This document shows, one piece after another, positions 1 to 64,000 of a stretch of DNA of 64,000 bases. This DNA is from a virus, in the IMG/VR virus record IMGVR_UViG_3300008740_000003, positions 1 to 64,000 of that record; one strand, written 5' to 3'. The number at the start of each line of letters is the position of its first letter. Position 1 is the first letter of the stretch. A model generated the notes under the pieces. It was not told where the DNA came from and made no database searches. It was given only the letters and a program-made list of their open reading frames with translations. A program made the translations under genes and the position numbers.

Positions 1-195
1 TTTATCAAAGATATTCAAAAATTAGAACGAACAGTAGATGCATTATTAAATGAAAGACTAGATGAATTAATAATGTTAAGACAAACTAAAAGACAAATTT
101 ACCAAGAACGTGCTGATCTAAAACTACAACAAGCAATTAATTCCTTAAAATATTTCAGTAAAATAGAGCTTTTGGCTTCCCTCTCAAAAGGATAA
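1..195 (+). CDS. Partial hypothetical protein (C-terminal end, helical)
   Basis: Frame 1 is open from the window start (FIKDIQKLERTVDALL...LLASLSKG) to TAA at 193-195; not in the ORF track. Confidence 0.6.
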   Translation, partial: FIKDIQKLERTVDALLNERLDELIMLRQTKRQIYQERADLKLQQAINSLKYFSKIELLASLSKG

Positions 196-198
196 ATA
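192..198 (+). promoter_or_regulatory. T4-type late promoter (ATAAATA)
   Basis: gATAAATAc upstream of ORF 276. The same motif recurs before genes at 771, 3326, 6140, 13076, 18269, 24072, 24467, 27899, 32887, 48879, 50676, 53970, 54695, 56677 and 59873. It matches the gp55-recognised TATAAATA box. Confidence 0.7.
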
Positions 199-275
199 CA
201 ATTGAACTAGACATCTTGTCTAGTCTTATGCAGACACAACTGCGTATAACATAGAACGTTAAAGGGAGAAAAAAA

Positions 276-710
276 ATGGGAAGACCAATCAAAAGTGCTG
301 AAACAGTTTCAGGCACAACAAAACTAGCAAGTGTTAACACAGCATTGCCAATCGGTTCAAGTGGACTTGCCGGCAATCAAATGATCTTTAAAGCATTTGT
401 TACAGGCGGTAGTGCAAAAGACACTACTAACATAATCCAAAAAGGTAATAAAAAGTTTCGTGTAACAACTTCAGACGGAACAGAAACGTGTGTACTTACA
501 GCAGTAGTACATGGTTCACTAGCGGCAAAACAAGTACAAGTAACTGGTACGGACAGTGCAGGTGGAACATACTTTGCAAGTAAACTCACAGGACGTCACT
601 TCATAGTTGGCGCTCTTGGAACAGGATCACAATTTGCAGTAGGAGACAAACCTCTTCTTGTTGCATCAGGTCCAACTATCAACGTAAGTGTTTCAATACC
701 TAACGGTTAA
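276..710 (+). CDS. Hypothetical virion protein (MGRP N-terminus, paralogue of 797..1174)
   Basis: 144-aa ORF with SD GGGAG, own late promoter and terminator; rich in small residues. Confidence 0.65.
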   Translation: MGRPIKSAETVSGTTKLASVNTALPIGSSGLAGNQMIFKAFVTGGSAKDTTNIIQKGNKKFRVTTSDGTETCVLTAVVHGSLAAKQVQVTGTDSAGGTYFASKLTGRHFIVGALGTGSQFAVGDKPLLVASGPTINVSVSIPNG

Positions 711-737
711 TAATATAAACTAGTAACGCATTAAATT

Positions 738-768
738 AAAAGGGGAAGTTTTCACGCTTCCCCTTTTT
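738..768 (+). terminator. Rho-independent terminator
   Basis: aaaaggggaag-ttttcacg-cttccccttttt hairpin ending in a T run, after ORF 276..710. Confidence 0.8.
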
Positions 769-796
769 GCATAAATAAGTATAATATAATAAGAAT

Positions 797-1174
797 ATGG
801 GTAGACCAGTTAATAAGAAGCATTTTGGGATCGTTAGTGGTTCAGACAACAATTTTGTTGTTACTGTGAAAGTGGGTACAAACGCAGTTTCGGCAGTTGG
901 AATCATTAAAAGACAGCGTGGATCTAATAAATTTATGGTAGATGATGCTAATGATGATTCCGGAAATGAAGGAGTATGTAGGTTAGTTGATAAAGACATT
1001 AATAATTTAAATGATAATGAAATGTCTTTAACAGGTTACATAGGCGGAGCTGGTGACGGAGTTAGACTTAGAAAAGTGTTTAATAGAACCGCAATTGACT
1101 TTTCTGGAGTCCGTTATAAGTGGTCAGTTACAGATGACTCAACTTCTAGCCAAATGGTTTTAACTGCGGTATAA
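797..1174 (+). CDS. Hypothetical virion protein (MGRP N-terminus)
   Basis: 125-aa ORF preceded by ATAAATA at 771; shares the MGRP start and general spacing with ORF 276. Confidence 0.65.
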   Translation: MGRPVNKKHFGIVSGSDNNFVVTVKVGTNAVSAVGIIKRQRGSNKFMVDDANDDSGNEGVCRLVDKDINNLNDNEMSLTGYIGGAGDGVRLRKVFNRTAIDFSGVRYKWSVTDDSTSSQMVLTAV

Positions 1175-1184
1175 GGATTTATAA

Positions 1185-2168
1185 ATGTCAAGATTTGTTA
1201 CAGTACCAAGTGGTGATTATAAAGTAAAAGTCCAATCTGGTGGAGAGATAAAACTAGACACTGGAGTTGGTGTAGGTAATACTAGAGTAACAGGAAATTT
1301 AATCGTTGAAGGAACTCAAACTCAAGTAACATCAAATGAACTAACTGTTAAAGATAATATTATAGAAGTTAATAGTGGTGAAAATGGTGTAGGTGTAACA
1401 CTTAATCAAGCTGGAATCAGAGTAGACAGAGGAAGTTTAGTTGACGTTCAAATGTTATTTGACGAACAACTTCAATGGAATGATCCAGATTCTCAAACAA
1501 CTAGAAGCGGTGCCTTTACATTTGTAGATGTAAATGGTGCATTATTAGGTTTAAGAACTAATAGTATTAGTACTGGTGGAGCACTTTATTTCCAACCAGG
1601 AGGTTCTGGTTCTTTAAGAATAATAAAATCAACTTATGAAACTTACGTAACAGACGATAATGATATTCCAAATAAAAAATATGTTGATACAGAGATTGTA
1701 AATCAAATTAATTCATTAGCACCTGTGTTTATTGGACATAGTGATACAGAAGTAAGAGTAGCAGATTCTACAGGTGGAGCAAATCCAGTTAGTCAAATTA
1801 CAATGTCAGTAGATGGTGTAGTAAAAGCTAAAATGAATGGTAATTCATTTGAAATGTATAATACTACTGTTGATATTGGTCAAATTAGAATAGAAGATAA
1901 TATCATATCAAATACTGTAAGTAATGGTGATTTAAAACTAGAAGCACCTGGTACAGGAGCAGTAAAAGTTACTGATTCCTTTGTAATTAAGCAAACACCA
2001 GGCACTTTAGACCCTGCTACAGACCCAGCAGTTGATACAGACGGCGTTAAACTATATTCAAAAGTTCCAGCAGGAGGCGATACTGGGCTTTATTATGTAA
2101 ATACAAATGATGCTTATGGAGAAATGATCAGTAAAAATAGATCAATGGTCCTAAGTATGGTGTTATAA
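1185..2168 (+). CDS. Virion structural / fibre-like protein
   Basis: VTGNLIVEGT...VKDNIIEVNSG and ISNTVSNGDLKLEAPGTG beta-repeat motifs typical of phage fibres; PNKKYVD motif. Confidence 0.65.
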   Translation: MSRFVTVPSGDYKVKVQSGGEIKLDTGVGVGNTRVTGNLIVEGTQTQVTSNELTVKDNIIEVNSGENGVGVTLNQAGIRVDRGSLVDVQMLFDEQLQWNDPDSQTTRSGAFTFVDVNGALLGLRTNSISTGGALYFQPGGSGSLRIIKSTYETYVTDDNDIPNKKYVDTEIVNQINSLAPVFIGHSDTEVRVADSTGGANPVSQITMSVDGVVKAKMNGNSFEMYNTTVDIGQIRIEDNIISNTVSNGDLKLEAPGTGAVKVTDSFVIKQTPGTLDPATDPAVDTDGVKLYSKVPAGGDTGLYYVNTNDAYGEMISKNRSMVLSMVL

Positions 2169-2177
2169 GGATAAAAA

Positions 2178-2513
2178 ATGGCTATTACAAACCACGAAAT
2201 TACAACAGGACAAACAGTAGATGTGTTACTTACACCAGCAGGTAAAAATTATGCAGTAACAGGTTTATTATTGTGTAATACTGCGGCCCAAGATCCAACA
2301 GGAGCAAATGATAGTACATTTACAATATATGCTGTAGCAAATGGTGAAACACCAGGTAATAAAAATATTATAGTCAACACGGCAACACTTCCAGGTGCTG
2401 AAACCTTCACGTTAGACACTGAAAAATTAATTTTAGCCGCAGGCGATAAAGTTAGAATTTCAATAGGTGGTGCATCTAATGTTGCTTCGGTTGTAAGCTA
2501 TCTGGAGGTATAA
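2178..2513 (+). CDS. Small beta-sandwich structural adaptor (family with 9973 and 24110)
   Basis: 111 aa; pattern shared with ORFs 9973 and 24110 (..P....AV..L..CN...EKLIL..G...V....SYLE). Confidence 0.65.
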   Translation: MAITNHEITTGQTVDVLLTPAGKNYAVTGLLLCNTAAQDPTGANDSTFTIYAVANGETPGNKNIIVNTATLPGAETFTLDTEKLILAAGDKVRISIGGASNVASVVSYLEV

Positions 2514-3307
2514 TGAAATTTCTAAAAAGACACTCTTCAAACAAAAGAATGCTTACTGGTAAAGGAGTAATCTACGATCAATATGAAAATATTAATATTG
2601 AATCTGTAGGTTCTATGCAAGTTCCTAAAGGAACAACTGCACAAAGACCCGGTTTACCTGTAGTTGGTCAACTCAGATATAACACAACAACTAAAAACTT
2701 TGAAGTTTATGAAGACGTATCCGGTGGTGGTACTATGTGGAAATCATTTAGATTAAGTGAACCATTTGCCGTAACTGTTCAATCATTAGGAAATGGAAAT
2801 GATACAGAAATAAACTTTGGTGTATTAGATTCAAATGATGGTGGTATGAAACAAGAACCATCTACACCTCAAGCAGTATTAGTAATGGTTGAAAACGTTT
2901 TACAAATTCCAACAACAAATTATACACTTATACAAAATCCTTGTTCTATTAATAGTACGCAAGTAGCTGTAGTACAAAATTATAATGCTTCTGGTGTTGG
3001 AGCATTTGAAAGTAAAGATTTAGCTTTTGTTGATTGGGTAGATAAAGGCTATCACGTAGGTCAACAATTTGTAGTAACAGGATCAGCTAATAACAATGGA
3101 ACTTATACAGTTACAGCAGTTACACAAACATATCTAAGTGCTAATCAATTACTTGTTAACGAAACTAACGTAGGAAATGCTCAAATTTTTGTAGATGGAA
3201 AAAGTTCAATAACATCTAATTCATATCCTGCAGGATATTATCTTGCATTTGGTACGCCTGTACCTACTGGAAAACCAGTAACAGTTATTCATAATTTAGA
3301 CAAATAA
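2513..3307 (+). CDS. Virion structural protein
   Basis: PKGTTAQRP...GQLRYNT trimeric fibre-connector motif; TAATG overlap with the upstream gene. Confidence 0.65.
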   Translation: MKFLKRHSSNKRMLTGKGVIYDQYENINIESVGSMQVPKGTTAQRPGLPVVGQLRYNTTTKNFEVYEDVSGGGTMWKSFRLSEPFAVTVQSLGNGNDTEINFGVLDSNDGGMKQEPSTPQAVLVMVENVLQIPTTNYTLIQNPCSINSTQVAVVQNYNASGVGAFESKDLAFVDWVDKGYHVGQQFVVTGSANNNGTYTVTAVTQTYLSANQLLVNETNVGNAQIFVDGKSSITSNSYPAGYYLAFGTPVPTGKPVTVIHNLDK

Positions 3308-3347
3308 ATTATTCCCCAAAATACCATAAATACGTAAAAGGAGTACT

Positions 3348-6098
3348 ATGCCAACAGGTACAGCAAATTTAGGTAGAATATCAGGACCATTACTTAAAGA
3401 AAATCTGACAAGAACTAGTGATTTAGCTTTTGAAACAGATTTGCTTTATATTGGGCATACTAATAATAAAATAGGTATTAGAACAGATGCTCCTTCTAAA
3501 GAATTAACTGTAACAGGAACAACAAAAATCCCTTCAGAATTAACTGTAACAACTGGTGCTCATATTGGAAATATGCTATGGGACCAAGATGGTATTAGAT
3601 CTTTAGTAGGTCCTATAACAATATCTACTGGAGCAGGCGGAGCCTTAACTTATAAAGAATTAAGAACAGAACATCTTTACTTCACAAATAGTACTATAGG
3701 TGCTTATAATACAAATTCAAACATTGACATTTATCCAGGTCCTGGTACTGGAAAATTTATAATTCCTAGTGATTTAAAATCTTACGGAAATATTCATTCC
3801 ACAGCAGATATTACATTCGATGGTAGTGTTTTTATAGGTGGAGATTCAGATGAAGACACTATTAAATTTGAAGGTGACATAACTTCAAACTTAATGCCAG
3901 ATCAATCAGTAACATACGACGTAGGTGCAAATGCGAAAAGATGGGGATACTTCCACGTAAAAAGTATGCCTGATTTGAATAATATTACTATTGATAATTT
4001 TATAAGTTTAAATGGAGTTGCTGTTAACTTAGGTATAACAAATAAATGGTATGTAACTACAGATGGTACTAATGCATTATCAGGTACTCACCCTAACTTT
4101 GCATTTGGAACTATTAAACATACTTTAAGTACTATTGAAGAAAGTACAGCTGGACCACATGAAGTTCACGTTTTTCCAGGAACATATGAAGAAATTTTTC
4201 CATTAGAAATTCCTGAAAATACTACTATCAAAGGTGTAGGTCAAGGAGCTGTTATTATAAAACCAACAGCTGGAACACAAAGTCAATTTGCATTTTTATT
4301 AAACGATAGTTGTTCTATACAAAATGTTACTATCACTGGAAGTTTAGGTGGTTTTAAATTTGCCAATAATGCAACTATTGTAAACAAATCGCCTTATCTA
4401 GCAGATATTAAATTAAAATTAGAAGATAGTACTGCTTACGGTTTTTCACTTAACGGAAATGTTACCGATACAAACAGTGAAGATAGTATAATACTTAAAA
4501 ATGTATCTATAAAATTAAATGATTCTAATTCAGTAGGAATTTATACTACTGGTACTGGCGTAAAATTAGAAGCAATAGAATGTATTATAGAAGGACCAGC
4601 TGATAAAGGAGTTTCTAATACAGGTGGAGAAATAAAAATACAAGGATCTATTTTCCGTAATTTAACTACAGCAATTAATGGAAATGGAGTTTCTGTAACT
4701 AATGCAATAGGTTGTGCATTTGATAAAGTAACTCAAAATGTAGTTGAAATTAATAATGCTAAAGTTTATACAAATTCATTTGATGAAAAAAATAATTTTG
4801 AAGTAGGTGATTTAACAGGAACAAATTATCACTTTGGAATTAGTGATAAACAATTTGATTTAAAATCTAATTCTATAACTTTAACAGATTCACAAATTAA
4901 TTTTATAGGTGGTGAACATACACATATTGACGGTAATGAATTAACTGTAGGTGATTATACTATAACTGATAGTACATTAAAATCTCATACAGGTGATATT
5001 AATGTTAAATCTACTGGAACAATTAATTTTAATACTGATACTAAAATTTTAAACAATAACAGTATAACAATATCAGGTGATGGAACTATAGCAGGTTCAT
5101 TAATTAATCTTGGTGATCAACCTACAGACGTTGTAGACTTTAATATGGATATGACACAAGATTTATTACCATCTGACAATACAATACGAAATTTAGGTTC
5201 CGCAAGTAAGCAATGGTATAAATCTACTTTTTCTACTGTAGATTTTGGTAACCTTGTAGTTCATAATAATACTATGAGAACAACAGAATCTAATGCTGAC
5301 TTAGAATTAAAAGGCAGTGGAACTGGTAATGTTGTTGCTGAAGAATTAACATTCGGTACTGGAATTTCTTCTGCAAATGATATAGTTTTTGATGCAGGAG
5401 CATCTACACTTACAATTAATAGTACAACAGCATTAAACATTCCTGTAGGAACAACTGCACAAAGTCCTACACAAGATAGAGGAATAAGATTTGACACTAC
5501 TAGTACATTATTTGAAGGATTTCATAGTGGAGCAATTCCTTTAGGTGGTGTAATAGATGCTGATTTAGATACTAAAATAGATTTAACAAGTAATCAATTT
5601 ACATTTAATATTGCTGGTTCTAGTGTGGGTACTTTAAATGCAACAGCACTAACACTTGATAGATTTGGAAGTCAAGATCAGGTTAATATAGACGGTAATA
5701 CTATAACTGTACCAGACGATGCCACAAATGCTCAAGCAGGTTTAGAAGCTAATGGTACTGGTAAAGTAATATTAGACACATCTAATTTTACTATATCTGG
5801 GGGTGAACTTCTTAATAGTGAAAGTGAAAGCGACACAGTTTTTACAGGTACAGGTTTAAAAGTAGATAGATTTATTAAAATAGATGCTCCTGCTATAAAA
5901 CTTCCATCAGGTTCTTCAGCAGATCAACAAACAAAAGCCAACTTAAAACAGGGCGAATTGTTCTGGAATACCGATGTTGCTATACTTCAAGTATGGACTG
6001 GAACTGAATGGAAATCTGCTACAGGACAAGCAGAAACAAGTATAACTATTGAAGATTTGGAAGCCATTAACTTAACATATAACTTAATAATTAATTAA
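3348..6098 (+). CDS. Fibre/spike protein with pectin-lyase-like beta-helix domain (paralogue of 6254)
   Basis: GRISGPLLKENL...LAFETDLLYI N-terminus shared with 6254; WYVTTDG...FGTIKHT...VFPGTYEE beta-helix entry motif; YDVGANAKRW repeats. Confidence 0.7.
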   Translation: MPTGTANLGRISGPLLKENLTRTSDLAFETDLLYIGHTNNKIGIRTDAPSKELTVTGTTKIPSELTVTTGAHIGNMLWDQDGIRSLVGPITISTGAGGALTYKELRTEHLYFTNSTIGAYNTNSNIDIYPGPGTGKFIIPSDLKSYGNIHSTADITFDGSVFIGGDSDEDTIKFEGDITSNLMPDQSVTYDVGANAKRWGYFHVKSMPDLNNITIDNFISLNGVAVNLGITNKWYVTTDGTNALSGTHPNFAFGTIKHTLSTIEESTAGPHEVHVFPGTYEEIFPLEIPENTTIKGVGQGAVIIKPTAGTQSQFAFLLNDSCSIQNVTITGSLGGFKFANNATIVNKSPYLADIKLKLEDSTAYGFSLNGNVTDTNSEDSIILKNVSIKLNDSNSVGIYTTGTGVKLEAIECIIEGPADKGVSNTGGEIKIQGSIFRNLTTAINGNGVSVTNAIGCAFDKVTQNVVEINNAKVYTNSFDEKNNFEVGDLTGTNYHFGISDKQFDLKSNSITLTDSQINFIGGEHTHIDGNELTVGDYTITDSTLKSHTGDINVKSTGTINFNTDTKILNNNSITISGDGTIAGSLINLGDQPTDVVDFNMDMTQDLLPSDNTIRNLGSASKQWYKSTFSTVDFGNLVVHNNTMRTTESNADLELKGSGTGNVVAEELTFGTGISSANDIVFDAGASTLTINSTTALNIPVGTTAQSPTQDRGIRFDTTSTLFEGFHSGAIPLGGVIDADLDTKIDLTSNQFTFNIAGSSVGTLNATALTLDRFGSQDQVNIDGNTITVPDDATNAQAGLEANGTGKVILDTSNFTISGGELLNSESESDTVFTGTGLKVDRFIKIDAPAIKLPSGSSADQQTKANLKQGELFWNTDVAILQVWTGTEWKSATGQAETSITIEDLEAINLTYNLIIN

Positions 6099-6138
6099 GC
6101 TATTATTCTAGCATACTACAACATAAATCCAAAACCAG

Positions 6139-6146
6139 TATAAATA
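6139..6146 (+). promoter_or_regulatory. T4-type late promoter TATAAATA (exact match)
   Basis: Exact consensus about 110 nt upstream of ORF 6254. Confidence 0.75.
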
Positions 6147-6253
6147 CTAATAATGTTTAAATCAGACCTTGTTTTAGACAGGACAAACTGTGGTTCAACC
6201 CGCAAGGTAATGTGGTTGGTGGGACAAGATCCCCGTGCTAAAGGAGATAGAGA

Positions 6254-9200
6254 ATGGCCGTAGGTCGAATTTCAGGACAGCTCTTAAAGTCCAACTTACT
6301 TCGTAATGGAGTAAACCTGGCCTTCGAGACTGATCTTTTATACATTGATGTTAATAATTCTCGAATAGGAGTTAACACTGCTAGTCCCCAATATCCATTA
6401 GACATTAATGGAACAGCACGTACAACAAATTTAGAAGTCACAACTCAAGCAGTTATAAACAATATTACAATTGGTGCTAATTCAATTAGTACAACTGCAT
6501 CTTCTCTTAATATTACTTCACCTGATGGAATTTTATACAATAATAAACTATTAATTGATGATATGGAAATTAGTGGAAACACTATTAAAGCCATGGATTC
6601 TAATCAAAATTTTGAAATTATAACTAGTGGTACAGGTATTGTAGAAGTATTTGGAGACACTAGAGTTAATGGTAATATTCATGCTACAGGTAATATCAGA
6701 GCAGACGGAAATATTCAGATAGGTGACGCTGATACAGATTCAATTTCAATTGCGGCAGATTTTACAAGTAATATTACTCCAGATGTAACTGACACATATA
6801 ATATGGGTTCCGCGGCAAAAAGATGGAATGACGTATATGCAAATAATTTAATTGTAGACAACCTTACATTGAATGGTAACATTACTGTACAAGGTCTTGA
6901 CTTAACAGCTAGACCAGGAAAAATTTATTATGTTGCAACAAATGGTGATGATGCTAAAACAGGAACTCACCAAAATGATCCTTTTGCAACAGTTTCAAAA
7001 GCATTAACAACTGCATCAGATGGAGATTTAGTTTACATATATCCAGGAACATATAATGAAGTTTTACCTTTAACTATTCCTGCTGGAGTTTCAGTAAGAG
7101 GTGACGGTATTAGAGCAGTTGTTATTAAACCTCATGGAAGTACACCAAATAAAGATGTATTCATTCTTAATGGTGAAACTACTGTTGAAGATTTAACTAT
7201 TGCAGATTTTTATTATAATTCTGGTGCAACAGAAGGACACGCATTTAGATTAGCCACTGGCGCAGATAGTACATATTTCCAACTTACAAGTGATATACCT
7301 TTAATTAAAAATGTTGCTGTAATTACAAAAGGTTCAGTAACTTCTGGTGCAGACCCAAGAGGTTTTGACCAAGGAGATGCAGGTAAAGGAGCATTTCTTG
7401 ATGGACAAGTAGTTGGAGGAATTACTCCAGAAGTTAGAGTTAGATTTCAAAATTGTACATTTATTACACCTGGTATGGATGCAATAACAGTAACAAATGG
7501 TGTAAGAGTAGATTTTATTAATTCATTTACATATTTTGCAAACAAAGGTATTAATGTTACAGATGGATCATATGGTCAAGGTGGTGACGGAAAAACAAGA
7601 GTAAACATAACAGGATTATCAGGATCTTTTCCAGCACCTAGTGAAACTGTAACTTATTATGATAAAGATGGAGCAACAAAATTAGCTGAAGGAACAATTG
7701 AAACTGTAGATGCTGGTAATAATTTAATTGTATTAGATGGCAAAATAGGTGCGTTTTGTTTACCAACAACAAGACCTACTAAAAAAGTTACAGCAACAGG
7801 AACTACAATAGATGGAACAACTAAAAAATATGGAAGTGGAAGTTTCAAACAAACAGCTTCTAGTCATAATTTAAAAGTTGCAGGACATACTGACTTTGGA
7901 TTTGGAACTGGAAATTTCCAAATAGAAGGTTGGTTATATCCAACATCAGTACAAAGTAAAACTTTATTTAAAATAGGAAGTTTAGAAATTGATATTCTTA
8001 ATAATGTTCCTAGAGTTAAATTAGATGGAAATGTAATTGCAACGGAAGCCACAGGTTTTAATATTAGTGTTTGGACTCACTTTGCTGTAGGAAGACAAAA
8101 CAATACGTTAAAAATGTTTATTGGTGGAGTTAACAATAATGCTGTAGATGTTTCAGGTTGGACTGCAGATTTAAAAGATTCAAATGATGTTTATATAGGA
8201 AATAGTAATTCACTTAATAATGCCTTTGAAGGTTTTATGGATGATATTAGAATAATCAAAGGTGATATGACATATTCAGCAAACTTTACACCTGCTTCAG
8301 CAGAAATAACAAATACAAATAATAATAATGGTATTACAGCATTAATGTTAAATGCTAATGACTTTTTAGATAATCCTAAATTAGGTCAAGATATTAGATT
8401 CTCAGGTGGTTCAACAACTAATGAAATTACTTTAGCTGATTATTCAGACTTTGGATCAGATTTTAGAAGTGTATCAAGTGCAAACGTTTATGGAACTTAC
8501 GGTGTTGTTGCAGATGGTATTGGTGCAAATGTAAATTTAGTTAATCATAATTTTAATTACGTAGGTTCAGGAAAAAGTTTTGCAAATGATGTAAATGAAG
8601 TTGTTCAAGCAAATGAAGTTGTTGCTTCAACTAATGCAAAAATAAATTATAATTCAGTTGATCAAAGTGGTGGATTTAGACTTGGTGATCAATTTGCAGT
8701 AAATCAAAATACTGGATTAATAGAATTTAAATCTTCTGAATTAAGAATAGACACAACTTCTCAAATGTCAATTACTAATGGATCTAATACTACTGTTTTA
8801 GATGGTACAAAAGTAGAAACACCTAAATTAAGAATGAGTGGAACTACTATAGAAAGTTTATCAGGAAATCTTGATTTTAATTCAAGTACAAATGTAATTA
8901 ATTTATTAAACAATGTTAATGTTACAGGAAATTTAGATGTAACAGGAAATATAACAATTGGTGGTAACATAACAATTGGTGATGAAGCTACTGATACAGT
9001 TACTATTACAGCTGGAATAGGAAGTGATTTAATTCCTGCAACAGATAATACTTACAATCTAGGTAATGATACTAGTAGATGGAATACATTATTTGCAAAT
9101 GAAATACAAGTAGATAGTATTAATCTTACAAATAATGTAATTAAAACAACTGACAGTAATGCTGATTTAGAATTAATGGCAAATGGGACTGGCGGGATTA

Positions 9201-9964
9201 GATTAGAATCATTTAGATTTAATCAAAATACTATTACTAATGATTCAGGAGATATGACAATTACTCCTGCGACAGGTGTAGCAAGAGTTGACGGTACAGG
9301 AAGTATTAGAATACCAACAGGAACAACTGCTCAAAGACCTGGAAGTCCTGCAAATGGTATGATTCGTTATAATACAGATACAAGTTTATTTGAAGGATAT
9401 GAAGGATCAAATTGGGTAGCATTAACAGGTGTATATGATTTAGATAGAGACACTTATATTACAGCAGAAGCTTCTCCAGGAACAGATGATGATACTATTA
9501 GATTTTATGCTGGTGGAGTTTTGGTAGCAAATGTTAATTCTACTAGATTTGATATAACAAAATTAATAGTAGATGACATAGAAATTAGTGGAAATACCAT
9601 AAAAACTACGGGTGTAAACCAGGATTTAATATTAAATGCTAATGGTAATGGTAGCATTAGAATTGAAGACTTTAAATTCGAAGGAAATACGATAACTAAT
9701 ACTATATCGGCTCCAATCGTACTAAAAACGAGCGGAAACGGTTATGTTGATGTTTCAGATGCTGGTGGATTTGTACTTCCTTCCGGTACTGCAATAGATA
9801 GACCTGCTGTAGGTCAATTGGGTATGACAAGATATAATACTCAAGATAGCAGGGTAGAACTTTATGATGGAAGTAATTGGGGTTCAATTGCAGGTTCATC
9901 AGGAGCGATAAGCGTACTTGATGCAACTGAAATTTCAATAACATACGCAATTGCGTTAGGATAA
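6254..9964 (+). CDS. Large fibre/spike protein with beta-helix and LamG/concanavalin-A-like domains
   Basis: YYVATNGDD...PFATVSKAL...YPGTYNE; FGFGTGNFQIEGW...WTHFAV...GFMDDIRI (LamG); two PxGTxxxRP..GMxRYNT motifs; ends YAIALG; SD AAGGAG. Confidence 0.75.
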   Translation: MAVGRISGQLLKSNLLRNGVNLAFETDLLYIDVNNSRIGVNTASPQYPLDINGTARTTNLEVTTQAVINNITIGANSISTTASSLNITSPDGILYNNKLLIDDMEISGNTIKAMDSNQNFEIITSGTGIVEVFGDTRVNGNIHATGNIRADGNIQIGDADTDSISIAADFTSNITPDVTDTYNMGSAAKRWNDVYANNLIVDNLTLNGNITVQGLDLTARPGKIYYVATNGDDAKTGTHQNDPFATVSKALTTASDGDLVYIYPGTYNEVLPLTIPAGVSVRGDGIRAVVIKPHGSTPNKDVFILNGETTVEDLTIADFYYNSGATEGHAFRLATGADSTYFQLTSDIPLIKNVAVITKGSVTSGADPRGFDQGDAGKGAFLDGQVVGGITPEVRVRFQNCTFITPGMDAITVTNGVRVDFINSFTYFANKGINVTDGSYGQGGDGKTRVNITGLSGSFPAPSETVTYYDKDGATKLAEGTIETVDAGNNLIVLDGKIGAFCLPTTRPTKKVTATGTTIDGTTKKYGSGSFKQTASSHNLKVAGHTDFGFGTGNFQIEGWLYPTSVQSKTLFKIGSLEIDILNNVPRVKLDGNVIATEATGFNISVWTHFAVGRQNNTLKMFIGGVNNNAVDVSGWTADLKDSNDVYIGNSNSLNNAFEGFMDDIRIIKGDMTYSANFTPASAEITNTNNNNGITALMLNANDFLDNPKLGQDIRFSGGSTTNEITLADYSDFGSDFRSVSSANVYGTYGVVADGIGANVNLVNHNFNYVGSGKSFANDVNEVVQANEVVASTNAKINYNSVDQSGGFRLGDQFAVNQNTGLIEFKSSELRIDTTSQMSITNGSNTTVLDGTKVETPKLRMSGTTIESLSGNLDFNSSTNVINLLNNVNVTGNLDVTGNITIGGNITIGDEATDTVTITAGIGSDLIPATDNTYNLGNDTSRWNTLFANEIQVDSINLTNNVIKTTDSNADLELMANGTGGIRLESFRFNQNTITNDSGDMTITPATGVARVDGTGSIRIPTGTTAQRPGSPANGMIRYNTDTSLFEGYEGSNWVALTGVYDLDRDTYITAEASPGTDDDTIRFYAGGVLVANVNSTRFDITKLIVDDIEISGNTIKTTGVNQDLILNANGNGSIRIEDFKFEGNTITNTISAPIVLKTSGNGYVDVSDAGGFVLPSGTAIDRPAVGQLGMTRYNTQDSRVELYDGSNWGSIAGSSGAISVLDATEISITYAIALG

Positions 9965-9972
9965 AAATTTAA

Positions 9973-10302
9973 ATGGCAACATATTTTAAAAATGCAATAA
10001 TAAAAGACGTTGGAACAGTTCCAATAACGGTATATTCACCGCCAATAGGAACGAATACAATTGTTTTAGGACTTAATCTTGCAAACTTAATTGATAGTGT
10101 TGTAAAAGTTACTGTAACGTTACAAGATACAACTAGTGTTTCAGGTTATATTGTTAAAGATGTAATGATTGCGCCAAATTCTAGTTTAAGAATTTTAAGT
10201 GCAGGTGAAAAATTAATTGTTGCCTCACAAAGTACACTACAAGTGAATGCAGATATTGCCGATTCAATAGATGTTGTAATGAGTTACGTGGAGTTAACAT
10301 AA
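9973..10302 (+). CDS. Small beta-sandwich structural adaptor
   Basis: 109 aa; paralogue of 2178 and 24110; follows the gene ending AIALG. Confidence 0.65.
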   Translation: MATYFKNAIIKDVGTVPITVYSPPIGTNTIVLGLNLANLIDSVVKVTVTLQDTTSVSGYIVKDVMIAPNSSLRILSAGEKLIVASQSTLQVNADIADSIDVVMSYVELT

Positions 10303-10303
10303 G

Positions 10304-10762
10304 ATGAGTAATATTGGTCAAAATTTAACGACATATTTGTCAGCAGGAATTAAAGATAGATATTTCTATGGTTTAAGAAGAACTGTTGAAGGTGAATTGT
10401 ATATGCACAAAATTGACCAAATGAAAGCCGGTGAATCAGTTTCAATAAATGTTCCAGGTAATCCTGAGAAAAATTTTACTGATTTTGATCAAGGCGTAGA
10501 TTTTTATGAAGGTAGAGGACCTAATCATTCTTTAGTTTATGAAAATTTAAAATACGAACAATTTAGATGGGACGATGTTAATCTAAATTATTATGTAAAT
10601 GATGCTGGAGAGTTAGTAGTAAGAATTAATGCTACAAAAGATCAGGGCACTGTCACTTATCCAGAAACTTTAGAAACAGCTGGTGTCCAACCTAAAGAAT
10701 TTACATTTGATAGAGATGTATATTCATTTGATAGTAATGAATCAACTTGGGATAGAACTTAA
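10304..10762 (+). CDS. Hypothetical baseplate-associated protein (paralogue of 12718)
   Basis: RYFYGLRRT...DFYEGR...YENLKYEQFRWD shared with 12718; extra C-terminal TFD-x4-SFD-x4-TWD triple repeat. Confidence 0.6.
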   Translation: MSNIGQNLTTYLSAGIKDRYFYGLRRTVEGELYMHKIDQMKAGESVSINVPGNPEKNFTDFDQGVDFYEGRGPNHSLVYENLKYEQFRWDDVNLNYYVNDAGELVVRINATKDQGTVTYPETLETAGVQPKEFTFDRDVYSFDSNESTWDRT

Positions 10763-10782
10763 AAATACGTGGGAGTATAAAA

Positions 10783-12711
10783 ATGGCAAAAGAAATAATA
10801 AATGATGGTGTTATACCTAATGATGGTCAAGGTGACAATCTTAGGTTAGGTGCACAAAAAATAAATTCAAATTTTGATGAATTATATAACGCATTAGGAA
10901 ATGGAGAAACTTTATCTACTATTTCTTCTAATACAGTTACGGCAACAGGAGGTAATAAAATTACTTTCTATTTTCCAACTGAAGGAGATTTACCTAACGC
11001 AACAACTTATGACGGAATGTTCGCCCACGTACACGCCGACAATACAAGTAGAGTTGCTCATTCAGGAACTTGGATTAAATTAATTCAAGAAACTTCTTCT
11101 ATCGATATGTTATCAGATGTTGAGACTTCAAGTCCAGCACCAACTGAAGGACAAGCATTGGTTTGGAGTACTTCAAACAGCAGATGGCAGGCAGGAACAA
11201 TTGATTCAGGCGCAGGATCTTTTGTATCTTTAGCTGACACTCCAGGTAGTTTTGCTTCACATAATAATAAATTTGTATCTGTAAATTCCACTGCAAATGC
11301 TATAGAATTTAGTACACCTAGCGTTGATAGACTATCAGATGTTGATGTAACTACTACACCTCCAACAGCAGGACAAGTATTAAAATGGAATGGTACAAAT
11401 TGGATTCCAGGTGTTGATGCAACATCAGGTGGAGCAGGATCAGATGCAGATACATTAGATGGTTTAGATAGTACATATTTTTTAAATTATAATAATCTTA
11501 CTAACAAACCAACTGTAGCAACTACTTTAGTAGGATTAACTGATACTCCTGCAAATTATACAGGAGCGGCAAATAGATTTGTTAAAGTTAATAACGCAGG
11601 AGATGGAATAGTATTTTCCGTTGCAAGTACTGACGAAGGTAATTTATCAGAACTTTCTGATGTAACAACAATAGGAGATTATTACAATGTATCAAATGCA
11701 GTATACACACCTGCATCAGGAGTACTTGTATTAACTATTGGATTACATAATTTACAAGTTGGTCACAATATAAAAATTGCTTCAAACAGCATAGTCTTTA
11801 CTTGTGCTCAAGACAGTCATGCAACAGAACATAGTTATCCAAGAGGAAGTGGATCAAATTACGCAGGTGGAAAAGATCCTGCATATACTTCTACATCCGC
11901 AATTACGGCAGTAGGTACAGATTCGATTACTGTAAATGTTGGTATATCAAGTAATACAACAGCACACACTTTTATAAGAGCTACTGATAATTGTATATCA
12001 GTTACTGAAAAATCTTATAGTACATCAGCGGCATCATATACACCAGCAACTGGAGTACTTGTATTAACTATTGGAGCACATAGTATTAAAACAGGTCATT
12101 CTGTTTCGATTGTTACAAATAGTTTGACGTTTACGTGTGCTATGGATAGTCATGCAACAAACCATACATATCCAAGAGCATCTGGTTCGAACGCACCAGG
12201 TGGAGCTGATTATGTATACAATAAACCTGCTTTAGTTACAGAAACATCATCTACAACAATTACTGTAAATGTTGGTATATCTAGTAACCAAACAGCACAT
12301 ATTTTTGTAAGTGCTACTGCAAATAATATAAGAGTTGCACCATCACATGGTGATTCATTATATTTCAATGGAGTATCTTGGGTAAAACAAAACGGACCAA
12401 TATCAAGATATGAAATTACAAATGATGGAAATAACAATTATGTTTGGGAAGGTCCTGGTTTCTTAACTGCAACTAATGATCCAGTAATGTATATGAACAG
12501 AGGCCATACATATGTTTTAAACAATAGTTCAGGTGGTAGTCATCCATTTGAAATAAGAGTTAGTAATGGTGGATCAGCATATACAAGTGGAGTAACAGGT
12601 GATCAAAAAAATACACAGGTATTTAAAGTACCTATGGATGCACCTAGTACATTGTATTATCAATGTACATCTCATACAGCAATGGGTAACACAATTAACA
12701 TAGTGAGTTAA
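10783..12711 (+). CDS. Baseplate/fibre protein with T4 gp9/gp10-like N-terminus, two His/Cys modules and a C-terminal cupredoxin-like domain
   Basis: INDGVIPNDGQGDNLRLGAQKINSNFDELY is the gp9/gp10-type start; LSDV..PT.GQ.L.W repeats; HPF...YYQCTSHTAMG at the C-terminus. Confidence 0.7.
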   Translation: MAKEIINDGVIPNDGQGDNLRLGAQKINSNFDELYNALGNGETLSTISSNTVTATGGNKITFYFPTEGDLPNATTYDGMFAHVHADNTSRVAHSGTWIKLIQETSSIDMLSDVETSSPAPTEGQALVWSTSNSRWQAGTIDSGAGSFVSLADTPGSFASHNNKFVSVNSTANAIEFSTPSVDRLSDVDVTTTPPTAGQVLKWNGTNWIPGVDATSGGAGSDADTLDGLDSTYFLNYNNLTNKPTVATTLVGLTDTPANYTGAANRFVKVNNAGDGIVFSVASTDEGNLSELSDVTTIGDYYNVSNAVYTPASGVLVLTIGLHNLQVGHNIKIASNSIVFTCAQDSHATEHSYPRGSGSNYAGGKDPAYTSTSAITAVGTDSITVNVGISSNTTAHTFIRATDNCISVTEKSYSTSAASYTPATGVLVLTIGAHSIKTGHSVSIVTNSLTFTCAMDSHATNHTYPRASGSNAPGGADYVYNKPALVTETSSTTITVNVGISSNQTAHIFVSATANNIRVAPSHGDSLYFNGVSWVKQNGPISRYEITNDGNNNYVWEGPGFLTATNDPVMYMNRGHTYVLNNSSGGSHPFEIRVSNGGSAYTSGVTGDQKNTQVFKVPMDAPSTLYYQCTSHTAMGNTINIVS

Positions 12712-12717
12712 TAAATT

Positions 12718-13074
12718 ATGAGTCAAAACGAACTTGGAATAGGTATAGAAGAATTAACAAAAACACTTGGAGACTCTAGGTATTTTTATGGACTTAGAAG
12801 AACTAGTACAGGTGAAGTATATCTTTCTAAAGTAGATTTATTAGAATTAAATGACGGTGTTCAAGTTAATAGACCCGGTGCTATGGCAGGAAATTATAAA
12901 GACTTTACAAGAGGTGAAGACTTTTATGATGGTAGAGACATACAACATAAAAAAACTTATGAAAATTTAGTATACGAACAATATAAATGGGATGGAAGAA
13001 ATATTAATTATTATATTAACAATGAAGGTGAATTAGTATTAAGAGTTAATGAACAATATACATACGATGTATAA
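12718..13074 (+). CDS. Hypothetical virion protein (paralogue of 10304)
   Basis: RYFYGLRRT...YEQYKWD...YYINNEGELVLRVN. Confidence 0.6.
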   Translation: MSQNELGIGIEELTKTLGDSRYFYGLRRTSTGEVYLSKVDLLELNDGVQVNRPGAMAGNYKDFTRGEDFYDGRDIQHKKTYENLVYEQYKWDGRNINYYINNEGELVLRVNEQYTYDV

Positions 13075-13098
13075 AATAAATACTAGTAATTAGGACTT

Positions 13099-16000
13099 AT
13101 GGCAGATTTTAAAATAGATAGAATACGTTTTAAATGGAAAGGTGACTGGTTAGCAGGAACTCAGTACGTTAAAGATGATATTGTAAGATATGGTGCAAAA
13201 GTTTATACTTGTATCGAAGTTCACATTGCTGATTCCAATTTTTATAACGACTTAGATAATGCTACACCAAAATGGTCTCTGACTATGTCAGGTCAGTCTT
13301 GGACAGGAAACTGGCAACCTAATAAATTTTATAAAATAGGTGAAGTAGCAAAAGTTGGAGCAACACTTTACCAAGTTACTCAAGGTCACTTATCAAATGC
13401 AGATGCAAATAATGGAATATTAGGTGATGAAAGTAAATGGGAATACTTTGCAAGAGGAGAAAAATGGACATCTACATGGTTACCTAATACACTTTATAGT
13501 GTAGGTGAAACAGTTGTTTATGGTGGATCAGTTTGGAAGTGTGTAACAGCACATACATCATCTACAGCGGTAGCTGGATTAGAATCTCATCAAGCTAAAT
13601 GGACACAATATCATAGATCAGACAATTACAGAGGTTATTGGACACCTAACACAAGATATTATCCAGATGATATTACAAGATATGGTGGAACAGTTTATAG
13701 AGCTGTAGCAGGACACACTTCTGCTCCTACAGATTATTGGAATGGATTTACATCAGCAGATTATTCAACAAATTCTTCAAACGGTGTAGGTGCAATTTTC
13801 AATATTTTTAAAATTGGTACAAGTTTTTATGCAAAATTTACAAACACAGGAACAAACTTTGCGGCGGCAAATACAATTACTGTAGTAGGTAGTAAAGTAG
13901 GTGGAGCCGACGGTGTAAATGATGTAGTAATAACAATTAGTTCAGTAGATGGCGGTGGAGCAATTTCTACTTTTACTGTAAATGGTACAGCGGTTTCTGG
14001 AAATAATGGTTTAGAAGCCAATCAAGCGGCATGGGAAATAGTTATTGAAGGTATAGATTATATAGGTCATTGGGCAGAAGGAACAAAATATAATAAAGGT
14101 TCATTAGTATCTTGGAGTCCGGGAATTTGGAAAGTAACAACTGATCACTGGTCAATAACACCACACATGAATGAAACTAATTTTTCATTGTGGGTACCAG
14201 GTGCAGAATATGAAGGTTCTTGGGACGCAAACAAATATTATCAAAAAGGTGATGTTGTACAATTTGGTGGATACAGTTATTCTGCTTTAGTAAGCAATAC
14301 AAATATTGCACCAGGTGTAACAGATAGTACAAATACTTGGGAATTATTACAAACAGGTTATAACCATCGAGGTGAATGGGATAGTACAACTGCATACAGA
14401 ACAGGAGATGTAGTTAGAGCAGGTGGTAATTTATTCATAGCAGTACAAGCCAACACAAATGATGATCCAGTTACAACTTTTGTTTATGATCCAGGTAGTG
14501 ATGCTCCTGATCCTTGGCAATTATTAGTAACAGGTGTAGCATTTAAAGGTCCTTGGAAAGAAAGCGATGCCAATGGAGCAATTACTTACTATGTAGGTGA
14601 TGTAGTTACAGAAAAAGCAGATTTATATCGTTGTATAACAACTCACGTTGCAACTTCTTCAGATGCTAAACCAACTTTAGATGAAGAAAGTGAAAATGTT
14701 GGACCACTTTGGGTTAGATTGGCACAAGGGGCTACAGGTAACATATTAGAAATAGATGGAGATTTAAAATCTCATTCAGGGTCTGAAGATACTAGAATTG
14801 CAATTGGATCCTTTGGACAATTATTCAAAGTTAATGACGCTAATGATTATGGAGTTTGGGGAGACCATGATGTAGTAGCTAAAGTATTTTATGTTTCACC
14901 TTATGGAGAAGATAAATTAACAAGTGGTAAAAGTGTTGCAGGTCCATTTAAAACAATCAAATATGCTTGTGACTTTGTTGCACAAGACTTGGCAAGTAGA
15001 ACTCCAGCAACTATAATTGTTAAAACAGGAGTTTACGAAGAAATTTTACCTATAAAAGTTCCAGCGAAAGTTCATATTTGGGGAGACTTTACAAGACGTG
15101 GTGCAAACGTTAGACCTAAATCAGGTTACGAAGGAACAGATATGTGGTATCTACATGATGCAACAGGAATTGCAAATGTAACAATGCAAGGATTAACTGG
15201 TGGATTAGGTTCTGCAAATGAATATGGAACTAAACGTCCATCTGGTGCGGCTTATGTTTCTTTAGATCCAGGAAGTGGACCTAGTGATGGAACAGTTCAT
15301 ATTACAACAAAATCACCTTATATTAAAAATTGTTCAATATTTGGAACAGGGTGTACTGGATTAAAAGTAGATGGTGACTTACACAATGGCGGATTTAAAT
15401 CATTTGTTGCAAATGATTGTACACACTTTATTGAAAATGGTGTTGCTTGTTGGGTTAATGGAGATGCTAGAGTAGAATTTGTATCAGTATTTTCTTATTA
15501 TTCACACATAGGATATTTGGCAACAAACGGTGGAAAATTTAGAGCAACAAACGGTAACTGTTCATATGGAGATTTTGGTGCTGTTGCAGAAGGACTTTTA
15601 GCAAGTGAAACACCTATATCAGGAAAAATTAATAACCAATCACAAGAAGCACATATAGACAAAGTATATAATGATGAAAATGAAATTTTTGCTTTTGCTT
15701 ATGATCACGCTGGACAAGATTATACTTCAGCAAGTATAACAATTCAAGGATCAGGAGAAGGTGCGGCAGGAGCCATACGTTGGCCACAAATAAGACATGG
15801 TGCAGTAAACAAAATTAGAGTTTTAGGATTAGATGATTCTTCAAATCCAGGTGGTACAGGATATACAAGTGAATTAGGAAATGCTCAATCTGGTACAAAT
15901 AAAGAAATTAAATTAAGACCTCAATATGAAGGAACAGTAAATGAAACTGTTGGACAAAGAATTTATATTTGGGAAGGTGCAGGAAGAGGACAATATGGAT

Positions 16001-18252
16001 ATATTTCTGGTTATAATGCAACAACAAAAGTTGCAACTGTTAAAAAAGAATTTGATGATACAGATGGTTGGCAACACTTCATGGGTGGTTACCCAATTGA
16101 ACCATTACTAGATGCATCTACAAAATATTCAATAGAACCTAGAATAACTTTTACTCCTAACGCTGGAAGTAGAAGTAATATTAGTTACGGTTCAACAGGA
16201 GAAATGTTATTAGGCGCTTCAGGAAAAATTGGAGCATCAGATATTACAGCTCTAATAGGAAATGGTGTAGGTAATAGAACTTCTGATGGTACAAATTGGC
16301 TTGCGGCTGGTGGAATTCCTGCAAAAGATTGGAATAGTATTACTAAAACAACAAATTATTTTGTAGCAACCGCGGCTGATGGAACATTAATTAGATCGGC
16401 TGATGGAACAAGTTGGACAGATATAAGTGCAAATATTCCTTCAGATGTATTAAGAGCATCTGCTTATGACGTTACTGAAAACGTTTTAATAATTGCTTCA
16501 GAAACAGGAATGATATACAGATCAACAGATGAAGGTGCTACATTTAGTTCAATTCAAGTTGAACTATATGATGGATCAACACCAGTGTTTACACAAATGG
16601 CTTGTGGTAATGGATTATTCATAGGTGCAAACACTACTGGACAAACTTGGGAAAGTATGGGCGGTGGTACAACTTGGACTAAAGCCGCTAATATGGGTGA
16701 CTTTTTAATGGACACTAATTCAGGATTACAAGTTGTTCATAGATATAATTTGAAAAAATTAACATTTGGTGGTGGTAAATTTGTTGCATCAGTACAAGAT
16801 GCACCTGGTGATGAAAGTACAGTTGCTAATAAATTTTTAATATCAAATGCTAACGCGGCACAATCACAAACATCATCTTCTTACAGTTGGACAGAAAGTG
16901 ATACGCCTCCACACGCAGGACCATATACAGATGTTGCATATTCTCAAGGAGTTTATATTGCAATTACTGACGGTGGGGATCATGCATATAGTTTTGATGC
17001 ATATTCTTGGAAACAATTAGATTCAGCATTGGCAGGAACTTACAATGGTATAGTAGGTGGAAGAAATACTGCAGGTGGATACTTTATTCCATTACGAACT
17101 GGTTCTCAATCTGGGGCAGAAAAAATTCTAAAAGGTGCAACACCTTTAGCTAGAGCAATTACAAGTTCTTCAGCAATTACAAATATACAAATTTTAGATC
17201 CAGGTAGTGGATATTCAACAGAACCTACAGTTACTATCACTGATAACAAAAATACTGCAGAAGCATCATTAAAATCATTTGTACAAAATGGAGTACTTTC
17301 ACAACCAGAATTTACAAACAGAGGTACAGGATTTATAAATGTAACTGCAACTTTAAGTGGAGATGGTTTTGCAGATGAATATCAAGTTGGACCTTATATT
17401 GAAGTTAAAGATTTATCTAGAAAACCTGGACCAGGTGCAATTTTATATGTAACTGGAATTGATGATCAAGTTTATAGAATTACTCAAATTAATAAAGTTG
17501 TTGGTGCAGAACCTAGCATTTCTGCTCAATTCAGAATAACACCAACAATGAAAGCAAATGAATCACCTGCTCATGATGTTGCATTAACAATAAGAGAAAA
17601 ATATTCTCAAGTTAGATTAACAGGTCACGATTTCTTAGACATTGGAACAGGTAATAAATCTACAACTAATTATCCAGGTTTATATACTACTGGTTATACA
17701 GAAGGTTATGAACTTAAACAACAAAATGAAACTGTATCAAATGGAGGAGGTAGAGTATTTTATACTTCTACTGACCAAGATGGAAATTACAGAGTTGGTG
17801 AATTATTTGAAGTAGAACAGGCAACAGGAATAGTAACTCTAAATGCTGATTTATTTGACTTGTCAGGTTTAACTGAATTAAGTTTAGGTGGTATTGTAAT
17901 AGGTGGAACTGAAGTTAAAATTGAAGAATTTAGTACTGATGGTACAATGGCGGCTAATAGTGATAACGTTATACCAACACAAAGAGCAATTGCATCATAT
18001 ATAGGTTCAAAAGTTTCTGGTGGTGGAGCAAATCTTACAACAAATGAAGTAAGAGCAGGACAAATTAAATTAAGAAATAATGAAATGTTTAATGAAGCAT
18101 TTCCCACAAATGGTCAAATTGAATTCTCTGGAGCAGTATCAATAGCGGCTGTAAGTGGTAGTATTATAGCAACTTCATACTTTTTAGGGGCAGGACCGGC
18201 TGAATTTTTAAATGAGGGTGGCCCTGAAAGAGACGCATTATATGGTGAATAA
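13099..18252 (+). CDS. Large tail/baseplate fibre protein with CBM5/12-like repeats, beta-helix and a BNR/beta-propeller-like insert (paralogue of 18301)
   Basis: Repeated W....Y..GD.V..GG units; S.DG..W Asp-box-like repeats (RSADGTSW, RSTDEGATF, YSFDAYSW); YSQVRLTGHDFL...GGRVFYTSTDQDGN C-terminal block. Confidence 0.75.
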   Translation: MADFKIDRIRFKWKGDWLAGTQYVKDDIVRYGAKVYTCIEVHIADSNFYNDLDNATPKWSLTMSGQSWTGNWQPNKFYKIGEVAKVGATLYQVTQGHLSNADANNGILGDESKWEYFARGEKWTSTWLPNTLYSVGETVVYGGSVWKCVTAHTSSTAVAGLESHQAKWTQYHRSDNYRGYWTPNTRYYPDDITRYGGTVYRAVAGHTSAPTDYWNGFTSADYSTNSSNGVGAIFNIFKIGTSFYAKFTNTGTNFAAANTITVVGSKVGGADGVNDVVITISSVDGGGAISTFTVNGTAVSGNNGLEANQAAWEIVIEGIDYIGHWAEGTKYNKGSLVSWSPGIWKVTTDHWSITPHMNETNFSLWVPGAEYEGSWDANKYYQKGDVVQFGGYSYSALVSNTNIAPGVTDSTNTWELLQTGYNHRGEWDSTTAYRTGDVVRAGGNLFIAVQANTNDDPVTTFVYDPGSDAPDPWQLLVTGVAFKGPWKESDANGAITYYVGDVVTEKADLYRCITTHVATSSDAKPTLDEESENVGPLWVRLAQGATGNILEIDGDLKSHSGSEDTRIAIGSFGQLFKVNDANDYGVWGDHDVVAKVFYVSPYGEDKLTSGKSVAGPFKTIKYACDFVAQDLASRTPATIIVKTGVYEEILPIKVPAKVHIWGDFTRRGANVRPKSGYEGTDMWYLHDATGIANVTMQGLTGGLGSANEYGTKRPSGAAYVSLDPGSGPSDGTVHITTKSPYIKNCSIFGTGCTGLKVDGDLHNGGFKSFVANDCTHFIENGVACWVNGDARVEFVSVFSYYSHIGYLATNGGKFRATNGNCSYGDFGAVAEGLLASETPISGKINNQSQEAHIDKVYNDENEIFAFAYDHAGQDYTSASITIQGSGEGAAGAIRWPQIRHGAVNKIRVLGLDDSSNPGGTGYTSELGNAQSGTNKEIKLRPQYEGTVNETVGQRIYIWEGAGRGQYGYISGYNATTKVATVKKEFDDTDGWQHFMGGYPIEPLLDASTKYSIEPRITFTPNAGSRSNISYGSTGEMLLGASGKIGASDITALIGNGVGNRTSDGTNWLAAGGIPAKDWNSITKTTNYFVATAADGTLIRSADGTSWTDISANIPSDVLRASAYDVTENVLIIASETGMIYRSTDEGATFSSIQVELYDGSTPVFTQMACGNGLFIGANTTGQTWESMGGGTTWTKAANMGDFLMDTNSGLQVVHRYNLKKLTFGGGKFVASVQDAPGDESTVANKFLISNANAAQSQTSSSYSWTESDTPPHAGPYTDVAYSQGVYIAITDGGDHAYSFDAYSWKQLDSALAGTYNGIVGGRNTAGGYFIPLRTGSQSGAEKILKGATPLARAITSSSAITNIQILDPGSGYSTEPTVTITDNKNTAEASLKSFVQNGVLSQPEFTNRGTGFINVTATLSGDGFADEYQVGPYIEVKDLSRKPGPGAILYVTGIDDQVYRITQINKVVGAEPSISAQFRITPTMKANESPAHDVALTIREKYSQVRLTGHDFLDIGTGNKSTTNYPGLYTTGYTEGYELKQQNETVSNGGGRVFYTSTDQDGNYRVGELFEVEQATGIVTLNADLFDLSGLTELSLGGIVIGGTEVKIEEFSTDGTMAANSDNVIPTQRAIASYIGSKVSGGGANLTTNEVRAGQIKLRNNEMFNEAFPTNGQIEFSGAVSIAAVSGSIIATSYFLGAGPAEFLNEGGPERDALYGE

Positions 18253-18300
18253 GGATTTAACAGTAATGATAAATAAAAGATATAAAAGGATTTAACGAAA

Positions 18301-21300
18301 ATGGCTGAGTTTAAACTAGGTAGAATTAAGTTTGTTTGGAAAGGTTCTTGGGCAACTACTACAACTTATTATGTTGATGACGTAATAAGATATGGTGGAA
18401 GAACTTACAATTGCGTAACTAATCACACATCTGGTACATTTCAAACTGATTTAGGTGCTGTAAAATGGCAACTAATGTCAGATGGTATAGAGTGGAAAAG
18501 TGATTGGGTTGCAAATACAACTTATAAACCAAATGATGTAGTAAAATACGGTGGTTACATTTATCTTGCTAACACTGGTCATACCTCAGCGGCAACAGTT
18601 GCTTTAGGATTAGAAGCCGATCAAGCTAAATGGGATTTATTCATAGAAGGTTTTGATTGGAAATCTGATTGGACAATTTCTACAAGATATAAGAAAAACG
18701 ATTTAGTAAAATATGGTGGTTCAGTTTATCTTTGTATAACAGAACACGAATCAGATAACACAACAGCAGTTGGTCTAGAAGGTCAACAAGCTAAATGGGA
18801 AATTTTTGGAAAAGGTTTTGTTTGGTCAGGTGACTGGGCAATCAATACTAGATATAAAGTTAATGACACCGTTAGATATGGTGGACAAATTTACGTTGCT
18901 ATAACTGGACATACTTCAGCGGCAACTGAAGCAGATGGTTTAGAAGCCAACCAAGGACAATGGCAAGCCTTACACAAAGGAATTGAATTCAAAGGTGACC
19001 ACGCAACAGCAACAAGATATAAAGTAAATGATGTTGTAAAATATGGTGCAAACATTTGGATTTGTACAACACAACATACATCAACAGGAATTTTATCTGC
19101 CGATGAAGCTAATTGGTCAATTTTAATTCCAGGTATTGAATTTGAAGATACTTGGAGCAACTCTACAAATTATCAACCAGGTGACTTTGTTACTTACGGT
19201 GGATATAGTTATGTTGCAGATAGAAATAATATTAATAAACTTCCACCTGATAACTCAAGTGATTGGACTTTATTCGTAACAGGATTTAATTTAAGAGGTG
19301 ACTATAATGCCGCAACTGCATACAAACAAGGTGACGTTGTTAGAGTAGGCGGTTTCACTTATCTTGCAATTGCAGATGGAACAGGTAATAGACCACCAAA
19401 TGTAACTAAATGGGATAAACTTAACGAAGGATTATATTGGAAAGGTGCTTGGACAAATGCAACTTACTATGACAAAGGAGATATAGTAAGAGGTACAACA
19501 AACACTACTACAAGTTATCTTTGTATAACAGAACACACATCAAATAACGTTGGTCCATCAACAATTAATCAACCAGACTATCCACCAGGAGCAGGTGTTG
19601 ATACTAGTGCATGGCAATTATTGGCGGGTGGTGCAGAATCTTCTGTATTAACAACGAAAGGTGATCTTTTAATTTATGGTCAATCAGGACCAGCAAGATT
19701 ACCAATTGGTAAAGCAGGACAAACTTTAGTTGTAAATAATGCAGGTGACTTACCTGAATGGGGATACTTTGGTGCAATAGATCAAGTTTATTACACAGGT
19801 CCAGCAGGACAAGACAAACCTTCTCCAGATGCAGGAACAACACTTGACAAACCTTGGAAATCTTTAAGATATGCTTTATGGCAAATTGAACAAGGACCAA
19901 GAAATCCTCAAGGAACTTATTTGTTAGAAAGAAACAAAGCATTCATTCAAGAAGAAACTTTAGCTTGGATTAATGCACAAATTTCAGGAAACACTGCACC
20001 ATTTACAAATGCTTACACATACGACGCTGTTAAATGTAGAAGAGATGCAGGATTTATGATAGATGCACTTTTATATGATTTAAGACATGGCGGAAATGAA
20101 AAATCAAGATATGCAACACTTAGAATTTCAACACAAACAGAATTTGTAAATCATAAAGATGAATTAACAGCTTATCTTAATAGATTAGTTTATATTTCTC
20201 AACAATGTGTAGCCAATAATGCAGGTTATTCTGCTTTACAAGGTACAGTTAATCAACTTATTGATAATAATTACGTAACTGAATCTGCAGTATCAGGAGA
20301 AATTGCAAGTTATGTAAAAATTGCAACAGATTGTCTTGCGGCAGGAAATACAGCTGGAGTTCCAGCAGAAGAAGTTCCACAAACTACATTATTTGCTAAG
20401 AGCGGAACATATGAAGAAGTGTTACCTCTTTCAGTTAAAAAAGGATTAGCAATAGTAGGAGATGAATTAAGATCAACAATTGTTAAACCAGCAGGTCAAA
20501 TTGTTGGTACAAGTGACACACAATATACATTACAAGGTCTTGGTAGACTACAGGCAATTATATCTGATATAGTTACAAATAGTGCTGTAACACCAACACC
20601 AGTAGGCGGAGTTATAACTTTTACAACACCAGGTGCAGACTTAGGTTTTGTTAATGGAACTTATAATAACGTTGCAGTAACAGGTGGTTCTGGATCAGGA
20701 TGTACAATGGATGTAACTGTATTATCATACACAATTACTAGTCTTACTGTAAATCAACCAGGACAAAATTATGCAATTTCTGATTCATTAACAATTCCAG
20801 GAGCAACAATTGGATCTGATGGAGTATTCACAGTTAATAGTGTTACAACAGGAAATAATTTAACACAAAATACAGATGCACCAGCAGGTTCAGGAGCGGC
20901 AGGAACAGCGGCGGCGGCAATTGCACAAAATATTTACGACCATATAGATTTCAAAGTTAATGCTAATGGATCTGATCCAGCATTGACAGGAACAAATACT
21001 GCTCAAGCAGATGCAGGTTATTCAGATGCAAGATTAAGATTGTTAGCAAATATGGATTTTGTTGCTTTAGAAGTTGCAGAATTTGTACAAAGAGCAAATC
21101 CATCTCATAGTAATTTTAAAGATAAATGTTTAGCAGATGTCAAATATTATCTACGAGCAATAATGGATGATATGCAATATACTGGAAATTACAAATCATT
21201 AAAAGCATCTGATTCATATATTAATTCTAGACTTACTACAGGTTCAGCTACAAGCGATATGTTCTATGTAAGAAATGCAACAGGAATTAGAAATATGACA

Positions 21301-24072
21301 GTTCAAGGATTAAATGGAACATTAGGTTCTGCAAACGCTTATGGAACAAAACGTCCAACAGCAGGAGCATATGTATCATTAGATCCAGGCTGGGGAACAA
21401 CACACGAAGAAGTATGGATTACTTCTAAATCACCTTATATACAAAACGTAACAACATTTGGAACAGGATGTACTGGATTAAAAGTAGATGGTGCATTACA
21501 CGATGGCGGTTTTGATTCTGTTGTTGCAAATGACTTTACGCAATTATGTGATGATGGTATAGGTGCATGGATTACAAATTTAGGTAGAGTAGAACTTGTA
21601 TCAGTATTTTCTTATTACGCACACATCGGTTATCTATCAGAAAATGGTGGAAAACTTCGTGCTACAAACGGTAACTCATCTTATGGTGACTATGGTTGCG
21701 TTGCAGAAGGAGTTGATTCTTCTGAAACTGCTATAACAGGAACAGTTGATAATCATAGTGAAGACGCAGATGTTGCCAATGTAATGACAGATGGTAATAA
21801 AATTTTAGCATTCGAATATAATAATGCTGGAAGACAATATTCTGGTGCTACACTTACAATATCAGGAGATGGTTATGGAATTACAGGTGAAACTGCAACT
21901 TATAATACTGGTGGTGTTTACAAAATTAGATTATTAGAAACTAATACAGTAACAAGTAACCTTGGTGGTGCGACATATATGTCTGCTACTAACAATGCAC
22001 AAACAGGTACAGCTACACAAATTACAATAGCTAACGCAGATAGTAACGCCAGTGGTGCATACACAGGTATGGCAATATGGATTACAAAAGGTAAAGGTGT
22101 AGGTCAATATGCATACATCGACGCTTACAATTCTGCAAGTAAAGTTGCAACTGTTAAAAAATATTCAGACGACGCGGCAGGATGGGAAAGATATGGCGGA
22201 GACGCAGTTGAAACTCTTTTAGATGCTACAACAGAATATACAATAGAACCTAGAGTAGTTATTGGTGCTCCAAATAATGATGGTAGTACAGCAGTTAGAC
22301 AAGCAGTTGCAAGAGCAATTGTAACTTCTGAAAAGATTTCTTCAGTAAGAATTATAGATTGTGGTGCAAGTTATACTTCAGCACCAGCAGTAACATTTAC
22401 TGATCCTAATAATACTACAGATGCTCCAGTACAATCATACATAGATGATGGTGTACTAGGTCAACCAACTTTCACTGCAGGTGGAACAGCTTATAATACT
22501 GCAAGTGTAACAATTACAGAAGAACCTACAGCTAAAAACATAACAGCTATTTCACAAGCCACTGTAGCTGTTGTTACATCAGCAGGACATAATCTAGTTG
22601 ACGGAACTAAAGTAACATTTGCAAGTGTTGGTGGAATGTCAGAATTAAACACAGGTGTATGGTATTACATTAAAACATTAACAGTAGATACATTTGGATT
22701 ATATACTAACGATGATTTAACTGCTGGATTAGATTCTACAAACTTTACAACATACACTTCAGGTGGAACTGCAACACCATTTGGTGGACACAGAGATGAA
22801 TTCCAAAACGGAAGATATATTCAAGTAGAAGGTTTATCAAAAGTTCCACAAACAGGATCAAATCTAGAATTTGATGGAATTTCAACTGAAACATTTCCTT
22901 ATGCATATACTCTTATAACTGCAAACAAGGCTTATATAGAAGATGAAGTAATAGCATGGTTTAATACAACTTATCCAGGAATACACAATGCTGGACAAAA
23001 TACAAAATGCGAAAGAGATGTTGGATATGAAATTGATGCAATGGCATATGATATAAAATACGGTGGTAATACAGAAACTATTAGAGTTGCTAAAGCATAC
23101 TGGCAAGGTGTTACTTCTCAATTAGCGGCAGGTGAACAAGCATACGCAGTTGCAGTTAATAACAAAGTAAAAGAAATGCTTAACGATTATATTTTAGATA
23201 ACGTAGCTTGGACAACAACACAAAGTCCAGTTGTTACATCACAAACAACTAATTCTAATAATGGTGAGTTAGGTGTAAAAGACAAAGTTACAAGTTTAAT
23301 TAAAACTTTAAATGATGTAATTGAAAATGGTTTAACTTCTGTACCAACTACACAAGGATTAAACAATCCATACTTTAAATTAGTAAGTGTACAAAAATTA
23401 CGTGGTACTCAAGCTCCATATTCAGCATTATTACAAATTAGTCCACAAATGACAGCCGCTCAAGCTCCAGCACATGGAACTGGTTTATCTGTTAGACTTA
23501 GATATTCACAAGTTAGATTAACTGGTCACGATTTCCTAGGAGTAGGAACTGGTAACCAAGCATCTACAAATTATCCTGGAACGCCAAATAGAACTAACGA
23601 CCAAGAAAGAGAAACTGTTGAAAGAGGTGGTGGTAGAGTATTCTTTACTGCAACTGACCAAGACGGTAACTTTAGAGTTGGTGACTTGTTCTCAGTACAA
23701 CAGGCGACTGGTATTGCATCATTAAATGCAGATGCATTTAACATTTCAGGATTACAAGAACTTCAGTTAGGAGATTTAACACTAGGCGGAACATCTGCTT
23801 CTGTTAATGAATTCTCTACTGACGGTACATTTGCGGCAAATAGCGACAAAATTGTACCAACACAAAGAGCGATAAGAACATATGTTTCATCACAAATTGG
23901 TGGTGGTGCAAGTGCTATTAACGTAAATACTATTACTGCTGGTCAAATTGTGATCACTAGTAATACAATAAGTACAACAACAGGAGCAAGTATCCAAATT
24001 AACGCTGGTGTTAACTTCAAAAAAGGAGTTGCAGGAGCGCCATTGGCAATGAATTACTTGATCCATAGTTAA
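18301..24072 (+). CDS. Large tail/baseplate fibre protein with CBM5/12-like repeats, beta-helix, three helical KCxxD domains and an E1-FCCH-like domain
   Basis: Colinear with 13099 (MAEFKLGRIKF vs MADFKIDRIRF; shared GCTGLKVDG and VFSYY); inserts KCRRD, KCLAD, KCERD; ITAISQATVAVVTSAGHNL...GGMSELN. Confidence 0.75.
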   Translation: MAEFKLGRIKFVWKGSWATTTTYYVDDVIRYGGRTYNCVTNHTSGTFQTDLGAVKWQLMSDGIEWKSDWVANTTYKPNDVVKYGGYIYLANTGHTSAATVALGLEADQAKWDLFIEGFDWKSDWTISTRYKKNDLVKYGGSVYLCITEHESDNTTAVGLEGQQAKWEIFGKGFVWSGDWAINTRYKVNDTVRYGGQIYVAITGHTSAATEADGLEANQGQWQALHKGIEFKGDHATATRYKVNDVVKYGANIWICTTQHTSTGILSADEANWSILIPGIEFEDTWSNSTNYQPGDFVTYGGYSYVADRNNINKLPPDNSSDWTLFVTGFNLRGDYNAATAYKQGDVVRVGGFTYLAIADGTGNRPPNVTKWDKLNEGLYWKGAWTNATYYDKGDIVRGTTNTTTSYLCITEHTSNNVGPSTINQPDYPPGAGVDTSAWQLLAGGAESSVLTTKGDLLIYGQSGPARLPIGKAGQTLVVNNAGDLPEWGYFGAIDQVYYTGPAGQDKPSPDAGTTLDKPWKSLRYALWQIEQGPRNPQGTYLLERNKAFIQEETLAWINAQISGNTAPFTNAYTYDAVKCRRDAGFMIDALLYDLRHGGNEKSRYATLRISTQTEFVNHKDELTAYLNRLVYISQQCVANNAGYSALQGTVNQLIDNNYVTESAVSGEIASYVKIATDCLAAGNTAGVPAEEVPQTTLFAKSGTYEEVLPLSVKKGLAIVGDELRSTIVKPAGQIVGTSDTQYTLQGLGRLQAIISDIVTNSAVTPTPVGGVITFTTPGADLGFVNGTYNNVAVTGGSGSGCTMDVTVLSYTITSLTVNQPGQNYAISDSLTIPGATIGSDGVFTVNSVTTGNNLTQNTDAPAGSGAAGTAAAAIAQNIYDHIDFKVNANGSDPALTGTNTAQADAGYSDARLRLLANMDFVALEVAEFVQRANPSHSNFKDKCLADVKYYLRAIMDDMQYTGNYKSLKASDSYINSRLTTGSATSDMFYVRNATGIRNMTVQGLNGTLGSANAYGTKRPTAGAYVSLDPGWGTTHEEVWITSKSPYIQNVTTFGTGCTGLKVDGALHDGGFDSVVANDFTQLCDDGIGAWITNLGRVELVSVFSYYAHIGYLSENGGKLRATNGNSSYGDYGCVAEGVDSSETAITGTVDNHSEDADVANVMTDGNKILAFEYNNAGRQYSGATLTISGDGYGITGETATYNTGGVYKIRLLETNTVTSNLGGATYMSATNNAQTGTATQITIANADSNASGAYTGMAIWITKGKGVGQYAYIDAYNSASKVATVKKYSDDAAGWERYGGDAVETLLDATTEYTIEPRVVIGAPNNDGSTAVRQAVARAIVTSEKISSVRIIDCGASYTSAPAVTFTDPNNTTDAPVQSYIDDGVLGQPTFTAGGTAYNTASVTITEEPTAKNITAISQATVAVVTSAGHNLVDGTKVTFASVGGMSELNTGVWYYIKTLTVDTFGLYTNDDLTAGLDSTNFTTYTSGGTATPFGGHRDEFQNGRYIQVEGLSKVPQTGSNLEFDGISTETFPYAYTLITANKAYIEDEVIAWFNTTYPGIHNAGQNTKCERDVGYEIDAMAYDIKYGGNTETIRVAKAYWQGVTSQLAAGEQAYAVAVNNKVKEMLNDYILDNVAWTTTQSPVVTSQTTNSNNGELGVKDKVTSLIKTLNDVIENGLTSVPTTQGLNNPYFKLVSVQKLRGTQAPYSALLQISPQMTAAQAPAHGTGLSVRLRYSQVRLTGHDFLGVGTGNQASTNYPGTPNRTNDQERETVERGGGRVFFTATDQDGNFRVGDLFSVQQATGIASLNADAFNISGLQELQLGDLTLGGTSASVNEFSTDGTFAANSDKIVPTQRAIRTYVSSQIGGGASAINVNTITAGQIVITSNTISTTTGASIQINAGVNFKKGVAGAPLAMNYLIHS

Positions 24073-24109
24073 TAAATAGTTAAAACATTTAAACAAGGAG
24101 ATAAAACAC

Positions 24110-24427
24110 ATGGCTTCAGGAAGATTAGGCAAAGCAGACTTGGTGGCCAGTACCGATACCGTAGTTTACACGGTACCTGCGGATACTTTTACCGTAGCTA
24201 CTGTGTCTATCTGTAATAGAGGTAACCAAGTTGTCACTATCAAAATGGCAGTGGCAGATGCGGCAACCCCAGACGCTTCAGAATACGTTGAACACAACGT
24301 TGAAATTCTGTCAGCAGGGGTTTTAGAACGTTCAGGTTTAGTGATGTCAGCTGGTCAAAAGCTAGTTGTATGGTCATCAGGCGCTAACGTAGCCGCAGTA
24401 GCAATGGGCATTGAAACTGGATTATAA
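24110..24427 (+). CDS. Small beta-sandwich structural adaptor
   Basis: TVVYTVPA...VSICNR...LERSGLVMSAGQKLVV; SD AAGGAG; late promoter at 24072. Confidence 0.65.
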   Translation: MASGRLGKADLVASTDTVVYTVPADTFTVATVSICNRGNQVVTIKMAVADAATPDASEYVEHNVEILSAGVLERSGLVMSAGQKLVVWSSGANVAAVAMGIETGL

Positions 24428-24501
24428 TATTATACTATGTATAATACTTAAATCAGTCTAAAATGCATAAATAATTAAAATAAGGAAAAAAGGACGCAAA
24501 A

Positions 24502-24834
24502 ATGGGAAGATATATTTCAACAACTGGAACTGCTGGAGTAGTAACCAAAGAGGTTAATACTACTTACAGTGCCTCTGTTAATGATAGAATTCTTGCTGAT
24601 TCAACAGGTGGAGCATTTACAATTACTCTACCAGTTAGTACAGGTTTGTTAGTTAATGATACAATACAAATTATTGACGCAACAGCTCAAGCAGGAACTA
24701 ATAACATAACAGTTGGAAGAAATGGTGCTCTTATCCAAGGTTCAGCAGAAGATTTAACAGTCGATTTAGCAGGTGCTATTATGACTTTAATCTATACTGG
24801 TGCAACTTATGGATGGATAGTAGGTGCTGTATAA
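24502..24834 (+). CDS. Fibre connector domain protein (T4 gp9/gp10/gp34-repeat-like)
   Basis: DSTGGAFTITLP...DTIQIID...TNNITVGRNG..IQG..EDLTVD....LIYT...GW motif. Confidence 0.65.
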   Translation: MGRYISTTGTAGVVTKEVNTTYSASVNDRILADSTGGAFTITLPVSTGLLVNDTIQIIDATAQAGTNNITVGRNGALIQGSAEDLTVDLAGAIMTLIYTGATYGWIVGAV

Positions 24835-24894
24835 TATTTTTATTATATAACATTAACCATTAAAATATTGTAAGGAGTTTTAAAAAAGGTAGAT

Positions 24895-25875
24895 ATGCCA
24901 GCAACAAGTCTTAGAGGATTATTAGGAACTAAACAAGATACTTTCGTAGCATTTGGCGAAGAAAATCTTGAGAAGGGTAGAATATATGTCTACACTCAAG
25001 GTGCCAACTATTCGAGATTATGGTGCGGATTTTGTTTTCACCCAGGTGAAGCAGGAACGGCTACAATAGAAGTTTGGGGAGCTGGTGGTAGTGGTGCAGA
25101 AATGTGCTGTTGCGGATTTGGCTTACCTGGTAATTCAGCGGCATACGTAAAAAGAACTATCTCATTAGCGGCTAATGGTTATATTTGCGGATGTACTGGT
25201 CAATCCTGTGGTAATGGAGATACATTATGTCACAGAGGTTGCTCTGAACCAACTTTCATGAATATTTCCAAAGATGGCACAGCAGGTGGATGTACTTGTA
25301 TTTGTGCTCAAGGTGGAGCAGGTGGCGTTTCTTACTGTTCTTCAAACGAATCATTTTATTGTTGTTATAAAGCAAACGGTTTTTGTGTTACAAAAACTGA
25401 AAACGATCACTGCGGTATTGTATGTAATATGTGCGATGGAAAACATATCGCTCAAGGATATTGCGGAAATATAATGTGTCCAGGAAGAACTTCTTGTGTA
25501 TCAGCATTTGGCTGTCACCCAAGTTGTCCTTGTCAATTCCACTGGCACAATCCGACACCGGCAGGAATGTTCAGTGAAAACGGAGCATATATCACTTACA
25601 ATACAGAAAATAATAATGGATTTTCACAATGGTCAGGTCACGGAGGTCACCAATTGGAAGCATCACTAGGTGCTGGAAGATTCCCAACTGGTGGAATACC
25701 TTGGGCAACTTGCTGGGGAGCAAGTAAGGCTTGTAACTGTTATGAAGCAGATCCATGTATACCACACGTTCCAGTAGGAATGGGAGGTCACGGACCAATG
25801 CCTTGCGATGGAGTAAGAGATCACGCAAACAGAGGTGGCCATGGTGGAGTTAGAATTAAATGGATTACAGGATAG
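24895..25875 (+). CDS. Cys/Gly-rich putative fibre-tip/adhesin protein 1
   Basis: EVWGAGGSG..MCCCG...GGHGGVRI glycine-rich-domain frame; 31 Cys in 326 aa (hand count). Confidence 0.65.
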   Translation: MPATSLRGLLGTKQDTFVAFGEENLEKGRIYVYTQGANYSRLWCGFCFHPGEAGTATIEVWGAGGSGAEMCCCGFGLPGNSAAYVKRTISLAANGYICGCTGQSCGNGDTLCHRGCSEPTFMNISKDGTAGGCTCICAQGGAGGVSYCSSNESFYCCYKANGFCVTKTENDHCGIVCNMCDGKHIAQGYCGNIMCPGRTSCVSAFGCHPSCPCQFHWHNPTPAGMFSENGAYITYNTENNNGFSQWSGHGGHQLEASLGAGRFPTGGIPWATCWGASKACNCYEADPCIPHVPVGMGGHGPMPCDGVRDHANRGGHGGVRIKWITG

Positions 25876-25884
25876 GATAAAATT

Positions 25885-26892
25885 ATGGCATCATTAACGA
25901 CATTATTGCAAACAAAATATGATGGGATAGCGGCTGGAGAAACTAACCTGGAAAAAGGTACAATTTATACTTTTTATCCTTCCAACGATTATAACACAAA
26001 CTTCCAATGTCACGTATGTTGGAAACCACCTGCAAACGGTACAGCACTTTTAGAAGTTTGGGGAGCGGCTGGATCAGGTGCAGAAATGTGTTGTTGCGGT
26101 GGAGGAATACCAGGTAACCCAGGTGGTTATGCTAAAAAACAACTAGCGGCTTTTGGTGCAAGTTGGTCAGATTGTTTTGTTTGTTCAGTTATTGGTTTAT
26201 CATGCGGTAACTCAGATACTTTAAGTCACAGAGGACGTTCAGAACCAACTCAAGTTTGTTGGTTTGCCGGCGGAGCAGATGGATGTATTTGTTCTGAAGG
26301 TGGTCAAGGAGGATGTTCTATTTGTTCTACTGGTAATGCATTATATTGTTGTTTTGTAGCACAAAATTATTGTCATACACAAGGTGGAAGCACTTATTGT
26401 GGAATAATTTGTAATTATAGAGATGATGGTGGAAACAGTTATGACGGTGCAGATTATTGTGCATTTGCTTATGGCGGAGATGTAAACTGTTATGGTGGAT
26501 TTAGTTGTTATTACTTTAGAGGATGTCAACCAAACTGTAACTGTAGATATATTGCAGTAATTAAAGTTCCACCTGGAATGGTTTCAGAGTGCGGTGGAGA
26601 AGTTCAATACGCACACGATGAAGATAGTGAAAAAGTTTATCACTCAGGTTCAGGCGGAATTATGGGAGTTATGGAACCTCTTAATTTAATGACAAGAAGT
26701 CCTACACAAGGTTCACCTTACAACGCTTGTTGGACAGGTAATGACTCTTGCGGTTGTTATCAAGATCAAGGATGTATTCACTTCTTTCCAGGAGGAATAC
26801 CAGGACAAGGACCAACACCGTGCGATGGATATAGAGATCACGCATGGAGAGGTGGAAACGGAATATTAAGAATTAAGTTTATAGCTTCGTAA
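25885..26892 (+). CDS. Cys/Gly-rich putative fibre-tip/adhesin protein 2
   Basis: Paralogue of 24895; 30 Cys in 335 aa (hand count). Confidence 0.65.
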   Translation: MASLTTLLQTKYDGIAAGETNLEKGTIYTFYPSNDYNTNFQCHVCWKPPANGTALLEVWGAAGSGAEMCCCGGGIPGNPGGYAKKQLAAFGASWSDCFVCSVIGLSCGNSDTLSHRGRSEPTQVCWFAGGADGCICSEGGQGGCSICSTGNALYCCFVAQNYCHTQGGSTYCGIICNYRDDGGNSYDGADYCAFAYGGDVNCYGGFSCYYFRGCQPNCNCRYIAVIKVPPGMVSECGGEVQYAHDEDSEKVYHSGSGGIMGVMEPLNLMTRSPTQGSPYNACWTGNDSCGCYQDQGCIHFFPGGIPGQGPTPCDGYRDHAWRGGNGILRIKFIAS

Positions 26893-26910
26893 AAAGGAAT
26901 AAATATTATT

Positions 26911-27882
26911 ATGGCAACATTAAAAAACATATTAACAACAAGACAACCGGCAAGTATGTCAGAAAATAACCTAGAAAAAGGTTACATTTATGCATATTCT
27001 CCGGGTACTCAATTTGCTAATTTTTGTAATGGTGTTTGTTGGACAGCTATAGCAGATGGAAAAGCTATTGTAGAAATTTGGGGAGCTGGTGGATCTGGTT
27101 CTCGTATGTGTTGTTGCGGAGATGGATTACCAGGTAATGCAGGAGCATATTCTAAAAAAACAATTCAAGTAAATCAAGGTGATACAATTACAGCTACTTT
27201 AGGAATGGCTTGTAGAGCTCACCCACTTTGTCACTCAGGATGTAGTGATTCAACTCAATTATGTTACATAACAACTACTGGAAGTGCAGATGGTTGTATG
27301 TGTGCAAGAGGTGGATATGGTGGAAAATCTATGTGTACAACTGGTACATCTTTCTATTGTTGTTACAGTGCAGAAGGTTTCTGTACTAATAGATGTAACA
27401 ATGACAATTGTGGAATGACTTGTAACTGGTGTAATGGTGCATGGGAAGCCTTAGCATATGGTGGAGATATAAATTGTTGTGGACAAATAGGCTGTACTAG
27501 TTGGTTCGGCTGTTGCCCTCACTGTAAATGTTTCTTCCAAAGACACGCTCCTATACCTTCAGGACTTTTTGCGGAAAATGGAGCATTAATTACGTTCCAA
27601 ACAGAATCAGATGGAACACCTATGTCTAACTGGTCAGGTAACCAATTATTCCAATATTATGCGGCTCTTAATTTGGCTACTAAATCACCAAGACAAGGAA
27701 ATCCAAGAGCTTATTGTTGGAGATCAGACAGATCTTGCGGTTGTTATGAATCACAAGGATGTGCTAATTTCTTACCAACAGGAGCAGGTGGACTACCGCC
27801 AATGGCTTGTCCAGACGTTAGAGACCACGGAATACGTGGAGGACACGGAGGAGTTAGAATCAAGTTTATAGCTTCGGCATAA
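26911..27882 (+). CDS. Cys/Gly-rich putative fibre-tip/adhesin protein 3
   Basis: Paralogue of 24895; 31 Cys in 323 aa (hand count). Confidence 0.65.
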   Translation: MATLKNILTTRQPASMSENNLEKGYIYAYSPGTQFANFCNGVCWTAIADGKAIVEIWGAGGSGSRMCCCGDGLPGNAGAYSKKTIQVNQGDTITATLGMACRAHPLCHSGCSDSTQLCYITTTGSADGCMCARGGYGGKSMCTTGTSFYCCYSAEGFCTNRCNNDNCGMTCNWCNGAWEALAYGGDINCCGQIGCTSWFGCCPHCKCFFQRHAPIPSGLFAENGALITFQTESDGTPMSNWSGNQLFQYYAALNLATKSPRQGNPRAYCWRSDRSCGCYESQGCANFLPTGAGGLPPMACPDVRDHGIRGGHGGVRIKFIASA

Positions 27883-27928
27883 TAATTGCAGGAGTAGGAT
27901 AAATAGTTAAAACAAAGGAACAAAAATT

Positions 27929-28582
27929 ATGATAACAAAAGCGTTTAACATTGAGATGCCAAATAAACCATACGTGGACAACTTTTCAGATAATACTGTC
28001 CATGCTTCAGAATATGTTGGATTTAAATACGTTAAAGTAATAGTAGATGCAAATGATTGGGTAGTAAATGTAACTTCTGAAGCTGATTCAATGGCCGAAT
28101 TAAACGAACAAGCATCTCCAGTTCCAGCAGGTTGCAGTGCAGTTGTAATTGACGCTACAGCAAATCCTTTTGAAGCGGCTTTTATTACAGGAGATTATAC
28201 AACTGGTGCAGTTGCGGCTTATGAAGAATCATTAGGAACAAATGATGATGACGGAAATCCAGAAACTTGGTCATATACTTGGCAAGAAAATAGCCTTTTA
28301 GCTCAAATTTACTTACACGGTACAATGAAATATACAGCTGGTTCTTTTGTTAAACCTCAAATGAGAACACACGCATTAACTAGACAAATGTTCTTAGATT
28401 CTTTAGGACCATTAGCTGATGGTTTACAAGCTAATCTTGATGCAGATACGGCAGATCCTAAATATACAGCGGCACAAAGACAAGCAGTTGTAGATCACAA
28501 AGCATACGTAGATAATATTCCTACAAAATACGCGGCAGTTGACCATTGGAAGATTCCTTTCAAACCAATGCCTCAAGTGTAA
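27929..28582 (+). CDS. Hypothetical protein, possibly a tail-fibre assembly chaperone
   Basis: Follows the fibre-tip genes; the C-terminus (QRQAVVDHKAYVDNIP...WKIPFKPMP) resembles the helical, Pro-rich end of Tfa-like proteins. Confidence 0.45.
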   Translation: MITKAFNIEMPNKPYVDNFSDNTVHASEYVGFKYVKVIVDANDWVVNVTSEADSMAELNEQASPVPAGCSAVVIDATANPFEAAFITGDYTTGAVAAYEESLGTNDDDGNPETWSYTWQENSLLAQIYLHGTMKYTAGSFVKPQMRTHALTRQMFLDSLGPLADGLQANLDADTADPKYTAAQRQAVVDHKAYVDNIPTKYAAVDHWKIPFKPMPQV

Positions 28583-28662
28583 TAATTTAATACTTCTAAT
28601 CACATTTCAAGAATTTTAGGTTACACTATTCGTACCTAATAAGTAATAGTGTTAATCTAATT

Positions 28663-29640
28663 ATGACTGAAAATAATCCAATATCTAGACCAAAAGCATT
28701 TTTTTTAAATGGGGGAATGGGCAGAATAATTTGTGCCATCCCTGCCCTTGAAAAATACTATAATGAATCTAACGATAAAGATTTTATTATAGTAATAGAA
28801 GGTATCCAAAATATCTTAGATGGTCATCCAACATTAGATTCTAAAACATTTGACTATGGTCATAAAAATTTATTCCACACTAAACTTGTAAAAATGGATG
28901 TGATAAGTTTAGAGCCATATAGAGTATGGGAATACTATAATCAAAAATGTAATATAACTCAAGCATTTGATATTTTAATTAATAACAAAGGCGTTAGAGA
29001 ATTATCAGCACCTACAATTAATCTAAGTCAAGAAGAATTACTTGCAGGGAAAAAAGCAGTTAAAGAAATTAAAGATAAACTTAAAAAAGAAAAAGTAATT
29101 GTTTTACAACCTTTTGGACGAGGCATTCAACAAATAGATAATAGTTTTGTAGATAAAACTTGTCGAAGTATGGAATTTAAAAATCTAAAAAGTATAATAA
29201 GAAAATTACAAGCACAAGATTATGCAATTATATTAATGGCAGAATTTGGAATTGAATTAAAAGGTGAGAAATATCCAGATGAAGTAGCAATGCCTGAAGG
29301 AATTGATTTAAGAAAATGGTTAGCAATTATAAAAAATTGTGATCATTTTTTAGGTTGTGATAGTGTAGGTCAACATTTAGCCTATATAGGTGGAACAGAA
29401 GCAACAGTAATAATTGGTGCAACGTTCCCAGTTAATACATCATATCCTAAAACAAAAGGAATTAATATTATAGATATGGGACAAATAGATAGAGAATATG
29501 ATCCAATAAGAATAACAAACGATGAACAAGTTAGTAGACATAATGAAAAATTAATGTGGATGTCTGATGAAGTAGAAGATTATGTTGTAAATGTAATATT
29601 AGGAAAACAAAAAACTGACGAGGAAGAACTAAATGAATAA
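28663..29640 (+). CDS. GT-B glycosyltransferase, GT9 (heptosyltransferase)-like
   Basis: N-terminal GGMGRIICAIPAL; VLQPFG; C-terminal CDHFLGCDSVGQHLA matches the GT9 'xDSGxxHLA' signature. Confidence 0.7.
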   Translation: MTENNPISRPKAFFLNGGMGRIICAIPALEKYYNESNDKDFIIVIEGIQNILDGHPTLDSKTFDYGHKNLFHTKLVKMDVISLEPYRVWEYYNQKCNITQAFDILINNKGVRELSAPTINLSQEELLAGKKAVKEIKDKLKKEKVIVLQPFGRGIQQIDNSFVDKTCRSMEFKNLKSIIRKLQAQDYAIILMAEFGIELKGEKYPDEVAMPEGIDLRKWLAIIKNCDHFLGCDSVGQHLAYIGGTEATVIIGATFPVNTSYPKTKGINIIDMGQIDREYDPIRITNDEQVSRHNEKLMWMSDEVEDYVVNVILGKQKTDEEELNE

Positions 29641-31444
29641 ATCAGGTTATATTGCGGCAATAGCCAGAGGACATAATGCAGGAATATGTTTATTAAAAGA
29701 TGGAGAAATTGTTTTTGCAATAGAAGAAGAAAGATTATCTAGACACAAATACGATGGTGGTCCTTATCGTTCAATGATGGAAGTATTAAAATATACTGAC
29801 AAAATAGATTATTTAATTGTAGCTCATACACAACCATTAGATGATCCTACTACTGGTAAAGTAGATTATACTCATGATGATGTATATACAGGAATAGCAA
29901 GAAAATTAGGTTTAATAGATAGAAAAGCAAATTTAAAACAACACCCACAAGTAATTGACCTAAGTCATATTCATCATAAGTTACACGCCGGTTGTGCTTT
30001 TTATAGATCAGGATTTGATAAAGCCTGTTCGGTTATTGTTGATGGAGCAGGAACTTTTATGCCTGTTAATAATCAACTTACAGGAGATTTATGGATGTTT
30101 GAAATAGAATCTATTTTTGATTGTTCATATCCTAATAATATAACAACTGTATGGAAACACTACGGTACTGGTTCTGCGTCTCCTGGAGCACATATGACAA
30201 AAATGGATTCATCTAAAATGGGAGAACCTGGTAAAACTCATGAATGTTTATTTTCAGATGTAGCAGGAATTGTTAAAGTTTATGAAGCAGTTACTCAATA
30301 CTGTGGATTCTCAGCCATTGAAGCAGGAAAAACAATGGGATTATTTCCTTATGGAAAACCTAATGATAGAATTCCTCCATTATTTCATAATGAAATAAAA
30401 TATATGTCTTTATCTAATAGACATTTAATAATTCCTACATATCCTAATGCGGCAATAGTAAATGAAGGCATTTATGATTATTTAGATGAAACACCTACAG
30501 ACAATCCTGATGTTACTAAACTACCTAATAGAAGAGATTTAGCCTATGCTTGTCAAACAGAAACTCAAGCAGAAGTTTTAAAATTAATTTATAAAGCTGT
30601 AGAAATGACAGGTCAAAAAAATGTTGTATTATCTGGTGGATATGGATTAAATTGTGTAGCAAATTATTGGTATCTTGAGTCTTTAAGAAAAGATGGAATT
30701 AATTTATTTGTTGAACCAGTATCAAATGACGCCGGAACAGCCATTGGAGCGGCTCTTTTATTTTATTATGGTATGTCAGAAGATATGACAAAAAGACCAC
30801 TTACTACATTATGTCAAGGTCCAGAAAGAAAATATACATTAGAAGAAATAGAAAAATTAGCAAATAAACCTGGTGTTGAATTGATGGACGCAAACGATAA
30901 AGATGTAGTTAAATTAATGATAGAAAAAAATATTGTTTCAATGTTTCAAGGAAAATCAGAAAGTGGTCCAAGAGCATTAGGTAACAGAAGTATTTTATTT
31001 GATCCTTCATTTAAAGATGGTAAAGATTTTGTTAATATAGTTAAACGAAGAGAATATTTTAGACCATTTGCAGGATCTATATTACATGAACACGTACACG
31101 AATGGTTTGATTTAAGAGGAATGGAAGAAAGTCCTTATATGATGTATGCTGTAAATTGTCAAGAAGGAATAGCAGAAAAAATTCCTAGTATTATACACGT
31201 AGATGGTACTTGTAGAATACAAACAGTTAAAGAAGAACAAAATCCATTGTATTATAAATTAATTAAAGAGTTTTATAATCAAACAAAAATACCAATTGTG
31301 TTTAATACGTCATTTAATTTAGCTGGAGAACCACTTGTAGAAACATTAGAAGACGCTATATGGACTCTTGAACAATCTCTTTTAGAATATTTGTATCTTC
31401 CAGAATATGGAAAAATGATAAAGGTAAAAAATGTTAAGAAATAG
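29633..31444 (+). CDS. Carbamoyltransferase (NodU/CmcH/TobZ family)
   Basis: HNAG...EEERLSRHK, HHKLHA, VDGAG, GKTMGL, SGGYGLNCVAN, DAGTAIGAA, GPRALGNRS, RPFA, HVDGTCRIQTV, NTSFNLAGEP. Confidence 0.93.
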   Translation: MNKSGYIAAIARGHNAGICLLKDGEIVFAIEEERLSRHKYDGGPYRSMMEVLKYTDKIDYLIVAHTQPLDDPTTGKVDYTHDDVYTGIARKLGLIDRKANLKQHPQVIDLSHIHHKLHAGCAFYRSGFDKACSVIVDGAGTFMPVNNQLTGDLWMFEIESIFDCSYPNNITTVWKHYGTGSASPGAHMTKMDSSKMGEPGKTHECLFSDVAGIVKVYEAVTQYCGFSAIEAGKTMGLFPYGKPNDRIPPLFHNEIKYMSLSNRHLIIPTYPNAAIVNEGIYDYLDETPTDNPDVTKLPNRRDLAYACQTETQAEVLKLIYKAVEMTGQKNVVLSGGYGLNCVANYWYLESLRKDGINLFVEPVSNDAGTAIGAALLFYYGMSEDMTKRPLTTLCQGPERKYTLEEIEKLANKPGVELMDANDKDVVKLMIEKNIVSMFQGKSESGPRALGNRSILFDPSFKDGKDFVNIVKRREYFRPFAGSILHEHVHEWFDLRGMEESPYMMYAVNCQEGIAEKIPSIIHVDGTCRIQTVKEEQNPLYYKLIKEFYNQTKIPIVFNTSFNLAGEPLVETLEDAIWTLEQSLLEYLYLPEYGKMIKVKNVKK

Positions 31445-32378
31445 TGCTATCTTTTTAAATGGCGGTGCTGGAAGAATGATTAGTTCCATACCTGCATTAG
31501 AAAATTTTGAAAAAGAAAATCCTAATGATGATTTTGTAATAATTTGTGAAGGTGGAACTGATGTTTTAAAAGGTCATCCAACATTATATTATAAAACATA
31601 TGACAATTGGCATAAAGGACTTTTTAAAGAATTAATAAAAGATAGAAATTGTATTAATCCTGAACCATATAGAGTATGGGAATACTATACTCAAAAATGT
31701 AGTCTTGCTCAAGCATATGATATTGCAATTAATAATAAAGGTATAAGAGAATTACAAAAACCTACAATAAGATTAAGCAAAGATGAACTATTATATGCTC
31801 GAAAAATGTTAACTGAAGTAAAAGAAAAATGCAAAAAAGATAAAATAATTGTTATTCAACCCTTTGGAAGAGGTGTTAGAAAAGAAGATAAAGATGTAGT
31901 TGACATTACCGGCAGAAGTATGGAAACTAAAAATCTTTATAATATAGTAAGAAAGTTATCTAAAAAATATGCTGTAATGATTATGACAGAAACACCATTA
32001 GAATTTAATAAGCATATGTCATCACCTGTAGCTACACCACAAAACGTACATATTAGAATATGGATGGCTGTAATTAGACAATGTGATCACTTTGTAGGAT
32101 GTGACAGTGTAGGTGCACATATGGCTTATACTTTTGACACAACTACAACATCTATTATAGGATCTACATTTCCTATTAATACATCATTTCCAGATTATGA
32201 AAAATTTGATGTCATTGATTTGGGCAAAGAAGACCGTGTTTATAGCCCTATAAGAATTACTGTAGATGAATTTTCAGACCGTATAAACGAGGGTATTATG
32301 GAGATGAATGACCAACAAGAGCAACAAGTTATTGCATCTGTCAATAGAATGATAAAACACGGTAAAAATACCCGTTAA
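31431..32378 (+). CDS. GT-B glycosyltransferase, GT9-like (paralogue of 28663)
   Basis: GGAGRMISSIPAL; EPYRVWEYY shared with 28663; CDHFVGCDSVGAHMA. Confidence 0.7.
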   Translation: MLRNSAIFLNGGAGRMISSIPALENFEKENPNDDFVIICEGGTDVLKGHPTLYYKTYDNWHKGLFKELIKDRNCINPEPYRVWEYYTQKCSLAQAYDIAINNKGIRELQKPTIRLSKDELLYARKMLTEVKEKCKKDKIIVIQPFGRGVRKEDKDVVDITGRSMETKNLYNIVRKLSKKYAVMIMTETPLEFNKHMSSPVATPQNVHIRIWMAVIRQCDHFVGCDSVGAHMAYTFDTTTTSIIGSTFPINTSFPDYEKFDVIDLGKEDRVYSPIRITVDEFSDRINEGIMEMNDQQEQQVIASVNRMIKHGKNTR

Positions 32379-32444
32379 GCCCAATATCTACTTAAACTTT
32401 ATCCTAATAAAATTGGTAAATACACTTAAAGAAGGAATCTTCAT

Positions 32445-32867
32445 ATGTTTGATGTGTCAAAACTATTTGGAAAAGGCGATAAAAATACGCTATTAATGAA
32501 AAATGGGTTAAATTTTTCATATAATGGTCCGTATGCTACAGTTGTAGAAGGATTAATTTTAGACAGATTTCATGTTGGAACTTTTTGTTCTGCAGAATAT
32601 ACAATATCTATAGACTATGATACTAATAATAAAGAAATTATTAGAGCACTAGTAGTAGGTAGCCCATCAAATAGTTCTGTAACAATTTACGGAAGATCAA
32701 ATTTAGGAAATGATTTAGTAAAATTAACTAGTACAGTTACTAATTCTTATGTAGAATTAAAACTAGATCCTGAACAAAAAACATCAACAACAAAATATGA
32801 CGGTTCAAAAGCTATTTTCAAAGCAACATATTATCAAACAATGAATGCTTTGGTAGGTGGTGCATAA
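32445..32867 (+). CDS. Hypothetical (probably virion) protein
   Basis: 140-aa ORF with SD AAGGA and a GTAAATA promoter variant at 32416; beta-rich composition. Confidence 0.55.
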   Translation: MFDVSKLFGKGDKNTLLMKNGLNFSYNGPYATVVEGLILDRFHVGTFCSAEYTISIDYDTNNKEIIRALVVGSPSNSSVTIYGRSNLGNDLVKLTSTVTNSYVELKLDPEQKTSTTKYDGSKAIFKATYYQTMNALVGGA

Positions 32868-32908
32868 TATATGAAGTTATATTTTGATAAATATAGAGTA
32901 TAAAGACT

Positions 32909-34765
32909 ATGGCAGTAAATTATAAACAGTTTGAAGCAAACTATGGATTTAAGAGTCCAGGATTTACGGTTGACAATCTTGGTAATGTAATAGTAAGAAC
33001 AATTACTAATACATATACTCCAACTGCGACTGACTCTATAGATTATACAGTTACAGAATCTACAAATAATTTTAGTATTACAGATAAAGAAAGCAATAAT
33101 TTAGGATCAAATCCTGTTCTTGATTTAAAAAGAGGTACAACTTACGTTTTTAGCCTTGATACTACATCTGTTACATTTAATATTTTTGCACCTGATACAA
33201 ATAATAATTCAGTACCTGGTGAGCTTTATAATACTGGGTTATCACATACTACAAGTATTAATGGACAAAATCTTTCAACTGATACATGGACAGTTCAACA
33301 AACTTGGCAACAAGAAACAACAGCATATAGTAGACCTGTAACTGTTGTTGTACCTAATACTGTTGGAACATCCTTAGAAGGTAAACAAATTCCTGTAATT
33401 ATATCTTTACACAATGCAAATCAATCATCCGGAAATGCTATTACACATTTAAATTATCTAACAGATAAAATTATAGTTGCTCCTCAAGGTTATAGTAAAG
33501 AATGGAATGTTGGATATTCATCTAGTAAAGCAGATGATATAGCATATCTTGATGCAATAATAGATAAGTTAGCAACTTTTGATAACGTAGATATAAGAGA
33601 AATTTCAATTCATGGACAAGGACTTGGTGGTCAAATGGCACACCAATATGCTTTACAAACAACAAAAACAAATATTAAAAATGTAATTATTGAATCAGCA
33701 TTATTTAATGAAGATCAATATAGAGAAAATACAAACATTTTCTACAAAATGGCTTTATCTAATCTAGGAGATTCAACAGCAGTTTCTTGGACACCTGTAA
33801 CACCTTTAACTAAATCAAAAGTTGTAATGTTTCATGGTGAAGAAGATTTAGCGTATCCATTTAATGGAGGAGTTGTAGCAGGCGAAACTATTTTAACAGC
33901 GGCAACTACAATATATGGATGGGCAAAAGCCGTTGGTACTAGTCAAAGTAAATTAACATCTGGAACACTACAAAGTGATGGAGCAAGTTTATATTCTTAT
34001 AATTCAGGTGCAGTAGCATTATATGGCTATCCTAATGTAGCACAATCTTGGGAAGGAGCTGTAAAAACAAGCATTCAAACAAAAGTAAATGAAACAGCAA
34101 CACCTAGTTCATTTTTAGATATTCCTACAGCTTCAACTGTATCAGGAGCAAGTGCTCAAGCAAAAACTAAAGGACTTTTAAGTTTTATAGTACCAATTGA
34201 TGCCCCAGATAAAATATTTTATGGTGATGGAGACAAAATACCTAATGCGGCAATGAATATAACTAATCCTACGGTAACAGGAATTGGATCATTTAGTTCT
34301 ATTCTTAATACAGGAAATTTAATAAGTTCAGGTGTAGATGCAACTATAACAATTAGTCCTACAGGTACTGGTACAGTAGATATTAATCCAGCTGGCGGTG
34401 GTACTATAAACAATGTAAATGTTAATGCATCAAATTTAACAACATCTGGTGAAGTATCAATAACACCTAATTCAGACGTAACTATAAGCCCGCAAATAAG
34501 TGGAACACTAACAATTAATCCTACAGCAACAGGAGTTTTAAATAATGTAACTGTAGGGCAATCTGTTCCTAAAGCTGGGTCTTTTACTACTCTCGTTTCG
34601 ACGTCAGGAACGTTAAATAGTACTACAATTGGTACAACAACACCTGCTAATGCTGGATTTTTACAGGCATCGGGCGAAAATGCGCCTTCAACAGGTAAAC
34701 ACTTGACCAATAAAACTTATGTGGACGCAACTAGTATGGTTTATTCTATTGCGTTAGGAGTATAA
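32909..34765 (+). CDS. Virion protein with an inserted inactive alpha/beta-hydrolase (LpqC/PHB-depolymerase-like) domain
   Basis: PVIISLH...IVAPQG...WNVG....DDIAYL...HGQGLGGQMA...FHGEED; fibre-like C-terminus with TNKTYVD and YSIALGV. Confidence 0.7.
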   Translation: MAVNYKQFEANYGFKSPGFTVDNLGNVIVRTITNTYTPTATDSIDYTVTESTNNFSITDKESNNLGSNPVLDLKRGTTYVFSLDTTSVTFNIFAPDTNNNSVPGELYNTGLSHTTSINGQNLSTDTWTVQQTWQQETTAYSRPVTVVVPNTVGTSLEGKQIPVIISLHNANQSSGNAITHLNYLTDKIIVAPQGYSKEWNVGYSSSKADDIAYLDAIIDKLATFDNVDIREISIHGQGLGGQMAHQYALQTTKTNIKNVIIESALFNEDQYRENTNIFYKMALSNLGDSTAVSWTPVTPLTKSKVVMFHGEEDLAYPFNGGVVAGETILTAATTIYGWAKAVGTSQSKLTSGTLQSDGASLYSYNSGAVALYGYPNVAQSWEGAVKTSIQTKVNETATPSSFLDIPTASTVSGASAQAKTKGLLSFIVPIDAPDKIFYGDGDKIPNAAMNITNPTVTGIGSFSSILNTGNLISSGVDATITISPTGTGTVDINPAGGGTINNVNVNASNLTTSGEVSITPNSDVTISPQISGTLTINPTATGVLNNVTVGQSVPKAGSFTTLVSTSGTLNSTTIGTTTPANAGFLQASGENAPSTGKHLTNKTYVDATSMVYSIALGV

Positions 34766-34768
34766 AAA

Positions 34769-34864
34769 ATGGCTTGCGAAAACGAAAAATGTAAATGCGA
34801 AAATTGTACTTGTGATCCTTGTTTATGTACGGAAGACAAACAGTGTGAGTGTGCAAAGGAATAA
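34769..34864 (+). CDS. Metallothionein-like Cys-rich peptide (31 aa; not in the ORF track)
   Basis: MACENEKCKCENCTCDPCLCTEDKQCECAKE*: 9 Cys, four CxC pairs; SD AGGAG 8 nt before the ATG; exactly fills the gap between two genes. Confidence 0.75.
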   Translation: MACENEKCKCENCTCDPCLCTEDKQCECAKE

Positions 34865-34869
34865 TTTAA

Positions 34870-37800
34870 ATGGCTAAGAAAAAATTAAAAAATTATATAT
34901 TTCAAACAGGAATTCCTAAAAGCGGGAATAATTATCCTATTGCTCACAATCTTATCTCTAAAAACGTAGACTGGATTAAAGATGAGATGATGGGGTACAT
35001 CTTAGAAAAAACAAATTTACATACAAAAGCAGATATATATCCTAATACATCTAACAGAATTACAAACAATAGAACTTTTATTAAAGATGAAGTATGGGCT
35101 TGGGTGGCGGCACAAGTTGCAGGTAACGTTGCACCATTTGCCGGTTTCACTAAAACTGAAGACACTATAGAAGCAGATGTAGAAAAAGTAGTAGATGCTA
35201 TTGCACGTGACGTTAGATATGGTGGTAATGAAAATTTAAGAACTCAAACAGGAACATATTTTATAGATGGTGTACTTCAATTAGCTAATAGTGGAGATCC
35301 TGAAATCGCATATTGGACTTATATGCGAACACTTATAAAAGATTATATTTTACCTGGAAGTGCATTTAGTTCTTTACAAACTAGTACATCTTACACTCCT
35401 ACAGGAGCAACATATACGCCAGCAACTGGTGATATGATTTTAACTATTGGTGCTCACACTTTAACAGTTGGACAATCTGTTAGAATTAGTACACTTGGTT
35501 TAACTTTTACGTGTGCAAAGGACAACAATGCAACAAATCACAGTTATCCAAGAGCGTCTGGTTCAAACGCACCCGGTGGTGCTGATTATTTTTATAATAA
35601 ACCAGTTAAAATTACAGCTAAAGATTCAATGTCAATTACTATAAATGTAGGAGTATCTAGTAATACATCAGCACATACTTTTGTAAGTGCTTCTTCTGGA
35701 TCTGTACAAAGTGGAACAATACAAGATTTAACAGGAACAAATGCTGAAAGTGCCGGTGTTACAGATTATGATACAAAATTAGGTCAATTAATTAATACAG
35801 TTGACAATGGATATCTTCAATTACCAGCTTTAATAAGTAGCTCTTATAAATTTGAAAATTTTACTTATAATACAGACAAGTGTAATAGAGATTATCAATT
35901 TATTCTTGATGCATATCTTAATGATTTACGTTACAATGGTAACAAACAAACAAGATTTATTGCTTCTAAATTCTGGGTTGGAACAACTCCTCAGATAGAT
36001 GGTGATAGACAACCAGAAATTGCCGCAACAAATTGGGTTAGAGATTTAATAACTAATTACGTTTTAGCAAATAGATCAGTAAACTTCACTCCAACAAATG
36101 CAGTATACACACCTACAACTGGAGTAATGACATTAACTATTGGAACACACCCAATAACAGTTGGTCAATATATTAGAATTAATACAAATAGTTTGACGTT
36201 TACGTGTGCTATGGATAACCATGGATCAAATCATACATATCCAAGAGCAACAGGCTCGAATGCACCAGGTGGGGCTGACTATGCCTATAATGAACCAGTT
36301 TTAGTTACAGGAATAAGTGCAGATTCAATTACTGTAAACGTAGGAATATCAAGTAATACAACAGCACATACTTTTGTAAGTGCTACTACAGGTGCAGTTA
36401 CAAGATCAAAACAAAGCCCAGTTGTTACTACACAATTTACAGATGGAACTCTTTCTGAATCAAATGCGGCAAGTAGAATAGTAACATTGTCAAATATTAT
36501 TGCTGATGTAAAAGAATTTGGTTTAGATAATTTACCAACATTAGAAAAAAATGAAGTATCTAGTTTAAAAGTTGTTAATCCAGGTGGACAAGTTAATCAT
36601 GAAGATATTTTATTAATTACAAACACTACAAGAAATACTGTATTATATAATTTTGCAGATGCAAGTCTTGGTTGTACAGTAGAATATGAAAAAGAAGAAG
36701 ATGATGATTTTAAAGCATTCTTACAAGGTAGTGATACTGTAACTACAATATTTTTAAATGCTGATACTAGTACACACTCATTAACTGATGCAGTATCTAT
36801 TTTTATAGAAGGCGGAGAACTTAAAACAAGACCATTTGATTTTGGTACTGACGCAATTGAAAGATTTAGAATTGCAAAACCACAATCAATGATAGATGCT
36901 GACTTTGAGTATGGACTACAGCCAACCAAGTGGCAAGCGATTGCAACACAAAGAGGTTATCCATCAATTTACGAAGTACCGGGAACAGATGTAGATATTG
37001 CATCAGTAACAACTGACGCATCAACTGGTACAGCAGGAATAGGTGCATCATTAATAACTGTAACAACAGTTGGTCCTCACTCCATGTTAGCAGGAGATCC
37101 ATTAACTATTATAGGTTTTGCAGGATCAGGAGTAGAAGGGGCAGGTAGAGCCCAAGGGTCATTTGTTGTAAATGCTATAACATCTAATAAAATTTTTAAT
37201 TACTATGCAAAAGCAAAAGTAGGAACATCAAACGCACAGGTCATATCAACTAAATTTACTCAAATGCGTAAAGGTGCATTTTATACTGGAGCAGATTTAG
37301 GAGAACCGACTTTCTCTGTTGTAACTCAAGGATCAAGTGGATCAGTTGCAACTTCATTAAAAGTATTATCAGGACAAACAATTGTTCCATTTACTGGAAC
37401 AGCTCCTCCAACAGGAGCACCAGTGGCAGGAACAGGTATTGCAACTGGTACACAAATTACAGCAATTACAGGTTCAGGTGGAGCAATAGTTAGTCCAAAA
37501 ATTAAAGGAGATTATGCTTCAGGTGTAACTCAAGTTGAAGTCGTAGATGCGGCTGGTATTTTACAAAATTCTGTAATGGATAGAGGTGATGGGTTTGGTA
37601 CAAATATTATAAACGTTAATGGAATGGTTTTAACTTTATCAAGTCCCTTACAATCAAGTTTAATAGGTGATCAAACAGTTTATCAAAATGTTGCTGGATT
37701 AAACAGATCACCAAATGGTTCAGGTGCAACTTGGAATGTAAGTTGGACTGGTGGAACTTATACTGTTGCAATATCTGTAACTGGTCTAAATTATCAAGTA

Positions 37801-40800
37801 GGTGATGCAATAACAATTCTTGGAACGGCTTTAAGTGCATCAACACCAGCAAACGATTTAACAATTAATGTAGATAGTGTAGATACTGCAGGAGAAATTC
37901 TTTCTTTCAGTTATTCAGGAACTGCATTTGACGGAACAGGATCAGTATCAAACGCAACTGGTAGTGTACCAGGTGGCGTAGGAACAGGCGGCACATTTAA
38001 TATTACTAAAACAGCTGGAACATATTCAGTAGCATTGGCAAGTAAAACATATACAGCTATAACTCCTGCATACGCAGGCGGTAATGGTGCTGGATCTATT
38101 TGGGACATAACAATATTGAATAATACTTTTAGTGCCGTTACAATGTCAAATGGTGGAACTGGTTTCATTGTTAATGATTCATTAAGATTTGCAGGAACAG
38201 AATTTGGTGGAGTTGGAGATACTAATGAATTATTAATTAGAGTTACTGGTGAAAGTTCAGGAGTAATAACAGGTCATTCATCTGCAGGTACGGCTCCTGA
38301 TGCAGTAGTAACATACTCAAACCCAGCATTTACTACAAGTGGTTCAGGAACATTAGCACAATTTAACGTAACAAGAACAGGTACAACTTATTCAGCAGTT
38401 ATAACAGGATTAGGAACAAATTACGCACAAAATGATACTATAACAATTGATGGTGGTAATTTAGGTGGTGCATCAACAACAAATGATTGTACATTAACAG
38501 TTGCAACTGTAGACGGTTCAGGTGGAATAACAAGTGTTACACCTACAGGTACAGCCGTAAACACACAATCCTGGACTGGATTAACATCAGCTAACAACTA
38601 TGTAGGTTCAGGAGCTCAATTTAGTGTTACTAACGCAGGCGGTGGTGGTAGCTATAGTAATGTTACAGTAACGTCAGTTGGAGAACATTATACATTAGGT
38701 CAAGAATTAAAAATATCAGGAACAACATTAGGAGGCTTATCTCCTACACACGATTTAACAATTACATTGGATACAGCATTAGGAGCCAATGACGCAATTG
38801 TACAAGGTAATTGGACAGATAGTGGTAATGCTTTACCAGGACCTGAATCAATGGCTTATGTAGTAAATGATATATTAGAAGTTTCTGGTTCGGCTTTGGG
38901 CGGAGTTAATACGACCAATGATGCATACGTTAGAGTGTCTAGCGTAGACGCAGACGGGTCTATTACAGGATTAGCTGTTAGTGGAACAGGAACTGATGGA
39001 GACGTAACATATACGGAAATACCAGAATGGGATGGTTCAACGATACCAGGATGGACTACAAACCAATCAGGTACAGGTGCAACATTTACAATTCAAAGAG
39101 TAGGAACAGCTTATACAGCCACAGTAGTAGCGATAGGATCAGGATTTGTAGGAACAGAACAAATAACAATTTTAGGAACACACTTAGGTGGTGCAACACC
39201 TGGCAATGACGCTTCATTTACTATTTCAACAGTTGACGGATCAGGTGGTATTACAGCCATTAGTGCAGTAACAGGAACCGCGGCTAATACTCAAACATAT
39301 ACAAATGCACCTACATCAAAAAGAATAGGTCAAGGTGAAGCATTTGATATTAGTATTTCAGGTGGAAATTATACTGTAGATGCAATTGCACAGGCAGGTA
39401 CAAATTTCTGGGTAGGACAAATAGTTAAAATTTCTGGATCAACATTATATGGTGCTTCACCAGGAAATGATTTATCATTAGAAATTACATCAATAGATGC
39501 AGTATCAACAGGCGGAATAACAGGCGTAACTGCTACTGGAAGTGCTAACACAGGTACTGGTGCTGTAGGAACATTAATAGGTGGAAGTAATAGACCACAG
39601 GCTGGTGTTGGAGCAGTATTCTACATAACTAGATCATATACAAATGATTCATCAACTACATATACAGAAGCAACAGTTTCATCTTTAGGAACAGGTTATA
39701 ATGTAGGAGATCAAATTGTAGTTTCCGGTTCAAGTTTAGGTGGAGGAACACCTACGCATGATTGCAGTATTACTGTTCAAGCTGTAAATTCATTTGGTGG
39801 TATAACACAATGTACTCATTCAGGTAGTGCAGTAACAGGAACAGGTGTATCAGTTTATTCATCTATTACTTTATCAGATGCAACTACACAAGTTTTACCT
39901 TCTTCATCTACAATAACTTATAGTGCGATAGCAACAATACAAGTACAATTTTTAACACCACACGGTTTAGTTCCAGGAGATGGTTTCTTAGTAACTATTG
40001 GATCTGATAATGGAAGTAATAATCATTTATTAGCATCAGGACCATTCCTTGTTACAGAACTTCCAGCAACTAATCAATTAAGATTCCAAGCTAGAGCTCC
40101 AGGACAAATTACGGATCAGGATTGGTCTGGATTCGTATATGTTAGACCAGATTCATTCTTCGTACATAGACCATTTGATGGAGGTGTACAATTAGGAACA
40201 GGTGGACCACAACATGGTGCACAGGCGATAAGACAATCTAAAAAATATATTAGATATCAATCAGGTAAAGGTATAATGTATACAACGGGTGCCTTGTTTG
40301 CTCCTTCTTATGATATTTTAAATATTGTAGCAGAAGGTAAAACACTTGGTTCAGTTATATCAGTTACTACAGATGAAGTTGATCACGGTTTACAAGTTGG
40401 TGCAATTATAACATTAATTGGAATAGCACAACAAGAATTTAATGATGATTATACAGTAACTCAAATAGTAAATGAAAGAACATTTAAAGTTACTGCTCAA
40501 AGTACTTTAAGTATGTTAACTCCAGAATTTAAAGATCAACCACAAGTATCATTAAAAAATTGGAATGGTGCAACTGTAAGATCAGGTATATTTGATGATC
40601 AAAATGGAATTTTCTGGGAATATGATGGTGTAAACTTAAATCTTGTACAAAGAACAGCTACAAGACAATTAGCAGGAACAATTTCAGTAAATCCTGATTC
40701 TAATACAATTGCAGGAACAGGAACAAGATTTAGAGAACAATTAAAAGCAGGTGATAGAATAGTAATAAGAGGTATGACTCACGTTGTATCTAGTGTTACG

Positions 40801-42588
40801 GATAATGTAACAATGAATGTTACTCCAGACTATAGAGGAGTTAATGCTTCATCTGGTGTTAAAAGTTGTTTAGTATTTGATAAAAAAGTTAAACAAGCTA
40901 ACTGGAATTTAGATAGAGTAGACGGAACAGGAGCTAGTGGATATGATTTAAATGTATCTAAGATGCAGATGATCGGTTTACAAATGTCCTGGTATGGAGC
41001 AGGATTTATTGACTATATGACTAGAGGTGGTGATGGTAACTTTATTTTCTGTCACAGAATGAGAAATTCTAACATCAATACAGAAGCATATATGAGAACA
41101 GGTAACCAACCTGTACGTTATGAAGTTACAAATGAAGGTCCTAATGGTAAACTTTCAGATAATTTAACTGCAGGAGATACAACAATAAGATTAATAGATG
41201 CTTCTTTCTTCCCACCAGGTGGCGGAACACTTTATATAGATAATGAAATTATAACATACACAACTGTTACTGGTAATAAATTAACAGGTGTTACTAGAGC
41301 AACTCAATTAACTAACTTTTCTGCAGGAGCTACTAGATCATATACAGCAGGTCCGGCGGCTGAACACTTTAGAAATACAGGAGTTGTATTAATTAGTAAC
41401 TCAGCAAGTCCAATTATATCACACTGGGGATCATCTTACATAACAGATGGTGACTTTGATGAAGAACGTGGATATCTGTTTAGTTACTCAGCAACGAATT
41501 TAGAATTATCAACTACGAAAAAAACTGTGTTCCTAATAAGATTAGCACCATCAGTTGCTAACGCTTTAACAGGAGACCTTGGAGATAGAGACTTGCTTAA
41601 CAGAGCCCAGTTGCTACTTGAAGGTATAGAAATTACAACTGAACCTGAAGCTACTAATCCAGGTTCACTAGTTGTACAAGGGGTTATTAATCCTCAAAAC
41701 TATCCAATTGATCCAAGTGATATAGGTTGGACGGGACTGTCAGGAACTGCACAAGGTGGTCAACCATCATTTGCTCAAATAGCGGCAGGTGGTTCGGTTA
41801 ACTGGAACGGTGGTGCAACTCAGGTTACAGCAACAGCAGACACATCGGCGGCAATTTCAACTCAAGTTACAAACAACTGGTGGAACATGGGTACTTGGTA
41901 TAACAATTATTCATACTGGTTAAAAGAAGATGGTCCAGGAAACAACAATGGTTTTGATGACAGAAATATTAAAGTGGGAGATTCAGTAAGTGGTGGTAGT
42001 TTCCCTGCAAATACAATTATTACAGAGCTTTATGAATATTCTTATTACTACCTAGCATACTACAGTAATAATCACGGTGGTATTCCAATGGGAACACCTA
42101 TTACGTTTTCTATGGGAGGTACATTAACTAATACAAACTACTTGTACATGGATCCAACTTCATGGGAAGCTTCAAATGCCACACAAGGTACAGAATTAGA
42201 AGACGCTAATTTTCCAGCTGGTACATCAGTTATTAGTGTGGATCCAATAGCAAGATATGGTCCAGTTAGTGGTGGTACAAATTATTACAAAGTAACGTTT
42301 TCACAAACGTCTACCGGGGCTATTGCCGCAGGTGCAAGTGTTACGTTCTTATTTGGTAATCCACCATATGCACAACCAGGTGAAACGATCTTTTCATTCG
42401 TTGCACAGCCAGGTGAAAGAGCAACATTATCTCTTCATCCGATCAAGGAATTGACTAATACTACATTAGGTGGAAGAGGAACATTTCCTAATGGTCCAGA
42501 TGCGTTAGCAATTAACGTATACAGAACATCAGGTGCTGGAGCAGTTAACGGTACAGTTACACTGCGTTGGTCAGAAGCTCAAGCGTAA
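34870..42588 (+). CDS. Giant (2572 aa) virion/baseplate structural protein with nested modules
   Basis: Helical KCNRD and IEAD..DVRYGGN domains, two His/Cys modules, IDADFEYGLQPTKW, about 8 G..Y..GD.I.I.G..LGG..P.ND beta repeats, YIRYQSGKG lectin-like block. Confidence 0.75.
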   Translation: MAKKKLKNYIFQTGIPKSGNNYPIAHNLISKNVDWIKDEMMGYILEKTNLHTKADIYPNTSNRITNNRTFIKDEVWAWVAAQVAGNVAPFAGFTKTEDTIEADVEKVVDAIARDVRYGGNENLRTQTGTYFIDGVLQLANSGDPEIAYWTYMRTLIKDYILPGSAFSSLQTSTSYTPTGATYTPATGDMILTIGAHTLTVGQSVRISTLGLTFTCAKDNNATNHSYPRASGSNAPGGADYFYNKPVKITAKDSMSITINVGVSSNTSAHTFVSASSGSVQSGTIQDLTGTNAESAGVTDYDTKLGQLINTVDNGYLQLPALISSSYKFENFTYNTDKCNRDYQFILDAYLNDLRYNGNKQTRFIASKFWVGTTPQIDGDRQPEIAATNWVRDLITNYVLANRSVNFTPTNAVYTPTTGVMTLTIGTHPITVGQYIRINTNSLTFTCAMDNHGSNHTYPRATGSNAPGGADYAYNEPVLVTGISADSITVNVGISSNTTAHTFVSATTGAVTRSKQSPVVTTQFTDGTLSESNAASRIVTLSNIIADVKEFGLDNLPTLEKNEVSSLKVVNPGGQVNHEDILLITNTTRNTVLYNFADASLGCTVEYEKEEDDDFKAFLQGSDTVTTIFLNADTSTHSLTDAVSIFIEGGELKTRPFDFGTDAIERFRIAKPQSMIDADFEYGLQPTKWQAIATQRGYPSIYEVPGTDVDIASVTTDASTGTAGIGASLITVTTVGPHSMLAGDPLTIIGFAGSGVEGAGRAQGSFVVNAITSNKIFNYYAKAKVGTSNAQVISTKFTQMRKGAFYTGADLGEPTFSVVTQGSSGSVATSLKVLSGQTIVPFTGTAPPTGAPVAGTGIATGTQITAITGSGGAIVSPKIKGDYASGVTQVEVVDAAGILQNSVMDRGDGFGTNIINVNGMVLTLSSPLQSSLIGDQTVYQNVAGLNRSPNGSGATWNVSWTGGTYTVAISVTGLNYQVGDAITILGTALSASTPANDLTINVDSVDTAGEILSFSYSGTAFDGTGSVSNATGSVPGGVGTGGTFNITKTAGTYSVALASKTYTAITPAYAGGNGAGSIWDITILNNTFSAVTMSNGGTGFIVNDSLRFAGTEFGGVGDTNELLIRVTGESSGVITGHSSAGTAPDAVVTYSNPAFTTSGSGTLAQFNVTRTGTTYSAVITGLGTNYAQNDTITIDGGNLGGASTTNDCTLTVATVDGSGGITSVTPTGTAVNTQSWTGLTSANNYVGSGAQFSVTNAGGGGSYSNVTVTSVGEHYTLGQELKISGTTLGGLSPTHDLTITLDTALGANDAIVQGNWTDSGNALPGPESMAYVVNDILEVSGSALGGVNTTNDAYVRVSSVDADGSITGLAVSGTGTDGDVTYTEIPEWDGSTIPGWTTNQSGTGATFTIQRVGTAYTATVVAIGSGFVGTEQITILGTHLGGATPGNDASFTISTVDGSGGITAISAVTGTAANTQTYTNAPTSKRIGQGEAFDISISGGNYTVDAIAQAGTNFWVGQIVKISGSTLYGASPGNDLSLEITSIDAVSTGGITGVTATGSANTGTGAVGTLIGGSNRPQAGVGAVFYITRSYTNDSSTTYTEATVSSLGTGYNVGDQIVVSGSSLGGGTPTHDCSITVQAVNSFGGITQCTHSGSAVTGTGVSVYSSITLSDATTQVLPSSSTITYSAIATIQVQFLTPHGLVPGDGFLVTIGSDNGSNNHLLASGPFLVTELPATNQLRFQARAPGQITDQDWSGFVYVRPDSFFVHRPFDGGVQLGTGGPQHGAQAIRQSKKYIRYQSGKGIMYTTGALFAPSYDILNIVAEGKTLGSVISVTTDEVDHGLQVGAIITLIGIAQQEFNDDYTVTQIVNERTFKVTAQSTLSMLTPEFKDQPQVSLKNWNGATVRSGIFDDQNGIFWEYDGVNLNLVQRTATRQLAGTISVNPDSNTIAGTGTRFREQLKAGDRIVIRGMTHVVSSVTDNVTMNVTPDYRGVNASSGVKSCLVFDKKVKQANWNLDRVDGTGASGYDLNVSKMQMIGLQMSWYGAGFIDYMTRGGDGNFIFCHRMRNSNINTEAYMRTGNQPVRYEVTNEGPNGKLSDNLTAGDTTIRLIDASFFPPGGGTLYIDNEIITYTTVTGNKLTGVTRATQLTNFSAGATRSYTAGPAAEHFRNTGVVLISNSASPIISHWGSSYITDGDFDEERGYLFSYSATNLELSTTKKTVFLIRLAPSVANALTGDLGDRDLLNRAQLLLEGIEITTEPEATNPGSLVVQGVINPQNYPIDPSDIGWTGLSGTAQGGQPSFAQIAAGGSVNWNGGATQVTATADTSAAISTQVTNNWWNMGTWYNNYSYWLKEDGPGNNNGFDDRNIKVGDSVSGGSFPANTIITELYEYSYYYLAYYSNNHGGIPMGTPITFSMGGTLTNTNYLYMDPTSWEASNATQGTELEDANFPAGTSVISVDPIARYGPVSGGTNYYKVTFSQTSTGAIAAGASVTFLFGNPPYAQPGETIFSFVAQPGERATLSLHPIKELTNTTLGGRGTFPNGPDALAINVYRTSGAGAVNGTVTLRWSEAQA

Positions 42589-42978
42589 TTATTTCTTTTC
42601 AGGATTGTCTTTTTTGGATTGGCTATCGCCTTTTATAACTCTATAATTATCTTCAGAATGATCAGGTGTACTAACTTCGGATACGCTACCATGATCAGAT
42701 ACTAATTCTAATTGATGAGGCATTAATGGTGGATTGTACCAAGTTTCACCTTCTTTAAATTCTTTAGTATATAAGGTTGCATCTTTAGTATCAATCCAAT
42801 GTAATTTGAATACTCCACTATTACAAAACCAAGTTTCATCTTTGTCTTTATGAAAATGCATACTAAATTTTGCACCTTTTTTAGTAAAGACCATAATTTT
42901 TCCACAGTATTTGTCGCTGGATGCCCATATTAATTCATAGCCCCAACCCATTTCTCTTTTACCTAGTTTATTGATCAT
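42589..42978 (-). CDS. Cupin-fold protein (sugar isomerase/epimerase-like)
   Basis: GWGYE..W...YCGK...SMHFHKDKDETW...PLMPHQL...EVST...DNYRV..GDSQ; metal-binding HxH..E..H. Confidence 0.8.
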   Translation of the reverse strand: MINKLGKREMGWGYELIWASSDKYCGKIMVFTKKGAKFSMHFHKDKDETWFCNSGVFKLHWIDTKDATLYTKEFKEGETWYNPPLMPHQLELVSDHGSVSEVSTPDHSEDNYRVIKGDSQSKKDNPEKK

Positions 42979-43789
42979 CGATAAATTCCTTAACTGTTTT
43001 CCAATTAATGTCTATATGTTTATTTAATTTTGTTAAATCGGCGCAAGTATAAGTTTGATATTGTTTGCTTAAATTTATTGGCATAGGTATTGTTTCTAAT
43101 TTGGCATTGTATTTTTCAGCAATAATTTTAGCTATTCTTAAAAAACTAGTAGACTTACCAGTACCTACATTAAAAATACCACTTGTATCTGTTGTTAACA
43201 TTTGTTCATGTACTTTACATATATCACTTACACAAACAAAATCTCTCATATAATTTTCACTATTTTCAAAAACTTTAATTACTTTATTTTCTTTAGCTTG
43301 TTTTGTAAATTTAGTTATAGGTGACGCTTGATCTTTTTTATCTTCTTCATGAGGACCATACACATTAAAATATCTAAATCCTTGAACAAGAATTTGAAAT
43401 CCATCTTTATCTACAGATTCTACAAAACGATCAAAGAAATATTTGCTCCATGCATAAGCATTCATAGGATAAACAGGACCTTCTTCATTAAAATTTCCTG
43501 TAGTTCCATATACACTAGCAGAGCTGGCGTATTGAAAATTTGTTCCCATAGTATCACATAATTGTAACAACCTCATACTAAAGTCATAATTTTGTTTCAT
43601 TATTTTGTTTACATTTGTTTCAGTAGTTTTAGAAATTGCTCCTAAATGAATTATCCAATCATATTTTGATGGATCTGGGAAAGAATTTTCTATATAATCA
43701 TAACCTTCTACAGTATGTCCTTTAGTTTGTAAATATGCAAACAAATTACGTCCTATAAATCCTTTATATCCTGTTATTAAAATATTCAT
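42968..43789 (-). CDS. hldD: ADP-L-glycero-D-manno-heptose 6-epimerase (NAD(P)-dependent SDR)
   Basis: ILITGYKGFIG, HLGAIS.TTE, YASSASVYG, P.NAYAWSK, RYFNVYGPHE..K, RDFV. Start placed at 43789 (TAATG coupling); the track extends it to 43810. Confidence 0.85.
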   Translation of the reverse strand: MNILITGYKGFIGRNLFAYLQTKGHTVEGYDYIENSFPDPSKYDWIIHLGAISKTTETNVNKIMKQNYDFSMRLLQLCDTMGTNFQYASSASVYGTTGNFNEEGPVYPMNAYAWSKYFFDRFVESVDKDGFQILVQGFRYFNVYGPHEEDKKDQASPITKFTKQAKENKVIKVFENSENYMRDFVCVSDICKVHEQMLTTDTSGIFNVGTGKSTSFLRIAKIIAEKYNAKLETIPMPINLSKQYQTYTCADLTKLNKHIDINWKTVKEFIDDQ

Positions 43790-44388
43790 TAGTATCCGTC
43801 TGTTTGCCAATCTCTAGTTAATTTACATATTTCTTCTGGTATAGACAAATAAGAATATTTGCTATCTGGAATTGGCACAAAATTAATATTAATTGCTATT
43901 CTAACTTTTTCATCTGTACAAGTAGAACCTGAATGATTTAGATAGCTAGGAAAAATAACCATTGAATTTGCAACACTAGGTATTTGTACACCATTTTTAA
44001 ATTCAGTATATCCATTATTAGTATTAACATAAAATATTGCTGTAAGTGAGCAAGGATGAATAGTATCTATATGGTATCCGTGAACAACTACTTTATCGGC
44101 TTTTGGAATAAGATTAGCTTTAATTCTAACAAAGTTTATTGGATCTAAAACTGCAAAAATTGGCATTAAAATTTCCCAATTTTCTCCTTGTGTAACAATT
44201 TTACTAAATTCTTGAAATTGATGTACAAATTGTTGTTGATATTCTGATGTACCTGGTTTTGCCATAGCATCTCCTACAACATAATCATAATAGTACCAAG
44301 GAAAACTTTTATCCATTATTCTATTTCTTAATTTTTCAAAATCTTCAGTACTTAATACATCATTAACAGTTATAATTTTATCTTTCAT
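43789..44388 (-). CDS. 2OG-Fe(II) dioxygenase
   Basis: HID...AIFYVNTNNGYTEF...FPSYLNHSG.TCTD..RIAININF (HxD...H...R triad). Confidence 0.85.
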   Translation of the reverse strand: MKDKIITVNDVLSTEDFEKLRNRIMDKSFPWYYYDYVVGDAMAKPGTSEYQQQFVHQFQEFSKIVTQGENWEILMPIFAVLDPINFVRIKANLIPKADKVVVHGYHIDTIHPCSLTAIFYVNTNNGYTEFKNGVQIPSVANSMVIFPSYLNHSGSTCTDEKVRIAININFVPIPDSKYSYLSIPEEICKLTRDWQTDGY

Positions 44389-45619
44389 TTTTAATTTTCT
44401 CTATTATATCACTTGTAGAATGTCCTTCTATTCTTGAAAAAATTTTGACGTCTGCAAGTTCATTTCCTATTACTGTTTCTACAGTCCAATCACCGCCTTT
44501 TACTATAATATCTGGCATAATTTCTTTCATAAGATTGTGTGGATTATCTTCTTCAAAAACTTTAACTTCATCTACCCACGGTAACATCATTAATTGTTTA
44601 ACTCTTTTATCAACATCATTAATAGGTCTATCAGGACCTTTTATTTTTTTAACACTAGCATCACTATTAATTCCAACAATTAATTTTTTACCTAAACTTT
44701 TTGCATATTTTAATAATTCTAAATGACCTATATGTAAAATATCAAATACTCCATTAGTAAAAATAACTCCTTTTTGTAAATCATTTAAAGTAACAGGAAC
44801 AACACCACGTTGTTCTACATTTCTAGCTGATGCCATACACGCTAATTTACAACATTCAAATACATTAATATCTTTGGATATACCATAAGCTAATACACTT
44901 AAAAATGTATCTCCTGCACCTGTGACGTCAGCAACATCTTTTGCTTTTTCTTTTAATAATTGATATTCACCTGTAGTAGATAATACATGAGCACCATTAC
45001 TACCATCTGTAACTATTAACCATGTCCATTGATGATCTCGCATAAATTTAAGAGCATCACTAATTGAAAATACACCATTCCATTCTTTGTATTCTTTCAT
45101 ATTTGGTTTAACAATATAAGCTCCATCATAGGTATCTGCACTTTGTTTTGGATCAACTATTACATATTTTGTTTTTTCTAATAATTTAGATATTGTATCT
45201 TTTTTAATAACACCTTTATTATAATCACTAACAATTACTATATCATTTTCTTTACAGTCAACAATAATTTCATTAGAATAATTTTCTTCTTTATCTAATC
45301 TTAATACGTGTTTACCACCTTGACCTATTATTCTAGTTTTAGTAGTTGTAACAGAATGATCATAATTTAATTTAGGATGTATTTCTTGTGTCAAAAATAA
45401 TTTTATTAATTTTTTACCTGAGTCATCTTGTCCTACTGCACCATATAATTCACAAAATATTTTTAAATTTGCAATATTAACTGCAACATTTCCAGCACCA
45501 CCTATACTATATCTTTTATTTTGTTCTTTTAAAACTAATACAGGTCCTTCAGGTGAAACTCTATTAGCTTGACCTTCTACCCATACATCTAGCATAATAT
45601 CACCAATTATTTTAATCAT
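44378..45619 (-). CDS. hldE: Bifunctional heptose-7-phosphate kinase / heptose-1-phosphate adenylyltransferase
   Basis: GDIMLD...RVSPEGPV, GGAGNVA, SDYNKG, DVTGAGDTF (PfkB) fused to FTNGVFDILHIGH...NSDASVK..KG..RPIN...KGGDW...GHSTS. Confidence 0.92.
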   Translation of the reverse strand: MIKIIGDIMLDVWVEGQANRVSPEGPVLVLKEQNKRYSIGGAGNVAVNIANLKIFCELYGAVGQDDSGKKLIKLFLTQEIHPKLNYDHSVTTTKTRIIGQGGKHVLRLDKEENYSNEIIVDCKENDIVIVSDYNKGVIKKDTISKLLEKTKYVIVDPKQSADTYDGAYIVKPNMKEYKEWNGVFSISDALKFMRDHQWTWLIVTDGSNGAHVLSTTGEYQLLKEKAKDVADVTGAGDTFLSVLAYGISKDINVFECCKLACMASARNVEQRGVVPVTLNDLQKGVIFTNGVFDILHIGHLELLKYAKSLGKKLIVGINSDASVKKIKGPDRPINDVDKRVKQLMMLPWVDEVKVFEEDNPHNLMKEIMPDIIVKGGDWTVETVIGNELADVKIFSRIEGHSTSDIIEKIKNER

Positions 45620-46050
45620 GTTATAAATTTAACCATTTTAAAAACTGTTTCTAATTTTGTTTGATTAGTTTTATTTTGTAATGTTTTTCTTAATCCTTGA
45701 TGCAAAGGCTTTGGCCATCTACCAAAAGACACCCACGAATATCCATCGTGTTCTTTGTTTAATTTAGGAATAAATTCATTTTTGACTAAACAGAGATATG
45801 TATGATATAAGAAATTTTCATCATTACTGATAAAAGTTTCCATTGGAATAGTTTTAATAATTTTTTGGTCACCTATCTCTTCTTTAATTTCTCTTTTTAA
45901 ACCTACCCACGCATTAGAATCAGTAGTAGTTGTACCACCAACTAAACCCCAAACATGGTTTTGTTTGCTTTGTGTTCTATGTAATAATAAAAAACGTTGG
46001 GTGTCTAAAGTATAGAAAAGTGCTCCGCAACCAATTATTCTCTGGGTCAT
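45616..46050 (-). CDS. NUDIX hydrolase
   Basis: WGLVGG...LKREIKEEIG Nudix box (first Glu replaced); LNKEHDGYSW. Confidence 0.8.
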   Translation of the reverse strand: MTQRIIGCGALFYTLDTQRFLLLHRTQSKQNHVWGLVGGTTTTDSNAWVGLKREIKEEIGDQKIIKTIPMETFISNDENFLYHTYLCLVKNEFIPKLNKEHDGYSWVSFGRWPKPLHQGLRKTLQNKTNQTKLETVFKMVKFIT

Positions 46051-46063
46051 GTAAATAATTATC

Positions 46064-47524
46064 TTAAAGAGAGATGTTCCAGGTTCCTTTACGATATTCG
46101 CCTTCGAAACTTAATAACCAATTTGTGCCATCCCATTTATATTGAATGCCTGTATTAAGGTTGGTAATATAGGTAGGTGTAAATGCTGTTGAATCATCTA
46201 AATTATTAGCACTTGCATTAAAAATTATTGTCCAATCTGTTCCATTCCATTCTACAATATCATTAGCTTCTGCTATAAAGTCTCCTGCATTACCTTTCCA
46301 TGCATCTGGACCGTCTTGATTTCCTGCATCTCCTACAGGTCCTAGTAATAATAATCTTTGACCTGCTACTTTTGTAGTTGATGGATTATAAGTTGATGGA
46401 TCTATTATAAAATCTACTGTACCTTTTGCGTCTGCATATCCTTGAATAACAGAGTCAGTAGGAATAGAATCTGTGTCCCAATTTACAATTAATTGATTTT
46501 CATTTAAAGTGTTTACTGCAAACGTTCCAGTAATTCTTGTGCTTACATCTTTTCTATTCAAATATAATGTACTAATTCCTGCTTTGTAATTTCCTGGTAA
46601 TCTATCTAATAAAGAATTCCAATTTACATTTCCTACAACACCTTTTTCTATTATTTGTGCAATATTATTCATTACAAGTACATCATATTGAATGCCTGTA
46701 GTTCCTACAATACTATCAACATCTGGTTTGTAAGCAACACTAGTATCAATTTTACCATCAGCTGTTTTAACAATATCTGCTTTAATACTTTTAGTATAAT
46801 CATCTTGATATGCTTGTAATTCAGGCATTGTTTGACTAAGGTCAATATTACCTGTTTTTTCATTGTATATGCTAGTAATAATTTGAGTTACTACTCCTAA
46901 TTTTTTAACTTTAGTTGGCGGACTTATCCAAATAGGTGTTGTAAATCCTAAAGTAGCTACATCTATTTCACTTTCTGTTCCAGTTGGAATTGTTCTTCCA
47001 CTAAATTGTACACTTGTTAAATCTACTACACTTAAACTAGTCCAATCAATATAATTGTCTGTAGTTTGGATTTCTAAACTTGGATTGAATAACATCATAA
47101 CTTGTTCTAAAATTTGTAATTTTTGTTCTGTGTTTGTAGACCATATATCACAACTTACTCCTAATGTATAAGGCGTAGGCATTAATCTTTCAACAGTATA
47201 ATTTGCTCCTTGAACATTTAAATATTCTTTTCCTGATTCATCATATTTTCTTTCTCTTACGTGAATTTTGCTAACGTAAGTAGCATCTGCTAATCTGTCT
47301 CTAGCCATTTCTAAATTAGTAATGTATATTGCCATTCTTGGAGCTGATGGGATTTTATTTTCTGAATTATCTCTAACAATATGAGCAACTTGTCTAGTCA
47401 TATCTCCGTACATAACAGGTATTTGTCTTAAAACACCATCACCATCTTTATAGCTAAAGTTACTCATTAGTCTAATAATTTGAGTTATGTATCGTCTAAT
47501 TTGTCCGTCGTAAAAAAATTGCAT
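46064..47524 (-). CDS. gp15: Tail sheath stabiliser / tail completion protein (T4 gp15-like) with C-terminal extension
   Basis: FFYDGQIRRYI...IPVMYG...PRMA...PTPYTL....IW..N.EQKLQILEQV...FNP; adjacent to gp14. Confidence 0.75.
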   Translation of the reverse strand: MQFFYDGQIRRYITQIIRLMSNFSYKDGDGVLRQIPVMYGDMTRQVAHIVRDNSENKIPSAPRMAIYITNLEMARDRLADATYVSKIHVRERKYDESGKEYLNVQGANYTVERLMPTPYTLGVSCDIWSTNTEQKLQILEQVMMLFNPSLEIQTTDNYIDWTSLSVVDLTSVQFSGRTIPTGTESEIDVATLGFTTPIWISPPTKVKKLGVVTQIITSIYNEKTGNIDLSQTMPELQAYQDDYTKSIKADIVKTADGKIDTSVAYKPDVDSIVGTTGIQYDVLVMNNIAQIIEKGVVGNVNWNSLLDRLPGNYKAGISTLYLNRKDVSTRITGTFAVNTLNENQLIVNWDTDSIPTDSVIQGYADAKGTVDFIIDPSTYNPSTTKVAGQRLLLLGPVGDAGNQDGPDAWKGNAGDFIAEANDIVEWNGTDWTIIFNASANNLDDSTAFTPTYITNLNTGIQYKWDGTNWLLSFEGEYRKGTWNISL

Positions 47525-47691
47525 TATTTCTTCTCTAATTTAAATTTTTCATTTGCTTTTTTATTTGTTGGTTCATAAAAAGTTCTAACTTTACCCATAT
47601 ATTTTCGAGTAACTTTTTTAAGTCCTACTGCTTTTTCTGTGCCCGGTATAGGAATACCCCACACGCCTCCTAAAAATTCTCTAAGTCTCAT
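47524..47691 (-). CDS. Small basic hypothetical protein (55 aa; not in the ORF track)
   Basis: MRLREFLGGVWGIPIPGTEKAVGLKKVTRKYMGKVRTFYEPTNKKANEKFKLEKK*; overlaps both neighbours through TAATG junctions. Confidence 0.65.
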   Translation of the reverse strand: MRLREFLGGVWGIPIPGTEKAVGLKKVTRKYMGKVRTFYEPTNKKANEKFKLEKK

Positions 47692-48848
47692 TAACTATCT
47701 GCCTTAGGTTTAAGTGCTTTAGACAAACTTTGTCTTTCAGGTACTGATTTTCCACCTATTGTATTAGTTGCCGTATTATTAACAAACCCTGTCTTCATTG
47801 TATTTCTTGCATCTGTATTAGTTAGTGTCATACGTAATGCATCTTCCATTTTAATCCATCTTGAACCATCAAATCTAAATAATCTATTTGGTAAAAAGTC
47901 AGTTCTTAAATAATAATCACCTTTAATAGATCCTGTTGGGAAAGTAATTCCATGACCAAATACTTCACCATTAGGTGCAAGACCATCACCTAATAAGTAT
48001 CCATCATACCCTTCTCTTTCAGGTGTTTGATGTACTCTATCTGCTAATTCATTTTGTGTACTAGCATCTAACGTACTTGTATCTGTTGTAACAAGTTCGT
48101 TTCTACCTTGTTTATCTACTTGTAATGTATATAAATGACTAGTTTCATATCCACTTTTTTTAGTATCTGCTTCTGCTTGAGCAACAACGGCATTATTAAT
48201 TTGCATTTCTTTTTCATAAGTGGATAATACATCTCTTAATGTTTGACTTGATCCTTCTTCTGCAGGTAAATCTAGTATGCCTTTAAATTCTTGACTGTCT
48301 ACTATTTGTTTTAATTTTACTCTATATAAATGAGGATACCACGATACACTAAATCCTTCTGCCGCCCTGCTTATATCTTCTACTACATAGTATCTTTTTA
48401 ATGCTAAATTAAAATCATTTAAGGCGTGTTCATCTTTAAGATGTGGTAATTCGAATACATCTCCTGGCATAACTTTTCTACCTAAAGTTTCTACAGATGT
48501 AGATATAGGAATAGTCATAAACAACGTATCATTTTGTAAAAATAATCCAAATTGACTCATATCAAAGTCAATATCTTGTACGTTGTAAATGCCTCTTAAT
48601 TGATAAATGCTAGAATCATATTTTCTGTCCCTGTTTTCAAGGAATAACATATCTTGAATATTTGTTTCTTTAACAGCATTATACCTTGGTTGGCTAGATG
48701 TAGCATCTGCTTCTTCAGGATTCTTAGGTCCAAGGTATTTGTGTACAAATACATCAGTACCACCCACAGTAAACATCTCATTAACTGTTTTATCTAGAAA
48801 AGCGTAATCATGGCCCTTCTCTGGTTTATATAGACTAATTCTTGGCAT
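47691..48848 (-). CDS. gp14: Neck protein (T4 gp14-like)
   Basis: DMLFLENRDRKY...FDMSQFGLF...PGDVFELPH; divergent from gp13. Confidence 0.7.
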   Translation of the reverse strand: MPRISLYKPEKGHDYAFLDKTVNEMFTVGGTDVFVHKYLGPKNPEEADATSSQPRYNAVKETNIQDMLFLENRDRKYDSSIYQLRGIYNVQDIDFDMSQFGLFLQNDTLFMTIPISTSVETLGRKVMPGDVFELPHLKDEHALNDFNLALKRYYVVEDISRAAEGFSVSWYPHLYRVKLKQIVDSQEFKGILDLPAEEGSSQTLRDVLSTYEKEMQINNAVVAQAEADTKKSGYETSHLYTLQVDKQGRNELVTTDTSTLDASTQNELADRVHQTPEREGYDGYLLGDGLAPNGEVFGHGITFPTGSIKGDYYLRTDFLPNRLFRFDGSRWIKMEDALRMTLTNTDARNTMKTGFVNNTATNTIGGKSVPERQSLSKALKPKADS

Positions 48849-48854
48849 ATGTTA

Positions 48855-48885
48855 TATTTATTCATAGCAAGGTCCTTGATAAATA
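48855..48885. promoter_or_regulatory. Back-to-back late promoters
   Basis: ATAAATA on the - strand at 48855-48861 (gp14 operon) and on the + strand at 48879-48885 (gp13). Confidence 0.65.
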
Positions 48886-48903
48886 TCTATAGAGACATAT
48901 AAA

Positions 48904-49662
48904 ATGGCAGATTTAGCAACACAAAAGCAAGAAATCTTTGACTACGTATACAATATGCTAGGTGGTGGTATGGTAGAAGTAGAGCTAGATCCACCTCACT
49001 ATGAGACAGCTTTACAGGATTCACTTGATAGATTTAGACAAAGATCCGACAATTCAGTGGAAGAAAGCTATATGTTTCTACCTACAGTAATAGACCAAAA
49101 CGCATATACCTTAGGACAAGAAGTAATAGAAGTTAAAAAAATATATAGACGTTCAATTGGTTCTAGAACAGGTGGTGGAGACGGTGGTACACTATTTGAA
49201 CCATTCAATTTAGCATACACAAATACATACTTGTTGGCAAGTACAAATATGGGTGGACTATCAACTTACAACTTGTTTACACAATATCAAGAACTTGTAG
49301 GAAGAATGTTTGGTAGCTTTATTGAATTTAAATGGAATACTACAACCAAAGAATTAACATTATTACAGAGACCTAGAGCAGAAGAAGAAATTCTATTATA
49401 TTGCTATAATTATAGACCTACTACAGAATTATTAAATGATTATCTTGCTAAAGAATGGCTTAAAAGATATACTCTAGCATTATGTAAAATGGCACTAGGA
49501 CAAGCAAGATCTAAATTTGCCACAATAGCAGGCCCACAAGGCGGTGCCGCTTTAAATGGTCCACAACTTATTCAAGAAGCACAATCCGAAATAGAAAAAC
49601 TTGACGAAGAGCTAAAATTACAAGTTGGCGGTGGTCAAGGATATCACTTCACAATTGGTTAA
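48904..49662 (+). CDS. gp13: Neck protein (T4 gp13-like)
   Basis: LGGGMVEVELD...WLKRYTLALCK..LG..RSKF....GPQGG..LNG. Confidence 0.8.
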   Translation: MADLATQKQEIFDYVYNMLGGGMVEVELDPPHYETALQDSLDRFRQRSDNSVEESYMFLPTVIDQNAYTLGQEVIEVKKIYRRSIGSRTGGGDGGTLFEPFNLAYTNTYLLASTNMGGLSTYNLFTQYQELVGRMFGSFIEFKWNTTTKELTLLQRPRAEEEILLYCYNYRPTTELLNDYLAKEWLKRYTLALCKMALGQARSKFATIAGPQGGAALNGPQLIQEAQSEIEKLDEELKLQVGGGQGYHFTIG

Positions 49663-49671
49663 TAATAACAT

Positions 49672-49700
49672 TTGACATTATAACTATTATCCGTTATAGT
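49672..49700 (+). promoter_or_regulatory. Sigma70-type (early) promoter
   Basis: TTGACA-17 nt-TATAGT directly upstream of the dNMP kinase gene. Confidence 0.7.
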
Positions 49701-49706
49701 ATTAAA

Positions 49707-50300
49707 ATGATTATCGGTATTTGTGGATTAATGGGTAGTGGTAAAGATACAATAGCTAACCATCTTATTCAAAAACATCAATTTAAAAAAATCTCATTCG
49801 CAGACAAATTAAAAGAGTCTGTTGCTACGATGTTTGATTGGGACAAAACTATGCTTGACGGTCAAACAGATGAAAGTAGACAATGGCGTGAACAACCAGA
49901 TGAATATTGGTCTAAAGAAGTAGGTAAATCTATTACTCCAAGATTTGTATTACAAAAATTTGGTACAGAATGTATGCGTGATAATTTTTATGACGGTATA
50001 TGGGTTAGTATGACTAAAAAGAAAATTTTAGATAATCCTAATTCTAGCTGGGTTATTCCTGATGTTAGGTTTGAAAACGAAGTTAAAATGATTAAAAGTA
50101 TTGGTGGTCAAGTATGGTGGGTAAGAAGAGGTGAATTACCTACATGGTTTAGAGTTTATCAAGATATAGGTGTTGAACCTAAAGATGTACACCCTAGTGA
50201 ATGGGCTTGGGCAAAAGCAGACTTTGATAAAATTTTAGATAATAATTCTACAGTAGATAGTCTTAGAAATCAGGTACAAGATCACCTTGTTTCCATTTAA
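49707..50300 (+). CDS. gp1: Deoxynucleoside monophosphate kinase (T4 gp1-like)
   Basis: IIGICGLMGSGKDT, SFADKLK, TPRFVLQKFGTE, PDVRFENE, HPSE. Confidence 0.88.
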   Translation: MIIGICGLMGSGKDTIANHLIQKHQFKKISFADKLKESVATMFDWDKTMLDGQTDESRQWREQPDEYWSKEVGKSITPRFVLQKFGTECMRDNFYDGIWVSMTKKKILDNPNSSWVIPDVRFENEVKMIKSIGGQVWWVRRGELPTWFRVYQDIGVEPKDVHPSEWAWAKADFDKILDNNSTVDSLRNQVQDHLVSI

Positions 50301-50604
50301 ATCCTTGTTTGTGTAAAGTTCTTTGACAGTTAGCACATACCGTTTTAAGGTTTTTAAAATTACAATTAGTTAAATGTCCGTCAATATGGTAAACATTAAA
50401 TTGTTCTGTTGAGTCACTTTTATATCCACACTTATCGCATTTTGCTTTCATACGGTATCCTGCATTATACCATTTAGGCATTCCATGACTTGTTCCCCCA
50501 TACCTAATACAAGCTTCACATTTTCTTCTGTAAAACGTTATACCCTTTTTACGATAGTTAATTGCACAAGGATTCCTACGACAATAGTTACATAAAGGTC
50601 TCAT
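50263..50604 (-). CDS. Zn-finger / HNH-like protein
   Basis: CxxC motifs plus YHIDG...N....NL..VCANC; GTAAATA promoter variant upstream on the - strand. Confidence 0.65.
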   Translation of the reverse strand: MRPLCNYCRRNPCAINYRKKGITFYRRKCEACIRYGGTSHGMPKWYNAGYRMKAKCDKCGYKSDSTEQFNVYHIDGHLTNCNFKNLKTVCANCQRTLHKQGFKWKQGDLVPDF

Positions 50605-50674
50605 ATAACGTATTTACCTGCCCTTTTCAGGCCCTTTTCTAGACATAATTATAGCTTATATTTTGTTGATATAG

Positions 50675-50682
50675 TATAAATA
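50675..50682 (+). promoter_or_regulatory. T4-type late promoter TATAAATA (exact match)
   Basis: Exact consensus before the sheath gene; SD AGGAG downstream. Confidence 0.8.
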
Positions 50683-50719
50683 ACGTTAACAATAGAAATA
50701 TTAAGCAGGAGATTATAAA

Positions 50720-53700
50720 ATGGCATTAGTTTCACCAGGAGTACAAGTAAGCGTAATAGACGAAAGTTTCTATACACCGGCCGAACCAGGCACGGTGCCA
50801 ATGATATTTGTGGCAACAGCACAAGATAAAACTTCAAGTTCAGGTACAGGTACAGCAACAGGTACATTAGCCGCAAACAACGGTAAAGTTTACCTAATGA
50901 CGTCTCAAAGAGAATTAGCTGAAACATTTGGTGATCCAGTATTCAAAAAAGATGCTAACAATAATCCTATACACGGTGGTGAATTAAACGAATACGGTTT
51001 ACAAGCGGCTTACTCATACTTAGGTGTAGCCAACAGAGCATACGTGGCAAGAGCGGCAATTGACACAGGTCAACTAGAAGCAAGTGCTACAATGGCAACT
51101 GCAGATCCTGAATCAGGAACTTCCTGGTTAGATACTGCAAGTACAGATTATGGTATGTTTTCTTGGAACAGTAATGCGTCATCTACTACAGGTGGTCAAA
51201 CATACACAAAAATTTATCCAACAGTATTAACTGATACTACACATCTTTCAGGTGGAGACGGTTCAATTCCTAAAACTTCATTTGGTGCAGTAGGTGATTA
51301 TGTTGTTAATGCTACAACTTCATACAATGACATTTATTTCAAAAGATATGATAATACTTGGGTTAATGTAGGAACACCGGCTTGGAAAAAATCCCAAGCT
51401 ACAGTAACAGGTACAGTAGCAAATCCTACAGTTACAAACACAGGAACATTTGTAGTAAATGGTTCAACAGTTACATCAGGTGGTACTGATGTTGCGGCAG
51501 TTGTTACTGCAATTAATAACGCGACAATTACAGGAATTTCTGCTAGAGCAGTAGCAGGTATATTAGAAATTTATAGTGAAGGAACTGGCGCTGGTGGTTA
51601 TGCAGATACAGTTGTTATAGCAAACGGTGGTGGTAACGCAGGTTTAGAAACAGAATTAGGAATTGCGGCAGGTACTTACTACTTGCCTAAGGCGGATGTT
51701 CAAGCTCATACTAGTGTTCCAGCTTTCAAAAATTCATCTGGTGGAAATATGACATCAGGAAGACCAGCAGGTTCAATTTGGATTAAAACAACAACTCCTA
51801 ATTTAGGATCAAATTATAAAATCAAAAAATTCAATGCAACTACTAAATTATGGGAAGATTTAACATCACCTTTATATTCAAGTGGTAACAATGCTATCTA
51901 CAATTTAGATAGAGTTGGCGGTGGAAAAAATCTTGCTGTTGGTACAACATATATAAACTACGATAATGGTACAACTGAATTAGATTTAAGACCATACAGA
52001 AGAGCAAATACAGGTAACACATCAATTACTTCAAGTGTAATTGCAACGCAAGTAACAGGCGGTACATACGCATTTAATATTGCTGAATCAATAGTTGGAC
52101 AAGATGCAATGTCATCTGCGTCTACTATTTCAGTAACAACTACAGCGGCGGCAACAGACTCAGATGTTATTGCGGCAGGAATTAATGGTGCAGGAATGGT
52201 TAACGTTAGTGCAACTGTTGACAGTTTAAACAGAGTTGTAATTTCACACAATGACGGTGGTGAAATGCATATTACTGATACTGGCGGAGTATTAGCATTA
52301 GCTGGTTTCTCAAGCACAACAACTAATATGGAATATGAGCCAGGTACAGATGCGGCAACAAATCCTAAACAATGGAGAGCTTCTAACTGGACAGTATTAA
52401 CATATACAGCTTCAGCAACGGCTCCAACATCACTTGCGGCAGATGGTCAACTTTGGTATTCTTCAGTTATTGATTCTGTTGATATTATGGAACACAATGG
52501 ATCTAAATGGGATGGATATTTAACTGTAAATGCAGGAACAGATCCAGCAGGACCACAAGTAAAAGCTACAGCACCTACTACACAATCAGATGCAACAGCA
52601 TTAGTAGAAGGTGACATTTGGATTGATTCTTCAGACTTAGAAAATTATCCTAAAATTAATAAATGGAATGCAACTTCTCTTAAATGGGTTGCAGTAGACA
52701 ACAGTGATCAAACAACAGAAGATGGTGTTGTATTCGCTGACGCTAGAAGTTCAACTGCAGGTGCAGATACAACAGATGCTACAATTGTTGCTTTACTATC
52801 AAGCGATTATGTAGATACTGATGCTCCAGATCCAGCATTATATCCAAAAGGAACATTGTTATTCAATTTACGTAGAAGTGGATTTAATGTTAAGAAATTT
52901 GCAAGAAATTATGTAGATACAACAGCTAATAATACTAGAATGGGTGATGTATCAATGAGTGGTTATTATGCTCACAGATGGGTAACAGAATCAGCTAATA
53001 ATTCAGATGGTTCAGGTGCATTTGGAAGAAAATCACAAAGAAAAGTTGTAGTACAATCACTACAAGCATTAGTTAATGCTAATCAAGATATTAGAGATGA
53101 TGAATCTAGAATATTCAATTTAGTTGCGGCTCCTGGCTATCCAGAATTAATTGGAGAACTAGTTAGCTTAAACACTGACAGAGGATTATCAGCATTTATA
53201 GTTGGTGATGCTCCGTTTAGATTGTCTTCAGATTCAACATCATTAAGCGATTGGGCAACGAACGTTAATTCAGCAGTTGAAGATAACGACAAAGGACTTG
53301 TAACTTCAAATGATTATCTTGGAGTATTTTATCCATCAGGATTTACAAGCGATAACTTCGGCAAAAACATAACTGTTCCAGCAAGTCACATGATGCTTAG
53401 AACGATTGCTTTAAGCGATCAAGTTTCTTATCCATGGTTTGCTCCAGCAGGAACTAGACGAGGTACTATAACGAATGCTTCTTCAACTGGTTACATTAAT
53501 AGCGAAGGTGAATTTACTGCGTCAGCATTAAATGAAGGTCAAAGAGATACTTTATACAGTAATAACGTTAATCCAATTACTTTCATAACAGGTGCAGGTT
53601 TAGTTAACTATGGACAAAAAACTAGATCAGGTGCAACTTCATCTTTAGACAGAATTAATGTTTCAAGATTAGTAATTTACATTAGAAGTCAATTAAACAA

Positions 53701-53965
53701 ATTGGCTAGACCTTTTGTGTTTGAACCTAATGATAAAATTACAAGAGATGAAATTAAAGCTCAAGCAGACAGCCTATTACTTGAATTAGTAGGTAACAGA
53801 GCATTATACGACTTCTTAGTAGTGTGTGATGAATCAAACAACACACCTGCAAGAATAGACAGAAACGAACTTTATTTAGACATAGCAATAGAGCCAGTTA
53901 AAGCAGTGGAATTTATATACATTCCATTAAGACTTAAAAACACTGGTGAAATAGCAGGTTTATAA
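50720..53965 (+). CDS. gp18: Tail sheath protein with large insertion domains
   Basis: LVSPGVQVSVIDES start; PWFAPAG.RRG, LY...VNPI, GQKT, LDRINV.RL, FEPND, VVCDESNNTP..IDRNEL...I.PVKAVEFI. Confidence 0.95.
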   Translation: MALVSPGVQVSVIDESFYTPAEPGTVPMIFVATAQDKTSSSGTGTATGTLAANNGKVYLMTSQRELAETFGDPVFKKDANNNPIHGGELNEYGLQAAYSYLGVANRAYVARAAIDTGQLEASATMATADPESGTSWLDTASTDYGMFSWNSNASSTTGGQTYTKIYPTVLTDTTHLSGGDGSIPKTSFGAVGDYVVNATTSYNDIYFKRYDNTWVNVGTPAWKKSQATVTGTVANPTVTNTGTFVVNGSTVTSGGTDVAAVVTAINNATITGISARAVAGILEIYSEGTGAGGYADTVVIANGGGNAGLETELGIAAGTYYLPKADVQAHTSVPAFKNSSGGNMTSGRPAGSIWIKTTTPNLGSNYKIKKFNATTKLWEDLTSPLYSSGNNAIYNLDRVGGGKNLAVGTTYINYDNGTTELDLRPYRRANTGNTSITSSVIATQVTGGTYAFNIAESIVGQDAMSSASTISVTTTAAATDSDVIAAGINGAGMVNVSATVDSLNRVVISHNDGGEMHITDTGGVLALAGFSSTTTNMEYEPGTDAATNPKQWRASNWTVLTYTASATAPTSLAADGQLWYSSVIDSVDIMEHNGSKWDGYLTVNAGTDPAGPQVKATAPTTQSDATALVEGDIWIDSSDLENYPKINKWNATSLKWVAVDNSDQTTEDGVVFADARSSTAGADTTDATIVALLSSDYVDTDAPDPALYPKGTLLFNLRRSGFNVKKFARNYVDTTANNTRMGDVSMSGYYAHRWVTESANNSDGSGAFGRKSQRKVVVQSLQALVNANQDIRDDESRIFNLVAAPGYPELIGELVSLNTDRGLSAFIVGDAPFRLSSDSTSLSDWATNVNSAVEDNDKGLVTSNDYLGVFYPSGFTSDNFGKNITVPASHMMLRTIALSDQVSYPWFAPAGTRRGTITNASSTGYINSEGEFTASALNEGQRDTLYSNNVNPITFITGAGLVNYGQKTRSGATSSLDRINVSRLVIYIRSQLNKLARPFVFEPNDKITRDEIKAQADSLLLELVGNRALYDFLVVCDESNNTPARIDRNELYLDIAIEPVKAVEFIYIPLRLKNTGEIAGL

Positions 53966-53991
53966 TAAGATAAATACTATAGGAGAAACAA

Positions 53992-54618
53992 ATGAGTATA
54001 TCGACACTATCAAAGATTACAGTACCATTGAATTCTAGCCAATCAGCTAGTAATCAAGGTCTATTGATGCCTAAATTACAATATCGTTTTAGAGTATCAT
54101 TAGAAAACTTTGGTGTATCAACTCCTACAACTGAACTAACAAAACAAGTTGTTGACGTTACAAGACCTAATTTAAGTTTTGAAAATACAACAATAGATGT
54201 TTACAATTCTAAAGTATTTTTAGCAGGTAAACATACTTGGGAACCAATTACATTAACATTAAGAGAAGATGTTGCAAATAATGTTCAAAAATTAGTTGGC
54301 GAGCAACTACAAAAACAATTTGATTTCTTTGAACAATCTGCGGCGGCTTCAGGTGCAGATTACAAATTCGTAACTAGAATAGAAGTAACTGACGGTGCAA
54401 ATGGTGCCAATGTAGTTAATATTTTAGAAACATATGAATTATATGGTTGCTATGTTCAATCAGCAAACTATAACACTTTAGCATACAACTCTAGTGAACC
54501 AGTAACTGTTACGTTAGTAATGCATTATGATAATGCTATACAAACACCACAAGGTACAGGAATAGGTACGTCAGTGGGCAGAACAGTTAATACTTTAATC
54601 ACTGGTGGTGGTGCATAA
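53992..54618 (+). CDS. gp19: Tail tube protein
   Basis: PKLQYRFRV...RP...AGKHTWEPIT...YDNA; directly after the sheath gene. Confidence 0.85.
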   Translation: MSISTLSKITVPLNSSQSASNQGLLMPKLQYRFRVSLENFGVSTPTTELTKQVVDVTRPNLSFENTTIDVYNSKVFLAGKHTWEPITLTLREDVANNVQKLVGEQLQKQFDFFEQSAAASGADYKFVTRIEVTDGANGANVVNILETYELYGCYVQSANYNTLAYNSSEPVTVTLVMHYDNAIQTPQGTGIGTSVGRTVNTLITGGGA

Positions 54619-54648
54619 TAACAAAATTTAAAATTCCACTAATAGAGG

Positions 54649-54669
54649 AGGCGCTAAGGCGCCTTTTTT
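54649..54669 (+). terminator. Rho-independent terminator
   Basis: aggcgc-taag-gcgcct followed by a T run, after the tube gene. Confidence 0.85.
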
Positions 54670-54707
54670 ATTCTCTACCCTGTTTTTCTACTCGATAAAT
54701 ACTGTAT

Positions 54708-55859
54708 ATGGCAAATTTATTAAATGGATTTTTAGATAATTTAAAAAGCGGTACCTTATCGCCAAAAGGTAATCTTGGTGATTTCGCTCATGCGGCTAGA
54801 CTATATGTTGATGATAGTTTTAGACTTGCACCTAAAGTAAAATTTTTATATCACGTAGCATTTACTCTAAATGAATCAGTATTAAAATCTGATCCACCAA
54901 TATCTAAACACGGAACAGAATTAAATATGTTAGTAAAAGGTGTAGAACTACCTAAATATTCTATTGATACAGATACAGTTTTTGCGTATAATAAAAAAAG
55001 AAAAATTCAAAAAAAAATTCAATATGATCCTATAAGCATTGTATTCCATGATGATAATTATGGTGTAACAACTGCTATGTGGGAATCATATTATAGATAT
55101 TATTTTAAAGATGGTAATTATGGAGCTCTTGATAATGCAGGAAATCCTGACTCAGGTGTGCCTAGACAATTTAATAGAACAGCAGGTGGCCCATATAATA
55201 GAGGAAATACATATTTGTCATCTGATCATAATAGATATAGATTTGGTTTAGATGCTGGATCTTTTGATCCGTTCTTTCGTAGTATTCAAATTTATCAAAT
55301 GGCTAGAAAAACATTTACTTGTTTTACAATAGTTAATCCTGTAATTTCTGGTTGGACGCATGATTCAATGCAAAATGAAGAAACTGGTCCAGTAACAAAT
55401 CAAATGACTATAGAATATGAAACTGTATTTTATAGTAGAGGTAGAGTAGTTAAAGGTAGTGCACCTAAAGGATTTGCCTTAGAACATTATGATAAAACAC
55501 CTAGTCCTAATTCTTTAAGTGGTGGAGGAACTACAAGTGTATTTGGTCAAGGAGGAATATTAAGTGGATTATTTAATGATGGTTCAGGTCCTCATACATA
55601 CATAGGTAGTCAATTAGGAGCTGGCGGCGGTAAAATGACTTTAGGGTCTATAATAAGAACTGCCAACAGAATTAAAAATGCTAAAAATTTAACTAAAGGT
55701 GGATTAATACAAGAAGGTGTTAATATATTAACAGGAGCAATAGGTAAAATAGGCGGGACTTCAGATTCTTCTTATGGTGTTGCTAATACTGTTATTGGTA
55801 GAACAGCTTCTAATGTTAGAGGTGGAGTAGTTAAAGCAATTAAAGGAATAAGCAAATAA
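54708..55859 (+). CDS. Tail-tube-like / baseplate-tube junction protein (gp48/gp54-like)
   Basis: PKVKFLYHV...VELPKY......YNKKR......YDPISIVFHDD tube-fold motif; Gly-rich tail. Confidence 0.6.
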   Translation: MANLLNGFLDNLKSGTLSPKGNLGDFAHAARLYVDDSFRLAPKVKFLYHVAFTLNESVLKSDPPISKHGTELNMLVKGVELPKYSIDTDTVFAYNKKRKIQKKIQYDPISIVFHDDNYGVTTAMWESYYRYYFKDGNYGALDNAGNPDSGVPRQFNRTAGGPYNRGNTYLSSDHNRYRFGLDAGSFDPFFRSIQIYQMARKTFTCFTIVNPVISGWTHDSMQNEETGPVTNQMTIEYETVFYSRGRVVKGSAPKGFALEHYDKTPSPNSLSGGGTTSVFGQGGILSGLFNDGSGPHTYIGSQLGAGGGKMTLGSIIRTANRIKNAKNLTKGGLIQEGVNILTGAIGKIGGTSDSSYGVANTVIGRTASNVRGGVVKAIKGISK

Positions 55860-56227
55860 TGTCACAAAATATACCAAGTACAACAGAAAATAATTCGGAA
55901 ACAAATGTAAAAGAATTTTTTAATCAATTTTTTACAGAAACTATAACGTTTCCTAGTAGTCAAGTAGATGCAGTTGTTGGATTTTTCGAATCAAGAGGAT
56001 TTGATAAAGTTGCTAGTATAAGCACAGCTACAATTTTATTACAACAAGCAAAATTAGATAATGTAAATGTATTTCAATTAATTGATACATTAAAAGGATT
56101 AAAATCAGCTAATTTAAGTTACATGGTAACTGAAGTATTAAATCATAATAGATCAAAAATTTCTTCTTTAGGTTATAAAATAACCGATTCAAATGAGGCC
56201 ACTCAAAAAAGAAATATAGTGGTGTAG
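55859..56227 (+). CDS. Hypothetical protein
   Basis: 122-aa ORF, TAATG-coupled to the upstream gene. Confidence 0.6.
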   Translation: MSQNIPSTTENNSETNVKEFFNQFFTETITFPSSQVDAVVGFFESRGFDKVASISTATILLQQAKLDNVNVFQLIDTLKGLKSANLSYMVTEVLNHNRSKISSLGYKITDSNEATQKRNIVV

Positions 56228-56230
56228 TCC

Positions 56231-56668
56231 ATGAAGCGTTATCTAAATGGCAAATTCACTCCTAAGAATCCTGGCAAATACATAGGTAATAGATCTCCTT
56301 TATATAGATCAAGTTGGGAATTCGCTTTCATGAGATTCTGTGATGAAAGTCCTAGTATTAGTAAATGGGCCAATGAAGCAATTAAAATTCCTTACAAACA
56401 TCCTTTCACAGGAAAGTTTTCAATTTATGTTCCTGATTTCTTTATAGCATACACAGATAAAAAAGGAAAAAGCCACGCAGAAGTTATAGAAATTAAACCT
56501 GAAAATCAAACTAAAAAAGAAAGTATAGGTGAAAGTAGAACTAACAAAATACACTATGTAGTCAATCAAGCCAAATGGGGTTCCGCTATAGCATGGTGTA
56601 AAAACAAAGGTTTTAGATTTAGAGTTGTTAATGAAAAAGACCTTTTCCATACTGGAAGACGCGGATAA
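56231..56668 (+). CDS. gp4: Head completion nuclease (T4 gp4-like, TnsA-like PD-(D/E)xK)
   Basis: F.PKNP.KY.G....YRSSWE..FM..CD....W..E...IPY...YVPDF...EIKP..QT...NQAKW. Confidence 0.88.
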   Translation: MKRYLNGKFTPKNPGKYIGNRSPLYRSSWEFAFMRFCDESPSISKWANEAIKIPYKHPFTGKFSIYVPDFFIAYTDKKGKSHAEVIEIKPENQTKKESIGESRTNKIHYVVNQAKWGSAIAWCKNKGFRFRVVNEKDLFHTGRRG

Positions 56669-56698
56669 TATTCTAAATAAATATAGTAGCATATAATT

Positions 56699-57205
56699 AT
56701 GACCAAAAAATTAGAAGAATTACTAAACTTACCTGAATCTCAAGAAATAGTAGATGAAGAAAAAGCTAAAGAAGTTAAAGCTGACGTTAAAAAAGTAAAA
56801 ATTGAAGACCACGAATCTACTAAAAGAGATATAGCAGAATTGGATAAAATAACAGCCGCTTTACCTCAAGTAAAAGGATTAGGAGATATGTCTGATACAG
56901 AGGTAAATGATATTAGTTCCAAAGCCATTGACGCATATGAAGATTTAATGGACTTAGGTATGAACGTAGAAAGCAGGTACTCTTCTAGAGTATTTGAAGT
57001 AGCTGGACAAATGCTTAAAACAGCCCTAGATGCCAGGGTAGCTAAAATAGATAAGAAGCTTAAAATGGTCGATTTACAGCTAAAGAAACAAAAGCAAGAC
57101 TCTAAACAGGGTGTTGATGACACTACTAACATAGTACAGGGCGAAGGATACGTCATTACTGACCGGAACAGTTTACTCGAGAAGTTGAAGAAACTGGCTA
57201 AATAA
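56699..57205 (+). CDS. Putative terminase small subunit-like helical protein
   Basis: Helical; SRVFEVAGQMLK and ..DRNSLLEKL resemble gp16-type features; lies about 1 kb upstream of terL. Confidence 0.5.
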   Translation: MTKKLEELLNLPESQEIVDEEKAKEVKADVKKVKIEDHESTKRDIAELDKITAALPQVKGLGDMSDTEVNDISSKAIDAYEDLMDLGMNVESRYSSRVFEVAGQMLKTALDARVAKIDKKLKMVDLQLKKQKQDSKQGVDDTTNIVQGEGYVITDRNSLLEKLKKLAK

Positions 57206-57756
57206 TGCATATGGACAAAAGTTTTAAAGAATATCTAGCTGAAAGTAAAAGAACTTACAATTTCAAAGTAGGTTTAGCAGGTATGTTAGCAGATGATACA
57301 GCTGACAAACTTGAATCAGCTATGCAGAAATATAGTGTAGTTAAAATGAGTAATGGCAAAAAAACGCCTATTCAGAAAAAAGCATTAGATTTTCCTGCAT
57401 TAGAAAATACAGAAGTTACATATTTTGATATTGAAGTTGAATATCCAACAACTACTTCTGTACTTGAAGAATATTTAAAACATACATTAGGTTTAGCTGA
57501 AAATCATATAGTAGTTAGAAAACCTGGTGACCCTTTAGTTGCTCAACAAGAAGAGCCAAAAGAAGGTGACGGAAAAGCTAATTTAGAAAGTGAATATCCT
57601 AAAGCTGATCCTAAAGCACAAAAAACAGCAGGTACTTCTAGAGTAATGGAATTACTTAAAGAATTAGAAAAAGTTAGAAAAGATAGAGAGGCTCCTGATG
57701 CCGCTAAAGATGTTAAAACTAATCCAGAAGGCGACAAAGGAATAATGGAGAGATAA
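57205..57756 (+). CDS. Hypothetical protein, possibly an internal head protein
   Basis: N-terminus MDKSFKEYLAES resembles the T4 capsid-targeting sequence. Confidence 0.55.
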   Translation: MHMDKSFKEYLAESKRTYNFKVGLAGMLADDTADKLESAMQKYSVVKMSNGKKTPIQKKALDFPALENTEVTYFDIEVEYPTTTSVLEEYLKHTLGLAENHIVVRKPGDPLVAQQEEPKEGDGKANLESEYPKADPKAQKTAGTSRVMELLKELEKVRKDREAPDAAKDVKTNPEGDKGIMER

Positions 57757-57757
57757 G

Positions 57758-58234
57758 ATGGATATTAGAGATTTTATAGGTAAAGTAGACAAGATTCAAA
57801 GCAAAGAAGAAAACAGAAAAGAAGCTAACAAAGAAACTTTAAAAGAAGCAGTTCAGTTTTCTATGGTTGGTGACAATCTTGATGATATCCAAAACTTCTT
57901 ACAAATTTTTAAAAATGCAGGAGTACAAGCACCAAAAATGGATGCCGCTACTACTACACAAGACGTAGAAGATATATTACAACCTGATGCCGAAGCTACA
58001 GAAGAAACTAAAGATGAAGTACCTGGTAAAGCAAGTACTACACCTGACCCAGAAGTTAAAGATACTAACTTTATGACAAAGGATATAGCAGGCGGTATTA
58101 ATAAAGCTAAAAAAACTTATCCTAAAGTGTCATCTGGTGACAATCCAATGGCTATGGAACAAGAAACTGTTGATTTTGTTGCAAAAGTTAAAGAAGATAT
58201 AGCAAGTCAATACAAAGAATACAAAGCAAAGTAG
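57758..58234 (+). CDS. Hypothetical acidic protein, possibly internal head / prohead core
   Basis: 158-aa ORF rich in E/K/D; SD GGAG upstream. Confidence 0.55.
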   Translation: MDIRDFIGKVDKIQSKEENRKEANKETLKEAVQFSMVGDNLDDIQNFLQIFKNAGVQAPKMDAATTTQDVEDILQPDAEATEETKDEVPGKASTTPDPEVKDTNFMTKDIAGGINKAKKTYPKVSSGDNPMAMEQETVDFVAKVKEDIASQYKEYKAK

Positions 58235-58279
58235 TTTTCAAAACATTTTCCACCCCCCAGTTTACTACTAAATATTAGT

Positions 58280-59872
58280 ATGTCAATGAAAAGTTTAGAT
58301 GGTGTACTAACCAAAAAAGCACACCTTAAGGAAAGATTTACAGAGGATCAACTAACAGATCTGACTAAATGTACAAATCCAGATAATGGTTTTGAACATT
58401 TTGCTAAAAATTATTTTCATATCCAACATCCTGTACAGGGTAAATTATTATTCAAACCTTATGAATATCAATCTAGACTTTTAAACAGTTATCATAATTA
58501 TAGATTTAATATTAATATGCTACCACGACAAAGTGGAAAAACTACTTCAGCCGCTTGTTATCTATTATGGTATGCAATGTTTCATCCAGACCAAGTTGTA
58601 TTAATTGCCGCACACAAATTTGCTGGTGCCCAAGAAATTATGCAACGTATTCGTTATGGATATGAATTATGTCCTGATCATATTAGAGCAGGTGTAATAA
58701 ACTATAATAAAGGTTCTATGGAATTTGAAAATGGAAGTAGAATAGTTAGCACAACAACTACTACAAATACTGGAAGAGGTATGGCGATATCATTATTATA
58801 TTGTGATGAGTTTGCTTTCGTAAATGCCGGTATTGCCAGAGAATTTTGGACTTCTATTTCTCCTACACTAGCAACAGGAGGTAAAGCAATAGTTACATCA
58901 ACTCCTAATTCAGATGAAGATATGTTTGCAACTTTATGGAAACAATCTCAAGATAAATTTGATGAACACGGTAATGAAGCAGAACTTGGATCAAATGGCT
59001 TTCATGGTTATACTTGTATGTGGAACGAACATCCGGATCGAGATGAAGAATGGAAACAGGCAGAATTAAGTAGAATAGGTGAAGAAAGATTTAGACGAGA
59101 ATATGGTTGTGAATTTTTAGTTTATGATGAAACTTTAATTAATAGTATTTTCTTATCAACGTTAGATGGAAAAGAACCTATAATGAATATGGGACAAACA
59201 CGTTGGTATGAAAAAATTAATTCAGAAAGTATTTACGTAATAGCATTAGATCCTGCAATGGGTACCGGTGGAGACAATGCCGCAATACAAGTTTATGAAT
59301 TACCAAGTTACAAACAAGTAGGCGAATGGAAACATAATATGACTGGTATACCACAACAAGTTAGAATTCTAAAAGACATATCAACTTACATTAAAGATGA
59401 ATCAGGAAATCCTAATGGTTCAAATATATATTGGAGTGTAGAAAATAATACAATAGGTGAGTCAGCATTATTAGTAATTCAAGACTTTGGTGAGGATTCT
59501 ATACCCGGTATGTTTGTAAATGAACCTATTAGAAAAGGTCATATTAGAAAATTTAGAAAAGGTTTTAATACAACTCATAAAACTAAAATAAGTGCCTGTG
59601 CAAGATTAAAATCAATGATAGAAAGAAACAAAATGACAATTCATAGTAAACCTCTAATTAGTGAACTTAAATCATATGTGGCGGCAGGTTCCTCTTATAG
59701 AGCTAAAACAGGTGAAAAAGATGACCTAGTTAGTGCATCTTTATTAGCTATGAGGATCATACAAGTATTAAAAGACTGGGATCCTAAAGTATATACGTCA
59801 TTTAGCCAGGCAGATGAAGATACAACAGAAAGAGTTATACCACTACCAGTGTTCGCAAGTTACACAGGGTAG
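58280..59872 (+). CDS. gp17: Terminase large subunit
   Basis: YQ motif, PRQSGKTT Walker A, LLYCDEFAF Walker B, STPN, ALDPAMG and DDLV nuclease motifs; no intein visible. Confidence 0.95.
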   Translation: MSMKSLDGVLTKKAHLKERFTEDQLTDLTKCTNPDNGFEHFAKNYFHIQHPVQGKLLFKPYEYQSRLLNSYHNYRFNINMLPRQSGKTTSAACYLLWYAMFHPDQVVLIAAHKFAGAQEIMQRIRYGYELCPDHIRAGVINYNKGSMEFENGSRIVSTTTTTNTGRGMAISLLYCDEFAFVNAGIAREFWTSISPTLATGGKAIVTSTPNSDEDMFATLWKQSQDKFDEHGNEAELGSNGFHGYTCMWNEHPDRDEEWKQAELSRIGEERFRREYGCEFLVYDETLINSIFLSTLDGKEPIMNMGQTRWYEKINSESIYVIALDPAMGTGGDNAAIQVYELPSYKQVGEWKHNMTGIPQQVRILKDISTYIKDESGNPNGSNIYWSVENNTIGESALLVIQDFGEDSIPGMFVNEPIRKGHIRKFRKGFNTTHKTKISACARLKSMIERNKMTIHSKPLISELKSYVAAGSSYRAKTGEKDDLVSASLLAMRIIQVLKDWDPKVYTSFSQADEDTTERVIPLPVFASYTG

Positions 59873-59887
59873 ATAAATACAAGATAT

Positions 59888-61966
59888 ATGAACACAAGAG
59901 CAGTTGCAAACGATTTATTCGCTAAAATTAGGGGACGATTTCCAGCAGTCACTTTGGGTAATGACGCAGGAGAAGTTACTAGTAATCCCGAAGAAGCACG
60001 GTATTTTGACTTCGATTTTCAAGAAGCTGGAAAGCAACTAGGAAAGGTAAGTATTAGTATAGACGACAAAGATGGTCTAGTAGTACTACACAATACGGAT
60101 TTTATAGAGGATGCCGATAGTGGAGTAAAGCATAAGTGGTTTGAATTTCTTAAAGAATTAAGAAATTTTGCTAAATCAAGAATGCTTAATTTTGATACAA
60201 GGGATATTACTAAAAGCAACCTTGAAAAACGAGACTATCAATATTTGAGTCAAACACGTCAAGATGGCGAGGAAAAAAGAATGAGTGAATCTAATATATA
60301 CGGAACTACAAAAACTAGTTTTCAACCTATTGGAAATGCACGTTTAGTTATTAAACACTCTGCTCCAATAGATATGTCTGTTGGTGCTAACAGATCTCGA
60401 AGAATAGAATCTTTATTCATAGAAAGTCCTAAAGGAGAAAGATTTAGATATCCTCTTAAACATCTTAACGGTGCAAGAGCAATGGCTCAACATATTTCCA
60501 ATGGCGGTGTTCCATATGATGATTTTGGAAAACATATAGCAGGATTAAGTGAAGAACTTTCAAAACTAAAACAATTTAAAACATATATTAATCGTTCAGC
60601 TGTGATGGCAGAAGGTCTTAAAAGTTATCTATCTATTGTAGATGAAAGAGTAGAAGAAATTAAAAGTACCTGCCAAAAATTACAAAGAAATTCATATTAT
60701 TCAGAAGCAATTAAAGATTATAAAACAACAGAAGTTAAAGAAGTTCCTGAAGAAATTAAACAAAATTGGATAGATGAATTAACAATTAAAACTTTCAAAG
60801 AAGAATTAAAAGACGTATTTCCTTACATTTATAATTTAGTTTCAGAAAAAACAACAGCAAAAGAAGTTACACCAGAAGACTTTGATGAAGCAGGAGGCTT
60901 TCAAGGAGAAACAGAACCTCATATGCTTCAGTATGATTTAGCAGGTGACTTTGATCAAGAAAATGGTGTATCGGACGAACACGCAAAAGAAATTGAAGCC
61001 AAATTAGCTGATGCTGGTATTACAGCAGAAGTTCATCCAGACGAAATGCGTTATCAAGGAATTCATATTCATACATTAGCATCTGCAGAAGAAGTAGAAA
61101 AAGTATTAGCTGGAATGATTGAACATATTGCTGACATAGAAGATTTTGAACAAGCATTGAATACTATTGTAGGCGAAGCAGAAAATGGTTTATTTTCATC
61201 TGATCCTGAAGAAGCTAAACAATCTTTGACAAAATTAAATAATTTAATGGACAAACATTTCCCTGCAGGAGTAAATGGTGTTAATGGTTTAGAAAGTTTA
61301 CAAGGTATTATCGACGATAAAGAATTAAACGATCAAATAGTGTCAATGGGTAAAGAAGATAGTGATGCTTGTATAAGAGGCACAATAATGAATTATATTA
61401 AAAGCAAAAGACCAGATTTAGCTCAAAGCATCAATGTAGGTGATATGAAACCAGAAGGCGAAACATTTACTTGGGAAAATATTAAACCTTATGTGTCAAT
61501 GTACAAAGGTGATGACGGAAAAACAGTTTATGATGTTTTAGACAAAGATAGTAAGTCTGTATTCCAATCAAATAAAGCCAAAGAAGCAATGGCATATTTG
61601 AAAAAGAATTTTGACGCATTAAGAAAAGGTGAAATGAAACCAGAAATGCCAGCAGGTTGGGAAGATGATTCCGGTAATGTTTCTATAATGAAAGGACCAG
61701 ATGGCAAAATTAGTTTAGAACCAAAAGCTGAACCAGGTAAAGAAGAAGAACCAGAACTTGATGATCCAAAAAATTTAGCTGAATTTATTAAAAGTCATTT
61801 TGATTATACAACTAACAATTTTCCAAAAGGTGAAACAGGTCTTTTAACAGCAGTTGAAAAAAGATTTGGTGAAAAACACGTAAGAACTGCTGAAGCTATT
61901 ATCCAAAAATTAATGACGGGCCAAGATAAGCAAATTAATAGAATAAAAAAATTGGCTGGCGTTTAA
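59888..61966 (+). CDS. Large hypothetical acidic protein, probably late/virion-internal
   Basis: 692 aa; late promoter at 59873; GERFRYP..HLNGARAMAQH block; ends RIKKLAGV. Confidence 0.6.
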   Translation: MNTRAVANDLFAKIRGRFPAVTLGNDAGEVTSNPEEARYFDFDFQEAGKQLGKVSISIDDKDGLVVLHNTDFIEDADSGVKHKWFEFLKELRNFAKSRMLNFDTRDITKSNLEKRDYQYLSQTRQDGEEKRMSESNIYGTTKTSFQPIGNARLVIKHSAPIDMSVGANRSRRIESLFIESPKGERFRYPLKHLNGARAMAQHISNGGVPYDDFGKHIAGLSEELSKLKQFKTYINRSAVMAEGLKSYLSIVDERVEEIKSTCQKLQRNSYYSEAIKDYKTTEVKEVPEEIKQNWIDELTIKTFKEELKDVFPYIYNLVSEKTTAKEVTPEDFDEAGGFQGETEPHMLQYDLAGDFDQENGVSDEHAKEIEAKLADAGITAEVHPDEMRYQGIHIHTLASAEEVEKVLAGMIEHIADIEDFEQALNTIVGEAENGLFSSDPEEAKQSLTKLNNLMDKHFPAGVNGVNGLESLQGIIDDKELNDQIVSMGKEDSDACIRGTIMNYIKSKRPDLAQSINVGDMKPEGETFTWENIKPYVSMYKGDDGKTVYDVLDKDSKSVFQSNKAKEAMAYLKKNFDALRKGEMKPEMPAGWEDDSGNVSIMKGPDGKISLEPKAEPGKEEEPELDDPKNLAEFIKSHFDYTTNNFPKGETGLLTAVEKRFGEKHVRTAEAIIQKLMTGQDKQINRIKKLAGV

Positions 61967-61993
61967 TCCTAAAATCATATCCAAAAAAAATAC

Positions 61994-62050
61994 TTGACTA
62001 AATATTAGAGTTAATATAGTATTGACATTATGTTTGTCTTGTGCTACATT
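61994..62050 (+). promoter_or_regulatory. Tandem sigma70-type promoters for the gp32 operon
   Basis: TTGACT(61994)-17-TAGTAT and TTGACA(62022)-17-TACATT with an extended -10 TG. Confidence 0.65.
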
Positions 62051-62097
62051 AACAATAAGGCACAATTAACAAAGGCTAAAAATAGGAGGCTTATATT

Positions 62098-63045
62098 ATG
62101 GCAACATTAGCAGACATTCGTGCAAAACTTAAAGAACAAGAAGCACGACAAGGCGGCGGAAGCCGATCAGGCGGAGACAACGCCATTTTTCCATTTTGGA
62201 ATCTGAAAGAAGGAGAGCAGGCAACTGTTCGTTTCTTGCCGGATGGAAATAAAGAAAACACTTTTTTCTGGAAGGAACGTTTAATGATTAAACTACCTTT
62301 CCAAGGCATAAAAAGTGAAACAGACTCTAAACCGGTACAGGTACAAGTTCCATGTATGGAAATGTATGGAGAATCTTGTCCTATACTATCAGAAGTTAGA
62401 GGATGGTTTAAAGATCCCAAGTTAGAGGATATGGGAAGAAAATATTGGAAGAAAAGATCTTATATCTTTCAAGGTTTTGTTGGAACAAATCCTTTAAATG
62501 AGGAAACTACACCAGAAAATCCAATTAGAAGATTTATAATTGGACCACAAATTTTCCAAATTATCAAAGGTGCATTAATGGACCCAGACATGGAAGATTT
62601 GCCAACGGATTCAGTAAACGGTGTTGATTTTAGAATAATCAAAACTAGCAAAGGTGGCTATGCAGATTATTCAACTTCGACTTGGTCAAGAAAATCAAGA
62701 CCACTTTCTGAAGAAGAAAATAAAGCAGTTGAACAACATAGTTTGTGGAACTTGAGCGACTTTCTTCCAAAGAAACCATCTGAAGTAGACGTTAAAGTAA
62801 TCAAAGAAATGTTTGAAGCATCTGTGGATGGCGAAGCATATGACCAAGAAAAATATGGTCAATACTTTAGACCAGCAGGTATTAGTGCAAGAACAGGTGA
62901 TCCAGTAGCAACGCCAAAAGCGACTACACCAGAACCTAAAAAAAGTACGGTTCAGGAAACACCTAAGTCTAATGCTGATACTAATAAACAGAATAGTAAG
63001 GCTGAAGACATTTTAGCGATGATTAGAGCAAGACAACAAAAGTAA
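62098..63045 (+). CDS. gp32: Single-stranded DNA-binding protein (T4 gp32-like)
   Basis: VRFLP, C.EMYGESCPI, RKYWKKRSY, GYADYSTS.W; SD AGGAGG. Confidence 0.88.
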   Translation: MATLADIRAKLKEQEARQGGGSRSGGDNAIFPFWNLKEGEQATVRFLPDGNKENTFFWKERLMIKLPFQGIKSETDSKPVQVQVPCMEMYGESCPILSEVRGWFKDPKLEDMGRKYWKKRSYIFQGFVGTNPLNEETTPENPIRRFIIGPQIFQIIKGALMDPDMEDLPTDSVNGVDFRIIKTSKGGYADYSTSTWSRKSRPLSEEENKAVEQHSLWNLSDFLPKKPSEVDVKVIKEMFEASVDGEAYDQEKYGQYFRPAGISARTGDPVATPKATTPEPKKSTVQETPKSNADTNKQNSKAEDILAMIRARQQK

Positions 63046-63054
63046 CTTAATTAA

Positions 63055-63081
63055 TATGGTGGGGGCTAGTTCCCCACTATA
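63055..63081 (+). terminator. Strong hairpin after gp32 (terminator or processing/stability stem)
   Basis: tatggtggggg-ctagt-tccccactata 11-bp stem including G-U pairs; no T tract. Confidence 0.5.
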
Positions 63082-63089
63082 GAAATATT

Positions 63090-63188
63090 ATGAAAAGAGA
63101 AATTAAAAAAATAATAGACTGGATATTATATAAACAAATTCCTGCCTGGATATTGTTAGTAGTAATAATTATCTGGATCTTAATATAG
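63090..63188 (+). CDS. Small membrane peptide (32 aa; not in the ORF track)
   Basis: MKREIKKIIDWILYKQIPAWILLVVIIIWILI*; fills the gap between gp32 and UvsX; weak SD. Confidence 0.5.
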   Translation: MKREIKKIIDWILYKQIPAWILLVVIIIWILI

Positions 63189-63196
63189 GATAAACA

Positions 63197-64000
63197 ATGG
63201 CAAATAAGGCATTCGACGCATCAAAATTCAGAAAAAATTTAACAAAAAGTATAACAGGATTAGGTATAGGATTTACAGATCCAACAGATTGGATAAGCAC
63301 AGGTAATTATGCATTAAATTATCTAATATCAGGAGATTTCAATAAAGGTGTTCCATTAGGAAAAGTTACAGTATTAGCAGGTGAACCACAAGCAGGTAAA
63401 TCTTATATAGCATCAGGTAATATTGTTAAAGCGGCACAAGATCAAGGAATTTTTGTAATTTTAATAGATTCAGAAAATGCTTTAGATGAAAAATGGTTAC
63501 AAGCACTTAACGTAGATACAGATGAGAAAAAACTTTTAAAATTAAGTTTATCTATGATAGATGATGTAGCAAAAACTATATCAACATTTATGAAAGATTA
63601 CAAAGAACAATATGCAGATAATAAAGTAGATGCACCAAAAATTTTATTTGTAGTTGATAGTTTAGGTATGTTATTAACACCAACTGATGTTGATCAATTT
63701 GAGAAAGGTGATATGAAAGGTGATTTAGGTAGAAAAGCAAAATCACTAACAGCACTTGTAAGAAATTGTGTTAATATGTTTGGTAGTTGGAATGTCGGAC
63801 TTGTTGCAACAAATCATACTTACGCATCACAAGATATGTTTGACCCAGATGATAAAATATCAGGTGGACAAGGATTTGTATATGCATCAAGTATTGTAAT
63901 TGCAATGAAAAAATTAAAGTTAAAAGAAGATGAAGATGGTAATAAAATAACAGATGTACGTGGTATTAGAGCATCTTGTAAAGTAATGAAAACAAGATTT
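63197..64000 (+). CDS. uvsX: RecA-like recombinase (UvsX), partial; runs off the window
   Basis: MANKAFDASKFRK...WISTGNYALNYLISG...G.P.GKVTVLAGEPQAGKS...IDSENALD...VVDSLG...ATNHTY...SGG; absent from the track because it has no stop. Confidence 0.92.
   Translation, partial: MANKAFDASKFRKNLTKSITGLGIGFTDPTDWISTGNYALNYLISGDFNKGVPLGKVTVLAGEPQAGKSYIASGNIVKAAQDQGIFVILIDSENALDEKWLQALNVDTDEKKLLKLSLSMIDDVAKTISTFMKDYKEQYADNKVDAPKILFVVDSLGMLLTPTDVDQFEKGDMKGDLGRKAKSLTALVRNCVNMFGSWNVGLVATNHTYASQDMFDPDDKISGGQGFVYASSIVIAMKKLKLKEDEDGNKITDVRGIRASCKVMKTRF

Follow-up and report, generated by a model that had tools for sequence, protein, structure and literature searches.

Long-term avoidance of the word GCWGC in a family of marine T4-like jumbo phages

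The 64,000-nucleotide stretch of viral DNA analysed here (the window) raises the question of whether the word GCWGC (GCAGC or GCTGC) is systematically avoided in it and, if so, which agent could have removed it. The window is part of an 89,496-bp contig (GC 32.8%), which represents about a quarter of the genome of a roughly 350-kb T4-like jumbo phage that is marine, uncultured and abundant. Direct counting on both strands of positions 1–64000 gave no GCAGC and no GCTGC against 48 (order-1 Markov) to 68 (maximal-order Markov) expected GCWGC sites, with GCAGC ranked as the most under-represented of all 5-mers in the window (z = −11.6), and the GCWGC-free state runs on to the end of the contig. 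Shuffling synonymous codons 200 times inside the 81 called ORFs gave 81.5 ± 3.8 expected sites (minimum 69) for the contig, and 200 whole-codon shuffles gave 122.8 ± 11. So, the avoidance noticed by eye in the original prediction, which had proposed counting against Markov and codon-shuffle nulls, is real, the observed zero lying far below every expectation. The words described there as present were all counted in the window, namely, GATC (178), GGCC (18), CCGG (35), GCGGC (67) and all four forms of GANTC; GCCGC occurs 16 times. At the same time, GCSGC is five-fold enriched in the contig (99 copies against 20 expected), and the GCNGC total is 99 against 101 expected; the specificity of the avoidance is exactly GCWGC, with GCSGC being tolerated and enriched.

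The recoding is visible above all in alanine codons. The first codon of Ala-Ala pairs is GCG in 73 cases and GCC in 21 (94 of 94), and the remaining Ala codons are GCA (1081), GCT (563), GCC (113) and GCG (54), i.e., GCA or GCT in 91%, which bears out the earlier description of such pairs as starting with GCG or GCC and of single alanines as mostly GCA/GCT. The five positions cited for it (522, 13861, 20908, 54340 and 59681) all read as first described; the GCG GCA pair read out at 522–527 on the plus strand can be taken as an example. In-gene GCSGC copies lie in frame 0 in 94 of 98 cases, which means that the recoding changes are synonymous. In this AT-rich contig, Ala-Ala pairs make up 78 of the 82 expected GCWGC sites, and frames 1 and 2 of this contig alone expect merely 3.3, so the all-frames test rests on the relatives: pooled over four genomes, these two frames contain 0 GCWGC against 53 expected, while sites in frames 1 and 2 are present in GCWGC-normal relatives. 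The purge acts on the DNA word, not on the codon pair.

The depth of the trait was followed with the T4-type large terminase subunit (TerL; positions 58280–59872, plus strand, Terminase_6N/6C), which served as the marker for collecting relatives and building a tree. Near-identical DNA was found in 20 marine runs, from at least five studies, among the matches listed. Of 80 wild relatives, whose TerL is 99–71% identical to that of the window (differences of up to about 29%), 66 are without GCWGC, five carry one to three sites and nine are normal. The 66 GCWGC-free loci (769 kb, partly redundant) hold 0 sites against approximately 805 (maximal-order) or 750 (order 1) expected; in the contigs G001, G002 and G004, the counts are 0 against 170, 151 and 84, respectively. 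The best cultured match to TerL, that of Pseudomonas phage PA5oct (53% identity), comes from a genome with normal GCWGC content (51 sites against 42 expected). On the 82-row TerL tree rooted on PA5oct, three changes of GCWGC state suffice, and the normal relatives form two clades, both nested inside purged ones; the family has thus undergone two reversals of the purge. GCSGC is still in excess in a member of a normal clade (L070; 21 copies against 6.3 expected) and in the few-site clade (43 against 10), and this leftover excess fits a purge in an ancestor that was later relaxed. The few-site clade keeps three conserved GCWGC sites, so that the selection is not absolute everywhere. Long-term maintenance of the purge across a large phage family is supported by these data.

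GCWGC is not the only word removed, and these additional layers had no counterpart in the original observation. RCATGY (ACATGT, ACATGC/GCATGT and GCATGC) is likewise entirely absent from both strands of the window (1–64000) and from the contig, for which 39.6 ± 5.2 copies are expected from 40 synonymous shuffles, and its loss explains most of the two-fold deficit of CATG (111 against 199–203). GCGC is reduced in the contig to 13 copies against 36, and every one of these is GGCGC or GCGCC, since HGCGCD (GCGC without a G flank) is found 0 times against 16.1 ± 2.6 expected. The window contains 12 GCGC sites within 610–54662 (at 610, 7260, 10171, 11210, 16214, 24037, 24381, 34682, 43041, 51588, 54651 and 54659), their flanks being deduced from the zero count of HGCGCD and not read singly. 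Similarly, AGCT survives in one relative solely as GAGCT. Close relatives purge RCATGY, AGCT, HGCGCD, CTGCAG and AAGCTT in differing combinations, as a mosaic, with eight state changes on the tree for RCATGY, eight for AGCT and six for HGCGCD, against three for GCWGC. Several purged words that differ among close relatives make the family resemble the classic site avoiders. A single agent for GCWGC and GCGC was also considered and is weakened by the few-site genome G006 (three GCWGC and 14 HGCGCD) and by G003 (0 GCWGC and six HGCGCD); cross-tabulated, the states of the two words give 45/7/3/7.

What could have produced this pattern? BbvI-type enzymes are asymmetric GCAGC cutters. The type IIP enzymes TseI and ApeKI cut unmodified GCWGC, according to the accessible part of PMC4926085, and recognise exactly the purged word, as had been assumed when it was called a type II target; the specificity read here, for an enzyme deduced from its footprint alone, is the same. 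We consider it rather probable that the purge reflects long, continuous selection by an exact-GCWGC nuclease, most likely the restriction-modification system of a marine host. The phage lineage would be under selection from a GCWGC-cutting enzyme, either TseI/ApeKI-like and palindromic or BbvI-like and asymmetric, two types that are indistinguishable here because the genome is double-stranded. Such an enzyme, most likely residing within a restriction-modification system of a marine host lineage, would be met in essentially every infection, and each GCWGC site would be costly to the phage, so that mutations creating the word would be removed. The word would then be excluded almost entirely through synonymous choices, i.e., GCG or GCC ahead of another Ala, NGT before AGC or TGC, and CAA or a non-CTG Leu codon before C. 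The same logic would hold for the further purged words, RCATGY in this contig and AGCT, GCGC and more in relatives, with different agents of faster turnover.

Three points are interpretation of the pattern: a nuclease as the agent, its origin in the host, and a lack of protection of the phage DNA at these sites. Against a host nuclease stand the family-wide stability of the purge, which is surprising given the usual strain-level patchiness of restriction systems, and the three conserved sites tolerated by the few-site clade. Counts for three cultured marine phages whose hosts are abundant speak against it as well: in 50 kb of each, analysed by the same method, GCWGC was found 67 times against 63 expected in P-SSM2, 63 against 58 in S-PM2 and 65 against 59 in HTVC008M, i.e., there is no purge in these phages of Prochlorococcus, Synechococcus and Pelagibacter, respectively. 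Thus, of the proposed long-term selection by a host GCWGC defence, the long-lived purge at the DNA-word level stands, while host ownership is the weaker part.

The suggested use of the missing word as a handle for host prediction fails at present. The known-host marine phages are normal, and SMRT sequencing detects m5C poorly. A TerL search of 185,579 species genomes returned one contig, from a MAG titled Polynucleobacter, and this contig falls within a GCWGC-normal clade; Polynucleobacter is a freshwater genus, and this member fits a change of host or habitat accompanying the loss of the purge. The HldE-like gene had no cellular relative in the same 185,579 genomes, and an 8-kb megablast query found no counterpart among cultured phages. 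Two SMRT methylome papers, in their accessible portions, report methylated GCWGC in Chloroflexi bins only, which also speaks against a host nuclease, and in PMC11094077 the word appears solely within a 16S primer. The accessible text of the literature searched, including PMC9123017 and PMC12619734, reports neither GCWGC avoidance in this lineage nor a host.

The strongest rival places the enzyme in the phage itself: a methylase-free GCWGC cutter would attack host or rival-phage DNA, the phage genome would be kept free of sites, and lineages that lost the gene would relax. This we regard as unlikely, even though the purge is total, deep and more stable than those of the other words (three changes against six to eight), as a vertically inherited gene would give. 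Each genome is covered to 19–32%, so that a phage-borne nuclease or modification system could sit in the remainder; the search for nuclease genes reached roughly one quarter to one third of each. With PADLOC models at E ≤ 0.001, the 296 ORFs of G000, G001, G002 and G004 gave no type II restriction endonuclease match among the matches listed (25 of 28 families), and PF05315 (ICEA) and PF09019 (EcoRII-C) had no match in five records, a result of little weight since the control genomes were equally silent.

In the part of the genomes covered, only two candidate nuclease genes were found, and the presence of neither tracks the purge. The first (positions 50263–50604, minus strand) encodes a Cys-rich HNH-type protein of 113 aa with a weak model match (E 1.7e-4) and nothing meaningful in a PDB sequence search (best E 0.42). 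It occupies the syntenic place in every covering locus (19 of 19 purged, two of two few-site and four of four normal), including the GCWGC-normal L048, L049, L051 and L075 and the RCATGY-normal L033, L038, L054, L057 and L079; as a core gene whatever the purge state, it was rejected as an NspI- or NlaIII-like RCATGY nuclease and as a GCWGC nuclease. The second (56231–56668, plus strand) is a core gene adjoining the terminase; its 145-aa product has an N-terminal TnsA-like endonuclease domain (PF08722) of restriction-enzyme-like fold. Its gene was present in 39 of 39 purged, four of four few-site and nine of nine normal loci and in PA5oct, and PF08722 in all 10 records searched, the GCWGC-normal G007, G008 and G009 among them; on this pattern of presence it was rejected as the GCWGC cutter. 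Thus, both core genes occur in normal clades too, and every gene lying up to about 10 kb from TerL is common to purged and normal genomes. The sole gene missing from the few-site G006 belongs to a sugar cluster (74513–75352 in G000); it has no Pfam match, carries a DxD motif and has glycosyltransferase-like paralogues, and is not a nuclease candidate. In a wider form, to which we give a similarly low probability, the GCWGC purge, nearly universal in this cosmopolitan family, could come from a vertically inherited, methylase-free phage nuclease and the GCGC/AGCT flank effect, separately, from a context-specific guanine modification at G-purine steps. Such a modification would be akin to that suspected for PA5oct and would shield some restriction sites, GCWGC not among them.

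Much less probable is that GCWGC acts as a signal to the phage's own packaging, recombination or replication machinery and is avoided for that reason, with no defence nuclease involved. The trait is family-wide and stable, and two core nuclease-like genes adjoin the terminase, which speaks for it, but GCWGC counts are normal in the two nested clades, whose core genes and gene order are the same. Moreover, GCWGC is a known restriction target, and these genomes have been purged of several further palindromes of the restriction type.

Similarly improbable is a BisI-like modification-dependent enzyme, which cuts GCNGC with several modified cytosines; the phage DNA would then be cytosine-modified, the opposite of the original proposal that the DNA is not globally protected by base modification. 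GCGC, which is purged too, is the target of the methyl-directed GlaI, and this speaks for such an enzyme. Within the accessible parts of the sources, GCWGC is one of the type IIM sites that Rusinov et al. (PMC6286503) analysed and is favoured by some BisI homologues (PMC4926085), but BisI-family enzymes are described in the latter as cutting modified GCNGC with either centre, so that the swap of GCWGC for GCSGC, seen as the five-fold enrichment, would not help. A type IIM agent is expected to select against both GCNGC centres, and GCSGC stands at 99 against 20. In addition, no homologue of TGT/DpdA, QueC, a C5-methylase or a thymidylate-synthase/hydroxymethylase was found in contigs covering 19–32% of each genome, the second pair counting against cytosine modification, and PF00145, PF01702, PF06508 and PF00303 had no match in records covering 4–32%. 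A match to a "dCTPase" model proved to be a dNMP-kinase-like ORF. So, the claim that there is no global modification is plausible as far as such homologues go, but the G-flank-dependent survival of GCGC and AGCT hints at partial, context-specific protection.

An Ala-Ala translational codon-pair bias, or a sequencing or assembly artefact, with no DNA-level feature, is practically negligible: the share of Ala-Ala pairs among the expected sites (78 of 82) and the 3.3 sites expected in frames 1 and 2 would suit it, but the pooled frames 1 and 2 are empty (0 against 53), relatives of similar composition, PA5oct and the three cultured phages are normal in frame 0, the changes are synonymous, and the same sequence recurs in runs of at least five studies, with 66 separate IMG/VR contigs in agreement.

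Restriction-site avoidance itself is long known, and the present phages would be a very clean, family-wide case of it. Avoidance of short palindromic restriction sites has been surveyed in non-temperate dsDNA phages (Rusinov et al. 2018; PMC6286503, in its accessible part). As there, the target word is removed mostly synonymously, and several words are affected in sets that differ between relatives; unlike there, none of the about 80 sites per 90 kb is left, a state common to most members of a large, uncultured family of marine jumbo phages. Note that plain avoidance of this kind predicts no escape by flanking bases, whereas the GCGC layer shows one. Judged by TerL, the closest cultured phage is PA5oct (Wroclawvirus), likewise a low-GC jumbo myovirus with the same sheath/tube/terminase gene order, but one that differs from this family in its normal GCWGC content. 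Modified G and resistance to several restriction enzymes are reported for it in the accessible text of a preprint (PMC12191111), so that the protection of PA5oct would come from modified DNA in place of missing sites.

The absence of GCWGC, together with the mosaic of other missing words, provides a sequence-only marker for this family of marine giant phages. If the host is found, its restriction repertoire could be predicted from the missing GCWGC, RCATGY and GCGC lacking a G flank, and the dependence of GCGC and AGCT survival on the flanking base offers a testable hint of partial DNA modification. If the enzyme should prove to be the phage's own, restriction would here operate without modification. 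The family would rely on the loss of sites, whereas its cultured relative PA5oct reportedly relies on base modification.

Neither GCAGC nor GCTGC was found by direct count in the 64-kb window, against 48 GCWGC sites expected under an order-1 model and 68 under a maximal-order model, and GCAGC was the most under-represented of all 5-mers there (z = -11.6, both strands counted). The absence extended over the full 89,496-bp contig (GC content 32.8%), of which the window forms the first 64 kb and for which permutation of synonymous codons within each gene (81 called ORFs, 95.7% coding, n = 200) gave 81.5 ± 3.8 expected sites with a minimum of 69, and whole-codon shuffling gave 122.8 ± 11. The GCWGC avoidance proposed in the original prediction was borne out, and proved stronger than stated. 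As had also been claimed, other words remained in the window: GATC (178), GGCC (18), CCGG (35), GCGGC (67) and all four GANTC forms were counted, together with 16 copies of GCCGC. Control stretches of 50 kb each gave normal counts for P-SSM2 (67 versus 63 expected), S-PM2 (63 versus 58) and HTVC008M (65 versus 59), so the effect is due neither to the method nor to AT-rich marine T4-like phages in general.

The missing sites had been swapped one for one, since GCSGC was in excess across the contig (99 versus 19.5 expected) and the GCNGC total was unchanged (99 versus 101). These replacements were synonymous, because GCSGC within genes lay in frame 0 in 94 of 98 cases. All 94 Ala-Ala pairs began with GCG (73) or GCC (21), and the five examples of such pairs cited earlier read as claimed at each position; ahead of non-Ala residues, the Ala codons were GCA (1081), GCT (563), GCC (113) and GCG (54). 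The pairs themselves were somewhat scarce (94 versus 138 ± 11 in residue shuffles). Since Ala-Ala pairs account for 78 of the 82 expected GCWGC sites of the contig, the contig alone cannot separate avoidance of the DNA word from a codon-pair bias. At the same time, frames 1 and 2 of four purged genomes, pooled, held no GCWGC against 53 expected, and in these frames the word does occur in relatives with normal site numbers. The purge acts on the DNA word, not on the codon pair.

The T4-type structural genes of the window (gp9/10-like, gp15-like, sheath and large terminase) are accompanied by huge fibre-like proteins, a carbamoyltransferase and an HldE-like enzyme, and a 1923-aa protein (18301-24072, + strand) matched only CBM_5_12 and E1_FCCH in Pfam at E ≤ 0.001. 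Beyond the window, the contig encodes RecA/UvsX, a primase, and helicases of the DnaB-like and ResIII types, in addition to a cluster of sugar and LPS genes. Three adjacent genes in the sugar cluster (contig 73473-76188; L082:11473-14188 in the numbering of terminase loci) gave no Pfam matches; the outer two are paralogues, and the middle one carries a DxD motif and is missing from G006, a related contig with few GCWGC sites. The top cultured match of the terminase was the Pseudomonas jumbo phage PA5oct (53% identity), and megablast revealed no close cultured relative. CheckV completeness of 24% for the contig and 19-32% for related contigs leads to a genome size estimate of ~350 kb. Near-identical DNA (at least 92% of sampled words) was present in 20 marine metagenome runs among the matches listed, from at least five studies.

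The history of the purge was followed in the best 80 of 595 confirmed relatives from an IMG/VR terminase search (99-71% identity). GCWGC was absent from 66 of these loci (769 kb, partly redundant; expected ~805 under the maximal-order and 750 under the order-1 model), five loci held one to three sites, and nine had normal counts, as did PA5oct (51 versus 42 expected). On the TerL tree of 82 rows, the PA5oct root of which is a long branch, the GCWGC state required three changes. The normal loci formed two nested clades, L047-L052 and L055/L070/L075, and the few-site clade adjoined the second. A residual GCSGC excess in L070 (21 versus 6.3 expected) and in the few-site clade (43 versus 10) fits an old purge that was later relaxed. 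The sites of the few-site clade are located at orthologous places across its members, and its 58.8-kb contig G006 carries only three. GCWGC was also absent from the full contigs G001, G002 and G004 (314 kb; 170, 151 and 84 expected, respectively) and from G003 (90 kb). A tenth normal relative, the 10-kb contig L102 (CAYVBV010000066.1; 33 GCWGC sites, GC content 41%), is nearest to the L055/L070/L075 clade; its binning into a MAG with the title uncultured Polynucleobacter sp. either points to the host or is erroneous.

Additionally, 1650 palindromic IUPAC patterns were screened against 40 synonymous shuffles (ratio ≤ 0.15, at least 15 expected), and exactly two passed in the contig, GCWGC and RCATGY. 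The latter, the NspI word, was absent from window and contig (39.6 ± 5.2 expected in the contig, synonymous shuffles); CATG falls short two-fold, mostly because of this absence. Partial deficits in the contig (synonymous shuffles) were seen for AAGCTT (5 versus 16), CTGCAG (19 versus 33), GGCC (27 versus 40) and AGCT (214 versus 275), and CATCC/GGATG was approximately two-fold low in all four genomes under the maximal-order model. Relatives purge AGCT (0 versus 306 expected in G002, 10 versus 227 in G004), CTGCAG, AAGCTT and others as well.

For some of these words the flanking base mattered. Pooled over four genomes, GCGC persisted as GGCGC/GCGCC (149 versus 111 expected) and was absent in all other flank combinations (0 versus 234); accordingly, HGCGCD, that is, GCGC without a preceding G or a following C, numbered 0 against 16, 49, 45 and 27 in the individual genomes (synonymous shuffles). 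The window has 12 GCGC sites, at 610, 7260, 10171, 11210, 16214, 24037, 24381, 34682, 43041, 51588, 54651 and 54659. The 10 AGCT sites remaining in G004 were all GAGCT/AGCTC (HAGCTD, 0 versus 167). Survival next to G may be the footprint of context-specific protection of GCGC and AGCT; GCWGC had no such escape (GGCWGC, 0 versus ~100 site-sides). RCATGY and AGCT required eight changes each on the TerL tree and HGCGCD six, versus three for GCWGC, and the states of these three words were not tied to the GCWGC state among relatives. An initially apparent coupling of GCGC and GCWGC was weakened by G006 (14 HGCGCD, 3 GCWGC) and G003 (6 and 0).

Searches for phage nuclease or modification genes covered perhaps 150 kb of the ~350-kb genome, as estimated from contig overlap. 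The PADLOC type II restriction models had no match in 296 ORFs of four contigs, and no homologues of C5-methylase, TGT/DpdA, QueC or thymidylate synthase were found in the family contigs searched; ICEA and EcoRII-C models gave no match, the control genomes being equally silent. A Cys-rich HNH-type ORF of 113 aa (50263-50604, - strand) lies antisense between dNMP-kinase-like and sheath genes; it is kept at this place in every relative covering the region and gave no match in the 41.5-kb PA5oct stretch examined. A 145-aa TnsA-like protein with an endonuclease N-terminal domain (56231-56668, + strand), encoded ~1.6 kb upstream of the terminase and present in 10 of 10 records searched as well as in PA5oct, may be a packaging-linked nuclease. 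Both genes were rejected as drivers of the purge, being core genes found in purged, few-site and normal genomes alike; nor do purged genomes differ from normal ones in gene content within ~10 kb of TerL. Note that an Eco57I/MTS-type methyltransferase-like gene occurs in G002 (L090-L095), a relative without AGCT, GCWGC, RCATGY or HGCGCD, and that a SegE-like GIY-YIG endonuclease is present in both G001 and G002.

With regard to enzyme specificity, unmodified GCWGC is described as a substrate of ApeKI and TseI, and modified GCNGC, with either centre, as one of BisI-family enzymes (PMC4926085). A modification-dependent BisI-type enzyme is an unlikely driver, because replacement of GCWGC by GCSGC gives no escape from enzymes cutting either centre. 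SMRT sequencing detects m5C poorly. In the portions of the SMRT methylome reports drawn on here, GCWGC methylation appears only in Chloroflexi bins, from Lake Biwa and the Pacific (10.1101/380360, PMC8919816). The original interpretation, in which a host GCWGC-specific defence would provide a handle for host prediction, is partly supported: the purge of a DNA word that is a known restriction target stands, but Chloroflexi methylation offers a weak lead to the host and not a prediction. No report of GCWGC avoidance in this phage lineage was found in the literature searched. Avoidance of restriction sites has long been known (PMC6286503), and the contig is a very clean case of it.
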